Below are positions 1-64,000 of a stretch of DNA of 64,000 nt, piece after piece. The position numbers and the translations under genes are program-made. The DNA lies in contig NC_135830.1 in assembly GCF_964213995.1 (NCBI RefSeq), forward strand, positions 19,282,001 through 19,346,000. Direction: 5' to 3'. The notes beneath the pieces are model-generated. The model made no database searches and was not told the DNA's origin. It was given only the letters and a program-made list of their open reading frames with translations. Numbering within the stretch: position 1 is the stretch's first letter; each line of letters begins with the position of its first letter. Source of the DNA: Mustelus asterias (lineage: Eukaryota).

Positions 1-2
1 TG

Positions 3-116
3 CCGGATCCCAGGGAAGAAATCGTGAGGTGGTACTTTTGCAATATTCGGCCGTATACCTGGGCTGTCACTTCTCTGAACGCCGTCCTCAATCCCCTGCT
101 GTACTTTCTTCGATAA
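3..116 (+). CDS. C-terminal end (ECL3/TM7) of a class A GPCR entering from the left; P2Y/nucleotide-lipid receptor-like
   Basis: Frame 3 reads PDPREEIVRWYFCNIRPYTWAVTSLNAVLNPLLYFLR*, with a canonical TM7 LN..LNPLLY (NPxxY) motif; TAA at 114-116. Too short for the ORF track. Confidence 0.7.
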   Translation, partial: PDPREEIVRWYFCNIRPYTWAVTSLNAVLNPLLYFLR

Positions 117-2410
117 AAAAGTTTTCAGTGGAAAGCAGGTTGCTGTGTAACACGCCAGTAACAATTGACGCATGAACAGCGTGGCTGGTCTCGTATCTCT
201 AAATTGGCAGGAGTCATTTTATTGGCCAACAAAGACAGTCGCCCGGAGTAAATCACTGGGGACTTGCATTCCCACCCCGCACCGGCGATTGGGGAAACAC
301 AAATTAAAATAATTAATGCATCTGATCTCAGAAGCGAATCTCATTAATGGTGACCATGGACAACATTATACTGTTCTTTAAACACACACACACACACGCC
401 TCGTTCAATATTGCTGTTTCGGGAAATAAATTTGCTGTCCTTATTCTGTCTGGTCTACATGTGACTCCAGACCTTCGGCAATATGGTTCAGTCTGAGCTG
501 TGTTGAGAAATTCCCCAGCAAAGCACTTACCTGTGACAAAAGCTTACAAAAAGCTCGAAAGGAATAGAGCCAGGTGGGAACCGAAAACGTCAAAATCACA
601 CCCTGCCCACGCAGTGTCTGCAGTGTCCTCCTCTATAATGCCTGAGGGCTTGTGCCAAAATTGGGAGAGCTGCCCCACCGACAAGCCAAACAACAGATTG
701 ACATAACCACACTCATGAATCGTGCCTTACAGACTCCTTCATCATAATTCCTGGGTATACTTTATTCCAGTGGCAAGTCCGTTTGACCAGAGGTCGTAGC
801 ACCGTGCTATATCGTTCAGAGTTTGAGAAGGGGTTTGCCGATTTACCACGTTACATCATTCCCCAGTTGATGAATCAATGTTCGTCAATGGTGAATGCAA
901 CTTGGAAGAAGAACTGATGGGAAAAATGGCAGATAATGTACTCGGATGGGTGTCTTTAATGTCCATCACCAGGAGTGACGGTAGCATCATTAGTGATAGA
1001 ACTTGCTGAGTCTTGGAGGACAAATCTACTAGACTGGGCCTGTGACAAGTGGTGACAGGACGAAAAAAAGGAAATAGCTATTCGGCGCATTGTTACTAAT
1101 TTTGGAATTTAGACATGTTGATAGACAGGGAAGGAGCAATGGGAGTAAGTTGAATTCACATAGGGCTGCAGATAGTTAGTGTAGAATGGGATTACTTTAG
1201 GATTGATGCTGGGATATGTTCAGAGAACGAGGAGATGTGGCCGGATCAGTGCAAGGTGATGGGGAGGACTCAGCGCTGAATTTAAATCTGAGTTATGACA
1301 GGTCGAGTTGAAGAGAGGAGTTACTGAAATTAGTTTCTGATTGACAAAGTTAAATGGACCAATAAATGCAAGAACCCTTCCACGTGCACATCTACGCTGA
1401 TTTGTGACTACATTATCATTTGTTCAATGTCCCGAGGACAAGTTCTTTGTCCCCCACCTCCTTCCATCCCCCCCACCCCTCTCTCCACCCCCCAACCCTC
1501 CGCACCCCCCCCCCCCCCGGCCCCGGCCGGTTTTTGGGTATATCAGCACCATAGAGGGTGCAGTGGTTCAAGAAGGCAGTAAGCATCATCTTCTAAAGGA
1601 AAGACATGAATATGACAAACAGCATCGCCCTTGAACGAATAAAGAAAGCTTCTGACCAAGATCAGAGAAGCAATTCATGTCCAATGCCCCTCCAAAAAAA
1701 TGAAATGAATAGTGTTATGGCAGGAGATTACGAGCTATTTCATGAAGCAAAAATAGGGAGTCGACTGCAGATTTATAATGAGATTAATTGGGGACTGTAG
1801 TATAGAGTGATCAGTGCGTTGACTTTGGCAGTAATAAGAAGCAATGGGGATACAATATTTAGTGAGAATAGTTGGGGTCAATATGGTGCAATGAGGAGAG
1901 AGTGGGCAGTAGAGAAAGTGGAATTAATGCACAGCTATGGGAAGAGTGTGATCATTGAGATTACTTTGCAATTAATACACGGATACAAGCATAAACTGGC
2001 TGACATTGAGGTAGAATTGTTTATTTTCTATTTCCAGTTGGGTGATATGCTATGTTCTCCATGTAGACACGCTCACATGGTCAATTTGAATAATTCATGA
2101 ATTTGTTACTCACTTGAGGAGAAACATGACCACTTTGTCAGCAGTGATGATAATTGTCATCACCTGTTTTATGGACTGCTGGCTTTTGCTGGGACATGCT
2201 GTTTCAACCTCAATGTAGTATTTGTAATTATAAGCTCGATAATCAATAAGAACCTGAATCTTTGTGTGAAGCCGATGATATCTGCCCTTTGTTTCCAAAA
2301 AAACGTATAATGCATGCACCCAACCCAATAGCAACACATTCCTTGTCTCTGAAAGACTGGATTTGTAAAGTTCAACAGGCCTCACAGGAGCGTCAGTTAA
2401 AATTCAATAT

Positions 2411-2732
2411 CATAGAAACCCTACAGTGCAGAAGGAGGCCATTCGGCCCATCGAGTCTGCACCGACCACAATCCACCCAGGCCCTACCCCCACATATTTA
2501 CCCACTAATCCCTCTAACCCACGCATTTTAGGAGGCAAATTTTAACCTGGCCAATCAACCTAACCCGCACATCTTTGGACTGTGGGAGGAAACCGGAGCA
2601 TCCGGAGGAAACCCACACAGACACGAGGAGAATGTGCAAACTCCACACAGACAGTGACCCGTGCCGGGAATCGAACCCGGGACCCTGGAGCTGTGAAGCA
2701 GCAGTGCTAACCACTGCGCTACCGTGCCGCCC
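2411..2732 (-). mobile_element. HE1-like tRNA-derived V-SINE
   Basis: Reverse complement of GGGCGGCACGGTAGC..GTGGTTAGCACTGCTGC head, V-domain (GTGGAGTTTGCACATTCTCC..) and CR1-like tail ending TTTCTATG. Confidence 0.9.
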
Positions 2733-2949
2733 AGTGCGGCATATCAAACATCTGGTAAATGGGATAGCTTTTAAAAAGCGGATTGAAGGATGAGTGCGGT
2801 GGAGAGGGAGGTAATTGCATAGCTTATTTCTGAGATAGCTTAATTGATAGATTGAAGTCATGGAGTGACTGGAAGATAGAGAGTTGACAATTTAATAGCG
2901 AGCTGAGATTAGGGAATAGTCACATGCTGGAAGTGGACATTCTTATTAA

Positions 2950-3288
2950 GGGCGGAGATGGTAGCACAGTGGTTAGCACTGCTGCTTCACAGCTCCAGGG
3001 GTCTGGGTTCGATTCCCGACTTGGGTCACTGTCTGTGTGGAGTTTGCACATTCTCCTCGTGTCTGCGTCAGTTTCCACCGGGTGCTCTGGTTTCCTCCCA
3101 CAGTCCAAAGATGTGCGGGTTAGGTTGATTGTCCATGCTAAAACTTGCCCCTTAGTGTCCTGAGATGCGTGGATTAGCGGGTAAACGTGTAGGGATATAG
3201 GAGTAGGGCCTGGGTTGGATTGTAGTCGGTGCAGACTCAATGGGCCGAATGGCCTCTTTCTGCACTGTAGGGTTTCTATGATTTCTAT
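2950..3288 (+). mobile_element. HE1-like V-SINE
   Basis: Same head, V-domain and tail (GGGCCGAATGGCCTC..TTTCTATG); head-to-head with the 2411-2732 copy. Confidence 0.9.
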
Positions 3289-5238
3289 CTATGAGATATG
3301 TTGGGGAAATGCACATCCTATTGGTAAATAATGTTTGTGAGGTAGAAGTACAGATAGCCACTTGGTAATGTAATGTTGTGGGGACAAAGGTAAATAGGGA
3401 GATAAAAGAGGGGGGAGATACAAAAGGGAACAGAGGGACAACTTTTTCACACAGAAGGTGGTGAGTGTCTGGATAAAGCTGCCAGATGTAGTAGTAGAGG
3501 CGGGTACAATTTTGTCTTTTAAGAAGCGTTTAGACAGTTAAATGGTAAGATGGCTATCGGGGAATATGACCCAAACGCGGGCAATTGGGACTAGCTTAGT
3601 GGTTAAAAAGGGGCGGGGGGGGGGTGGACAAGTTGAGACGAAGGGCCTGTTTCCATGTTGTAAACGTCTATGACTTTCTTGTGGCAATAACCGAGACCTC
3701 CTCCATGAAAGCCACGTGTTTCTAATAAATCGTCTGAGCTACGAAATTTTCAAGAGAGATCGAAACGGAAACAAGGGAAGATGCGTGGCAGTTACGCTCA
3801 ATAAGACCTTTGCAGCGCTGGAGAGAGATAATGGCAGAGAGTGGTCAAGCACAAAACATAATTGGCCAGATGCAAGAAATAACAAAACAGCATTAAATTG
3901 CTTTGTGTATGTTACACGCCACCCACCAAATGTACCAGAACAAATTTCCAAGTGAATTATAGAGAAGGGGCAGAATTATAGATGCATTGATGAAAGAATT
4001 TCATTCCTTGAACATAGACTGGGACAGTAGGAGCATAAAGGGACAAGAATTCCGGGATTGTATTTGGGGAATTTTCGACATTACCCTATGTCCCCAAGCC
4101 AGAGAGAATGGAAATACTGCTGAGCCTGATTCTTGAGAAATAGGTGGGCCCAGGGGATCTAGAGAGGCCGAATATTTAGAGGACAGTATCAAAAGATTCA
4201 AATTGACTTGGGAAAATGTCAAGGAATACTCTAAAGTCGCAGTAATTAATGGAAGGAGGAAAAACTTCGACAGTTCAACAAAAAAGTCTGCTCGAAATAA
4301 TTTTGGACGAGAGACAGTCAGGCAATAATTGTAATGGATGGCTCGGCTGCTGATGAAAGTGAGATGGTTCATTCAATGCACATTCCAACGCGGGTGGTAA
4401 GTAGGGAAAACAAGTCCTGAGCATCCTGCGTGAGGAAGGGGGAGATAATTAGACGAATCAGGGAAAGGGTGAATCTGATTCATGCCCGCTGTGGCAGGAT
4501 TGAAAATCAGACTCAACAAAGAAGGTTAAATAAAGAAGTGAAAATACAAATATGGGAAGAGACAGACATCAATCATAAAGTGAATCCAAAATTATCTGCA
4601 ACTGTAACAATAACGACAGATTTGTTAACGAAGGAGTAGGGCCTATTATTGATCTCAGAGGGGATTCACACATGGGTGCAATCTGCATGGCTGAGGTGTT
4701 GGATAATAACTTTCCAACTGACTTCATCCAGAAAGAACCTGCTGTCCAGGTTGTAGTGTTACAGAAATTAGTTGAGGCACTTCGTGTGCTCAAACTTGAT
4801 CAGCAGGATATGATTTCATTATTTGATTTGATTTATTATTGTCACATGTATTCGCACACAGTGAAAAAATATTGTTTCTTGCGCGTTATACAGACAAAGC
4901 ATACCCTTCATAGAGAAGGAAACAAGAGAGTGCAGAATGTAGGATTGCAGTTATACTAGGGTGCAGAGAAAGATCAACTGAATGCAGGGGAGGTCCATTC
5001 AAACGTCTGATGGCAGCAGGGAAGAAGCTGTCCTTGTGTCGGTTGGTACGTGACCTCAGACGTTTGTATTTTTATATTTATTAGTTAGGCTTGCTGTACT
5101 TGAAGTTCTCCAACACAGGTCATGTTATTAAATACTCTGTAACTCTGCTAAGTGTGAGTACACATTTGAAAGTTCCATTCCCTATCCTCCTGTACATCAA
5201 CACATTCTCACTCCCCTCTCTGCCATACACATGCATGG

Positions 5239-5239
<1 letters not shown>

Positions 5240-5301
<62 letters not shown>
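5240..5301. repeat. (CA)n microsatellite
   Basis: About 30 perfect CA units. Confidence 0.95.
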
Positions 5302-5302
<1 letters not shown>

Positions 5303-5986
5303 TTTAACGGATAGATAAACTGATCTCTTGCAACATGGATAACGAAAAAAAATTAATTTAATAGAGAGACACGGGTAGATAGATGTCCACAGTAAGATAG
5401 ATAGAGTGATGGTGAATTGTTTATCTTTAAGATATATATAGATGACAATAATTACTTGGAAATAAAGTGCAGAGCAAAACGTGGATATAGGAACAAGTAG
5501 AGAGCATAGATTGTCAGAATAGATACATGAAGAGAGACATTGACAGCTAGAAAGCTATGTGAATAGGCGCTTAATGATAATTATTACTTTTCAGATGATA
5601 AATGTCAACAGTATGGCATAAATAGCATGCTTTGCATGTTGATGTTTGGTTTGCATGAACGAGCAATGCTTGTTTGAATGTACACCATGGAAATAAGCAG
5701 GGTATGGAAAACGCAGAGTGTATTGACAGCTGATATAATGCAGGATGGGACTATTGCAAAGCCCAGTCTACTTGAGAGGGCAAGGATCTGTGTGTTACTT
5801 GTCTTGGGATGCAATTTCACGTTTCCCCCAGATGCTCTAAATTCAGTGGCCGACCTACCTCCGAAACCTAAGCCTATCAGTGAAACCTGAACACCCTGCT
5901 GTCTCGGTCGGTTTATACACAAAAGTCAGCAGCACTTGATCGGCACCATATCCACAAACATCTACTCCTTCCACCACCGACGGTCA

Positions 5987-6828
5987 GATGTAAGAGGGAC
6001 ATAGATAGGATGCAAGACTGGGCGGAGAAGTGGCAGATGGACTTCAACCCAGATAAATGCGTAATGGTCCATTTTGGCAGGTCAAATGGGATGAAGGAGT
6101 ACAATATAAAGGAAAGACTCAGTACGGTAGAGGATCAGAAGGACCTTGGGGTCCGGGTCCATAGGACTCTAATATCGGCCCCGCAGGTGGAGGAGGTGGT
6201 TAAGAAGGCGTATGGTGTGCTGGCCTTTATCAATCGAGGGATTGAGTTTAGGAGTCCGGGGATAATGATGCAGCTATATAAGACCCTCGTCAGACCCCAC
6301 TTGGAGTACTGTGCTCAGTTCTGGCCGCCTCATTACAGGAAGGATGTGGAAAAGATTGAAGGGGTGCAGAGGAGATTTACAAGGATGTTGCCTGGATTGA
6401 GTGGCATGCCTTATGAGGATAGGCTGAGGGAGCTCGGTCTTTTCTCCTTGGAGAGACGTAGGATGAAAGGAGACCTAATAGAGGTATATAAGATGCTGAG
6501 AGGCATAGATCGGGTGGACTCTCAGAGGCTTTTTCCCAGGGTGGAACTGGCTGCTACGAGAGGACACAGGTTTAAGGTGCTGGGGGGTAGGAACAGGGGA
6601 AATGTTAGGGGGAAGTTTTTCACACAGAGGGTGGTGGGCGAGTGGAATCGGCTGCCATCAGTGGTGGTGGAGGCAAACTCAATAGGGTATTTTAAGAGAC
6701 TCCTGGATGAGTACATGGGACTTAATAGAATGGAGGGTTTTAGGTTGGCCTAAAAGGTAGGGATATATTCGGCACAACTTGTGGGGCCGAAGGGCCTGTT
6801 TTGTGCTGTAGTTTTCTATGTTTCTATG
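5987..6828 (+). mobile_element. 5'-truncated CR1/HER1-type LINE (RT C-terminus and 3' UTR)
   Basis: ORF 6010-6753 has CR1 motifs ([39 protein letters not shown]); TTTCTATG tail repeats. Confidence 0.92.
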
Positions 6829-7751
6829 CATTGTAGATGCACTGTAGCAATTCAGCAAAGGCAGCCAATGCATTAAGACTTCCAAACCCACTACCACTTC
6901 CAACTAGAAGGGCAAGGCCAGCAGATACATACGAAAACCATCACCTGCAAGTTCCCCTTCAAGTCATTCACCACCCTGACTTGGAAATATATCACAGCTA
7001 TAGGTATAGGTACACCCACAGTGCTATTGGGGAGGAAATTCCAAGATTTTGTCCCAATGGCAGTGAAGTAACGGTACTAAGTTTCCAAGTCGGGATGATG
7101 AGTGACTGGAAGGGGAACTTCCAGGTGGGTGCGCTCTTGGATTTGAAGGTGATTATCTAAGGTGCGTGTCGTGATTTCCTGCACTTGCCTTCCAGACAAG
7201 TGGTGAGTAGTCCAGCACTTTTAACTTGTGCTTTGTAGATGGTGGACAGGCTTTGTGAAGTCAGGAGGTGTCCTGTTCGCCGTACCATTCCTAACCCCTG
7301 ACCTGCATCTGTAGCTGCTGATTGATCTGTTAATCTGTTTACCTAATCAAAATCGGAGCATCTATTTCTCTCCTCGGTGAATTTTCAATGCTTCAGGGTT
7401 TCCTGGATGCAGTTTCAGGCACATGTAAGAACAAGTGTCATGCTCTTGTAAGATATGATATACAGGTAGTACTCAATAGCGGATTCACTGGGGGGTGGGG
7501 GGGGGAGGGGCGTGGAGTGGAGGGGCCTGTTTAGTGGTTGAGCTTTATGAACGAGACTAATAATGCAGAGCACCAAGCTGAAGATCTGGAAACAAGGGTT
7601 CGAATTACACAACAACGTATTAACTCAGCGAATCAGTTCAAGGTCAGTTAGGGTTGACTGCAAATGAATGAGGCAAATGCCAACTTTGTAACTTGTCTTC
7701 ACGCTTCAGCATGGGATCGATTTGGAACAACTGCCCAGCAGTGAGCTAGAT

Positions 7752-7824
7752 GGACCAGTGGCGTAATGGATAACGCGTCTGACTATGGATTGTAATGCTC
7801 CAGGTTCAACTCCGAGCTGGTCTG
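7752..7824 (+). pseudogene. tRNA-Arg(ACG)-derived pseudogene
   Basis: GGACCAGTGGCGTAATGGATAACGCGTCTGACTATGGA..CCAGGTTCAACTCC..CTGGTCT resembles vertebrate tRNA-Arg(ACG). Anticodon reads ATG, the 3' anticodon stem is broken and the T-loop is GTTCAAC. A T-run terminator follows about 10 nt downstream. Confidence 0.8.
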
Positions 7825-8249
7825 GTGTGAACTTTTTTAAAAGAGTTGATAAATTCCATGTATTAAATATATTTTCGTTAAATAAATGCAAACAAAATTT
7901 GATCAACTTGATTCAAATACTATGAATACATTTCGTTTAAGGAACTTGTTTTTGAACAAATGCTGACATAGTCCACATACATTCTGCACAAAAATGTTTG
8001 AATAAGTTCAGGTTAGCTTTCAAACACTTGACAAATGTTTGATAAATTGTATGAAAACATTTATTTAAATAACTTTAGCTAGTTTTCAAAAAGCGGAGCA
8101 TTCATAGAAAATACTATGGAAAATTAACGTAACTATTTTTTTAAATGACCAACTCTCGTCAAATATTACAGAGGAATTCCTTCTAAATATGTTTAATTGC
8201 AAAAAGTTCACAAAAGCCTTCAATTTGATAGAAATACTTCACAAGCCAC

Positions 8250-8545
8250 GGGGCGGGATGATGGAACAGTGGTTAGCACTGCTGCTTCACAGAGCCAGGG
8301 ACCCGGGTTCAATTCCCTGTTTGAGTCGCTGTCTGTGCGGAGTTGGCACGTTCTTCCCGTGTCTGTGTGGGTTTCCTCCAGTGCTCCGGTTGCTTCCCAC
8401 TGTTCGAAAGACGTGCTGGCTAGGTGTGTTAACCATGCTAATTTCTCCCTCAGTATACCCGAACAGGCGCTGGACTGTGGCGACTATGGGGTTATCACAG
8501 TAACTACATTGCAGCGTAAGTCTACTTGTACTTTATAATAAATTA
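8250..8545 (+). mobile_element. V-SINE, second subfamily (different 3' tail)
   Basis: tRNA-like head and V-domain, with a TTCTCCCTCAGT..GGCGACTA..CACAGTAACT..AATAAA tail shared with copies at ~45110, 52291, 54365 and 59503. Confidence 0.8.
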
Positions 8546-9699
8546 AGTTTAAACTATTTCATTATGATGACAACTTCTAGTTAAATTCCATGGAGAAATT
8601 TCTTTGAAGCAAGTTTCGTTTGAAAAGCATACAATTTACTTAAATTAGATGGAGACATTTTAATTCTATAAGTTTAAACGAGTTTTCAAAAGTTGCCAAA
8701 TTCTAGTTAACGTACCTGACGGGCAAATGATTTGAATTCTGGAATATGGAGTAAAATGTCAAATTTTGCTGATCAAACCAAATTTGGAGGAGCAACAAAC
8801 AGTGTTGATGATATCAGTCGCCTGCAGCAGGATATAGAAAGGCAGACGGTGGCTGAAAGAGAAGCGTGAAGTGATGCGTTATGGCAGAAGGGATAGAGAA
8901 AGCGACAATACAGGCTTAATGTCATGGTCCAAAAGCATGCGCAGAGACAGAATGAACTAGGATGCATGTTGCAGTTTTGAATGTAGCAGGACATATTGGA
9001 AGAGTGGTTACTAGCGCACATGGCATCTCAGACTTTATGTAGAGTGGCATTGAGTACAATGACGGGTATTATGCAAACGCTTAGTTAGGCCTCAACTAGA
9101 CGATCATGTCCAGTTCTGGTCTCGACATTTCAGGAAGGATACGAAGTCATCTCGACGATATAGAGAGAGATTTATCAGAAGGGTTCCAGGAATGAGGGAG
9201 AACTTAGAGAAAAGCTGAGATTGAGAATACCGGGGTTGTTCTCCATTGGAGTGAAGGAGAATGGGGGAGATGAGAATTCGTGGACCATTTTAGGGCAGAT
9301 TTGGATGAGGTGGATTAAGAAAAGCTACTCATATTTGCTGAAGAAGCTGAAGGGACACATTTCAGATTGGGGGCGGGGTGGGGGGGGGGGGGGGGGGGGT
9401 TGCTGGGTTGATATGTTGATGTGAGAAGGAGGTTTTATCAGGAAGGCCTGGCAATGACCCAAATGCATTAGCCATGACCATGTTGGATGCGGTTATTATA
9501 ACAACATAGAGAAAAGAAGATGGTTCTCCAGGAGGATTCTGACGGTGGATAAGCCATTACTGAGGGCGCCAGGGCAAATAATGGGAAATTCGCGCCAATG
9601 TGATACCGACTGTTGCACGTCTGCCAACTTCAGTCCGGCTAACGCCCCGACCCCGACTGTCAATGAATTCGCCGGCTGGGCCATGGGAGATTTCCACCC

Positions 9700-12160
9700 A
9701 GACTCAGACTATCTACAAGATGCACTGCAGCAATTCATCAAAGATCCTGAGACAGCACCTTCCAAACCCACGACCACTTCCACCTAGAAGGACAAGGGCA
9801 GCAGATAAATGAGAACACCGCCACCTGCAAGTTCCTCTCCAAGCCACTCACCATCCTGACTTGGACGTATACCGTCGTTCCTTCGCAGTCGTTGGGTCAA
9901 AGTCCTGGAATTCCCTTCCTAACGGCATTGTGGGTCAATCCCAGAACACGGACTGCAACAAACATACATAGAACAGTACAGCACAGAACAGGCCCTTCGG
10001 CCCACGATATTGTGCCGAGCTTTATCTGAAACCAAGATCAAGCTATCCCACTCCCTATCATCCTGGTGTGCTCCATGTGCCTATCCAATAACCGCTTAAA
10101 TGTTCCTAAAGTGTCTGACTCCACTATCACTGCAGGCAGTCCATTCCACACCCCAACCACTCTCTGCGTAAAGAACCTACCACGAATAACCTTCCTATAT
10201 CTCCCACCATGAACCCTATAGTTATGCCCCCTTGTAATAGCTCCATCCACCCGAGGAAATAGTCTTTGAACGTTCACTCTATCTATCCCCTTCATCATTT
10301 TATAAACCTCTATTAATTCTCCCCTCAGCCTCCTCCGCTCCAGAGAGAACAGCCCTAGCTCCCTCAACCTTTCCTCATAAGACCTACCCTCCAAACCAGG
10401 CAGCATCCTGGTAAATCTCCTCTGCACTCTTTCCAGCGCTTCCACATCCTTCTTATAGTGAGGTGACCAGAACTGCACACAATATTCCAAATGTGGTCTC
10501 ACCAAGGTCCTGTACAGTTGCAGCATAACCCCACGGCTCTTAAACTCCAACCGCCTGTTAATAAAAGCTAACACACTATAGGCCTGCTTCACAGCTCTAT
10601 CCACTTGAGTGGCAACCTTTAGAGATCTGTGGATATGGACCCCAAGATCTCTCTGTTCCTCCACAGTCTTCAGAACCCTACCTTTGACCCTGTAATCCAC
10701 ATTCAAATTAGTCCTACCAAAATGAATCACCTCACATTTATCAGGGTTAAACTCCATTTGCCATTTTTCAGCCCAGCTGTGCATCCTATCTATGTCTCTT
10801 TGCAGCCTACAACAGCCCTCCACCTCATCCACTACTCCACCAATCTTGGTGTCATCAGCAAATTTACTGATCCACCCTTCAGCCCCCTCCTCTAAGTCAT
10901 TAATAAAAATCACAAAGAGCAGAGGACCAAGCACTGATCCCTGTGGCACTCTGCTAGCAACCTGCCTCCAATCCGAAAAGTTTCCATCCACCACCACCCT
11001 CTGTCTTCGATCAGATAGCCAGTTACCTATCCAATCGGCCAACGTTCCCTCTATCCCACACCTCCTTACTTTCATCATAAGCCGACCATGGGGGACCTTA
11101 TCAAACGCCTTACTAAAATCCATGTATATGACATCAACTGCCCTACCTTCATCAACACACTTAGTTACCTCCTCAAAAAAGTCAATAAAATTTGTGAGTC
11201 ACGACTTGCCCTTCACGAATCCGTGCTGACTATCCCAGATTAATCCGCATCTTTCTAAATGGTCGTAAATCCCATCCCCATGGGCCTTTTCCATCAATTT
11301 ACCAACCACCGAAGTAAGATTAACCGGTCTCTCATTACCAGGGTCATTTCTATTCCCTTTCTTAAACAGAGGAACAACACTCGCCATTCTCCAGTCCTCT
11401 GGCACCATCCCCGTGGACAGTGAGGACCCAAAGATCAAAGCCAAAGGCTCTGCAATCTCATCCCTTGCTTCCCAAAGAATCCTAGGATATATTTCATCAG
11501 GCCCAGGGGACTTATCGACCTTCAGTTTATTCAAAACTGCCAGGACATCCTCCCTCTGAACATCTATTTCCTCCAGCCTATTAGCCTGTAACACCTTCTC
11601 TTCCTCAAAACCATGGCCCCTCTCCTTGGTGAACACTGAAGAAAAGTATTCATTCATCACCTCGCCTATCTCTATTGACTCCATACACAAGTTCCCAGTA
11701 CTGTCCTTGACCGGCCCTAACCTCACCCTGGTCATTCTTTTATTCTTCACATAAGAGTAAAAAGCCTTGGGGTTTTCCTTGATCCGACCCGTCAAGGACT
11801 TCTCGTGTCCCCTCCTAACTCTCCTAAGCCTCTTTTCCAGCTCGTTCCTTGCTAACTTGTAACCCTCAATCGAGCCATCTGAATCTTGTTTCCTCATCCC
11901 TACATAAGCTTCCCTCTTCCTTTTCACAAGACATTCCACCTCTTTCGTGAACCATGGTTCCCTCACTCGGCCATTTCCCCCCTGCCTGACAGGGACATAC
12001 CTATCAAGGACACCCAGTATTTGTTCCTTGAAAAAGTTCCACTTTTTATTAGTGCCTTTCCTTAAGAAGGCAGATTATCACCACCTTCTCAAGGGCAACT
12101 GGAGATGGGCAATAAATGCTGGCCAGCCAGCGACGCCCATGCCCCACGAATGATTAAATT
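9700..12160 (+). mobile_element. Older LINE 3' end, split by a younger CR1 insertion
   Basis: Sequence ..GGACTGCA at ~9955 resumes as TTAAGAAGGCAG..CACCACCTTCTCAAGGGCAA..AATAAATGCTGGCC at ~12062. Related 3' ends occur at ~6830-7030 and ~15510-15700. Confidence 0.65.
9960..12061 (-). mobile_element. CR1/HER1-type LINE, 5'-truncated, with frameshifted ORF2 (RT)
   Basis: ORFs 11199-11966 and 10038-11123: [43 protein letters not shown]; CATAGAA tail. Confidence 0.95.
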
Positions 12161-12790
12161 TAAAAAAACGTACATCGGGACTGAGTTTGATGATGAAAAT
12201 TCTTTGTGAAGTGTCGGGTCAACTTCTATGAAATGCCACTGTGTTTTGTTAGTGCTGCAATGCAAAACGCGTCTGACTGCCGATTCGTGGCTTATGGCTG
12301 GCTCAGTGTGAATTTTAAGTAGCATATCACTAACTCTATGATGGTTCCGATTTTTAACAAAATCGTTTCCTGTTGGACAGACAGAGAAGCATAAAATCTT
12401 CAGCGTGGGATAAGCTGCAGTTCCGCAAAGCCACCAGCAGGCGGCGAAACCATCCGACTGAAGCACGCAACGTGCGATTAAACATAAAGGACAGTCAGTA
12501 AAGGTGGTTCCCATTCAACATATTAAATAAAATCACAATGAATAGAGATCACGACGATATAATGGTGAATATAAACTGGGGGGGGGGGGGTGAAGGAAGG
12601 AGATATGAAGTGAATATTATTTAAAATTAGGTGAGCAAGTGGCTAAAACGGTCAGAGAGAAGGGAAAAAGCAACTGATACTTTTAGGTTCGCTGAGTCTA
12701 AGCCGGTGATGACCATTTGAATTATAAACAAAAGAGTAAACTGCTAAAAAAATACCCTCCGTCGCAATTTACAGTGGAAATCAGACACTG

Positions 12791-13205
12791 ATGGATCCGC
12801 CGTCCTTCCATCTTCATCACGACCTGGAACCCCAGAAACTCATGTTAACATTTTGTGAGTTTACATACTTTGTCAATCTCTTAATTGTTCCATTTGGCCT
12901 GAGTAATTTCGAGTTCACAGCCGTTCAATGTGAGGATGAGAGCTCAGAGTCGTTTTTGTCTCAGGAAGGGAAGTGGGTTGAATTGGATTGCGGGCTTCCC
13001 TTTGCTTCTCAGAGTATCATAGCCTGGTACAGGCAAACGCTGACAGAGGGTGCGGATTTCATCAACTGTAGGCATTAGGGAACTGAGACTGCAGGACGCT
13101 GCGTATTGTCCTTCGACAAAGTAATGAAACCCAACAGCATCGCTGCAGATGACAATAGCACCTAGGACGCTCATGTGCATAATTGTGTGCAGAGAAGGCA
13201 CTGAG
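12791..13205 (+). pseudogene. Antigen-receptor V gene pseudogene, TCR alpha/delta-like (leader exon 12791-12854, intron 12855-12920, V exon 12921-13198)
   Basis: Phase-1 66-nt GTGAGT..CACAG intron followed by (S)VQC|EDESSESFLSQEGKWVELDC-x11-WYRQ..GR..SFDK..DAHVHNC, then heptamer-like CACTGAG at 13199-13205. Two in-frame TAG stops, a poorly hydrophobic leader and no clear nonamer. Confidence 0.65.
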
Positions 13206-13639
13206 GAATAGAGAGGGTCCAGTTGCATAACATATTGGCTACTGCAGTGTCTCCCGCTGCATTGTTAAACTTCTCCCATGTCAAGACTTTTAGAAGTACA
13301 GATGACATTCAAATGTATTACATCTCACCATTCAAATGTCAGTGTCGACAGTTACAACGTCGTGAAGCTATATTGTCTGATACATTGCATTGGTATTTTT
13401 TAATTACAACATTGCATGTAAATTGATCGACAAAGAAACCCCACTTCTCGCATATCTAGATGGACATAGTGAAAGAAAGGTTGATTGTAAAGGATTTGTA
13501 CATATTCCCAATCTATTAATTGGCCAGACAGACAGACAGGTAGGTAAGTCGAGAGAGAGAGAAAGAGAGAGAGAACTAGATACAAGGAGCCCCTCTGATG
13601 AAAGTAAAATAACACGAGAATGTTGTGCTCTATTTTTAT

Positions 13640-16553
13640 TTAGTGCTTAAGGCAGCGAGTGAACCTGGTGACGGGCCAGGTCAACACATTCTTCATCTCC
13701 TCTCGGAACTTGGTCTGGGCCACCGCATAGATGAAGACGTTGTTGCAGGAACTGACCACCTGGAGCATGTTGGCTGTCTCCTGGAGGATGTACTGAGGGT
13801 CTTTGAAATCTGAACTGTTAAAGTAGCCCTTGCCTTTAATCCGCACATAGAGGAAGTGTACGACATAGGTGACCCAGAGGAGGAGGAAGCTGAGCGCAAT
13901 AGTGAAGAGGAGGATAATGGACCTCTTGCGGTTGGCCATCTCGGGGTCCCCGTGACTCTCCGAGCCCCGAAGCCTCCTGCGGGCTCTGCTGGCCGCTAAG
14001 ATGTGTCTCACAGTCAGAACGTTGAGCAGCAGAATAAGGAAAAATGGAAAAAAGGGAGTTAAGATGCGGTCCACCCAGTCATAGGCCTTCCAGGCGGGCA
14101 TTGTGAAGTAGGTGGATCTGCGGTCACAGAACCAGGGCACACCGTCCAGGATGTACAAAGGCTGGCAGACAAAGTACAAAGGGGCGTTCTTGGCACAGCT
14201 TAGGGCACAGACTATTCCTATAACCCGCAATGCTGTTTTCTCGGTACAATATCTGGTCTTCAGGCTCTGGCAGCAGATAGCGACAAAACGGTCGATGGTG
14301 AAAGCTACTGTCAGCCATACTGACCCATCCCGGGTCGCAAAGACCAGCACAATGCTCACTGCACACGCTGGGGTGGTGGACAAGACACTGTTAGCAAAGT
14401 AGATGCGGCCAATCCGATTGAGGATGACGGCAGTGATGATGACCAGGAAATCGCTCACCGCTATCGCCACCAGGTAGTAGGTGATGCACCGGGAGAGTCC
14501 GCACCGTCCTCGGGATAAGATTATAATCGCCAACAAGTTGGCTGTGAGAAATTAAAGGAGAGAGATTCACCGAGGGAACTCGAAACACCAACTTCTGCCT
14601 CATCTAATCAGATACTGAATCCTTCCTGAGAAGTTCCTTTGCCACCCCCATATTACAAATCTTCCAAAGCTATCGTCTTTTTTCTACATCCAATGCTGGA
14701 TCAAACGTGTCAATACTGACACGATTAGAATCAGTCCCCACCACAAACTCGGCTATCTGGTCACTGAATTAATCCGAGGAGCTAGCTGTGCAGTTGAAGA
14801 TCATTCGAAATATTTGCTGCCCGTGACTTTTATTTCAGATCAAGTCGCGTCCCTCCATCATTACTATGCTCACTGATCCCATATGTTGAGTCCCATTCCG
14901 GCAATGTCTGGGTTTTAACAATCGAAACATTCGATGTTTCAATTTCCTGCTCTTTCTCCCCCCCCCCCCCCTCCCCCCCCGCCCCCCCCCCCCCCCCCCC
15001 GCGCTGTAACGTTCTACAACGACCTAAGCTCTCAGTTGAACTATAATTCTGCTCTGATGAGCATCCATGGTACTAATCGTTCATTAGTAGCAGTTATGTC
15101 TTGAGCTCTTGAGGACTTCATCTCTGGAATTCCTTCCCTCAGAATTTCTGTTTGTTCTTCCTTCTTTTGGACGTTCATTATCACCTACCTCTTTGATCAA
15201 ACCTTGCGTGAAAATTTACTGAGCCAATTGGTCATGAATTCGTTTGTTAAAGCTCATGGGAAGTATCCTCACCATATGTAATAGAATTTCTGAAGGGACA
15301 AGTATAACTTAGCTTTTTCAAGTGAAAATGACAGATGAACAAAAAAATGTTGGCCTTGCCAGGGACAGCAGCATTCGCTAATTGCTCAAAACGTAATCAT
15401 TCAAAATGTACAAAACCTACCAGTCAAAGACAAAATAAATAATAGCTTAAAATTCTTGAATCCCCAGTTATAGATTTAAAACGTTTCCATCATTAATTCC
15501 GAAGATATATCATGTTCCTTCACTGTCACTGGGTCAAATTCTTGGAACTCTCTTCCTAACAGCACTGTGAGTGGATCTACACCTCAAGGACAGCAGCGGA
15601 GGAGAAAAGAGGACAATTCATCACCACCTTCTCAAGGGCATTAGGAATGCGCAATATATGTTGGCCCAATCAGCGATGCCCACATCTCGTAAGTGAATAA
15701 AAGCAATGAACGTATGTTTGAGCAAAATACGTACAATAAAATAAAATAATGTATTCAAGAGGCGGCTGGATGTAGCACGTGGGGCGAATGGGATCAAAGG
15801 TTACGCGGGAAAAGGAGGATTTGGCTATTGAGTTGGATGATCAGCCATGATCGCAACGAATGGTGCAGCAGTCTCGAAGGGTCAAATGGCCTCCTCCTGC
15901 TCCTATCTTCTATGTTTCTATAAAAATGAAAGTTGGGACAATCCAATATACTGTCACTATTGCATTTTTCCAGTGGACGCACTGTTCATTAGTGTAATCA
16001 CTGAATACATCTCTGCATCTCAACTAATATATAATGCTTACACTGATACCTTTCTGACACGAATAATATCTATGCACGAAAAAGTACTTTGCTGCACCAT
16101 AATACACCATCGTTCCACATGACGCTAACACACTAGATTGCATTTGATTACATTGGCATGAAAATTAATGTTAAAATATAAAACAGATTTTGATTCACGC
16201 AATACCCGATACTACAATTCATATTCCAGTGATTACAAACTATTTCTCTAAATTGCAGCAAAATAATTGCAGTAGTGTCTTGTAATGCCCCACAACGGAA
16301 GTATGATTAATGCACTTTAGTTCACCATAACACGCTGTCATATGTAACTTACGTCTGTATATTTGCCTGGTTGAATTTCCTCACGCAAGCAAAACATTGA
16401 GCACAATCCTAAAAGGGAAAATACAAAATTTATGAACACTTACAAAAGAGAGAATAATTACTTGTTTGTTATCCAGTACTTACCTGGGGCACCAATAGCA
16501 GCAAGAATTGGATAGCAAACAGCAAAGAAGAGGCCATTCACTGGTCCGTGCAT
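13640..16553 (-). CDS. GPR139/GPR142-like class A GPCR, two exons (16484-16553, 13640-14541), 323 aa, apparently intact
   Basis: Exon 1 MHGPVNGLFFAVCYPILAAIGAP G|GTAAGT joins CACAG|CC AAC TTG (phase 1) into ORF 13640-14536. Seven hydrophobic segments, LVAIAVSD (TM2), SVWLTVAFTIDRFVAIC (TM3), RKRSIILLF (TM6), SSCNNVFIY (TM7). Confidence 0.9.
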
Positions 16554-16699
16554 CCTCTTTCAGGAGCTAAAAGAAATCCAGGAGCTCGACTCTGTATTGC
16601 TGCATCAATTTCAAAACGCCCCTCATTTATTCCTCGTGAGAATCTCCAGAGGGATAATTAATTTACAACATACACCTTTGTTACGGTTCTGCGAACAAA

Positions 16700-17890
16700 C
16701 AGATTAAGTCAGGGTGAGGCAGCCAAATGGTTACAAAATTGGCTTGATGGCAGGAGACACAGTGTGGTTGTAGAGGGTTGTTTTTCAAACTGGAGGCCTG
16801 TGACCAGCGGTGTGCCTCAGGCATCGGTGCTGGGTCCACTGTTTTTTTGTCATTTAGATAAATGATTTGGATGAGAATTTAAGAGGCATGGTTAGTAAGT
16901 TTACAGATGACACCAAGATTGGTGGCATAGTGGACATTGAAGAAGGTTATCTCGGATTGTAGCTGGATCTTGATCAATTGGGCCAGTGGGTTGAAAATGG
17001 TAGATGGAATTTAATGAAGATTAAGTCGAGGTGATGCATTTTGGTGGAAGGACTTATTCAGTTAATGCAGTTAATGGTGGGGTGTTGGGGGGAGTTATAG
17101 AACGGAGAGATCTCGGAGTATAGGTTCGTAGCTCCTTGAAAGTGGAGTCATAAGTGGGCAGAATTCTGAAGAAGGCATACGGCATGCTTGATTTCATTGG
17201 TCAGAACATTGAATACAGGAGTTGGGACGTGTTGTTGAAGTTGTAGAAGACTTTAGTCAGGCTATACATGGAATACTGTGTACAGTTCTGTTCACAATAT
17301 TATAGAAAGAATATTATTAAATTAGAAAGAGTGCAGAAAAGATTTACCAGGATGTCCCCGGGACTTAATGGTTTGAGTCAAAGAACAAATAACAAAGAAC
17401 AGTACAGCACAGGAAACAGGCCCTTCGGCCCTCCAAGCCTGTGCCGCTCCTTGGTCCAACTAGACCAATCGTTTGTATCCCTCCATTCCCAGGCTGCTCA
17501 TGTGACTATCCAGGTAAGTCTTAAACGATGTCAGCGTGCCTGCCTCCACCACTCTACTTGGCAGCGCATTCCAGGCCCCCACCACCCTCTGTGTAAAAAA
17601 CGTCCCTCTGATGTCTGAGTTATACTTCGCCCCTCTCAGCTTGAGCCCGTGACCCCTCGTGATCGTCACCTCCGACCTGGGAAAAAGCTTCCCACTGTTC
17701 ACCCTATCCATACCCTTCATAATCTTGTATACCTCTATTAGATCTCCCCTCATTCTCCGTCTTTCCAAGGAGAACAACCCCAGTCTACCCAATCTCTCCT
17801 CATAGCTAAGACCCTCCATACCAGGCAACATCCTGGTAAACCTTCTCTGCGCTCTCTCCAAAGTCATAAGGAGTAGCTGGATAGTCTGAC
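16700..17890 (+). mobile_element. Degraded CR1 RT fragment hosting a younger antisense CR1
   Basis: VPQ-SVLGP / KFTDDTK-like nucleotide motifs with stops; interrupted at 17381-17861. Confidence 0.8.
17381..17861 (-). mobile_element. CR1 3' fragment with AGTCA target-site duplication
   Basis: ORF 17460-17921 gives the CR1 C-terminus; (AAGAACA)n tail; AGTCA at 17376-17380 and 17862-17866. Confidence 0.88.
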
Positions 17891-18357
17891 AGTCACATGG
17901 AAATTCAGGGCAATAGTGCAATGCAGAACTGTACGTTTATCGCACAAAACCACAAGTACAAGAAGGACAGCCAAGCACTCGGGTTCAGAGTTTCTGATTC
18001 CGTAACAATTGACGAATGATGCGATATAAATAGGGAGTCTTCGGGCGAATTAATTACTGAAAAATAACTGAAAAATAGAGAATGAAGCTCACAGGCAATG
18101 GAGACGGTTCATGCAATGTAGAAAGATAAATGTTCCTGCACTTTAACAACTGAGACAGTCGATTGAAATGTGAACGTGACAGGAGCGATGTAATATAAAA
18201 GTAACAATGATCTGTTTGAGTAACAATTCAGTTAGGTTCTAGAACAACATAAACTCAGGCAGGCTTTAATGGGGTAATTCTGTTGTTGTCAAATCGGAAC
18301 ATAGACATCACCTCGTGAGGCATGGTCCAGGAAAATGCACAGATATTTTCTCGTCAA

Positions 18358-19710
18358 GTGAGAGACGGTATATACAGGCATTTAGAGACGCAAGGACTGA
18401 TTAGGGACAGTCAGCATGGCTTTGTGAGTGGGAAATCATGTCTCACAAATTTGATTGAGTTTTTTGAAGGGGTAATCAAGAAGGTAGATGAGGGCAGTGC
18501 AGTTGATGTTGTCTACATGGACTTTAGCAAGGCCTTTGACAATGTACCGCATGGTAGGCTGTTGCATAAGGTTAAATCTCACGGGATCCTGGGTGAGGTA
18601 TCTAAATGGATACAAAATTTGCTTCTTGACAGAAGCCAGAGGATGATTGTTGAGAGTTTTTCTTCAAACTGGAGGCCTGTGACCAGCGGTGTGACTCAGG
18701 GATCAGTGCTGGGTCCACTGTTATTTGTCATTTATATTAATGATTCGGATGAGAATATAGGAGGCATGGCCAGTAAGTTTGCAGATAACACTAACATTGG
18801 TAGCATAGTGGACAGTGAAGAAAGTTTTCTCCGATTGCAACGGGATCTTGATCAATTGGGCCAGTGGGCTGACGAATGGCAGATGGAATTTAATTTCGAC
18901 AAATGCGAGGAGATGCATTTTGGTAGATTGAACCAGGGCAGGACTTACTCAGTTAATGGTAGGGCATTAGGCAGAGTTGCAGAACAAAGAGATCTAGGGG
19001 TACATGTTCATAGCTCCTTGAAAGTGGAGTCACGGGTGGACAGAGTTGTGAAGAAGGCATTCGGCCTGCTTGGTTTCATCGGTCAGAACATTGAATACAG
19101 GAGTTGGAACGTCTTGTTGAAGTTGTACAAGACATTGGTAAGGCCACACTTGGAATACTGTGTGCAATTCTGGTCACCCTATTATAGAAAGGATATTATT
19201 AAACTAGAAAGAGTGCAGAAAAGATTTACTAGAACTCTGCTGGGACTTGATGGATTGAGTTATAAGGAGAGACTGGATAGACTGGGACGTTTTTCCCTGG
19301 AGCGTAGGTGTCTGAGGGGTGATCTTATAGGGGTCTATAAAGTAATGAGGGGCACAGATCAGCTAGATAGTCAATATGTTTTCCCGAAGGTAGGGGTGTC
19401 TAAAACTAGAGGGCATAGGTTTAAGGTGAGAGGAGAAAGATAGAAAAGTGTCCAGAGGGGCATTTCTTTCACACAGAGGGTGGTGAGTGTCTGGAACAAG
19501 CTGCCAGAGGTAGTAGCAGAGGCGGGTGCAATTTTGTCTTTTAAAAAGCATTTAGATAGTTACATGGGTATGATGGGTATAGAGGGATATGAGCCAAATG
19601 CGGGTATTTGGGATTAGCTTAGGGGTTTTAAAAAAGAAAGGGCGGCATGGACAGGTTGGGCCGAAGGACCTGTTTCCATGTTGTAAACCTCTATGACTCT
19701 ATGACTCTAA
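18358..19710 (+). mobile_element. CR1 LINE, 5'-truncated RT and 3' UTR
   Basis: ORF 18322-19443 (QHGFV.GKSCLTNL, DFSKAFD, QGSVLGP, KFADNT); ATGACTCT tail repeats. Confidence 0.93.
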
Positions 19711-20799
19711 GTGGATATGACTTAGCACAGTATAGCAGTGACAGGGTCAATTTAATGAAGATACGTGTCTAATGCGTTAATATGTTAGGCCTAATGTAAT
19801 ATAAACAATGACATGGTCTGTCTTAAAGTTAATAGATGCAGAATCAAGTGGAATATCAACAGCGAAATGATCTAGTGGAATGTTAACAGGAGCAAAACCA
19901 ACTGAAGTATAAACAATGAATTGTTGCAGAGTAATCCACATTTTAGCAGGTTCTGGTGTAATGAGAAGCAAAGCGATTGTGTATTGACAACTGTGAAAGG
20001 GTCCCGTGTTATCTGAACAGAGGCAGGAACAAGTGTGCCAAGTTCAATCATTACACAACCAGAGTTAAAAGCTTCCTCAATGATCATTCGGCTATGTTTG
20101 CTCTATATTAGCCGGGAAACCGCGGACCAGAACGATCAGACACAGGCCTTGAGAAACTGGGAATGAGACAGAGTCTGGTGTGATAATTAAGGGACCAGAG
20201 CCTAGTATAATAACAGCGAGGGCCTGAAGAAAATCTGTGCAATCAGAAACTAATACGATTATCAAAAGATGCAGAAATTTTTGAGATAATGATCAAGGTG
20301 TGGTAAAATATTATTGGTAAAACTGCGCCTGTAAGTCAAGCAGAAAGGAATCAGCAGAATATATAAAAACGACAGGACCGTGTTAAACCCATACAGGAAG
20401 GTCTGTAATCCAGGAGGCTGAGACTAGGGCAACAATAATCTGGTGAAACACGAACAAAGGCAGAGTCCAGTGTCATAGTCAAATACAGTAATAATCAGTG
20501 CCTGGTAAAACAACAAAGGCTGATATTTCATTGTAGATTCCATCACGTGGTTTAATTTCTGAGCAAATCGTGCCTAAAACTTTGACTTTTCTTTGAAAAT
20601 CCATACTGGGGTGCAAAATCGGTCGACAGGAACATGGTTGTATAAAATGGGAGACAAGCCGGTATTTTTCTCCAAGGTGAATCAATGGGCTGTAATTAAT
20701 CCGGAGGATATGAGCCGCACAAAAGAAAATTGTAAACAACAGACATTATAATGAGAATCATGTGTTTGGGTGGACATTTGTTAGGGTATTGCGGATATC

Positions 20800-21671
20800 C
20801 TGTGTTGTACCTGTTAATTCTCGGATACTTTCGACCTGTTTGCTTACTCCAAGGTTTTATCCCGGTTACCCTTATTTGCAAGATGAACAAAGGACAAACA
20901 CCAGTAAAGGTTCAATAAGTTTATTAATAACAACACTATTAACCCTTAAATTACCCACATATAACAAGATGATACACCAGATTCAAGTATACTACCCGCA
21001 AAGATGGTTTGGTTAAACTGCAGGCTCGATTCTCTGAGTCCCTCTGGTCCGTCATCACGAAGGTGAGTCTTGATGGCAGCTTCTTCCTTCCTTCCTTCTT
21101 TGGTCAGTCTTCCGGATGGTCAAGGGAGCCTCCCTCGTCGAGTCTTCGCTGCTGGTGTCTGAAATGTGTACCTTTATCCCCCTGCCTGCCTGTCTTTCCA
21201 GAAGCTTCTCTGGTTTCCGGCCAATGAGGCCCCAGGAGGAGGTTCCAATACCCAGTAGGTTTCCTGATGTCTGCCTGACAGGACACCGGGACGTGTCCAT
21301 CTCCATGCTGTTGCTTCCATGTAGCCTGTTGCCAGATAGGATAGCTGCAGGAACTATAGGTGACAGAAAGTCTGGCCCGATCTGGGCTTCTAACAATAGA
21401 GTAAGAGTTTTAACAACACCAGGTTAAAGTCCAACAGGACTTCTAACAATAGGCCAGTGCATTTCAATGGGGTGTGATGATCTCCTGCTGGGTCTCAGTA
21501 GAGTGCAATGATCTTTGACAGGTGATTGATGGGCCAAGCCCAGACATGTTTGTGTATTTGTACAATTGGCTTGCCCGAGGTTTGACTGTGTTTGATTTTA
21601 ATATGCCCAATTCTTTAATTTAGGATATCCAATTTAATCAGCCTTAAAACTATGTTCTGATTATATTACCA
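20800..21671 (-). mobile_element. Probable 3' LTR of the retrovirus-like element (left boundary uncertain)
   Basis: On the minus strand a polypurine tract GGAGCAAGAGGAGGGAG (21690-21674) precedes TGGTAATAT at 21671; AATAAA on minus at 20925-20920. An alternative left end is the inverted match TGTGGTAAAATA at ~20299. Confidence 0.5.
21400..21439. mobile_element. 40-bp Penelope-like terminal fragment with 13-bp TSD
   Basis: AACAACACCAGGTTAAAGTCCAACAGG also occurs at ~49275; flanked by CTTCTAACAATAG at 21387-21399 and 21440-21452. Confidence 0.7.
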
Positions 21672-21817
21672 CGCTCCCTCCTCTTGCTCCAGTTCGCTAA
21701 CGCTCACTGGATCACACAATCCTTACCAAACCATCTCAATCAGCAAGTACCCCGAATCCGGAGTTGATAGTATCATCCCTAACCCACAGTAGTACCAACA
21801 AATTTAAATAAAATAAA

Positions 21818-22155
21818 GGGCGGCACGGTAGCACAGTGGTTAGCACTGCTGCTTCACAGCTCCAGGGACCTGGGTTCGATTCCCGGCTTGGGTCACTGTC
21901 TGTGTGGAGTTTGCACGTTCTCCTCGTGTCTGCGTGGGTTTCCTCCGGGTGCTCCGGTTTCCTCCCACAGTCCAAAGATGTGCGGGTTAGGTTAATTGGC
22001 CATGCTAAAATTGCCCCTTAGTGTCCTGAGATGCGTAGGTTAGAGGGATTAGTGGGTAAATATGTAGGGATGTGGGGGTAGGGCCTGGGTGGGATTGTGA
22101 TCGGTGCAGACTTGATGGGCCGAATGGCCTCTTTCTGTACTGTATGATTTCTATG
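21818..22155 (+). mobile_element. HE1-like V-SINE inserted in the LTR element
   Basis: Near-consensus head, V-domain and TTTCTATG tail. Confidence 0.92.
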
Positions 22156-22249
22156 AAAATAATTTTAAAAAGCAATAAAGGAAACAATACATCAATAGGG
22201 TATATACAAAACGAAGGGGAGGGGCACCAGTCTAGTAATTGTGTTCTGG

Positions 22250-22795
22250 CTAAATCCACCACGACTGGTCCCAATTCGTAGTGTGTGTGTTGAATAATAT
22301 TTTCCCTGTATGTTTTAGTATCAACCCGTTTTGAGGCCCTGGGGTGGTTTCGGGACAAGTGGGGATGGGTGTGCTAACAGTTGGTCTTAACCCATTCTTA
22401 ATTTCATAGTATATGTACTCGTTCTGAATAACCTTACCAGGGCACTTCTTTCCTAATTCCAGCACTTTTTCTGGGCCATTGGCTACACAGGCTAACTCCA
22501 TTCACACATGGTTAGTGTACGCCCATCAATCACTAATGGGGGCCGTCCTTAGGGAGCAGTAATCAGAGTTCCCATTATCTTTCCTGTACAACACTCTTTG
22601 GTTGTTACACCCATAGGTAATGCTCTTATTGGGGTGTACCCAGAGGATGCCATCCTCACATTTGCCTGCAACAGGTGGGGTGAACCACATATATCGGGGG
22701 TATTGGAAGTTGATTTTCTGGTCTTCAGTTGGTGTGGCGTCTGTGGTTCGGTCTGAGACGAGGTGTCCCAGATACCAGAGAAGTATGAAGTTCAT
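22250..22795 (-). pseudogene. env-like or accessory ORF remnant of the LTR element
   Basis: ORFs 22526-22810 and 22250-22501 share one frame, split by two TGA codons. Starts MNFILLWYLGHLVS (signal-like) 1 nt after a TCTCCCCCAG acceptor; Cys-rich; lies between integrase and the PPT. Confidence 0.45.
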
Positions 22796-23227
22796 TCTGG
22801 GGGAGATCAAGGTAGCACCTGTTAATTCTTATTAATACCTGATTCTCTTTTCCTTTTCATTACTAGAATGTGGTAAGACTCCCCTCTTTTCTTAAAAAAA
22901 AACAAAGATATAAGGAAATGAATACTAAAGGCCCAATAGTGTCATACGAAGAGTTGGTCGGCAATCAGTGTTTAATGGGGCTCAGTGGGGTGAGGAGTTT
23001 GCAGAGCGTGAAAATAAAATGTTGGGCATGTGGCATGTGTCCTTGTTGTTGGAGGACAATTGCACAGTATAAACAATAGATTCTTCATCCACAACCAAAC
23101 TGTGGTGTGTTGGAAGATTATGGCACAGTGCAATGTGGGCAGATAAGAAACCGTTTTCAATTGTGTGATGTGTGGAGTGGACAGATAAAGCTATTTACAA
23201 TTTGGACTGTGATGTCCTGATTCTTCC

Positions 23228-26200
23228 TTAGTGGAGGGAACCTACTTGGGCGGGCTTTGGCTGCCGGGTACCCACTGCGTTACCACCTCCGGTAGTGAGC
23301 GCTGGGTCAAACGGCTCTGGGAGTCCCAGTACCAGGGGCGCCATAGGGGGTAAGGTTTGCGGGTGCCCCATTCTTTTCGCCGGTGTCCCCTGGGCCGGGG
23401 TTTTATTCCTGAAGCCCTGTAGAATGGGGCTGGAACCGAGGATGCGTGTGCTGGTCCTGGGGATACCGGGTGGGGGTCGATAACCTGGGGTACAGGTTGT
23501 GAACCTGATTTGGGTCCGGTGGTATGGGGTGAGGGTTGGGGCTCCTTTGTGGCTCAAAGACGTCTCCGAGTGACGTGGTGTTGGTGAAAATTTTGATGGG
23601 AACCGAATGCCTTCATTTGGTTCATATGGTACCAACCCGGCTTTCTTGTGGTCTCCCATGACCTTGTCTACCAAAGGGTTGGCCTTATCTACCACTAGAT
23701 AAGGTCTGGCATATTTGGGGGACAAGATCGTATCAGGCTGGAAGACTCTGAGCATTGCCTGTTGCCCAACCTCCTATTCGATGTGTTTTACCTGACCATC
23801 AAAGTAGGCCTTACCTTGCTGCTTCCGTTTGCCTATCTTAACGGCTGTAGCCCGTTGTGCGGCCTGTATGTTTTCCAGGATGGCTCTCGCGGCATTCTCG
23901 TGGGTGAGGGTCGTGATTTCGGGCCCGGACAGATCCAACGCAAGTAAAGGTTCAATTCCTCGCATAGGTTGCCCGATCATGAGGACAAATGAAGGGGTGG
24001 CGGGGGGTGAATCCGGTGGAACTAGATACGGAATTGCACACTGTCATTAATATGAAGGGGAGGAGTTTGTTTCAGGAGGGATTGTTCTGCTGAACGGTCT
24101 TCCGGATCATATCTTTGAGGCTACGGTTCATCCTCTCTACTATACCCCTAGATTTGGGGTGGTAAGCAATGTGGAATTGTTGCTTTATCCCCACCAATTC
24201 CATTACCCTTTGCATTACTTGGGCAGTGAAGTGAGTGCCCTGGTCCGAGTCGATGCTGCGGGGAAGGCCCCAGCGAGTGACTATGTGCTACACTAGGATA
24301 TCAGCCGTGACCTTGGCTGTGTTCGTGCGGGTTGGAAAAGCTTCCACTCATTTACTAAAAGTGTCTACAATGACCAGAATATATTTGTAACCTCCCACTC
24401 CGGGCGGTACGGGACCAATATAGTCAATCTTGGGATTTGTTCAGGGACCTTCCACAGGGCAAGTGTGCCTCAGTTCCCCTTTGCGGGAATGTTTATCAGG
24501 ATTGTTCTGTGCGCAGATGATACAATTATCCACGTAATGCCGCACGTCCTGTTCTAGGTTTGGCCACCAGCACAATTCTTTGATTCGCTCACTTGTGGTT
24601 CCTGCCCCTTGATGGCCCTGGACATCGTGGTTTTGGAAAATGATTTGGTTACGGTCCCTGGTTGGGACCACTATCGGTCGTCCTTAAGGACAGGCCCATC
24701 CTGTACCGATATTGCGACTCGCCATTTTTCAAAGGAGGCGGGGTTTGCCCTTTCCTGAATTTATTTCAGGTCCTGGTCACTGATCTGGGCTTGCTTTGGG
24801 TCTTCGACCATGGTCTGGCTAACAGTTACGGCATCAATTCGCTCTGTAACTATTGGTTGCCAAAATTCCCCCTCTCGAGCAATCTGTTTGGCTAATTCAT
24901 CCGCCCTTATGTTTCCAAGTAGGGAGGTGCGGTGTTGGGCCTTTACTTTAATTATGCCATATTCCTGGTTTTGGGCAGCCTGGAAAATAAATCTTAACAG
25001 TGGGGCTGATGGCAGAGGTTTCCCATCTGCCAATACGAATCCTCTTGCTTCCCATAGGGGCATGAAGTCAGTTAAACTGTTGCAGACATACATGCTATTG
25101 GAGTGTATGTCTGCGGGTGTGGGGAACAGGTCAGGGTGGCTGACTACATATGCTATCGCTGCCAGTTCTGCAGCCTGTGCACTCATGTGTGCTGGACGTT
25201 TTAAGGCTATCTCCCTCAGGGGCTTGCCTTTTTGGTCTTCCACATATATCCCACATCCTGACCTCCTGTTTCCCTCTTCCACCATGGATGACCAATCTAC
25301 AAAGATTTTTTAACTGTCCTGAGCCTGGGTGTGGCTGATTCCTCTGGCTCCCCCCCCCCCCCCCTTTTATTTGGCAAAAATGGTCCCTTGGGGTCTTTTA
25401 TAGCTGGAACCTGACATTCATGGCGCTCGCCCACCCCCCCTCCCCCCGACCCCCCCTCCCACCCCGTAGGTTAGGTTGTCTGACAGGAATGTCGGGACCA
25501 GGTCTGTTTGACCGCAATCCTTCGATCCTGTAACATGAGTCTCCACTGTGCTTTCCGGTTTTGACTAACATTCCCATGTTTAATTCGACCGTGAAGCAGT
25601 AGTTGTACGGGGGTGTATTGTGTAAATACAGTCATAGAGCTGTAGAAGTGTAGAGCATGGAAACAGGCCCTTCGGCTCAACTTGTCCAAGCCGCTCTTTT
25701 TTTAAACCCCTCAGCTAATCCCAGTTGCCCGCATTTGGCCCATATCCCTCTATACCCATCTTACCCATGTAACTTTCTAAGTGCTTTCTAAAAGATAAAA
25801 TTGTACCCGCCTCTACTACTACCTGTGGCAGCTTGTTCCAGGCACTCACCACCTCTGTGTGAAAAAAATGCCCCTCTGCACACTTCTGTATCTCTCCCCT
25901 CTCACCTTAAACCTATGCCCTCTAGTTTTAGACCCCCCTACCTTTGGCAAAAGATATTGACTATCTAGCTGATCTATGCCCCTCATTATTTCATCGACCT
26001 CTATAAGGTCACCCCTCAGCCTTCTACACTCCAGAGAAAAAAGTCCCAGCCTATCCAACCTCTCCTTATAACTCAATCCATCAAGTCCCGGTAGCATCCT
26101 AGTAAATCTCTTCTGCACTTTTTCTAGTTTAGTAATATCTTTTCTAAATAGGGTGACCACAACTGTACACAGTATTCCCAAGTGTACAATGTCTTGTACA

Positions 26201-29200
26201 ACTTCAACAAGACGTTCCAACTCCTGTATTCAATATTCTGACCAATGAAACCAAGCATTCTGAATGCCTTCTTCACAACTCTGTCCACCTGTGACTCCAC
26301 TTTCAATGAGCTATGAACATGTCCCCCTGGATCTCTTTGTTCTGTAACTCTCCCCAATGCCTTACCATTAACTGAGTAAGTCCTGCCCTGGTTCAATCTA
26401 CCAAAATGCATCACCTCGGATTTATCTAAATTAAACTCCATCTGCCATTCGTCAGCCCAGTGGCCCAATTGATCTAGATCACGTTGCAATCGTAGATAAC
26501 TTTCTTCACTGTGCCACCAATCTTCGTGTCATCTGCAAACTTACTAACCATGCATCCTATATTCTCATCCAAATCATTAATATCGATGACAAATAACAGC
26601 GTTCATCCCTGAGGCACACTGCTGCTCACAGGCATCCCGTTTGAAAAACAACCCTCTAAAGCCACCCTCTGGCTTCTGTCAAGAAGGCAATTTTGTATCC
26701 ATTTAGAGACCTCACCCTGGATCCCATGGAATTTAACCTTATGCAACAACCTACCATGAAGTACCTTGTCAAAGGCCTTGCTAAAGTCCATGTAGACAAC
26801 ATCAACTGCACTGCCCTGGTTACTTTCCTGGTTACCCCTTCAAAAAAACTCAATCAAATTTGTGAGACATGATTTTCCACTCACAAAGCCATGCTGACTG
26901 TCTCTAATCAGTCGTTGCATCTCTAAGTGCCTGTAGATCCTGTCTCTCAAAATACCTTCCGACAACTTACCACCACAGATGTGAGGCTCACTGGCCTGTA
27001 GTTCCCAGGCTTTTTCCTGCAGCCCTTCTTAAACAACGGTCAACATCTGCCACTCTCCAATCTTCAGGCACCTCACCCGTGACTATCGATGATCCAAATA
27101 TCTCTGCCGGGGGCTCGCAATTTCTTCCCTCGCCTCCCACAATGTCCTGGGATACACTTCATCAGGTCCCGGGAATTTATCTACCTTGATGCACTTTAAG
27201 ACTTGCAACCTCTTTCTCAGTGATATGTACACTCCTCTAGACATCACTATTTATTTCCCCAAGTTCCCTAACTTTCATGCTTTTCTCAACTTGCCCTTCA
27301 CTCTAAGAGGAATGTGCTTACCCTGAACCTTAGTTAACACACTTTTGAAAGCCTCCCACTTACCAGACATCCCTTTGCCTTCTCACAGACTCCCCGAATT
27401 AACTTTTGAAAGCTCCTGCCTGATACCATCAAAATTGGCCTTGCCCCAATTTAGAATTTTAACTTTTGTGCCAGACCTATCATTCTCCATGGCTATCTTA
27501 AAACTAATGGAATTATGGTCACTGGTCCCAAAGTGATCCCTGACTCACAAGTCTGTCACCTGCCCTTCCTTATTTCCCAAGAGGAGGTCAAGGTTTGCCC
27601 CCTCTCTAGTCGGGCCATCCATATCCTGAATGAGAAATTCCTTCTGAATACACTCAACAAATTTCTCTCCATCCAACCCTCTAATACTATGTCCCAGTCA
27701 ATGTTGGGAAAGTTAAAATCTCCTACTGTTATCATCCTATTTTTCTGGGAGCTATCTGTAATCTCCTTACATTTTTACTCCTCAGTTTCCCGCCGACTAT
27801 TTGGGGGCCGATAGTACAACCCTGTCAAAGTGATTTCCCCTTTCTTATTTCTCAGTTCTACCCATATAGACTCAGTGGCCGAACCCTCGGATATATCCCC
27901 TCTCAGTACGGCCATGATATTTTCCCTAATCAAAAATGCAACTCCCCCTCCTCTCTTACCTCATGTTCTATCTTTCTTCTGGCATCTGTACACTGGAACA
28001 TTGAACTGCCAGTCCTGTCCCTCCCTTAGCCATGACCTGACTTCATCTGCCTTGCCCGTCAGGCCTCTTGCATTGAAATAAACGCAGTTTAAGCTGGACT
28101 TCCCTTGCTCTCTGTCTTTCTTTTGCCTGATCTGTCTGGTACTCGGATTACTGACACTGCCTTTACTGCTTAATGTGCTCTCTTTAATTTCTGTGCTGTC
28201 CTCAAATTTTTCTTCTGTCTCCTTAATGCTTTGGATCCCACCCCCCTGCCAAACTAGTTTAAACCCTCCCGAGTGGCTCTAGCAAATCTCCCCGCCAGGA
28301 TGTTAGTCCCCCGCCAGTTCAGGTATAACCCATCCCTCTTGAACAGGCGGCCCCTTCCCCAGAAAATATCCCAATGATCCAAAGATCTAAATCCCTACCC
28401 CATGCACCAGCTCTCAAGCCACGCATTCACCTCACGCATAGCGAGAGGGTTCGAGCCGACTTTGTAGTTAAAGCGGTGCACTGCCCAGAAAACTGACCAT
28501 AAGTGGGTTTCGCACATTGAAAAATTTCGTTCCACTGGAGTTGGTATGCGGGAAGCATAAGCGATTGGGCTGAGTCATCCGTGCCGTTCTTGGAGGAGCA
28601 CGGTAGCTAGTGTGCTGTCAGTGGCTGCTACTTCAAGGGCAAAAGGGAGTTCAGGATTGGTTACCTGTAAGGCAGGGGTTTGTGCAAGGGTGTTTGAAGT
28701 CTGAAACTGCTTGTGCGTGTCGCGCAGTCCAGACCCATGGGATGTATTTTCGTAAAAGTTCGGACAGGGGAGCGGCTTTAGTGGCGAAACCGTCTATGTA
28801 GTTCCGGCAGTACCCCACCAAGCCTAGAAAGGAGCGCAACGAGCTCACGTTCTTTGGTAAGGGAAGGTGTGTTACAGACTCGATTCGCTTCCTTTCTATC
28901 TCGTGCTTTCCCTCAGTCACTACTGTACCCAAGTAAGAGACCTGTCGTCTCATGATCTGGGTTTTCTTGGGATTTACCTTTAATCCTAATGTAGTGAGGA
29001 GGTTGGGCGGTTCATCCAATCATTTGAGATGTTCCCCTCTTGTTTCAGTCTGTAAGAGGAGATCATCTACGTATTGTACCAAACATTCTGGTTTGGGAAT
29101 CCCTCCAAGCCCTTCGCTAAGCGTTGGTGAAATATGGAGGGGGAGTTATGAAAACGTTGTGGTAAACACGTCCAGGTGAACTGTTGTCCCTGGAATGTGA

Positions 29201-29765
29201 AGGCAAACTTGTATTGACAGTGGTGATCTAAGGGAATTGACCAGAAGCCGTTACTGATGTCCAACAGTGTGAAAAGCTTTGCGTGTAGGGCTTGTTTCAT
29301 CATGGCCTCTGGGCCAATCGCCTCTGTGGTGGCTGTGATTGGGGTGGTCTGATTTAGGGCTCGATAATCAATTGTGAGTCTCCATGAACCGTCCGGTTTC
29401 CTTACCGGCCATATGGGGGAGTTGTTAGTGGAAGCTTGTTTTAATAAACTGCTAATCACATTGGCCACTTCCCCTTCGGCTTGCTTAGGGAAGCTGTACT
29501 GTCTTTGGGGTTTAGGGTCAGGACCTTCTATGATTACCTCCCCTGTTATTCGGCCACAGTCATGCTTGTGACTGGCGAATGCCTACGTGTGTTTGGCTAA
29601 TATGCCCTGTGCTTCAGGGTCCTCCGTCATTTCTGTGGGCCTGATCCACAATTTTCCAAAAGTAGAGATTCTGTCCACACACCTGCCGGTGGCCACCTCG
29701 ACTGGGGATTGACAAGTGGTTGGCATTAGCCAAATACAACAATTCGCGGGATCAAACGATAGCAA
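23228..29765 (-). mobile_element. Defective pol of a retrovirus-like LTR element (RT, tether, RNase H, integrase), split by a CR1 at 25631-28438
   Basis: RT: NSPIWPVRKPDGSWRLTIDYRALN, LDISNGFWSIPL, LPQRFHNSP, QYVDDLL (~29055-29075), LRSFLGLVGYCR. Tether: PFALEVAAT..VLLQ..PIAYASR. RNase H: KIFVD..SAQAAELAAI..GNIRADELAK. IN: HHCC zinc finger, QIDYIGP, SDQGTHF, GIVERMN, GPY-like PKYARPY. Confidence 0.9.
25631..28438 (-). mobile_element. CR1 LINE including ORF1 esterase C-terminus, endonuclease remnant and RT (internally deleted, degraded)
   Basis: ORF1-like EVNAWLESWC..DHWDIFWGR..DGLYLNWRGTNILAGRF at ~28255-28435; RT fragments 25846-26853; CR1 3' UTR at 25631-25850. Confidence 0.88.
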
Positions 29766-29770
29766 ACGAT

Positions 29771-30030
29771 GGGCGGCACGGTAGCACAGTGGTTAGCACT
29801 ACTACTTCACAGCTCCAGGGACCTGGGTTTGAATACCAGCTCGGGTCACTGTCTGTGTGTAGTTTGCACATTCTCCCTGTGTCTGCGTGGGTTTCCTCCG
29901 GGTGCTCCGGGTTCCTCCCACAGTCCAAGGATGTTCAGGCTAGGTTGATTGGCCATTCTAAATTGTCCCTAGTGTCCCGGGATGCATAGGTTAGAGGGAT
30001 TAGTGGGTAAATATGTGGGGATATGGGGAT
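29771..30030 (+). mobile_element. HE1-like V-SINE, 3'-truncated
   Basis: Head and V-domain present; sequence breaks off after GGGGATATGGGGAT. Confidence 0.88.
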
Positions 30031-31969
30031 AACTTTTGTGGGTTAAAATAGGGCAGCTGGAATACAAAGTAAAAATAAAATGTGATTATATTTAAGTAAA
30101 AGTCATATACATGTCTGAATGTTTCCATCCAGTCACTTAAAGTTTGTTGTTTAACATTGATTCAGTGTCAGGGTGATTTACCTAAACCCCAATTATTTCA
30201 GCAAGTTCTAAGTAGAACCATGTTTTGGATTATTGAAAACAGTTTTTAACCATTTCAGTATAGAGTGCAGCTAATTGCCAAGAAAACTCACTAACGATTA
30301 GCAAATCTTGCAATATAATATTAATGCTAACAAATCAATATAAATGACCTCCCACAATTGAGGATTATGCCGGCGAGCAAAATAACAAAGGCTTTAGAGA
30401 ATTTTTAACGGCACCTGAAATGAATTTAGAAAACAATGCATCTATTTGCTCAGCTCCATAAGGTGTTTCGTCCTTGATTACTTTGCTGATTGCATTTAAT
30501 CAGTTTCAATGTAAGTATTTCCTGGGTTGTTTAATTATTACCTTGACACTGAATCTCTATTACGGACATTAAGCTACCCCCAATCTGTTATATTCGATCT
30601 GGTCATTATTTTAGCGAAACTGCATTTTGTTCAGTTTTCTATATTTCATGCATACTGCAAGTAATAGCTGATAGTCGAAACAGGATCGGTAAATTTTAAA
30701 GAGGTTATGGAATTATTGTTGTCATAAGTTGATCATTGATCAACTAGAATCAAACAGATCGAATGAAATTGACAGATTGAACAGATCCATCTGCTGGGAA
30801 CTCGATTGTTTTACCCTTTGTGTCCTGTTTTGTGCCAGTGGCCATTGTGTTGTGAGCAGGAATTTTCCAGCTTGTTTGTAAACCTTCTGGTTCGTTCTCC
30901 TGTATTGCAGGGAGTAAAAATGGATTTATTTTTCACTAAACTTGCATCTGCGAGGCATGCAAAAGTTTGACTTGATGTTTGGCCAGGTGCCTCAGAAATT
31001 CCATTTCTCACTCAGATTGTGACCATCAGAAAGAACAATTCAGAAACGACAGACAGACTGTAGAAGCAGATTTGATTGATGTATCTCTCTTGTGAATGTT
31101 TGGTTAGGCAATGCATTGAGATATTTATTCACTCTTATTCCGTACTCGAGCAGTCCTTGACCTTTTCAATGTGGTAGTGTGAGAGAGAGTGCGTGTGTCT
31201 GACAGAATGCACCTGATCCGGTGTTTTTTGCAATTATTACTTTTAAATCCACCCTTCCAACATTTGACATGGATTTGCCAGGGTATGAGAGGGAGTTTTA
31301 CTCGATATCTTAAAAGGCCCGCAGGACATTTTCCCCGCAGAGGTTAACCAAACTGAATCAGCATCGCACTAACTAACTGTGAGTTCCAGAACCTGACAAT
31401 AAATTATTCCGCTGCTTGTGTGAAATGACGCACGTTAGTTGATTTTAACAATCTTTCTGAAAAATGCGCACGTTTATTTCGATGAAGTAATTATGTTCAA
31501 GAATTTTGATCATCAGAAAGTCATTGAAAGCGTGTGAGGTGAACTTGAGCACAGTTTCAGAACAAACAGTCTCTGGAAGTGACGGTGATGCTCCAGAGAG
31601 CATGGTCTGTTCAGAGTTGATAGGAAGCTGCCAGTTATTTTGACAACTTAAATGACTATTGGTGTGACTCTCGCTCCAAATAATCGTCCTATTGAGCTAA
31701 TGTGTCTGAAAATATTAAATTGTTTTTTAAAATTTCACGGTCTGGCAAAAGCTGGAGTGCGGTCCAATTACCCATCTCTGTCACAACTCAGTGCAATGTT
31801 ATTGAAATATATTTACGTGAAAGATTTAAATATCTGTCCTACCCCTTGGCCCACGGGCCATAATCTACTCATTTACTCACCGCCACTCACTGTGAGAGTG
31901 GGTGAGAATGCGTGTGGAGCGTGAGAGTAATTTAGAATAGGAAGACTTGAAAAGTGAGCCAGACAGACA

Positions 31970-32830
31970 CTTACACACATCACACTCTCTCTCTCTCACA
32001 TGAATGCACATAGTTGCACACTGCAGACTCACACACTTACACTTTCTGTACCCTCTTTCTCATGCACGCAAATACCTCTCACACACATTCGCTCTCTCTT
32101 ACACGGAGATTTGCACATGCATAAACTTAATCTCGCAGACACATTCGCAACCTCACTCTCTCTGTCTCTCTGGAACTCTCTCTCTCACACGCACATTGTC
32201 ACACACATTCTTTCACACGCTCTCTCTGTCACTCACGAACATACATACACACCCTCACACACAGCCTCTCACACAAACATTCTTTCCATCGCACACAACT
32301 TTCACGCTCATTCTCTATCACCCACGTAGACTCTCTCAGACACACACGCTCTCACACAAACAGTTTCTCTGATCTCACACATACACATTATCTCACAAGT
32401 TCTCTCACATACACAAATGTACTCTATCACATACGCAAACGCTCTCAAATACACAGATTCTCTCTCAAACACACACTATCTTTCTCTCTATCTTTCTCTT
32501 TTTATCTCTCTATGTCTCACTCTCACCCACGCACACCAGCTCTCTCACAAACGAATTCTGTCTCTTTCTCTCAGAGACACATTCTCTTACTCTCCTTCAA
32601 TTTCTATCTCTTTCTCACACATGCAGACACTTCCTTTCACAAACAGAAGCAACCTCTTTCTCACGTTAACTCGACTACACACATTCTGTCACGCGCATTC
32701 TGTCTTTCATGAACAATCACATGCACTCTCTCTCTCACACGTGTACTTTCTCTCACATACTGTCTCTTTAGACACACATTCTTTCTGTCTGACACACTAT
32801 CTTTCAAACACATTCTCTCTCTCACAAACT
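31970..32830. repeat. Degenerate CA/CT low-complexity tract
   Basis: Interspersed (CA)n and (CT)n runs producing spurious H/T/S/L-rich ORFs. Confidence 0.9.
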
Positions 32831-32849
32831 CCAGAAAGCTGCAACTAAA

Positions 32850-34230
32850 AGGGAATTGGGGGTACTGGTGCTCAAAACACAGAAAGTTACCATACAGGTG
32901 CAGCAGGTAATCAGGAAGGCCATTGGTATGTTGGCCTTTATTTCATGGGGGTTGGTGTATAAATGTAGGGAGGTCTTGCTGAAAATGTACAAGGTACTGT
33001 TGACATCACATCTGGAGCACTGTGGGCAATTTTGGTCATTGGAAGCAGTTCAGAGAAAGTTCGATGATCCCTGGTATGGAGGTATTGTCCTTTGAGGAAA
33101 AGTTAAACATGGGGCGGCACAGTAGCACAGTGGTTAGCACTGCTGCTTCACAGCTCCAGGGACCCTGGGTTCGAGTCCCGGCTCGGGTCACTGTCTGTGC
33201 GGAGTATACACATTCTCCCCGTGTCTGCGTGGGTTTCCACTGGGTGCTCCGGTTTCCTCCCACAGTCCAAAGATGTGCGAGTTAGGTTGATTGGCCAAAC
33301 TCAATTGCCCCTTAGTGTCCCGGGATGCGTAGGTTAGAGGGATTAGCGGGTAAATATGAGGGTTAGAGGGATTAGCGGGTAAATATGTAGGGATATGGGG
33401 ATAGGGCCTGGGTGGGATTGTTGTCGGTGCAGACTCGATGGGCCGAATGGCCTCTTTCTGCACTGTAGGGTTTCTGTGGTGGGAATCAACACATTGGAAA
33501 TTAGAAGAATGAGAGGCTTTTTCCCAGGGTAGAAGAGTCAATTACTGGGGGGGGGCATAGTTTTAAGGTGCGAGGGGCAAGGTGTAAAGGAGATGTACGA
33601 GGCAAGTTTTTTACGCAGCCGGTGGTGGGTGCCTGGAACTCGCTGCCGGGGGAGGTGGTGAAAACAGATACGATAGTGAGTTTTAAGGGGCATCTGGACA
33701 AATACATGAATAGGATGGGAATAGAGGGATATGTTCCGCGGAAGGGTAGGGGGTTTTATTTCAGTTGGGCAGTATGGTCGATGCAGGCTTGGAGGGCAGA
33801 GGGGCCTGTTGCAGTGCTGTAATTTTCTTTGTTCTTTGTTCTTTGTGATCTCATTGAAACATGTAGGATTCTTAAAAGCCTTGACGGGGTAAATGCAGAG
33901 AAGATGCATTTAGGCTCATGGGAGAGTCCATGACCAGAGAGCAAAACCTGAGAATAAAGGGGTGCGAATTTAAGACTGAGATGAGGAGGAATTTATATCT
34001 TCAGTGTGTTGTGAGTCTTTGGAACTCCTTTCCACTGAGAGCTGTGGGGGTAGAGTTCTTGTGTATATTTAAGGCTGAGATGGATAGATTTTTGAATCGT
34101 AAAGGTTACAGGAAAGGGCAAGAAAGTGAACGGGAGGAATAGTGGATCAGCCATGATCATATTGAATGGCGGAGCACGGTGGAAGGGTCGACTGGTCTAC
34201 TCCTGTTACTATTCCTTATGGTCTTAACCT
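32850..34230 (+). mobile_element. Old CR1 3' part with nested V-SINE (33112-33480) and younger CR1 3' end (~33515-33845)
   Basis: CR1 motifs (GMLAFI, HLEHC.QFWS) resume after each insertion; the SINE has an internal tandem duplication of GGTTAGAGGGATTAGCGGGTAAATATG. Confidence 0.8.
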
Positions 34231-35327
34231 ATGCGAACCAGAAACGCGAAATGAGGCCTTGGTTATAACATATGTAGAACAATGTCTTGTTCCTGAAGAA
34301 TCCAAATTCATGCCTATTGACCGCAAAGTATCTTAGAACCATAGATAATTCATGACGCGGCAGAAGGGCTGCTTTCATTTATTGGGAAAGGTTTTGAATA
34401 CAATGCAAGAAGAGACTATTCAGCAAATCACGCCTGCACCAATAAACATAGAGAAAAATGAAACTGCTCAGCCATTTAAAAAATTTTTCCAGCACTTAGT
34501 CTGTAGCCTTGCAGATCCAGGTACCTTTTAAATAAGTCAACGTGTCATTCTCAATCGCCAACTTAGGCGGGGAATCCCAGGCGCCCACCAGACTCTGGTT
34601 GAAACAGATTTGCCACATATCCTCTCCAATCCTACCAGACGTTTTAGTTCGATGTCCCCTGGTAATTGGCCCCACAGCTCGGGGAAACAAATTATTCGAA
34701 TCTATCCTGTCTATGCCGCTCACAATTTGGTACAAAATAGTTGGATCATCCTTTCCCGTCCTCTTTTCTCAGGAAAAAAAAACACCTTGTAATCTCCCTT
34801 CACAGCTGTAATTTTCAAACCCTGAGAACATTTTTGTAAATCTCCCCTGAACTCTCTCCAGAACAATTATGACTTTCCTTTAGTATGCTGACCAGAACTG
34901 TCTATGAGGCTCCAGCTGTGGCCTAACCAGTGTTTCATACAGTTTCAGCAGTACACTACTGTTTTGCATTTAATACCTCACCCAATGAAGAACAGCATTA
35001 CGTATGCCTTATTGACCAACTTGTCCACTTGGCCTGCGACCGTCAAGACCTGTAGATATACAATTGAAGGTCTCTCATTTCTTCTATCCCTTCTTCCCGT
35101 TTATTGAGTATCCCCTAGTCCCCCGCCCCCCCCACTCCCCCTCCCCCCCGCGAAATGCATCATCTCACACTTTCGAGGATTGAATTCCATTCACCAACTC
35201 TCTTCCCACTCAGCCAAACAATAGATTTAATGCTGCAGTCGACAGCTATTCTGCTAAAAATATATTAAGTCATTTTATTTGTTATCAATTTATTCGACAA
35301 GTAATGTCTCACACGTGTTTCTTGAAG

Positions 35328-35641
35328 GTCCGAAAGATGACACACCTCGAACCGTTCTCCTCACCGTGAGTTTCAATGAAGAAAGCACAAGCAGCAAATT
35401 TGCAACCATCGCCTGTTCAATCATCGATTTCTATCCGAAGTCAGTGACGGTGAAGTGGCTAAAGAATGGACAGCCGATGGATTCAGGAATTGTCACATCT
35501 CCTGCCTGGGAAGTGAAGGGGAACTTCTCGGCGAGCAGTCGGCTGACAGTCTCCGCTGGGAATGGTTCAACAAAGCGGTCTTTACCTGCCAGGTCACTCA
35601 TCAAGGGCTCACCCAAAGTCAGAACATCACCGGAACTTGGG
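35328..35641 (+). pseudogene. IGHM: IgM heavy chain Cmu2 exon (frameshifted)
   Basis: AAG|GT..G|GTGAGG exon reading [79 protein letters not shown], a C1-set domain closely matching shark IgM CH2. One G is missing at 35558-35560 (314 nt). Confidence 0.9.
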
Positions 35642-36460
35642 GTGAGGGACACAAACAGATAAACAACAAATCATTTTGCACTCCGATGTTAATCAAAATC
35701 ATGAATGCATTGAAGTTAGTACAAAGCACAAAACAACTTCTAATTCTCCGCCATGTAGTCTGTTGCCATTCTGATTGAAATACCGTATTAGGATTGCTCA
35801 CCAGTCAGGTTTCATCACATCACCAAAGAATGTTTCACTCTACATCCAGGTCACAGAGTGAGAAGGCTGGACTTGATATCATCTTAACCCTCAGACAGCT
35901 AGTAGTATTTGGAGAGACTGTGTGTGTCAGGCATTTTTTTACAGGTAACAGCTGAGGGGCAAAGTATTGCGAACTTCGTCCATTTTATATATAAATTAGG
36001 GTTAAGTAATGCATTCCTGAGATCAGGAATGGTATATTTGTATTGCGAACGCTGCTGTGCTGATTCATTGCAATGATACCGGGGCTGAACAACTTTAACA
36101 GTGAGAATAGCTTTGAGAGACCAAGCTGATTTTCCATGACGTATCGCATGCTGGACGGTTGGTTAGCTCACTTGGCTGGACAGCTGGTTTGTGAGGTGGG
36201 GTTAACACCAAAATTGTGGTTTCAATTCTTAGGCCAGTTGAGGTTATCCATCTTAACCCTATCCCGCGCCTGAGGTGTAGTGATCATCTCCAGACAGTGT
36301 TCCTCTCAAAGGTAAGAGCAGCTTCTGGAACTGTAGCTTCATTCATGGAATATTAAGGACGGTAGTGAAAGATTGGTGTCCTTTAGAGAGTGAAGGTTAA
36401 GTTTTGACGTCCTGGTGCATGAAGATGGGACTTTGACTAATTTCGATTTTTGTTTCATAG

Positions 36461-36890
36461 ATCGTTCCGGGTGCAGTGAACCCAGTGTCACTCTGCTGCC
36501 TCCACCAACAGAACAGATCTTACTGGAGGGCGACAGTAACCTTGAGCTGCATCATTTCTAATGCTCGTTATGGAGTCAATGTGTCTTGGGTCCAAGAGAA
36601 GAAGAATTTGAAATCAGAAATTTCCTACCAGCCAGGAGAGGATCTTGACAGCGTGGTTAGCTACTTAAATATCTCAACACAAGCCTGGCTGAGTGGGGCT
36701 GTGTTTGAATGCGTGGTGAGCCATCAGGATCTGCCGATTCCATAGAACCATAGAAAATTACAGTTCAGAAACAGGCCTTTTGGCCCTTCTTGTCTGTGCC
36801 GAACCATGTTTTGCCTAGTCCCACTGACCTGAACTTGGACCAATAGAACCATTCTATTTCCTTTAAGGAAGTCCATCCACACGAAAACAG
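36461..36890 (+). pseudogene. IGHM: IgM heavy chain Cmu3 exon (frameshift plus LINE insertion)
   Basis: TAG|AT..G|GTTAGT exon reading [64 protein letters not shown][insert]LRKSIHTKT, matching shark IgM CH3. Extra G at 36528-36530. Confidence 0.9.
36741..36860 (-). mobile_element. 120-bp CR1 3'-tail insertion inside the Cmu3 exon
   Basis: CATAGAACCATAGAA tail and ACAGGCCTTTTGGCCC stem; flanked by TTCC; introduces TAG at 36743-36745. Confidence 0.85.
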
Positions 36891-37391
36891 GTTAGTCAAG
36901 AGATTTCAACGATAAATGAGTCACTGTGCCTTTTTCCAGTGTAAACGTAAGGGTCGGCATTCAGTATTCAATACCTTTCTCGTGCTCTCTGATTGATTAT
37001 TCCACTAACGAAAAGCTCTTGATCTGTATATTTTAAGAAGGAAATTGATAAGGAGATTAGTGATCAATTCATTGAAAACTATGCATTTTAATGGAGAAAG
37101 GTAGGAGAAGATTGGTGTGGAGATTAAACGCCAACACACAACAGTTGGGCCAAATGGTCTGCTTCTGTGCAGTAAACTTACTGCAACTTTCTAGTGCAAT
37201 CCCCTAAGTTCTCAGAGAAAAGGATTGTGTTCAGTTCTCTCTGAGCTGCGAAACCGGGCAGATCCAACATGGAAAATGAAAAACATCAAAATCTAAAACA
37301 AACACATTCCTCTCACTTCTGACCAGTGGTCTCTGGAACACTGACTCTGGAATTCTCCAGTTTAATTATGGTTATTCTCCATTTTCTGCAG

Positions 37392-37774
37392 CTAACAATC
37401 CTCGGGAGCCGTGCGTCTCTGTCCCCCTGCCCTCGGTGGAAGAGGTCTCCGCTCAGAAATTCAACTCCTCAGTGAGAGGTTTCTCCCCGCGAGAGATCTT
37501 CGTCAAGTGGACGGTCAATGGCAATGCGGTGAATTCTGGGAACTGCAAGAATACCGAGGTGATGGCGGAGAATGGCAGCAGCTTCTTCTTCATGCACAGC
37601 CTGTTATCCATTGTAGCAGACGAGTGGGACGGCGGCGCTTCTTACTCATGTGTGGTGGCACATGAAGCCATCCCCTTGAAGATCATTACCAGAACGGCTA
37701 ATAAATCCAGCGGTAAACCTAGTTTTGTGAAAATTTCCCCAACACTGGTCGACACCGTTAATTCATATCAATGA
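37392..37774 (+). pseudogene. IGHM: IgM heavy chain Cmu4 plus secretory tailpiece exon
   Basis: GCAG|CT start, then [82 protein letters not shown]. The first Ig Cys is lost by a short deletion. Internal TM donor AGCG|GTAAAC after 37712. Confidence 0.9.
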
Positions 37775-37802
37775 GAAACTGTCCTTTACATTTCAGTTCC
37801 GA

Positions 37803-37818
37803 AATAAAAAGTAATAAA
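37803..37818 (+). terminator. Polyadenylation signals for secretory IgM
   Basis: Two AATAAA hexamers (37803-37808, 37813-37818) about 30 nt after the tailpiece stop. Confidence 0.7.
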
Positions 37819-37869
37819 GCCTTTCATTCAACCCCGAGTAAATTACACCGCCGCTCAATTAACTTTGCG

Positions 37870-40800
37870 GAAATCTGTTGACGAAAGGACTCGAGAAAGC
37901 AGGGAGGAAGATTATACAGTTGGTGTTGCGAAGGAGGATGTACTACCGGTTCTAGCAAGTTTAAGAATATTATAAATATTCAGGTCCAAATGAGTTGTGT
38001 CCCCGGCTGCTTTGTGAGGCGAGGGAAGAAAATACAGGGGCTCTGACGCGCCTCTTTGAATGCTCTCTGGCCACAGAGGACTTGCCAAAGGACTGGAGGA
38101 CAGCTAATGTGGCACCATTATTCAACTAATGAAGTCGTGACGAAACAAGTCATTACAAGCCAGTGAGTCAAATATCAGTGGTGGGGAAATAATTGGAAAA
38201 GAAGTGTAAGGGAAAGACTTAATCTCGATTTGGAGAGGCAAAGATTAATCGATGATCGTCACCATGACTTTGCCAGGGGAAGTCATGTCTAAGAAATTTG
38301 ATTGAGTTTTTCGAGGAGGTGACTAGGTGTATAGGTGAGGTCATTCCAGCTGATGTCTACCTGGACTTCAGGAGGCATCTGAGAAGGTCCGCATGGGAAA
38401 CCGATTAAGGAGTTAAGAGTACATGGGATCCAAGGAAAGCTGGCAAATTTGACAAAAAATGGCTTTGTGGCAGGAGGCAGAATGTCATGGACATAGAACA
38501 TAGAAAAGTACAGCACAGTACAGGCCCTTCGGCCCACGGTGTTGTGCCGAATCTTTTCCGAAAGCAAGATCAAGCTATCCCACTCCCTATCATTCTAGTG
38601 TGCTCCATGTGCCTATCCAATAACCGCTTGAAAGTTCCTAAAGTGTCCGACACCACTATCACAGCAGGCAGTCCATTCCACAATCCAACCACTCTCTGAG
38701 TAAAGAACCCACCCCGCACATCCCTCCTATTCCTTCTACCACGAACCTTATAGTTATGCCCCCTAGTAACAGCTACATCCACCCGAGTAAATAGTCACTG
38801 AACGTCCACTCTATCTATCCCCCTCATCATCTTATAAACCTCTATTAAGTCTCCTCTCATCCTCCTCCGCTCTAAAGAGAAAAGCCCGAGCTCCCTCAAC
38901 CTTTCCTCATAAGACGTACCCTCCAAACGAGGCAGCATCCTGATAAATCTCCTTTGCACTCTTTCCAGTGCTTCCACATCCTTCTTATAGTGAGGTGACC
39001 AGAACTGCACACAATATTCCAAATGTGGTCTCACCAAGGTCCTGTACAGTTGCAGCATATCCCCACGGCCCTCGAACCCAAACCCCCTGTTAATAAACGC
39101 TATCACACTATAGGCCTTCTTCACGGCTCTATCCACTGGAGTGGCAACCTTCAGAGATCTATCGATATGAACCCCAAGATCTCTCTGTTCCTCCACATTC
39201 CTCAGAGCCCTACCTTTGACCCTTTAATCCGCATTCAAATTTGTCCTACCAAAATTAATCACCTCGCACTTAGCAGGGTTAAACTCCACCTGCCATTTTT
39301 CGGCTCAGCTCTGCATCCTATCAATGTCTCTTTGCCGGCTATAACAGCCCTCCACCTCATCCACTACTCCACCAATCTTGGTGTCATCCACAAATTTACT
39401 GACCCACCCTTCAGTCCCCTCCTCCAAGTCATTTATAAAAATCACAAATAGCAGAGAGCCCAGCACTGATCCTTGTGGTACACCGCTGGTAACTGGTCTC
39501 CAGTCTTGAAAAATTTCCATCCACCACCACCCTCTGTCTTCGATCAGACAGCCAGTTACCTATCCAATCGGCCAAATTTCCCTCTATCCCACACCTCCTT
39601 ACTTTCTTCAGGAGCCGATCATGGGGGACCTTATCAAACACCTTACTGAAATCCATGTATATGACATCAACTGCTCTACCTTCATCGACACACTTAGTTA
39701 CCTCCTCAAAAAATTCAATCAAATTTGTGAGGCAAGACTTACCCTTCACGAATCCATGTTGACTATCCCAGATTAAGCTGCATCTTTCTAAATGGTCGTG
39801 AATCCTATCCCTCAGGACCTTTTCCATTAACTTACCCACCACCGAAGTAAGACTAACCGGCCTTTAATTACCAGGGTCATTCCTATTTCCTTTCTTGAAC
39901 AGAGGAACAATATTCGCCACTCTCCAGTCCTCTGGCACTATCCCCGTGGACAGTGAGGACCCAAAGATCAAAGCCAAAGGCTCTGCAATCTCATCCCTTG
40001 CCTCCCAAAGAATCCTAGGATATATTTCATCTGGCCCAGGGGACTTATCGACCTTCAGGTTTTTCAAAATTGCTAATACATCTTCCCTGAGAACATCTGC
40101 CTCCTCCAACCTATCAGCCTGTATCACACTCTCATCCTCAGAAACATGGTCCCTCTCCTTGGTGAACACTAAGGAAAAGTATTCATTCATCGCCTCTCCT
40201 ATCTCTTCTGACTCCATGCACAAGTTCCCACTACTGTTCTTGGCTGGCCCTAACCTCACCCTGGTCATTCTTTGATTCCTCACATAAGGGTAAAAAGCCT
40301 TGGGGTTTTCCTTGATCCGACCCACCAAGGACTTATCATGCCCCCTCCTAGCTCTCCCAAGCCCTTGTTTCAACTCATTCCTTGCTAACTTGCTACCTTC
40401 AATGGACCCAACTGAACCTTGTTTTCTCATTCTTTCATACGCTTTCTTCTTCCTCTTGACAAGACATTCAACCTCTTTTGTGAACCATGGTTCCCTCACT
40501 CGGCCATTTCCTCCCTGCCTGACAGGGACATACCTATCAAGGACACGTAGTATTTGTTCCTTGAACAAGCTCCACTTTTCATTTGTGCCTTTCCCTGACA
40601 GTATCTGTTCCCATCTTATGCTCCCTAATTCTTGCCTAATCGCATCATAATTACCCCTCCCCCAATTATAAACCTTGCCCTGCCGTACGGCCCTATCCCT
40701 CTCCATTGCAATGACGAAAGACACCGAATTGTGGTCGCTATCTCCAAAGTGCTCTCCCACAACCAAATCTAACACTTGGCCCGGTTCATTTCCCAGTACC

Positions 40801-41750
40801 AAATCCAACGTGGCCCCACCTCTTGTCGGCCTATCCACATATTGTGTCAGGAAACCCTCCTGCACACACTGTACAAAAACTGCCGCATCCGAACTATTCG
40901 ACCTATAAAGGTTCCAATCAATATTTGGAAATCAATATTTGGAATCATGGTCAAACGTTGCTTTGGTGACTGGAAAACTGTGTCCAGTGGTGTGCATCAG
41001 AATCGGTGCTGGGCCCATTTCCGTTTGTCGTGTACAAGTATGATCTGGACGTGAATGTGGGAGGGATGGGAGGGAAGTTCACAGACGGCACGAAAATCTG
41101 TGGTGTGGTAAATAGCAAGAGGTTTCGAGTACAGCAGCAGGGATATGTTGCTGCAATTATACGTGGCCTTGTTGAGGCCACACGTGGAATATTGTGTGCA
41201 ATTTTGGTCTCGTTTTCAGCGTGAGTATGTTCTTGCTCTCGAGGGAGTGCAGTGAAGGTTTACCAGGCTGATTCCATGGTTGGCGGGACTGATGTATGAG
41301 AAGAGCTTGGCTGGGTTAGTGTTGTTTTCGCTGGACTTCAGACGAATGGGGGAAGGGGGTGGGCTCGCATAGAGCCTTATAAAATTATAACAGGACGAGA
41401 AAGGGTAGATGCAGGGAGGATGTTCCCAGTGGTGGAGGAGTCCAGAACCAGGGGTCACAGTCTCAGGATTCGGAGCTGACCATTTAGGACGGAGATGAGA
41501 CGTCATTTTTTCACGCAAAGAGTGGTGAGCCTATGAAATTCATTACCACATGGAGTAGTTGATGCCAAAACATTGACTGTATTCAAGAGGCGGCGGGATG
41601 CAGCACTTGGGACGAATGGGATCAAAGGCTGTGGGGAGAAAGCAGGATTAGGCTATTGAGCTGGACGATCAGCCAGTCGTGATGACTGGCAGAGCAGGCT
41701 CGAAGGGCCAAATGGCCCCCTCCTGCTCCGATCTTCGATGTTTCTATGTT
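37870..41750 (+). mobile_element. Old CR1 RT copy, split by the younger CR1 at 38491-40944
   Basis: Degraded CR1 motifs on both sides join at the TCATGG duplication; TTTCTATG tail near 41745. Confidence 0.75.
38491..40944 (-). mobile_element. Young CR1 LINE (endonuclease C-terminal part and RT), 6-bp TSD
   Basis: ORFs 39864-40865 (LDLVL, GDSDHN), 39429-39842, 39305-39520 and 38795-39196; TCATGG at 38485-38490 and 40945-40950; same subfamily as 9960-12061. Confidence 0.95.
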
Positions 41751-41999
41751 ACACTCGCACTCTCCACTAGAGGGAGGTGAAAGGACAATCATTAACACAG
41801 CACATTATCACTGACTCGTTACATTTTCGGTTTACAACTCACTATCCGGCCGAAGGCTCCAACTATTGCACATGCGAATGACCTTCTACACATATATATA
41901 TATATTATATAGATTCTATGCATCGTAGTATTTTGCTAAAAGTCTTGTCACAGTTAATCACATTTCAACAGATTGAATTCTAATAATCAATCCTATTGG

Positions 42000-42563
42000 C
42001 AGTGGCGGATTTGGCTGAGTAGGCTTAAGCCTAGGGGCCCGGAAGGGAGGGGGGCCCGGGATCTGGCAAGAGATCGACTGCACGAGGTGTATCCAAATAC
42101 ATACATTTGCTTTAGAATTTATCTGTCCTTAATGATCACTAACTGTTCAGTTGAGTGTTCATTTTCGGCACTGAAGAGGATCAAAATCTATTTGCGCTCA
42201 ACAATGAGCGATGAGAAACTTAGTCATCTGGCACTTATGCACATTGAATCAGACATGCTTCGATCTGTTGATTTACATGCTGTTATCGACACTTTCGTAA
42301 ACCAAAAAACACTGAAGCTTTTTAAAGTACAAATGTAAAGAAAATGAAAAATAAATGAATAAAAGGGCTGTAATTGATTCATATAACTTTATGATATTAT
42401 ACATGTAGGACATTACACATAGTACAACGATGTAAGTTTTCTGACGTCACCTAACGTCATTTTATTCTATTCAACGAAGGGTGGGGCAGGGTGCAGGGGG
42501 CACGGTCAGGGGGCCTTGCTAAAGCTCAGCCTAGGGGCCCGGGTGGTAGTTAATCCGCCACTG
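42000..42563 (+). mobile_element. hAT (Tip100/Zaphod-like) internally deleted DNA transposon
   Basis: Perfect 12-bp TIR CAGTGGCGGATT..AATCCGCCACTG; perfect 8-bp TSD CCTATTGG (41992-41999, 42564-42571); hAT C-terminal dimerisation motif YPN..RIYL..TNCSVECSFSALKRIK.YLRSTM..EKLSHLALMHIE. Confidence 0.93.
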
Positions 42564-42858
42564 CCTATTGGGATCCTTCACAGCTCTGTGACTTATTTCT
42601 AAAGCTGATCCTGTTGATCTTTTTGCGTTATGCTAGCAGATACCACATTGCCTCTCTCTCATATCATATTTTTGCAAAGAGTTGGGAATAATGTTCCCTA
42701 CTATGCACGCCACCAGCATCAGGCACAGTTTTTGATGAAACCTAGAGCAAAGATGAAACAGACACACATGTGCATGCATGTATGCATATGCGCATACAAA
42801 CATATATACCACACAAACACACACAAATGCACGCATACATACAAAGAGAAAGGCAGAT

Positions 42859-42991
42859 NNNNNNNNNNNNNNNNNNNNNNNNNNNNNNNNNNNNNNNNNN
42901 NNNNNNNNNNNNNNNNNNNNNNNNNNNNNNNNNNNNNNNNNNNNNNNNNNNNNNNNNNNNNNNNNNNNNNNNNNNNNNNNNNNNNNNNNNN
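42859..42991. other. Assembly gap (133 N)
   Basis: Run of N. Confidence 1.
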
Positions 42992-43129
42992 AAGCATTAA
43001 GGAATGCATTTGCATTCTCTCACAAAATATAGCCATGAAGAGAAATGTTATCCTGGAAATGAACACACATATGTGGAGAAAGATAAGTCGACATTAGCAA
43101 GAACACACAGAGACACATATTTCGTAGAA

Positions 43130-46100
43130 ACATAGCAACTTGGAGATAGAAGCAGGAGTAGGTCATTCGGCCCTTCGAGCCTGCTCCACCATTCGTTTTG
43201 CTTATGTCTGATCAGCACATTCAATATCCTGATCCCGCCCTCTCCTCGTATCCTTTGATCTCTTTAGCCCTAAGAGCTATATCTAATTTCTTCTTGAAAT
43301 CAAACAACGTTCTAGCCTCAACTACATTCTGTGGTAGTGAATTCTACAGATTCACCCCTCTCCGGTGAACACATTTCTCCTCATCTCAGTCCGAGAAGTC
43401 CCCAAACAACGACCCCAGTTCTGGACTCCACACTATCGGGCACATTCTTTCTGAATCTACCCGGTCCAACCCTGTTAGAATTTTGAAAGTTTCTATGAGA
43501 CTCCCTCTCACTCTTCTAAACTCCAATGAATATAATCCTAACCGACTTAGTCTCTCCTCATAACCCATGAATAAACACACGCATATCCACAAACATTAAC
43601 AGACATGCCGAAAAGCACATAAGCATGCATAGCGCAAAGGGACATTGCCACGTAAATATATTTGCACATGAATAAAAACATGCATGCGGACAAAACATTA
43701 ACTACAGACATGGAATCACGAATGCATGCATAAACACAGATATAAGTACACCAGGACAGAGAAACAAACATGAATACAGATGTTAGGTCAAAATCATGCA
43801 TACCAATACAGAAACACACAATAATGCAATAACGACAAACACCGCAGTCAGAGGTGTAACATGGACTCAGGTATGTTCGTTGGTAGATAATCTCAAGGTG
43901 CACACACAGATGCAGATGCATGGATATGCACATCAGCACTCATACACATGCAAGTACAGAATAATGCAAAGTAAGCGGTACAAATATATATGGAGTCATA
44001 GAGTCATAGAGGTTTACTGCATGGAAACAGGCCCTTCGGCCCAACTTGTCCATGCCGCCCCTTTTTTACCTCCTAAGCTAGTCCCAATTGCCTGCGTTTG
44101 GCCCATATCCCTCTAGACCCATCTTACCCATGTAACTGTCTAAACGTTTTTGAAAAGATAGAATCGTACCCGCCTCTATTACTATCTCTGGCAGCTTGTT
44201 CCAGACACTCACCACATCTGTGTGAAAAAATTGCCCCTCTGGACACTTTTGTATCCCTCCCCTCTCACTTTAAACTAATGCTCTCTAGTTTTAGACTCCA
44301 CTCCCTTTGGGAAAAGATATTGACTAACTGATCAATGCCCCTCATTATTTTACAGACCTCTACAAGATCACCCCTGAACCTCCTACGCTCCAGATAGAAA
44401 GTCCCAGTCTATTCAGCCTCTCCTTATAACTCAAACAATCAAGTCCCGGTAGCATCATAGTAAATCTTTTCTGCACTCTTTCTAGTTTAATAATATCATT
44501 TCTATAATAGGGTGACCAGAACTGTACACAGTATTCAAGTGTGGCCTTACACAATGTCTTGTACAACTTCAACAAGACACCCAACTCCCGTATTCAATGT
44601 TCGACAGATGAAACCAAGCATGCCACATGCCTTCTTCACCACTCTGTCCACCTGTGACTCCACTTTCTAGGAGCTATGAACCTGTACCCCCAGACCTCTT
44701 GGTGCTATAACTCTCCCCAACGCCCTACCATTGACTAAGTAAGTCCTGCCCTGGTTCAATCGACCAAAATGCATCACCTCGCATTTATTTAAATTAAACT
44801 CCATCTGCTATTCGTCAGCCCACATGCCCAATTAATCAAGATATCTATGGAGGAAACAAGGAACAAAAAACAACACCACGCTATGGATAAAAGAATAATT
44901 GAAACGTATTTCATTGACAGCAACATTCGCCAAAGTTGGCGCTAACTGATCCGAAAGACACAAATAACAGCTAAAATTGCTTTAGTTAATGATATGACAA
45001 GTAGCTCCATTAATAGATAGACGGTTCTGCAACGCCAAAAAAAATTCCAGGATGGTATGTTGCCTCCCGAGTGCTGGTGTCAAGGATGTCTGAGAGCGAT
45101 TGCAGGACACTTAAGTTTATTTATTAATGTCACAAGTCGGCTTACATTAACATGGCAATGAAGTTACTCGGAAAATCCCCAAGGCACCACACTTCAGCAC
45201 CTGTTCGGGTACACTGAGGGATAATTTAGCATGGCCAATGCACCTATCCAGCACGTTTTTCGGACAGTGGGAGGAAACCAGAACACCCATAAGACCATTA
45301 GACTAGGAGCAGAATTAAGCCATTCGGCCCAGCGAGTCTGCTCCGCCATTCAATCATGGCTGATATTTTTATCAACCCCATTCTCCTGCCTTCCCCCCAT
45401 AACACATGATTCCCTTATTAGTCAAGAACCTATGTATCTCTGTCTTAAAGAAACTCAATGACCTGGCCTCCACAGCCTTCTGCGGCAAGGAGTTCCACAG
45501 ATTCACCACTCTCTGACTGAAGAAATTCCTCCAAATCTCTTTTTAAAGGATCGTCCCTTTAGCCTGAGGTTGAGCTCTCTGGTTCTAGTTTTTCCTACAC
45601 GTGGAAACATCCTCTCCATGTCCACTCAATCCAGGCCTCTCAGTATCCTGTAAGTTTCAATACGATCCCCCCTCATCGTGCTTGACAAATCAACTGGAAT
45701 TATTTGAAGATGTAACTCGTGGAGTTGACCAGTGAGAATTTATGGATGTCGTTTATTGAGACTTGCATTAGGCTTTCGACAAGGCCTCACATAACAGAAC
45801 TATAAAAAGATCAAGCACGTGGAGTATTGTCTTGAGATAGGTAGGAAGTTGTTTATCAGACAGGAAGCAAAAACTTGGAAAAATTAGTCTTTGTCCGATT
45901 GGCAGGCATTCATGATTGGGTGCTGCAGGGATCTGTGCTGGGGCACCAATTGTTCACATTATATAATAATGATTTGGACGAGGGCAACTAAATGCATTAC
46001 CTCCAACTTTGCAGATGACACAAAGTTGGTTTAACATCAGAACATAAGAAATAGGAGCAGGAGGAGACCATCTCGCCCCTCGAGCCTGCCCCGCCATTCA

Positions 46101-48150
46101 ATAAGATCATGGCTGATCTGAAGTGAATCACTTTCACTTACCCGCCTGCTCCCCATAACCCTTAATTCCCCTAGCGATCAGAAATCCATCGATCCATGAC
46201 TTAAACATGTTCACCGAGGTAGCCTCCACCACTTCAGTGGGCAGAGAATTCCAGAGATTCACCATCCTCTGAGAGAAGAAGTTCCTCCTCAACTCTGCCC
46301 TGAACTGACCACTCTTTATATTGAGCCTGTGCCCTCTAGTTTTGGTTTCCTTTCTAAGTGGAAAGAATCACTCCACTTCTACACTATCCAGCCCCTTCAT
46401 TATCTTATATGCCTCTATAAGATCACCCCTCAGCCTTCTAAACTCCAACGAGTACAAACCTAATCTGCTCAGTCTCTCCTCATAATCTACACCCCTCGTC
46501 TCCGGTATCAATCTGGTGAACCTTCTCTGCACTCCCTCCAAGGCCAATATATCCGTTCGCAAGTAAGGGGACCAAAATTGCACACAGTATTCCAGCTGCG
46601 GCCTCACCAATGCCTTTTACAGATGCAGCAAGACATCTCTGCTTTCACATTCTACCCCCCTCGCGATAAATGCCAACATCCCATTTGCCTTCTTGATCAC
46701 CTGTTGTCCTTGCAGACTGAGTTTTTGCGACTCATGCACAAGGACCCCCAGGTCCCTTTGCACAGTAGCATGTTGTAATTTTTTCCATTTAAATAATAAT
46801 CCAATTTGCTAATATTTCTTCCAAAGTGAATAACCTCGCATTTGCCAACGTTATACACCATCTGCCAGATCCTCGCCCACTCACTCAGCCCATTCAAATC
46901 TCTCTGCAGACCGTCCGCTTCCTCCACGCAATTCACTTTCCCACTTATCTTCGTGTCGTCAGCAAACTTCGTTACCCTACACTCAGTCCCCTCCTCCAGA
47001 TCATCTATGTAAATAGTAAACAGTTGAGGCCCCAGTACCGATCCGTGCGGCACGCCACTCGTCTCCATCTGCCAACGACAAAAGCACCCATTTATTCCAA
47101 CTCTCTGCTTCCTGTTGGATACCAATCCCCAATCCACGCTAACACCCTACTCCCAACTCCGTGTGCCCCAATCTTCTGCAGCAACCTTTTGTGAGCCACC
47201 TTATCGAATGCCTTTTGGAAATCCAAAAACACCACATCTACCGGTTCCGCTACGTCAATCGCACGAGTCACATCTTCATAAAAATCCAGTAAGTTCGTCA
47301 AACACGACTTTCCTCTCATGAATCCATGCTGCGTCTGCTTGATCGAACCATTCTTATCCAGATGGCCTGCTATTTCTTCTTTGATGATGGATTCCAGCAT
47401 TTTCCCAACTACAGACGTTAAGCTAAAGTCTGTCGTTGGGAAGGGAGCTGTGAGGAGAATGCAGAAATTCAGCAGCGTGATTTGGACAGGCTGAATGAGT
47501 GAGAATATGCATGTCAGATGCAGTATAATGAGGACGAAAATGAGGTTATCCATTTCAGTTTCAAAATTATGAAGGTAGATTATTATTTGAATGCGTGTAA
47601 ATTGAGAGAGTTGGATACACAGCGGGACCTTGCAGTCCTCGTGCATCAGTCACTGAAAGTAAGTGCGCGGGAACAACAGGCAGTAAAGATTGCAAGTGGT
47701 ATGTTGGCCTTCAGAGCAAGAGGATTTGTGTATAGTGTTTTCCTGCAATCTGTAGGGTGTTGGTGATACCACCCCTTGAGTATTGCGTTCAGTTTTGCTG
47801 TCCTTATCTGAGGAAGGATGTTTTTCTAATCCAAGGAGTACAGTCGAAGTTTACCAGGCTGATTCCTGTGATGACAGGACTGCCATATGAGGAGAGACTA
47901 AGTGGGTTAGCATTATATTCATTGGCGTTTCGAAGAGTGAGAAAGGATCTCATTAAAACGTATATGGCAGGATTACACAGGGTTGGTTCAGAAAGAATGT
48001 ACCCGATGTTGGTTGAGTCATAACTAGGGGGTCATAGTTCACGGAGAAGAGGTAAACCTTTTGGGTCTGAGGTGAGGAGAAATTTCTTCACTCAGAGATT
48101 GGTGAATCTGTGGAATTCACTATCACAGAAAATAATTAATGCCGAGAAGT
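43130..48150. mobile_element. Stack of nested CR1 fragments in both orientations (minus ~43130-43565, 43995-44845, 45290-45680, 46035-47425; plus ~45680-46030, 47430-48150) and a V-SINE tail at ~45110-45290
   Basis: Multiple RT C-terminal ORFs (44360, 46368, 46697, 47092, 47757) and CATAGAA/CATAAGA tails. Confidence 0.85.
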
Positions 48151-49223
48151 GTAAAAATAATAAGAGCGTGATTATAGTAATATTATATTACTAATAATTA
48201 TTATTATATTAATAACAATAATAGCAATAATATCAGGTGATTTCAACTTTCCCAACATTAACTGGGATAGCCATGATGTAAAGGGCTTAGATGGAATAGA
48301 GATTCTGAAATGTATACAGGAGAACTTCTTAGGTCAATATGTACAGGATCCAACAAGGGAAGGAGCTGTGCTGGACCTAATTCTGGGGAATGAAGCCGGT
48401 GGTTGATGTGTTGGTGGGGTAGCATTTTGGTGATAGCGTCCACAACATGGTTCAATTCAAATTTGTTATGGACAAAGAAATTAACAAGTTGCAGAAAAGG
48501 GTTTTGGATTGGGGGAGAGTAGATTTTAACAAAATTAGGCAGGATCTGGCCAAGGCTGGAATGCGTTACTTGTGGGGAAATCTACAGAAGAGCAGTGGGG
48601 GGTGTTCAAAGATGAAATGGGGAGGGTACAGGCCCAACATGGTCCCTCGAGGGTTATAGGAAGGTATAACAAATCCAGAGAACCATGGATGTCCAGAGAC
48701 ATTCAGAATGCAATTAGAAGGAAAAAAAAGGCTTTTAACAAGTAAGTCTGTGGAGGCATTAGTGCAGTGCAGAAAGTGCAGGATGGAGCTTAAGTGATCA
48801 ATTAAGAGAGCAAAGAGGGGATATGAGAAAGTTCTGGTTAGTAAAAGTAGGAAAAATCCGAATAAATTCTATAAGTATATCAATGGGAAGAGAATAACCA
48901 AGGAAAGAGTAGGGCCAATTAGGGTCCGAGCGGGAAATCTGTGGATGGAGCAGAGGACAGTGGTCGGGTGTTCAGCGAATATTTCGCACCTGTCTTCACC
49001 TATGATAATGAGAAGATAGTTCTGCAACTGGGAGAGAGAGACTGTAAGGCTCTCATGAAAATTGTCATCGGGAGTAACAAGGCATTGGAGGTTTTGGCGG
49101 GCTTAAAAGTGGGCAAATCTCCAGGTCCGGAAGAATTGTGCCCCAGGCTGTTGTGCGGGGCAAGGGAGGAAATTGCAGGAGCTCTAACTCAAATTTTTAA
49201 TTCGTTCCTGGCCACGGGGAGGT

Positions 49224-49345
49224 CATGATGTGGAGATGCCGGCGTTGGACTGGGGTAAACACAGTAAGAAGTTTAACAACACCAGGTTAAAGTCCAACAG
49301 GTTTATTTGGTAGCAAAAGCCACACAAAGGGTTAAACTTCTCACT
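49224..49345. mobile_element. Penelope-like element terminal fragment
   Basis: TGATGTGGAGATGCCGGCGTTGGACTGGGGTAAACACAGTAAG..AGGTTAAAGTCCAACAGG between GGGGAGGT duplicates (49216-49223, 49346-49353). Family assignment is from recall of shark repeats. Confidence 0.65.
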
Positions 49346-49991
49346 GGGGAGGTGCCAGAGGACTGGAAAACTGGAGGACTGGAGATAATGTGCTCCCACT
49401 ATCGAAGGAAGGTTGTGGAGACAGGGAATACAGACCAATGAGTCTCAGGTCTGTGATTGGGAAACTAGTGGAGAAGATTCTAAAGGAGAGATTGTATCTC
49501 CATTTAAAGAGGCATGGTTTGATCAGGAATAGTCATCATGGTTTTGTCAGAGGGAGCTCATGCCTAACAAATTTGATTGAATTTTCTGAACATGTAACCA
49601 ATTGTGTGGATGAGGGCAGGGCGGTTCATGTAGTTTACATGGATTTCAGCACAACCTTTGACAAAGTCCCACATGGGAGACTTATTAAGAAGACTAATTC
49701 ACATGGGATGCAGGGTGATCTGACAAAGTTGATTCATAATGGCTTCGCGGCAGAAAACAGAGGGTGGTGACAGACGGCGGTTTTAGTGACTGGAGGCCAG
49801 TGACCAGTGGCGCATCACAGGGATCCGTGCTGGAGCCCCTATTGTTCGTCATTTATATAAAGGACATAGATGTCTATGTGGGGTTATGATCAGTAAGTTT
49901 GACGATGACAGAAGGATTGGCCAGGTGGTTAACTGTGAGGTTGAGTTACAGTAAGACATCGACGAGATGGTCAAATGGACAAGTAAGTAGT

Positions 49992-50340
49992 GGGCGGCAT
50001 GGTAGCACAGTGGTTAGCACTGCTGCTTCACGGCTTCAGGGACCTGGGTTCGATGCACGGCTCGGGTCACTGTCTATATGGAGTTTGCACATTCTCCTCG
50101 TGTCTGCGTGGGTTTCCTCCGGGTGCTCCGGTTTCCTCCCACAGTCCAAAGATGTGCGGGTTAGGTTGATTGGCATCATGCTAAAGTTGCCCCTTCGTGT
50201 CCTGAGATGTGTAGGTTCGAGGGATTAGCGGGTAAAATATGTGGGGATATGGGGTAGGGCCTGGGTGGGATTGTGGTCGGTGCAGACTCGATGGGCCGAA
50301 TGGCCTCTTCCTGAACTGTCGGGTTTCTGTGGTTCTATGA
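49992..50340 (+). mobile_element. HE1-like V-SINE
   Basis: Full head, V-domain and tail. Confidence 0.9.
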
Positions 50341-51944
50341 TTCCACGCGGCAGGTGAAAAGTGTGAACTGATTTGGAAGGAGTAATTTGACAAGCAAATA
50401 TAGTGGGAAATTCGAAAGCGCAAAGGGACCTTTGCGTGCTCCTCCATAGATCTCTGAAGGTGGAAAGGCAGGAAAATAGGGTGGCGAAAAAGACATATGG
50501 CACACTCGCCTTTCTCAATTGGGGTATAGATTAGAAAATCAGAGAGATCATGATGGAGTTGTATAGAACGTTGGTGAGGCCACATCTAGAGTACTGTGTG
50601 CAGTTCTCGTCGCCACATTGTAGGAAGGATGTGAAGGCGCTGGAGGGAGTGCAGAGGAGATTCACCAGGATGCTGCGTGGGATGGAACATTTAAGTTATA
50701 AAGAGAGATTGGATAGGCTTGGGCTGTTTTCGTTGGAGTAGAGAAGACCAAGGGGCGACCTGATTGAGGTGTTCAAGATTATGAGGGGCATGGACAGGAT
50801 ACATAGGGAGCAGCTGTTCCCCTTAGCTGAAAGGTCAGTTGCGAGGGGACACAAGTTTAAAGTGAGGGGTGGGAGGTGTAGGGGGGATTTGAGAAAAAAA
50901 TCCTTTTTACTCAGGGGGTGGTGACGGTCTGGAATGCAATGCCTGGGAGGATGGTGGAGGCGGGCTGCCTCACATCCTTTAAAAAATTCTGGGACGAGTA
51001 CTTGGCAAGCCATAACATTCAAGGCTATTGGCCAAGTGTTGGCAAGTGGGATTAGGTAGGCAGGTCAGGGTATTTCATGCGTCGGTGCAGACTCGATGGG
51101 CCGAAGGGCCTCTTCTGCACTGTAGTATTCTGAGATTCTGTGATGTCACAACGTGTTATGATTTCAAGAACGAATTAGATATAGCTCTTGGGGTGATAGT
51201 GATCACGATTAAGGGGGGAGGCAGGATCAGGTTTTAAATTATTAGATTTCAGCCACGATCATAATGAATAGCGGGCCACGCTTGAAGGGCCGAATGGGCT
51301 GCTCTTGCTACTATTTTCTTTGTAAGTTTCTCAAATAGAAACATACGTTTGGAACTCGGACCGTACTGTTCTATCGCGTTCTTCACAGTCTCCAACTGAA
51401 TAGTTATCTGAAACGATGGTTAAGGAAATCATTATCAGGTAATACACTTCCTTAGGTATCGCAACATAATATATCCAGAACGACAGATTATTAAAAACTG
51501 ATTCAGGATTACTTTGCACCTAACGGGAAAGACAAGATACCACAGTTTCAAGCACATATGTATGAAATGTCATGAAATCATTTTATATTGTGGCTGACTG
51601 TTTTATAACCTGACAACTGTGGAGGTTGAAGCATTCAAGACACAGATGTATCATATTGGTTATATTTGGTCCGGCCAGTAACAAAAGCAGAACTCATTGC
51701 AATGTTTTGATAGGTCATGCTAATCAGTTCAAAGGTCCACTGAACATCAGTTCAAGGATCAGACAATTTTTCGCCAGTCAGAGGATGTGAAGCAGGAGAA
51801 AAACATCCATGCAGCTCATGGCTTGCTGTTGGCAAGGAGAATCTGGCTTGGAATGCTCAAGAAGGGAATGAGGCAGAAAGCACAAAACTAAAGAGGTGAC
51901 TTTTTGATTTGGTTTGATTTATTATTGTCACGTATTAGTATACA

Positions 51945-52425
51945 GGCGACACGGTGGCACTGTGGTTAGCACTGCTGCCTCACAGTATAGTGTTACAGTC
52001 ATAGCCAAGGACCCGGATTTGATTCCCGGCTTGTGTCACTGTACGGAATCTGGACGTTCTCCCCCGTGTCTGCGTGGGTTTCCTCCGGGTGCTCCGGTTT
52101 CCTCCCACAGTCCAAAGATGTGCGGGTTAGGTTGATTGGCCAGGTTAAAAAATTGCCCCTTAGAGTCCTGGGATGTGTAGGTTAGAGGGATTAGCGGGTA
52201 AAAATATGTGGGGGTAGGGCCTGGGTGGGATTGTGGTCGGTGCAGACTCGATGGGCCGAATGGCCTCCTTCTGCACTGTAGGGTTTCTATGTGCTGGTTC
52301 GGTGCATTGGCCATGCTAAATTCTCCCCCAGTGTACCCAAACAGGCACTAGAGTGTGGCGACGAGGGGATTTTCACAGTAACTTCGTTGCAATAATAATG
52401 CAAGCCTACTTGTGACAAATAAATA
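51945..52425 (+). mobile_element. Chimeric/nested V-SINE (HE1 body and tail followed by second-subfamily tail) inside an antisense LINE 3' end
   Basis: HE1 tail ends TTTCTATG at ~52291, then the second-type tail follows; TATACAG duplicated at the flanks. The host repeat also occurs at ~4825-5070. Confidence 0.75.
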
Positions 52426-53055
52426 TACAGTGAAAATTATTGTTTCTTGCATACTATACAGACAAAGCACACCGTTCATAGAGAAGGAATGGAGAGTGTA
52501 CAGAACGTAGTGTAACAGTCATAGCTAGGGTATAGAGAACGATCAAATTAGTGCGAAGTAGGTCCATTCAAAAGTCTGATGGCAGCAGGGAAGAAGCTGT
52601 GCTTCAGTCGGTTGGTACGTGAACTCAGGCTTTTGCATCTTTTTCCTGGCGGAAGAGGGTGGAAGAGAGAATGTCCACGGTGCGTGGGTTGTTTAATTAT
52701 GTTGGCTGCTTGTCCGAGGCAGCGGCAAGCGTAGACAGAGTCAATGGATGAGAGGTTGGTTTAACATCTGTCACGGGGAAAATGTCAGATACTATTGTTA
52801 AAAACAGTTACAGCAGGGCACTTCGGACAAATCTAGGGAATCGCACAGAGTAAACATGGTTTTGTGAACGGTGAATAGTGTTTCATCAAATATTCGGGTG
52901 TTTTGTAGGTAAAGGCGGTCTGGTTAATGTATTGCATTTTGATCCCAGACAGCATTTGATAAGGTATCACATCAAAGGTTAAAGAAGGGGTAAAAGCAAA
53001 ACTCATGATTTTGGGGGGTAACATATCGAAAATTGCCAACTTACAGGAAAGGAAG

Positions 53056-53639
53056 AGAACAACAAAGAACAAAGAACAAAGAACAATACAGCACAGGAAC
53101 AGGCCCTTCGGCCCTCCAAGCCCGCGCCGCTCCCCGGTCCAGGATTGAATCCTGAATCCAGGATCCCCGCCCAATTTTCCAGCCTATCTACATACCAATA
53201 TCCTGTCCACCGAGCTGTCCCTCACAGCTACGATGCTTTGTTCATTACAACCTATTAACTCACCCCCACCCCCCCATTCCAGACCATGTGATCTCCAGGG
53301 AGAAGCGAAAACCCAGAGTGAAAAACCCCAGGGCCAATATGGGGAAAAAAAATCTGGGAAATTCCTCTCCGACCCCCTGAGGCGATCGAAACGAGTCCAG
53401 GAGATCACAATGGCCCCGATCGGAAAATGCTTCCCAACCCGAGTCATTTCCACTTCCACGAACACCATATGAATTCCCTGCCCCCGAGACAGGTTCCCAA
53501 CTATCCGCAGTCTCGCTCTGTACTGGCACCAGCAAGATGATCATAGAATGAAGCCTTGAAACGAGAAACAAGGAACAATTAGCCGCGCCGCTCCCTGGTC
53601 CAAACTAGACCACTCTTTTGTATCCCTCCATTCCCACTG
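53056..53639 (-). mobile_element. Composite CR1-tailed non-autonomous element, copy 1
   Basis: Near-identical inverted copy at 62808-63384; (AAGAACA)n tail. Confidence 0.85.
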
Positions 53640-54364
53640 AATGGGTCATTTTTAGTTGGCAAGAAATGACGAGCAGTATGCACAAGGGTCAGCGCTGTGT
53701 CCTCAAGTATTTGCAATGATGTAACTGACTTGAATGAAGAGAATGAACGGATTGTTACCAGCTTTGTTTATGGCGCAAAGATGGGTCGGAATGTAAGTTT
53801 CGAAAATGATATGGGGAGGTTACAAATGGTTATGTTACTGGGATATTGAAATGGAATATAATGTAGGCAATTGTGGAAATTTAAACTGTTGCATTTGGAA
53901 AAAGAAACATGTTATCGAAATGTTACTGAAATGATTGCAGAGCTCTGAGGTTCAGAGGGGTGTGGCTGTATTCCTGCATGAATCACAAACTGTTAGTACG
54001 CAGGTACAAGAGTAATTAGAAAAGCTAGTAGAGTGTTATCGTGTATCATGAGGGGAATTAAATACAAAGGGAAGGAGCATATGCGTCAATTAAAAAGGGC
54101 ATTGGTGGGGCCACCTCTGGAGTATTGATTTCTTTATTGAAGGAAGGATGTAAATGCGCAAGAAGATTTCTAAAAAAAAATGGTTCACCAGACAATACAT
54201 GGAGGTTATCTTCTGAGGACAGTTTGTGTACGCTAACTTTGTGTTCACTGGCGATTAAAAGAGTAAGAGGCGAGCTGGTCGAAGCATATGCAATCCTGCG
54301 GTGTCTTGACATGGTGGATGTAGAAAGGATGCTTTCTCCTGTGGGAGATTTAAGTTTTATAGGT

Positions 54365-54635
54365 TATTTATTATTGTCATAAGTAGGCTTACATTAACAC
54401 TGCAATGAAGTTACTGTGAAAAGTTGCCAAACTCCAGCGCCTACTCGGCTGCACTTAGGGAGAATCTATCATGGCCAATGCACCTATCCAGCATGTTTTT
54501 CAGACTGTGGGAGGAAACCGGAGCACCCGGGGGAAACCCACGCAGAATAGGCAGGACGTGTAGATACTGAACAGACAGTGACCCAAGCCAGAAATGGAAC
54601 GTATGTCTCTGGTGCTGTGAGGCAGCAGTGCAGCC
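54365..54635 (-). mobile_element. V-SINE, second subfamily
   Basis: Reverse-complement V-domain GACTGTGGGAGGAAACCGGAGCACCCGG and second-type tail. Confidence 0.8.
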
Positions 54636-54719
54636 CGAGAACAAGGGGGTCATTGTTTGGAAATAAACAGTCGCAAATTTCAGGTAGGGATGGGGAGAAT
54701 TTGGTTCTCTCGGGACAAA

Positions 54720-55530
54720 GAAACGAACAAGGAACAAAGAACAATACAGCACAACAACAGGCCCTTCGGCCCTCCAAGCCCGCGCCGCTCCCTGGTCCCA
54801 ACTAGACCATTCTTTTGTATCCCTCCATTCCCACTCCGTTCATGTGGCTATCTAGATAAGTCTTAAACGTTCCCAGTGTGTCTGCCTCCAACACCTTGCC
54901 CGGCAGCGCATTCCAGGCCCCCACCACCCTCTGTGTAAAATACGTCCTTCTGATATCCGTGTTAAACCTCCCCCCTCACCTTGATAATATGACCCCTCGT
55001 GAACGTCACCACCGACCTGGGAAAAAGCTTCCCAGCGTTCACCCATCTATGCCTTTCATAATTTTATACACCTCTATTAGGTCACCCCTCATCCTCCGTC
55101 TTTCCAGGGAGAACAACCCCAGTTTACCCAATCTCTCCTCATAACTAAGCCCTTCCATACTAGGCAACATCCTGGTAAACCTGCTCTGCACTCTCTCTAA
55201 AGCCTCCGTGTCCTTCTGGTAGTGTGGCGACCAGAACTGGGCGCAGTATTCCAAATGCAGCCGAACCAATGTTCCATACAACTGCAACATCACACCCCAG
55301 CTTTTATACTCTATGCCCCGTCCTATAAAGGCAAGCATGCCATATGCCTTATTCACTACTTTCTCCACCTGTGACATCACCTTCAAGGATCTGTGGACTT
55401 GCACACCCAGGTCCCTCTGCGTATCTACACCCTTTATGGTTCTGCCATTTATCGTATAGCTCCCCCCTACGTTAGTTCTACCAAAATGCATCACTTCGCA
55501 TTTACCTGGATTGAACTCCATCTGCCACAG
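54720..55530 (-). mobile_element. CR1 3' fragment
   Basis: ORF 55039-55644 has the CR1 RT C-terminus from WQMEFNPGKC; AAGAACA tail. Confidence 0.9.
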
Positions 55531-55804
55531 TGTTTGCTGTGAACAAAACGTTACTGGTCTGTAAAGTGATAGTGCCAAAAGCTTTGGTGGTGTGGTCCAG
55601 GATGCTAACGCAAGGCAATAAAGGGAAACACGCTGTGGTATCAAGGAATAGGGAAAGATTGCTGAGAGAGATTAACTCAAAGTAGGCATAATTTGAAAGT
55701 TCAAATATAGAACAACATAATTGCTTTCGGAAAATAAGAGAGGAAGTAAAAGAACAACAAGATTATACATGGCCGAATTAATCTTCACTTCCCCATCTCC
55801 ATAG

Positions 55805-55932
55805 ATTCCACAGAATACATTTGGAACGAAGACTATGAAGATGATAATGGCAACATCTGGACAACCGCTGCCACATTCATCACTCTGTTTGTCTTCAGCA
55901 TTTTCTACAGAACTGCAATCACTCTGGTGAAG
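55805..55932 (+). pseudogene. IGHM: IgM transmembrane exon TM1 (open frame)
   Basis: CATAG|AT..AAG|GTAAGA exon reading (D)STEYIWNEDYEDDNGNIWTTAATFITLFVFSIFYRTAITLVK, with an acidic spacer and antigen-receptor TM motif. Phase matches the Cmu4 donor at 37712. Confidence 0.9.
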
Positions 55933-56070
55933 GTAAGAAGATGAAACTCTCTCACTCTTTAATCTGTCAACTTCGTTTTGAAAAAAACTTCACACGTTTC
56001 ATTAAAAATCATCTGAGATAACTGCAACAGGTCATTAAATGTTTGTTTCATTCTTTTATTTCTCGTACAG

Positions 56071-56079
56071 GTCGAGTGA
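56071..56079 (+). pseudogene. IGHM: IgM TM2 exon (V-E-stop)
   Basis: Polypyrimidine tract plus TACAG|GTC GAG TGA, 138 nt after TM1; gives cytoplasmic KVE instead of the canonical KVK. Confidence 0.8.
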
Positions 56080-57119
56080 TCAGTTAAACTTCGGGCAGTG
56101 ATGATTTCTTGCCGTGTTTGTGGGAACATCTGGATTTAAAAAATAAATATATCATCTTGATGACTATGAAATTAAGATGCCTTGATTTTATGATGCCAGA
56201 TGTCTTGGTGAAATAAGAGGGATCTTGCTGAAAATTTTTATTTTTACTTTGCATGTGCAGATCCTTCAAAATCATATCTGTCTTTTCAAAAATATTTAAG
56301 TCCTGTACTCCCGAGCAGCTGTGAGGATTCTTAATCTGTAGCTCACAAGAATGATGAATCTGATGTATTTTTAAATGTGCGAGGTAATTTTGATTGTAGG
56401 GTTAATGGATTTTTATTTTAGTTATAGTTGGCGTGTAAATAGATAGGATTTCTCGCTCCTTATGCTCAAATGTTTTCTTCTTTAATATTGAGGCCATGGT
56501 TGCTCTCTAGTATTTTACCGTTGTGCAGGGAGCTGGAGGCTCAGACCACGTGTATCTGTTCTCAATGAATCTCTCATTTGTTATATCCACACATTGTGAC
56601 ATTTAAATTACAGTTCTCCGTAAGATGTTCTCTGCGAAATTGTCAGTACATTTTGAACGACAAATTAATGAATGTGGACTTTGCTCCATTTTTTTCTCCA
56701 AGTTTCCCCCCACATTTCTCATTTCCCCTGTTAAAGTTTCTCCCTCCAGCTCCCCCACTCCCCCCACTACTTCCCCCACCCCCACCTAATTACCGACACA
56801 ACCCTCCCACCACCCGCATGTCCCTGAGAGGTAGATTTCTCCAGTCCTCTGTCAGTTATATTTGCACCTTTATACATTCACCAAAGAAGCCACCGGATCA
56901 TGGAACCCATCACTTTTACATCGTTTTATCAAAAATCGCAAAGGCGGAGTGACTGCACAGCCAAAAACAGCTCTCTGACTTATGTCAAAAGACAGAGTCA
57001 TTTTATGCACTTCGACGTTCCAATTAATAGGAAGTAAGTCTCAGGAATATCATACAGGACAGAAATAGATTGCCAGGCAGTGGGTTTCAAAGTGCCAGAG
57101 TATTTGGTGAGTTGAGGTT

Positions 57120-57400
57120 GGATTGGAAATTTTTCTCAGAGGTAGTGTCTGCGCAGGAGTTCTTTGGCGTGGAATTAATGCTCAAGATTTCCGTTTGCTT
57201 CGCTGGGGCATGAACCAATGAATCCACAGAGCCGAAGTGGAGAATTGAACTGAGTGGAGAGCTGCATCTTAATGTTGACCTCCCGGTCCTCGACCTCCTG
57301 CAGAATTTGAAGAAGTTCAACATTCACTCGAGGAACAGCACCTTATCTTTCCACTGGGCTCTTTCCAGCTGTCACACTCAGATTGAGTTCAACAATTTCA
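57120..57400 (+). mobile_element. Degraded Penelope-like GIY-YIG endonuclease C-terminal fragment
   Basis: CTCGAGGAACAGCACCTTATCTTTCCACTGGGCTCTTTCCAG..ATTGAGTTCAACAATTTC reads LEEQHLIFPLGSFQ..IEFNNF. Confidence 0.55.
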
Positions 57401-58304
57401 CACTGGAAGTTCTGCCCCCCATTTTGTTTCCTTTACAGATTTGGGTTTGAATCGTGTAATTGAAACAAATTACATTTGTTCCTTGTTTACGACTCCGACA
57501 GACACATCATTTGTTCCTGCCATTGTTCGAATAGAGAACGAGCACAGTTAAAATGGGCCGAATGGCCTCATTGCGTGGTGTAATAATTCTCTGATTCTAT
57601 GTTACCTCACCCTAAGGCCAGGAACTGCAAAGTCTTTTCTCATTTCATCCCTTCGGAGTTCCACCCTATCAGAGCTCTTTCCTGTTTATATCTTTCCTCC
57701 CTCCTAAATTTCACTTGTTTCAGACATTAGGCATTTCTAACATAGAAACATAGAAGATAGGAGCAGGAGGAGGCCGTTCGGCTCTTCGAGCCTGCTCCGC
57801 CATTCATCATGATCAAGGCTGATTGTCCAACTCAATAGCCAAATCCTGCTTTCCCGGTTTTAATCAGAGGTCATAGAGATGAAAGATGAGATTTGTTTCC
57901 CTGTCCACAAATGCTGTCTGACTTCCTGAGATTTTCCAGCATTTTCCACATTCGCTACAGATGCCTCATTGGCTTTGCATGGCAATGAGAGCATCTGTAG
58001 CTTCAATGGCTCGCCTTTTGCTGGTTTGTCGATCTGGGGGGGTGGTTCTCGCTTTAAATGTTTCTGACAAAAAGTGTGTAAGAGGTCTCAGCTTCGAATC
58101 CCAGACGAGCGCTTTGCTTTTTCCTCTTGGTCAAGTTACAGGTTTTGTTCATTTCTTTGGGGTGCAGATGGCAGGTTTGGTTCACATAGGGGCTTGGTTT
58201 GAGAACCTGAGCGCAAACTGCAGGGAAACGATCAGCACTAGATTATCAAGGTATTTATAAAAGGGTTGGCTCTGTCAGTGGACATTCATTTATCCCTATT
58301 CACC

Positions 58305-58635
58305 TGGTCACGTACTCGATGGAGTTTAGAAGGATGAGGGGGATGTTATTGAGACTTACAGAATACTGAAAGGCCTGGATAGAGTAGATATGGGAAATAT
58401 GTTTCCATTAGTAGGAGAGACTAGGATCCGAGTGCACAGATTCAGAGTAAAGGGACGATCCTTCAGAACCACGATATGGAGGATATTCTTCAACTAGAGG
58501 ATGGAGAATCTGTGGAATTCATTGCCACAGAAGGTTATTGAGGCCAGGTCATTGAGCGTATTTAAGACATAGATAGATAAGTTCTTGATTGGTAAGGAGA
58601 TCAAAGATTCCAGGAAAAGGCGGGAGAATGGGCTT
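58305..58635 (+). mobile_element. Old CR1 3' fragment
   Basis: YSMEFRRMRG.VIETYRILKGLDRVD-like sequence. Confidence 0.75.
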
Positions 58636-59502
58636 CCAGCGTAAATAGACTCCAGTCGCTTTTGAGCTTCCAAACAGCAGCAATATCAGGCGTTTCGGTG
58701 AGAAACACGTCAGCCTCATGAATGTTGGATGCTGATGGGCAAATGTGTGGTGATCTTTAAATTTAAACTCATTACCGAATTAACTAACGATGCAGTTGGA
58801 TTTCTGGACAACTGATATTCCTGCAATTTCAAACAAATCTCGTGAGATGCGATTCAGCCAATTGAGATGGTCCTCGTTTATTTCCACCTGGTTCTCGTGA
58901 GTTCAGAAGATCGTGTTGGATCAAATAGCTTTTGAGACTGCCTCTTGCTTCTCTTGTGTTAACAGTGGCCTCCTTGGAATATCCCAAGTCGAGGAGCTGA
59001 GTGCGGTGGAGGAACAAATGTTTCAAATCGAGTGCAATGTGTACCCCTGTCATCGGGATAGGAACATGTGTTACCAATAGTTACCTGACGAGGGAGCAGA
59101 AGATAGATAGAGTGACATTATACGGATAGGCCGATTAGCAGAGGAACAGATAGATAGATAGACGCATGGATAAATTACTTTGTTCTTTCCTGACTCACAA
59201 GCACTATCTTTAATTTTACTTCAATACATAATTCTGCCTGCTTTACTGCTGATTTGGCAGCTTAGCGTTGTCACCTGGAGGGATTTCAGAACTTGATTAT
59301 TTGCTGAACTGATGGAAAAAGCATTTTGCTTCTTTACCGCATCACAATCGCCTCTATCAAATTTCTAGTTTTGTGCAGACAGTTCTTTACATTATCCCTT
59401 CTTCACATTGAGAGATGGAAGAGCTGGCGGATGGTTTCAAGTATATGTGAACAAGGAGACAAGGTCCAGCACTATCACTGCTAAGGAGTTCAATTGTGAG
59501 AT

Positions 59503-59810
59503 AGGGCGGCACAGTGGCACAACGGTTAGCACTGCTGCCTCACAGCGCCACAACCCAGGTTTGGTTCCAGGATTGGGTCAACATCTGTGCAGTGTCTGCA
59601 CGGTCTCCCGTGTCTGCGTGGATTTCTTCTGGCTGCTCTGTTTTTCTCCCACGGTCCGAAAGATGTGCTGGTTAGGTGCACTGTCCATGCTTAATTCTCC
59701 CTCAGTGTACCCGAGCAGGCGCTGGAGTGTGGCGACTAGGGGATTTTCTCAATAACTTCAATGCAGTGTTCATGTTAGGCTACCTGTGACACTGATGAAT
59801 GAACTTAAAA
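59503..59810 (+). mobile_element. V-SINE, second subfamily
   Basis: GGGCGGCACAGTGGCACAACGGTTAGCACTGCTGCC head, V-domain and second-type tail. Confidence 0.8.
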
Positions 59811-60904
59811 AAAAACATGTTGTGGTGTACTTCAGTGCAGTGAGGCACGGGATAGTGTCCAAACCTGATCACGAGTTCGATGGTACTAACGTCACTAACT
59901 TAGTAGAATGATATCTGGAATAGGAAGCCAACCTCAGTAATTGTAATCATGAAACAGTCATATTTTTGCCCTTCAATGTCATCTGCGTGATTCATGTCCT
60001 TTGTGGAGTTAGATCTGTCACTGTTAACTGGCCTGACATCTATTTGGCTCCAATATGTCATTGAATCTTTACTGTCCGTTGAAATGACCTCGCAAGTTAA
60101 AATCATTAACATATATAATTAAATGTGAATTGTATATCTTGCAAGTTACTCAATAGAATCAAGTATAGTTTTCGTTTACTTAAAGTAGCTATTCCTCTCA
60201 CAATGTCACATCAAATTGGGTCTGATCGAAGGAGAATCTCGCTGTATTTGTCCCTGCTATAGCTACTCCTGCAGTCTTTGCTGGTGAGTGCAGAGAGAGA
60301 TTTAACCTGTAGCTTTTTCATTCTCTATCTACCTTTAAAATGTTTTATGGGACAGTCCAGGGGAAACTTTATTCGGTATCCAAAACGTGTGCGGGATTGA
60401 TTCTGGAAGAGAGCGAGTGGACAGAGTGGACGGGAACATTTCTTGTATCACATCAGTCCAGTGCCTGTTTTTACAGTGTTTGATAGAGCAAATAGGGTCA
60501 GATTTATTTCGGTACCTAATCAATGTTGTTCCGGATTGACATGTTTGGTTCTCTCTGGTTCTTTCTGCCCTCTCTTCTATTTATGACCACCGGCTCGTGT
60601 GCTTCTTGTATGTGCAAGAGTTTGTGAGCCGGTATATCTGTTGAACTGGAAGAGTTTGGAAATTACATTCTGATATTGGAGCTTAGTTCCGCATCTTGTA
60701 AAAATAATGTTTTTGGTTTCAAAAGGGTTAACAAAACATGCCTGTTCAGTGACTGCAAGTAACATCGGTCCCCATAGATCTCCGCTTATGCCACCAGAGG
60801 GGTTTTCCTCCTCTATTAATAAGGAAACATTTTCGATGTGTCATTCCTCAATGTGGGTGACACCATCACCCCCGGCACGAACAGGGATCAGCCGCTGCAC
60901 AGAG

Positions 60905-62173
60905 ATGCTGAAAATGGCGAAGAGTCTTTCATTAAACGGACAGATAACAAATTTTCTCATTGAAGTTCAGGAGGTTTTGTACCCCACTCTGGCTGTTATT
61001 GGTGTTCCGGGTAAGTCTCTGCATCCAGCTATTAATTAGACGAGGTGCGTTTTAACACGATTAATATCCTTGTCATTTAGTATCTCCTCCCTGCTATTCG
61101 TGTTTCTGGTGATTTTATCGATACAATTGTTAATTCCCGAAATTGTGTACTTTATTACTGTTCCCGTCTGTTTTACGACTGCCGATTCACACACTACTGC
61201 TGTTTTAGCACTGATTTCGCTATGGGTATGAGATCAATGAATACAGAATGTTTTTTTTTCCTTCCATGCAGTTAACTTGCTGACGATTGTAATCCTGTGC
61301 CGGGGTAAATGTGGTCTCTCCAAATGTGTCACTTGCTATTTGGTGGCCATGGCAGCAGCGGATCTACTGGTCGTTATCATTGACCTAATATTGAGGCACA
61401 TTCCTATTGTTTATTGGAAACAGTTTAGTTTTGTATATGCTATCCATGTGTGCAATATTCACGCTGTCCTGCTTTATGCAGCAACAGACTGCTCGGTCTG
61501 GTTCACTGTCAGTTTCACTTTTGATAGATTTGTCGCAATTTGTTGGCAGAAGTTGAAAGATAAATATTGCAATGTGAAAATCGCACTTGTTGTCTTGGGG
61601 ACGGTGACAGTGCTGAGTGCCTTCAAGAATATTTTCTGGTATTACATGCTGTCACCGAGATATTGGCTTATCAATTTCCCCTGGTTTTGTGAGGTGCGAA
61701 GTGGCATTATGGAATCTCAGGTCTGGGCAACAATCGAATTCCTTCATAATATCTTTACTCCGTGTGTCCCATTTGTTCTGATTTTGCTGCTCAACAATTT
61801 AACCATCAGACATGTATTAGTGGCCAACAGAGCCCGAAGGAGACTCAGAGGTAACAGCAGTGGAGAGCGTACAAGTGACCCAGAGATGGAAAACCGAAGG
61901 AAATCCATCATTTTGCTATTTGTCATCTCAGCAAATTTCATATTATTTTGGACAATGTTTATGGTGTATTCTGTATGGTGGCGAATGTGGGTTTTGGGGT
62001 ATGAATCTGTATGGCTTCCTGAGTTTGTATTGGAAATGGGCTTTATGCTGCAGCTTGTGAGTTGTTGTACAAACACTTGTATTTATGCTGTGACCCAGAC
62101 TAAGTTTCGAGAGGAATTCAGGAATGTGGTGACATATCCTATTACCGTGTTTGTAAAATTAATTAAACGATAA
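60905..62173 (+). CDS. GPR139/GPR142-like class A GPCR, two exons (60905-61010, 61272-62173), ~335 aa, apparently intact; start codon uncertain
   Basis: Exon 1 MLKMAKSLSLNGQITNFLIEVQEVLYPTLAVIGVP G|GTAAGT, 261-nt phase-1 intron, GCAG|TT AAC TTG into ORF 61277-62173. LVAMAAAD, SVWFTVSFTFDRFVAIC, RRKSIILLF, SCCTNTCIY; AATAAA at 62410-62415. Further in-frame ATGs exist upstream. Confidence 0.9.
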
Positions 62174-62807
62174 AGATATCATGTTTAAGTTTTTCCAGTG
62201 CCACAACTCAATTTTATTATGTCCAGCTCACTCTCCCCTGAAGTGCCAGTGATGTAGGTTAATGTTAAGTCAATAGAGACATGTGGTGAACTGTACAGCA
62301 CGCCCACCAAACTTTGCACCATGCGCACTGTAAAGGAAAACACGGGTTAACAAGAGTAAAATTTCACAGTCTATCCATTGTATTGTAATGGCAAGGACTA
62401 ATAGCAATGAATAAAACACTTTTCAAAGACTTCACTTTTATATATAATACAGTGATACGAACCACGTGTAAATATCTAGTTTGCTCCGTGTACAATTTAC
62501 TGAGGAGCAGAACCACTTGAGCGCCCTTTATCAGTGCCAGGAACAGTATTCAAGAAAATAGCGTTTTCCTACAAATACAGCTGACTAAAAGAATTGCAGA
62601 GAGGCGCAATTTTCATCACAACACCATGCCTTAGGATTTGCCTTATTTCATCATTGGTCATAAACCTCCAGGTTGACTCGTTTCTACATCCATTTCAGCA
62701 CACGCTCTAACCAGATTCCAAAATGTCCTTCAGAGGCGCTAACTAGCTTTCAGTGCAGGCATGTTTTGGGGAGTACCCACTCATCCGTACACTTCTCAGA
62801 TCTTTCG

Positions 62808-63384
62808 CAGTGGGAATGGAGGGATACAAAAGAGTGGTCTAGTTTGGACCAGGGAGCGGCGCGGGCTAATTGTTCTTTGTTTCTCGTTTCAAGGCTTCAT
62901 TCTATGATCATCTTGCTGGTGCCAGTACAGAGCGAGACTGCGGATAGTTGGGAACCTGTCTCGGGGGCAGGGAATTCATATGGTGTTCGTGGAAGTGGAA
63001 ATGAATAGGGTTGGGAAGCATTTTCCGATCAGGGCCAGTGTGATCTCCTGGACTCGTTTCGATCGCCTCAGGGGGTCGGAGAGGAATTTCCCAGATTTTC
63101 TTTTCCCCATATTGGCCCTGGGGTTTTCACTCTGGGTTTTCGCCTCTCCCTGGAGATCACATGGTCTGGAATGGGGGGGTAGGGGTGAGTTAATAGGTTG
63201 TGATGAACAAGGCGTCATAGCTGTGAGGGACAGCTCGGGGATAGGATATTAGTATGTAGATAGGCTGAAAAATTGGGCGGGGATCCTGGATTCAGGATTC
63301 GATCCTGGACCGGGGAGCGGCGCGGGCTTGGAGGGCCGAAGGGCCTGTTCCTGTGCTGTATTGTTCTTTGTTCTTTGTTCTTTG
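62808..63384 (+). mobile_element. Composite CR1-tailed non-autonomous element, copy 2
   Basis: Inverted near-identical copy of 53056-53639; TTGTTCT tail repeats. Confidence 0.85.
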
Positions 63385-64000
63385 GAAGGGTGTCAGCAGA
63401 ACCCAGGACAGTTTCCAATTCGGATAATCACTTGAACAGCGGCATTCAAACGAGACAACATCTCCGCAATTGACATCGCGAAAGTAGCGCAGAGATTGGA
63501 GACTTCCGTTCGTTACTCTGCAGTGCGATGGTACAAAGTCACACAATGGGAAATGTCCAATACAGAAACCTCACACCGGGCCAATTTAGGCACCCTCCAA
63601 ATATTCTGGTAGATCAGCACCAAGACACAAATGTATCCTCTGTTAGATTCCGGTAGAGAACTAATTATCTCAACCCAAATTAGCAATCATTAAGTATTTG
63701 ATCTAACCGGGACGCTGTTAAAATGAAAGAATGATTTCCCGCTGATACGTTACACCCTCGCTGGACAGGTTCTGAAGCAAATGGAGTATATATATATATT
63801 ATTGAGAAATAATGAGGAGATGTTTCATCAGAATAACCGTGTTCTCTCAATTCGATATGAAATTAATTGCATAAATATATAATATTTATGTCAAAAACTA
63901 TATCGGGAAGCTGAATCCAATATTTCATGCCATTGGGTCAGGGAAACGTTGTTAATTTTAGCAAACTGCGCATGGATTCCGCACAAACTCTTTCTTCAAA

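Follow-up and report, generated by a model that had tools for sequence, protein, structure and literature searches.

An outlying island of the shark IgH/TCR-alpha/delta complex with a dead V segment and an IgM relic between two intact orphan G protein-coupled receptors

Genes and features of the window

The stretch of DNA analysed here (the window, 64,000 nucleotides) is C71:19,282,001-19,346,000 of the shark Mustelus asterias, C71 being a 20.43-Mb contig of the 3.68-Gb genome. Numbered from the first letter of the window, its features are:

1..116, plus strand: 3' end of a broken P2Y/EBI2-like GPCR, the third copy of a tandem trio
12791..~13234, plus strand: TCR alpha/delta-type V pseudogene (leader 12791-12854, V exon from 12921) with two in-frame TAG and a decayed 23-RSS
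13640..16553, minus strand: GPCR-a (exons 16553-16484 and 14541-13640), open, 323 aa, two exons, 7tm_1 E 1.4e-20
16620..16701, minus strand: proximal promoter of GPCR-a, with a putative forkhead-like box at -148, a putative homeodomain site abutting an Ebf-like site at -107 and a TATA-like box at -77
21818..30031, minus strand: decayed LTR retroelement between GPCR-a and the IgM relic, with an LTR pair 89.7% identical and RT and RNase H fragments
30066..30862, plus strand: remnant resembling the J-Cmu1 intron of an intact IgM cluster (67-69% identity to the cluster at C71:5.11 Mb)
35328-35641, plus strand: Cmu2 of the IgM relic (35328..37774), with a frameshift
36461-36890, plus strand: Cmu3 of the relic, with a frameshift and an insertion
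37392-37774, plus strand: Cmu4 of the relic with its secretory tail, first Cys lost
42859..42991, no strand: 133 N inside the Cmu4-TM1 interval, a masked stretch or an assembly gap, which look alike
55805-55932, plus strand: IgM TM1, 76% identical to TM1 of an intact cluster
56071-56079, plus strand: IgM TM2
60905..62173, plus strand: GPCR-b (exons 60905-61010 and 61272-62173), intact, 335 aa, two exons

The V segment is a TCR alpha/delta-like pseudogene, as a first-pass annotation of this DNA had proposed. In addition to its stops and decayed 23-RSS, the leader is decayed and the RSS heptamer destroyed; with the stops read through as X the best PDB matches are TCR V domains, at a weak E of about 1e-3. 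Its closest genomic relatives (40-42%) are open V exons with a good 23-RSS, judged against the consensus signal, and lie inside TRAV/TRDV-type arrays, where the layout of split leader, Cys-Trp-Cys spacing and 3' 23-spacer RSS that has decayed in the window is intact. Two stops, a lost heptamer and a position 3' of TRAC in the same orientation argue against rearrangement or expression of the window's copy.

An IgM pseudogene reaching from Cmu2 to TM2, which the same annotation had reported, is also present, with Cmu2 and Cmu3 frameshifted and Cmu4 lacking its first Cys. Cmu1, J, D and VH are absent from this relic, which leaves only the Cmu2 to TM2 part of a V-D-D-J-Cmu1-4-TM minicluster. We regard the Cmu2-Cmu4 and TM exons as likely, rather than certainly, one gene because Cmu4 and TM1 are 18 kb apart, as compared to 3.3 kb in an intact cluster, with the N stretch between them.

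GPCR-a and GPCR-b are ~48% identical, and both are class A (7tm_1) members of the same large family. GPCR-b starts 4.8 kb past TM2, where a second receptor had been placed. It is single-copy, the next best genomic match being 73% identical; the catshark has an orthologue, P0003, at 85% identity that shares its N-terminus. A third receptor had been thought to end at position 116, and here the annotation has to be corrected: the gene is neither GPR139-like nor intact. Stops and frameshifts lie upstream, base 116 ends a premature stop (114-116) beyond which homology continues, and an intact paralogue from the trio has GPR183 and P2Y4 as its best PDB matches.

Position within the antigen-receptor complex

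The ~20 Mb of C71 carry IgM clusters intermixed with TRAV arrays. TRAC is found on it at 18.419 Mb, which places the window 0.86 Mb 3' of TRAJ/TRAC. Twenty-five J segments were counted in the 50 kb fetched around TRAC; the J array was recovered from this flanking sequence, as an exact RSS-plus-FGxG pattern for TRAJ was too strict and gave 0 matches. Of 150 scored matches in a Cmu4 search, 105 are clear IgM; 26 of these are on C71 and the others on 51 smaller contigs. IgM clusters are therefore on the same chromosome as TRAJ/TRAC, and TCR-alpha/delta-type V exons lie between the IgH clusters. The accessible text of PMC12227049 describes the elasmobranch AgRC in like terms: IgH and TCR genes are mixed on the TRAC-bearing chromosome, where TCR-alpha/delta V exons lie between IgH clusters and where IgM clusters, IgM pseudogenes and C-only relics are also present. 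Linkage of PSMB5, IgW, IgNAR and UrIg2 is a further mark of that complex.

One TRAV family is spread over C71 from 4.7 to 19.45 Mb, and TRAV matches as a whole reach 19.47 Mb. The island that holds the window, at C71 19.22-19.47 Mb, has ~35 V matches, two IgM relics and five GPCR genes, and ~30 TRAV-type matches start no more than 15 kb from the window's end. Between TRAC and the island we sampled roughly a quarter of the sequence, as twenty 10-kb pieces, and found no V, Cmu or GPCR. We read the window as an outlier of the shark IgH/TCR-alpha-delta complex, an island with a dead V and an IgM relic between its two intact orphan GPCRs. This bears out the suggestion that the window belongs to a TCR-alpha/delta-IgH superlocus, with TRAJ/TRAC on the same contig and TRAV-type matches near the window's end, although the complex as such was already published (PMC12227049, in its accessible part). 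Extending the sequence toward TRAC and DAD1, as had been proposed, found the first but not the second: DAD1 maps to C7, another chromosome, and is rejected as a flank of the complex. We note that a second TRAC is present on a small contig, and that weaker C1 matches occur at C71 0.75, 0.98 and 2.92 Mb.

A large family of orphan receptors

The receptor family has a conserved motif at the end of TM3, of which an exact search found at least 1,816 copies genome-wide (0 with a reversed control). Since 177 of 239 fetched family proteins have this motif, the family total may be ~2,400, pseudogenes and haplotype duplicates included. Its arrays are spread over many chromosomes; those on C4, C5 and C8 account for 99 of the first 100 motif sites listed. 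The nearest solved relative is human GPR139 (PDB 7VUG), with GPR139 and GPR142 the closest known receptors and GPR139 the database name of the shark proteins. The match reaches only E 1.2e-7, however, and the database name is therefore a best-hit label. GPR139 is highly conserved and brain-expressed, according to the accessible text of PMC12208981. The shark family matches it weakly, is without NPxxY and runs to at least 1,816 motif copies where an orthologue would be conserved and of low copy number; judged by match strength and copy number, the family is not orthologous to GPR139. Both of the genes first annotated in the window as intact and GPR139-like are open two-exon class A frames.

Large, clustered, of birth-and-death type and variable on its extracellular face, the family has these properties in common with a chemosensory repertoire. 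The srw chemoreceptors of nematodes are likewise a birth-and-death expansion, in their case from the FMRFamide/myosuppressin receptor group, with ligands that are only speculated in the accessible part of PMC2576165. Among the Atlas neighbours of GPCR-a are FMRFamide-receptor-like clusters and others that bear Srw; the shark expansion is independent. Listings of the openly searchable literature gave no report of a GPR139-like expansion in sharks or cartilaginous fish, and the bamboo shark genome paper and a GPR139 review were without a relevant term.

A receptor clade resident in the complex

The relatives of GPCR-a, unlike those of GPCR-b, are concentrated in the complex. GPCR-a has 39 paralogues at 72-79% identity, 36 of which are on Cmu-bearing contigs, as compared to 3 of 130 best matches for GPCR-b, and at least 43 of the top 131 family matches lie along the whole of C71, on both sides of TRAC. 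Five of 14 clade genes on C71 are within 30 kb of a Cmu4, where 1.2 are expected (p 0.006; five were reached in 0 of 20,000 circular shifts); this count includes the window's own GPCR-a, and becomes 4/13 without it, the p value being for 5/14 only. More distant C71 paralogues (56-63%) have no such excess (2/24 within 30 kb vs 2.1 expected). The idea that these receptors lie closer to Ig/TCR segments than chance, put to the permutation test that had been suggested for it, thus holds for the GPCR-a clade and fails for GPCR-b.

The IgM beside these genes is of a particular kind. Divergent or broken Cmu4 copies, a class set post hoc from bit score and stops, have a clade-gene neighbour in 14 of 23 cases vs 2 of 82 for main-type Cmu4 (5/8 vs 0/18 on C71 alone), in counts that are not independent because many small contigs look like haplotype duplicates. 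This bias could come from age alone, with old blocks holding old IgM and old GPCRs and the main IgM type amplified recently.

The clade reaches well beyond Mustelus. In a quick tree of 62 chosen rows it has support 100 with genes of seven other shark genera included, and GPCR-a groups with catshark and basking shark genes at support 99. All three white-shark clade rows are on a 20,355,162-bp contig, the same size as that bearing LOC121270132, the TCR-alpha gene model of the white-shark complex on chromosome 27. A single contig also holds most clade rows in the basking shark (6/6), the whale shark (10/10) and the zebra shark (5/6). The epaulette shark, with 18 listed rows over 10 contigs, some >100 Mb, counts against residency. 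Over eight copies the clade dN/dS is 0.23, with 0.32 in extracellular loops vs 0.20 elsewhere; by this codon measure the clade receptors are under purifying selection. Such a clade, resident in the complex and co-duplicating with it, is new here and was not found in the searchable literature. Neither it nor mixed duplicated blocks are described in the AgRC as published in the accessible part of PMC12227049: that text is without "GPR" or "G protein", and neither supplement contains "GPR139" or "coupled receptor".

Duplicated blocks that carry receptors

Besides the window, 14 pairs of a clade gene and a Cmu less than 26 kb apart were found, of which 10 were fetched; a match to the window's orientation at C160/C447 was counted separately. 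A unit made of an IgM 3' end and a tail-to-tail receptor is present in three C71 copies, at 4.65, 11.81 and 11.87 Mb. These have intergenic DNA in common (82-90% identical between the 4.65 and 11.81 Mb copies), their receptors and constant regions have diverged to the same degree (GPCR 89-93%, Cmu4 88-91%), and they group together in both the GPCR and the Cmu4 trees. To this extent the trees are congruent, as a shared history had been predicted to make them; the deeper branches of neither tree settle the matter. The remaining fetched pairs have other orientations and no spacer in common with the three units. A second kind of block, three TRAV and one GPCR, has five copies on C71, four of them 99.6-99.9% identical; all five receptor frames are open, and one TRAV is stopped in four of the five. 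A third lies just upstream of the window, where an IgM relic and a P2Y-like pair are collinear with C110 over 24 kb at 71-88%. The C110 block has Cmu1 to TM1 present and its GPCR broken, which counts against the view that relics decay while receptors are kept. The earlier statement that the receptors stayed intact as the immune genes decayed is true of the clade's neighbours but cannot be generalised, since intact-type clusters make up the majority of IgM and there are broken GPCR copies.

The window itself is another case. Its GPCR-a has only the gene and promoter in common with other clade copies, and as its flanks are unique, without a match in those copies, no cassette origin is shown for it in either shared intergenic DNA or shared order. 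Of the 22 non-self matches to the V, 13 loci were fetched, none of which had a GPR139-like gene within ~5 kb, and V plus GPCR was rejected as a repeated unit. GPCR-b was likewise rejected as a cassette member, having no close paralogue and so few best matches on Cmu-bearing contigs. The proposed co-duplicating cassette can thus be retained for the clade elsewhere on C71, where intergenic DNA is shared and trees agree, but not for the window. What we see is a number of different block duplications that carry receptors, and not one fixed cassette.

The promoter of the clade

The factor names given to the promoter elements come from resemblance. The promoter is conserved in 7 of 7 aligned clade copies, and between -150 and -101 five lineages are 70-72% identical, as compared to 13-40% upstream of -200. 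The putative homeodomain site abuts a pyrimidine-run/purine-run element and is, in its purine/pyrimidine pattern, like the mouse Lhx2/Ebf composite probe (PMC5608512, accessible part), with the Ebf half degenerate. A promoter profile had a match upstream of 4 of 20 further family genes (4/11 a-type, one of them off the complex on C12, and 0/9 b-type), exon 1 being recovered by regular expression for only 5 of 20 test genes; no downstream control came below E 0.1, and the profile was not found upstream of GPCR-b. A promoter pattern matched at 29 sites, and 25 of these were upstream of clade genes; as the pattern derives from the clade genes themselves and its reversed control gave 270, we did not use it as enrichment. 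Generic motif counts are weak: Ebf-like sites number 6 vs 1.7 (fraction of shuffles 0.04), and homeodomain sites are not enriched. Eight promoters contained no octamer. Ebf is also a B-cell factor.

Origin and upkeep of the arrangement

The best explanation, in our view a reasonably probable one, is that the window is an island of the complex whose relics are sheltered by selected receptors, and that these receptors are independent of lymphocyte rearrangement, a chemosensory role being the foremost of several possibilities. The complex grows by segmental duplication, as the copies on C71 and C110 document, the blocks carrying whatever they contain, be it an IgM 3' end and a GPCR, a TRAV trio and a GPCR, or IgM and a P2Y-like pair. 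Spare Ig/TCR pieces in such blocks would decay while the receptor is kept, since selection presumably acts only on complete V-D-J-C clusters and on V segments that can still be used. Deleting a block would be costly where a selected receptor gene lies beside the relic, and this is the likely reason why the relics persist. That the receptors act independently of lymphocyte rearrangement is the least certain step.

Alternatively, the clade might be an immune receptor set, of leukocyte or lymphocyte GPCRs, that shares chromatin or enhancers with IgM and TCR-alpha/delta, the linkage itself being selected. In favour of this, the residency is both strong and ancient, IgM here also co-duplicates with another GPCR family, of EBI2/P2Y type, large arrays of the orphan family are on a contig with MHC class II, a UrIg-like gene and IgL clusters, and the Ebf-like site could serve B cells. 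We nevertheless consider this unlikely, given that clade genes avoid main-type IgM clusters (2/82), that their orientation and distance to Cmu vary, that the octamer is absent from the eight promoters, and that this layout of the promoter is also found on C12, outside the complex.

A slightly less likely alternative again is neutral co-residence, whereby the clade originated on this chromosome and then expanded through local duplications, nearness to relics reflecting common age and giving no protection. Tandem spread alone explains residency; the family has arrays on many chromosomes, the arrangement in the window is unique, and the 56-63% paralogues on C71 are no nearer Cmu4 than chance. It fits less well with the several 3'-truncated IgM pieces that end near an intact receptor and have lasted to ~10% divergence in three copies. 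The anchoring step is the sole difference between neutral co-residence and the explanation that we prefer, and for the sheltering of relics a common age of old blocks is the chief alternative.

We think it very improbable that the island is mis-joined or that the duplicates are uncollapsed haplotypes, notwithstanding the N stretch at 42859 in the 18-kb Cmu4-TM1 interval, the near-identity of four TRAV-GPCR blocks and the second TRAC on a small contig: run X1, which may itself have been the source of the assembly, has short-read contigs that agree with the V stretch without a difference and cover TM1 to GPCR-b in near-identical tiles interrupted at repeats, a related organism has the unique DNA between TM1 and GPCR-b at ~90%, blocks at 71-93% identity cannot be haplotypes, and TRAV segments between IgM clusters are reported in four other species in the accessible part of PMC12227049.

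Possible function and comparison with mammals

On present features we would give a chemosensory role of the receptors, for amino acids or peptides, not quite an even chance; some other function is rather unlikely, and a role as leukocyte receptors a little more so. The sensory role is modestly favoured because of the olfactory-like promoter, the variable extracellular face and the srw precedent. The top-50 list for catshark olfactory tissue contained no GPCR, and the three sequencing runs consulted behave as DNA.

This leads us to speculate, as a bolder and doubtful proposal, that sharks have ~2,000 undescribed GPR139-related chemoreceptors, one ancient branch of which, with an Lhx2/Ebf-type promoter, would have been in the complex since before the carcharhiniform/lamniform split, amplified with antibody and TCR blocks and sheltering relics. 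If this is true, the mammalian OR/TCR-alpha pairing has been repeated with an unrelated family, which points to a common chromatin logic for receptor arrays and rearranging loci. A clade that duplicates with IgM/TRAV blocks would also be a dated marker of the growth of the complex and of why constant-region-only relics are common. Expression of the clade, immune or sensory, should be readable from existing multi-tissue RNA data, which would test the function of the giant family. Sharks are reported to have 6-13 OR and 8-43 V2R genes (PMC10116579, accessible part), so a sensory answer would change the picture.

The first-pass annotation compared these receptors with the olfactory receptor genes at mammalian TRA/TRD, of which there are two or three, at the 5' V end (PMC4574546, accessible part). 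As an analogy this survives: like OR10G2 and OR4E2, the shark genes are two-exon or compact class A GPCRs among TRAV, and the promoter element in the shark is olfactory-like. By convergence, the shark receptors would occupy the place of the OR genes at mammalian TRA. The likeness does not extend further, as the shark receptors belong to another family, are copied with IgM and TRAV pieces, and are spread over the whole chromosome and on others, DAD1 is unlinked, and the window lies 3' of TRAC rather than at the 5' V end.

Immune genes and GPCRs on shared contigs

A second kind of mixed block, in which IgM is accompanied by a pair of P2Y/EBI2-like GPCRs, was found in the M. asterias genome (G000) both on the contig of the window (C71:19,252,000-19,282,150) and on a further contig (C110:874,000-910,000), and the two blocks are collinear, at 71-88%. 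The pair lies 10-30 kb 3' of a Cmu4 in five of six loci, and this GPCR family is small, its 13 matches of >40% identity all being restricted to C71 and the IgM-bearing contigs. Dense arrays of the GPR139-like family, for their part, share contig C8 with immune genes that were named by inspecting their translations, and the contig carries at 1.85 Mb a VJ-C gene of UrIg-like type, at 34.4-34.7 Mb alpha- and beta-like exons of MHC class II, and at 50-51 Mb clusters of IgL.

TRAV array and a second TRAC

Twelve near-identical TRAV segments stand in tandem at C71:19,363,800-19,397,200, with a spacing of ~2.4 kb. Since this array lies 3' of TRAC and on the opposite strand, its arrangement is one from which the segments could join by inversion. 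Another TRAC was located on a small contig that also carries TRAV, and represents either a haplotype duplicate or a true second locus:

C546:240162-240416, second TRAC

Decay and mobile elements

In a related organism (sequencing runs X2 and X3) a 2-base deletion falls within TM1 at window position 55883, so that the IgM relic is undergoing decay there as well. Mobile-element remnants were identified in the window and upstream of the island of V segments, IgM relics and GPCR genes, the last of those listed coming from an ORF scan:

window 21818-30031 (-), decayed LTR retroelement with an RT fragment and retroviral-type RNase H, LTR pair 89.7% identical
window 41958-42335 (+), hAT transposase C-terminal fragment, beside the N stretch
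C71:19,227,500-19,228,900, retroviral fragments, envelope-like and broken, lying upstream of the island

The LTR retroelement immediately adjoins the IgM intron remnant, standing directly before it.
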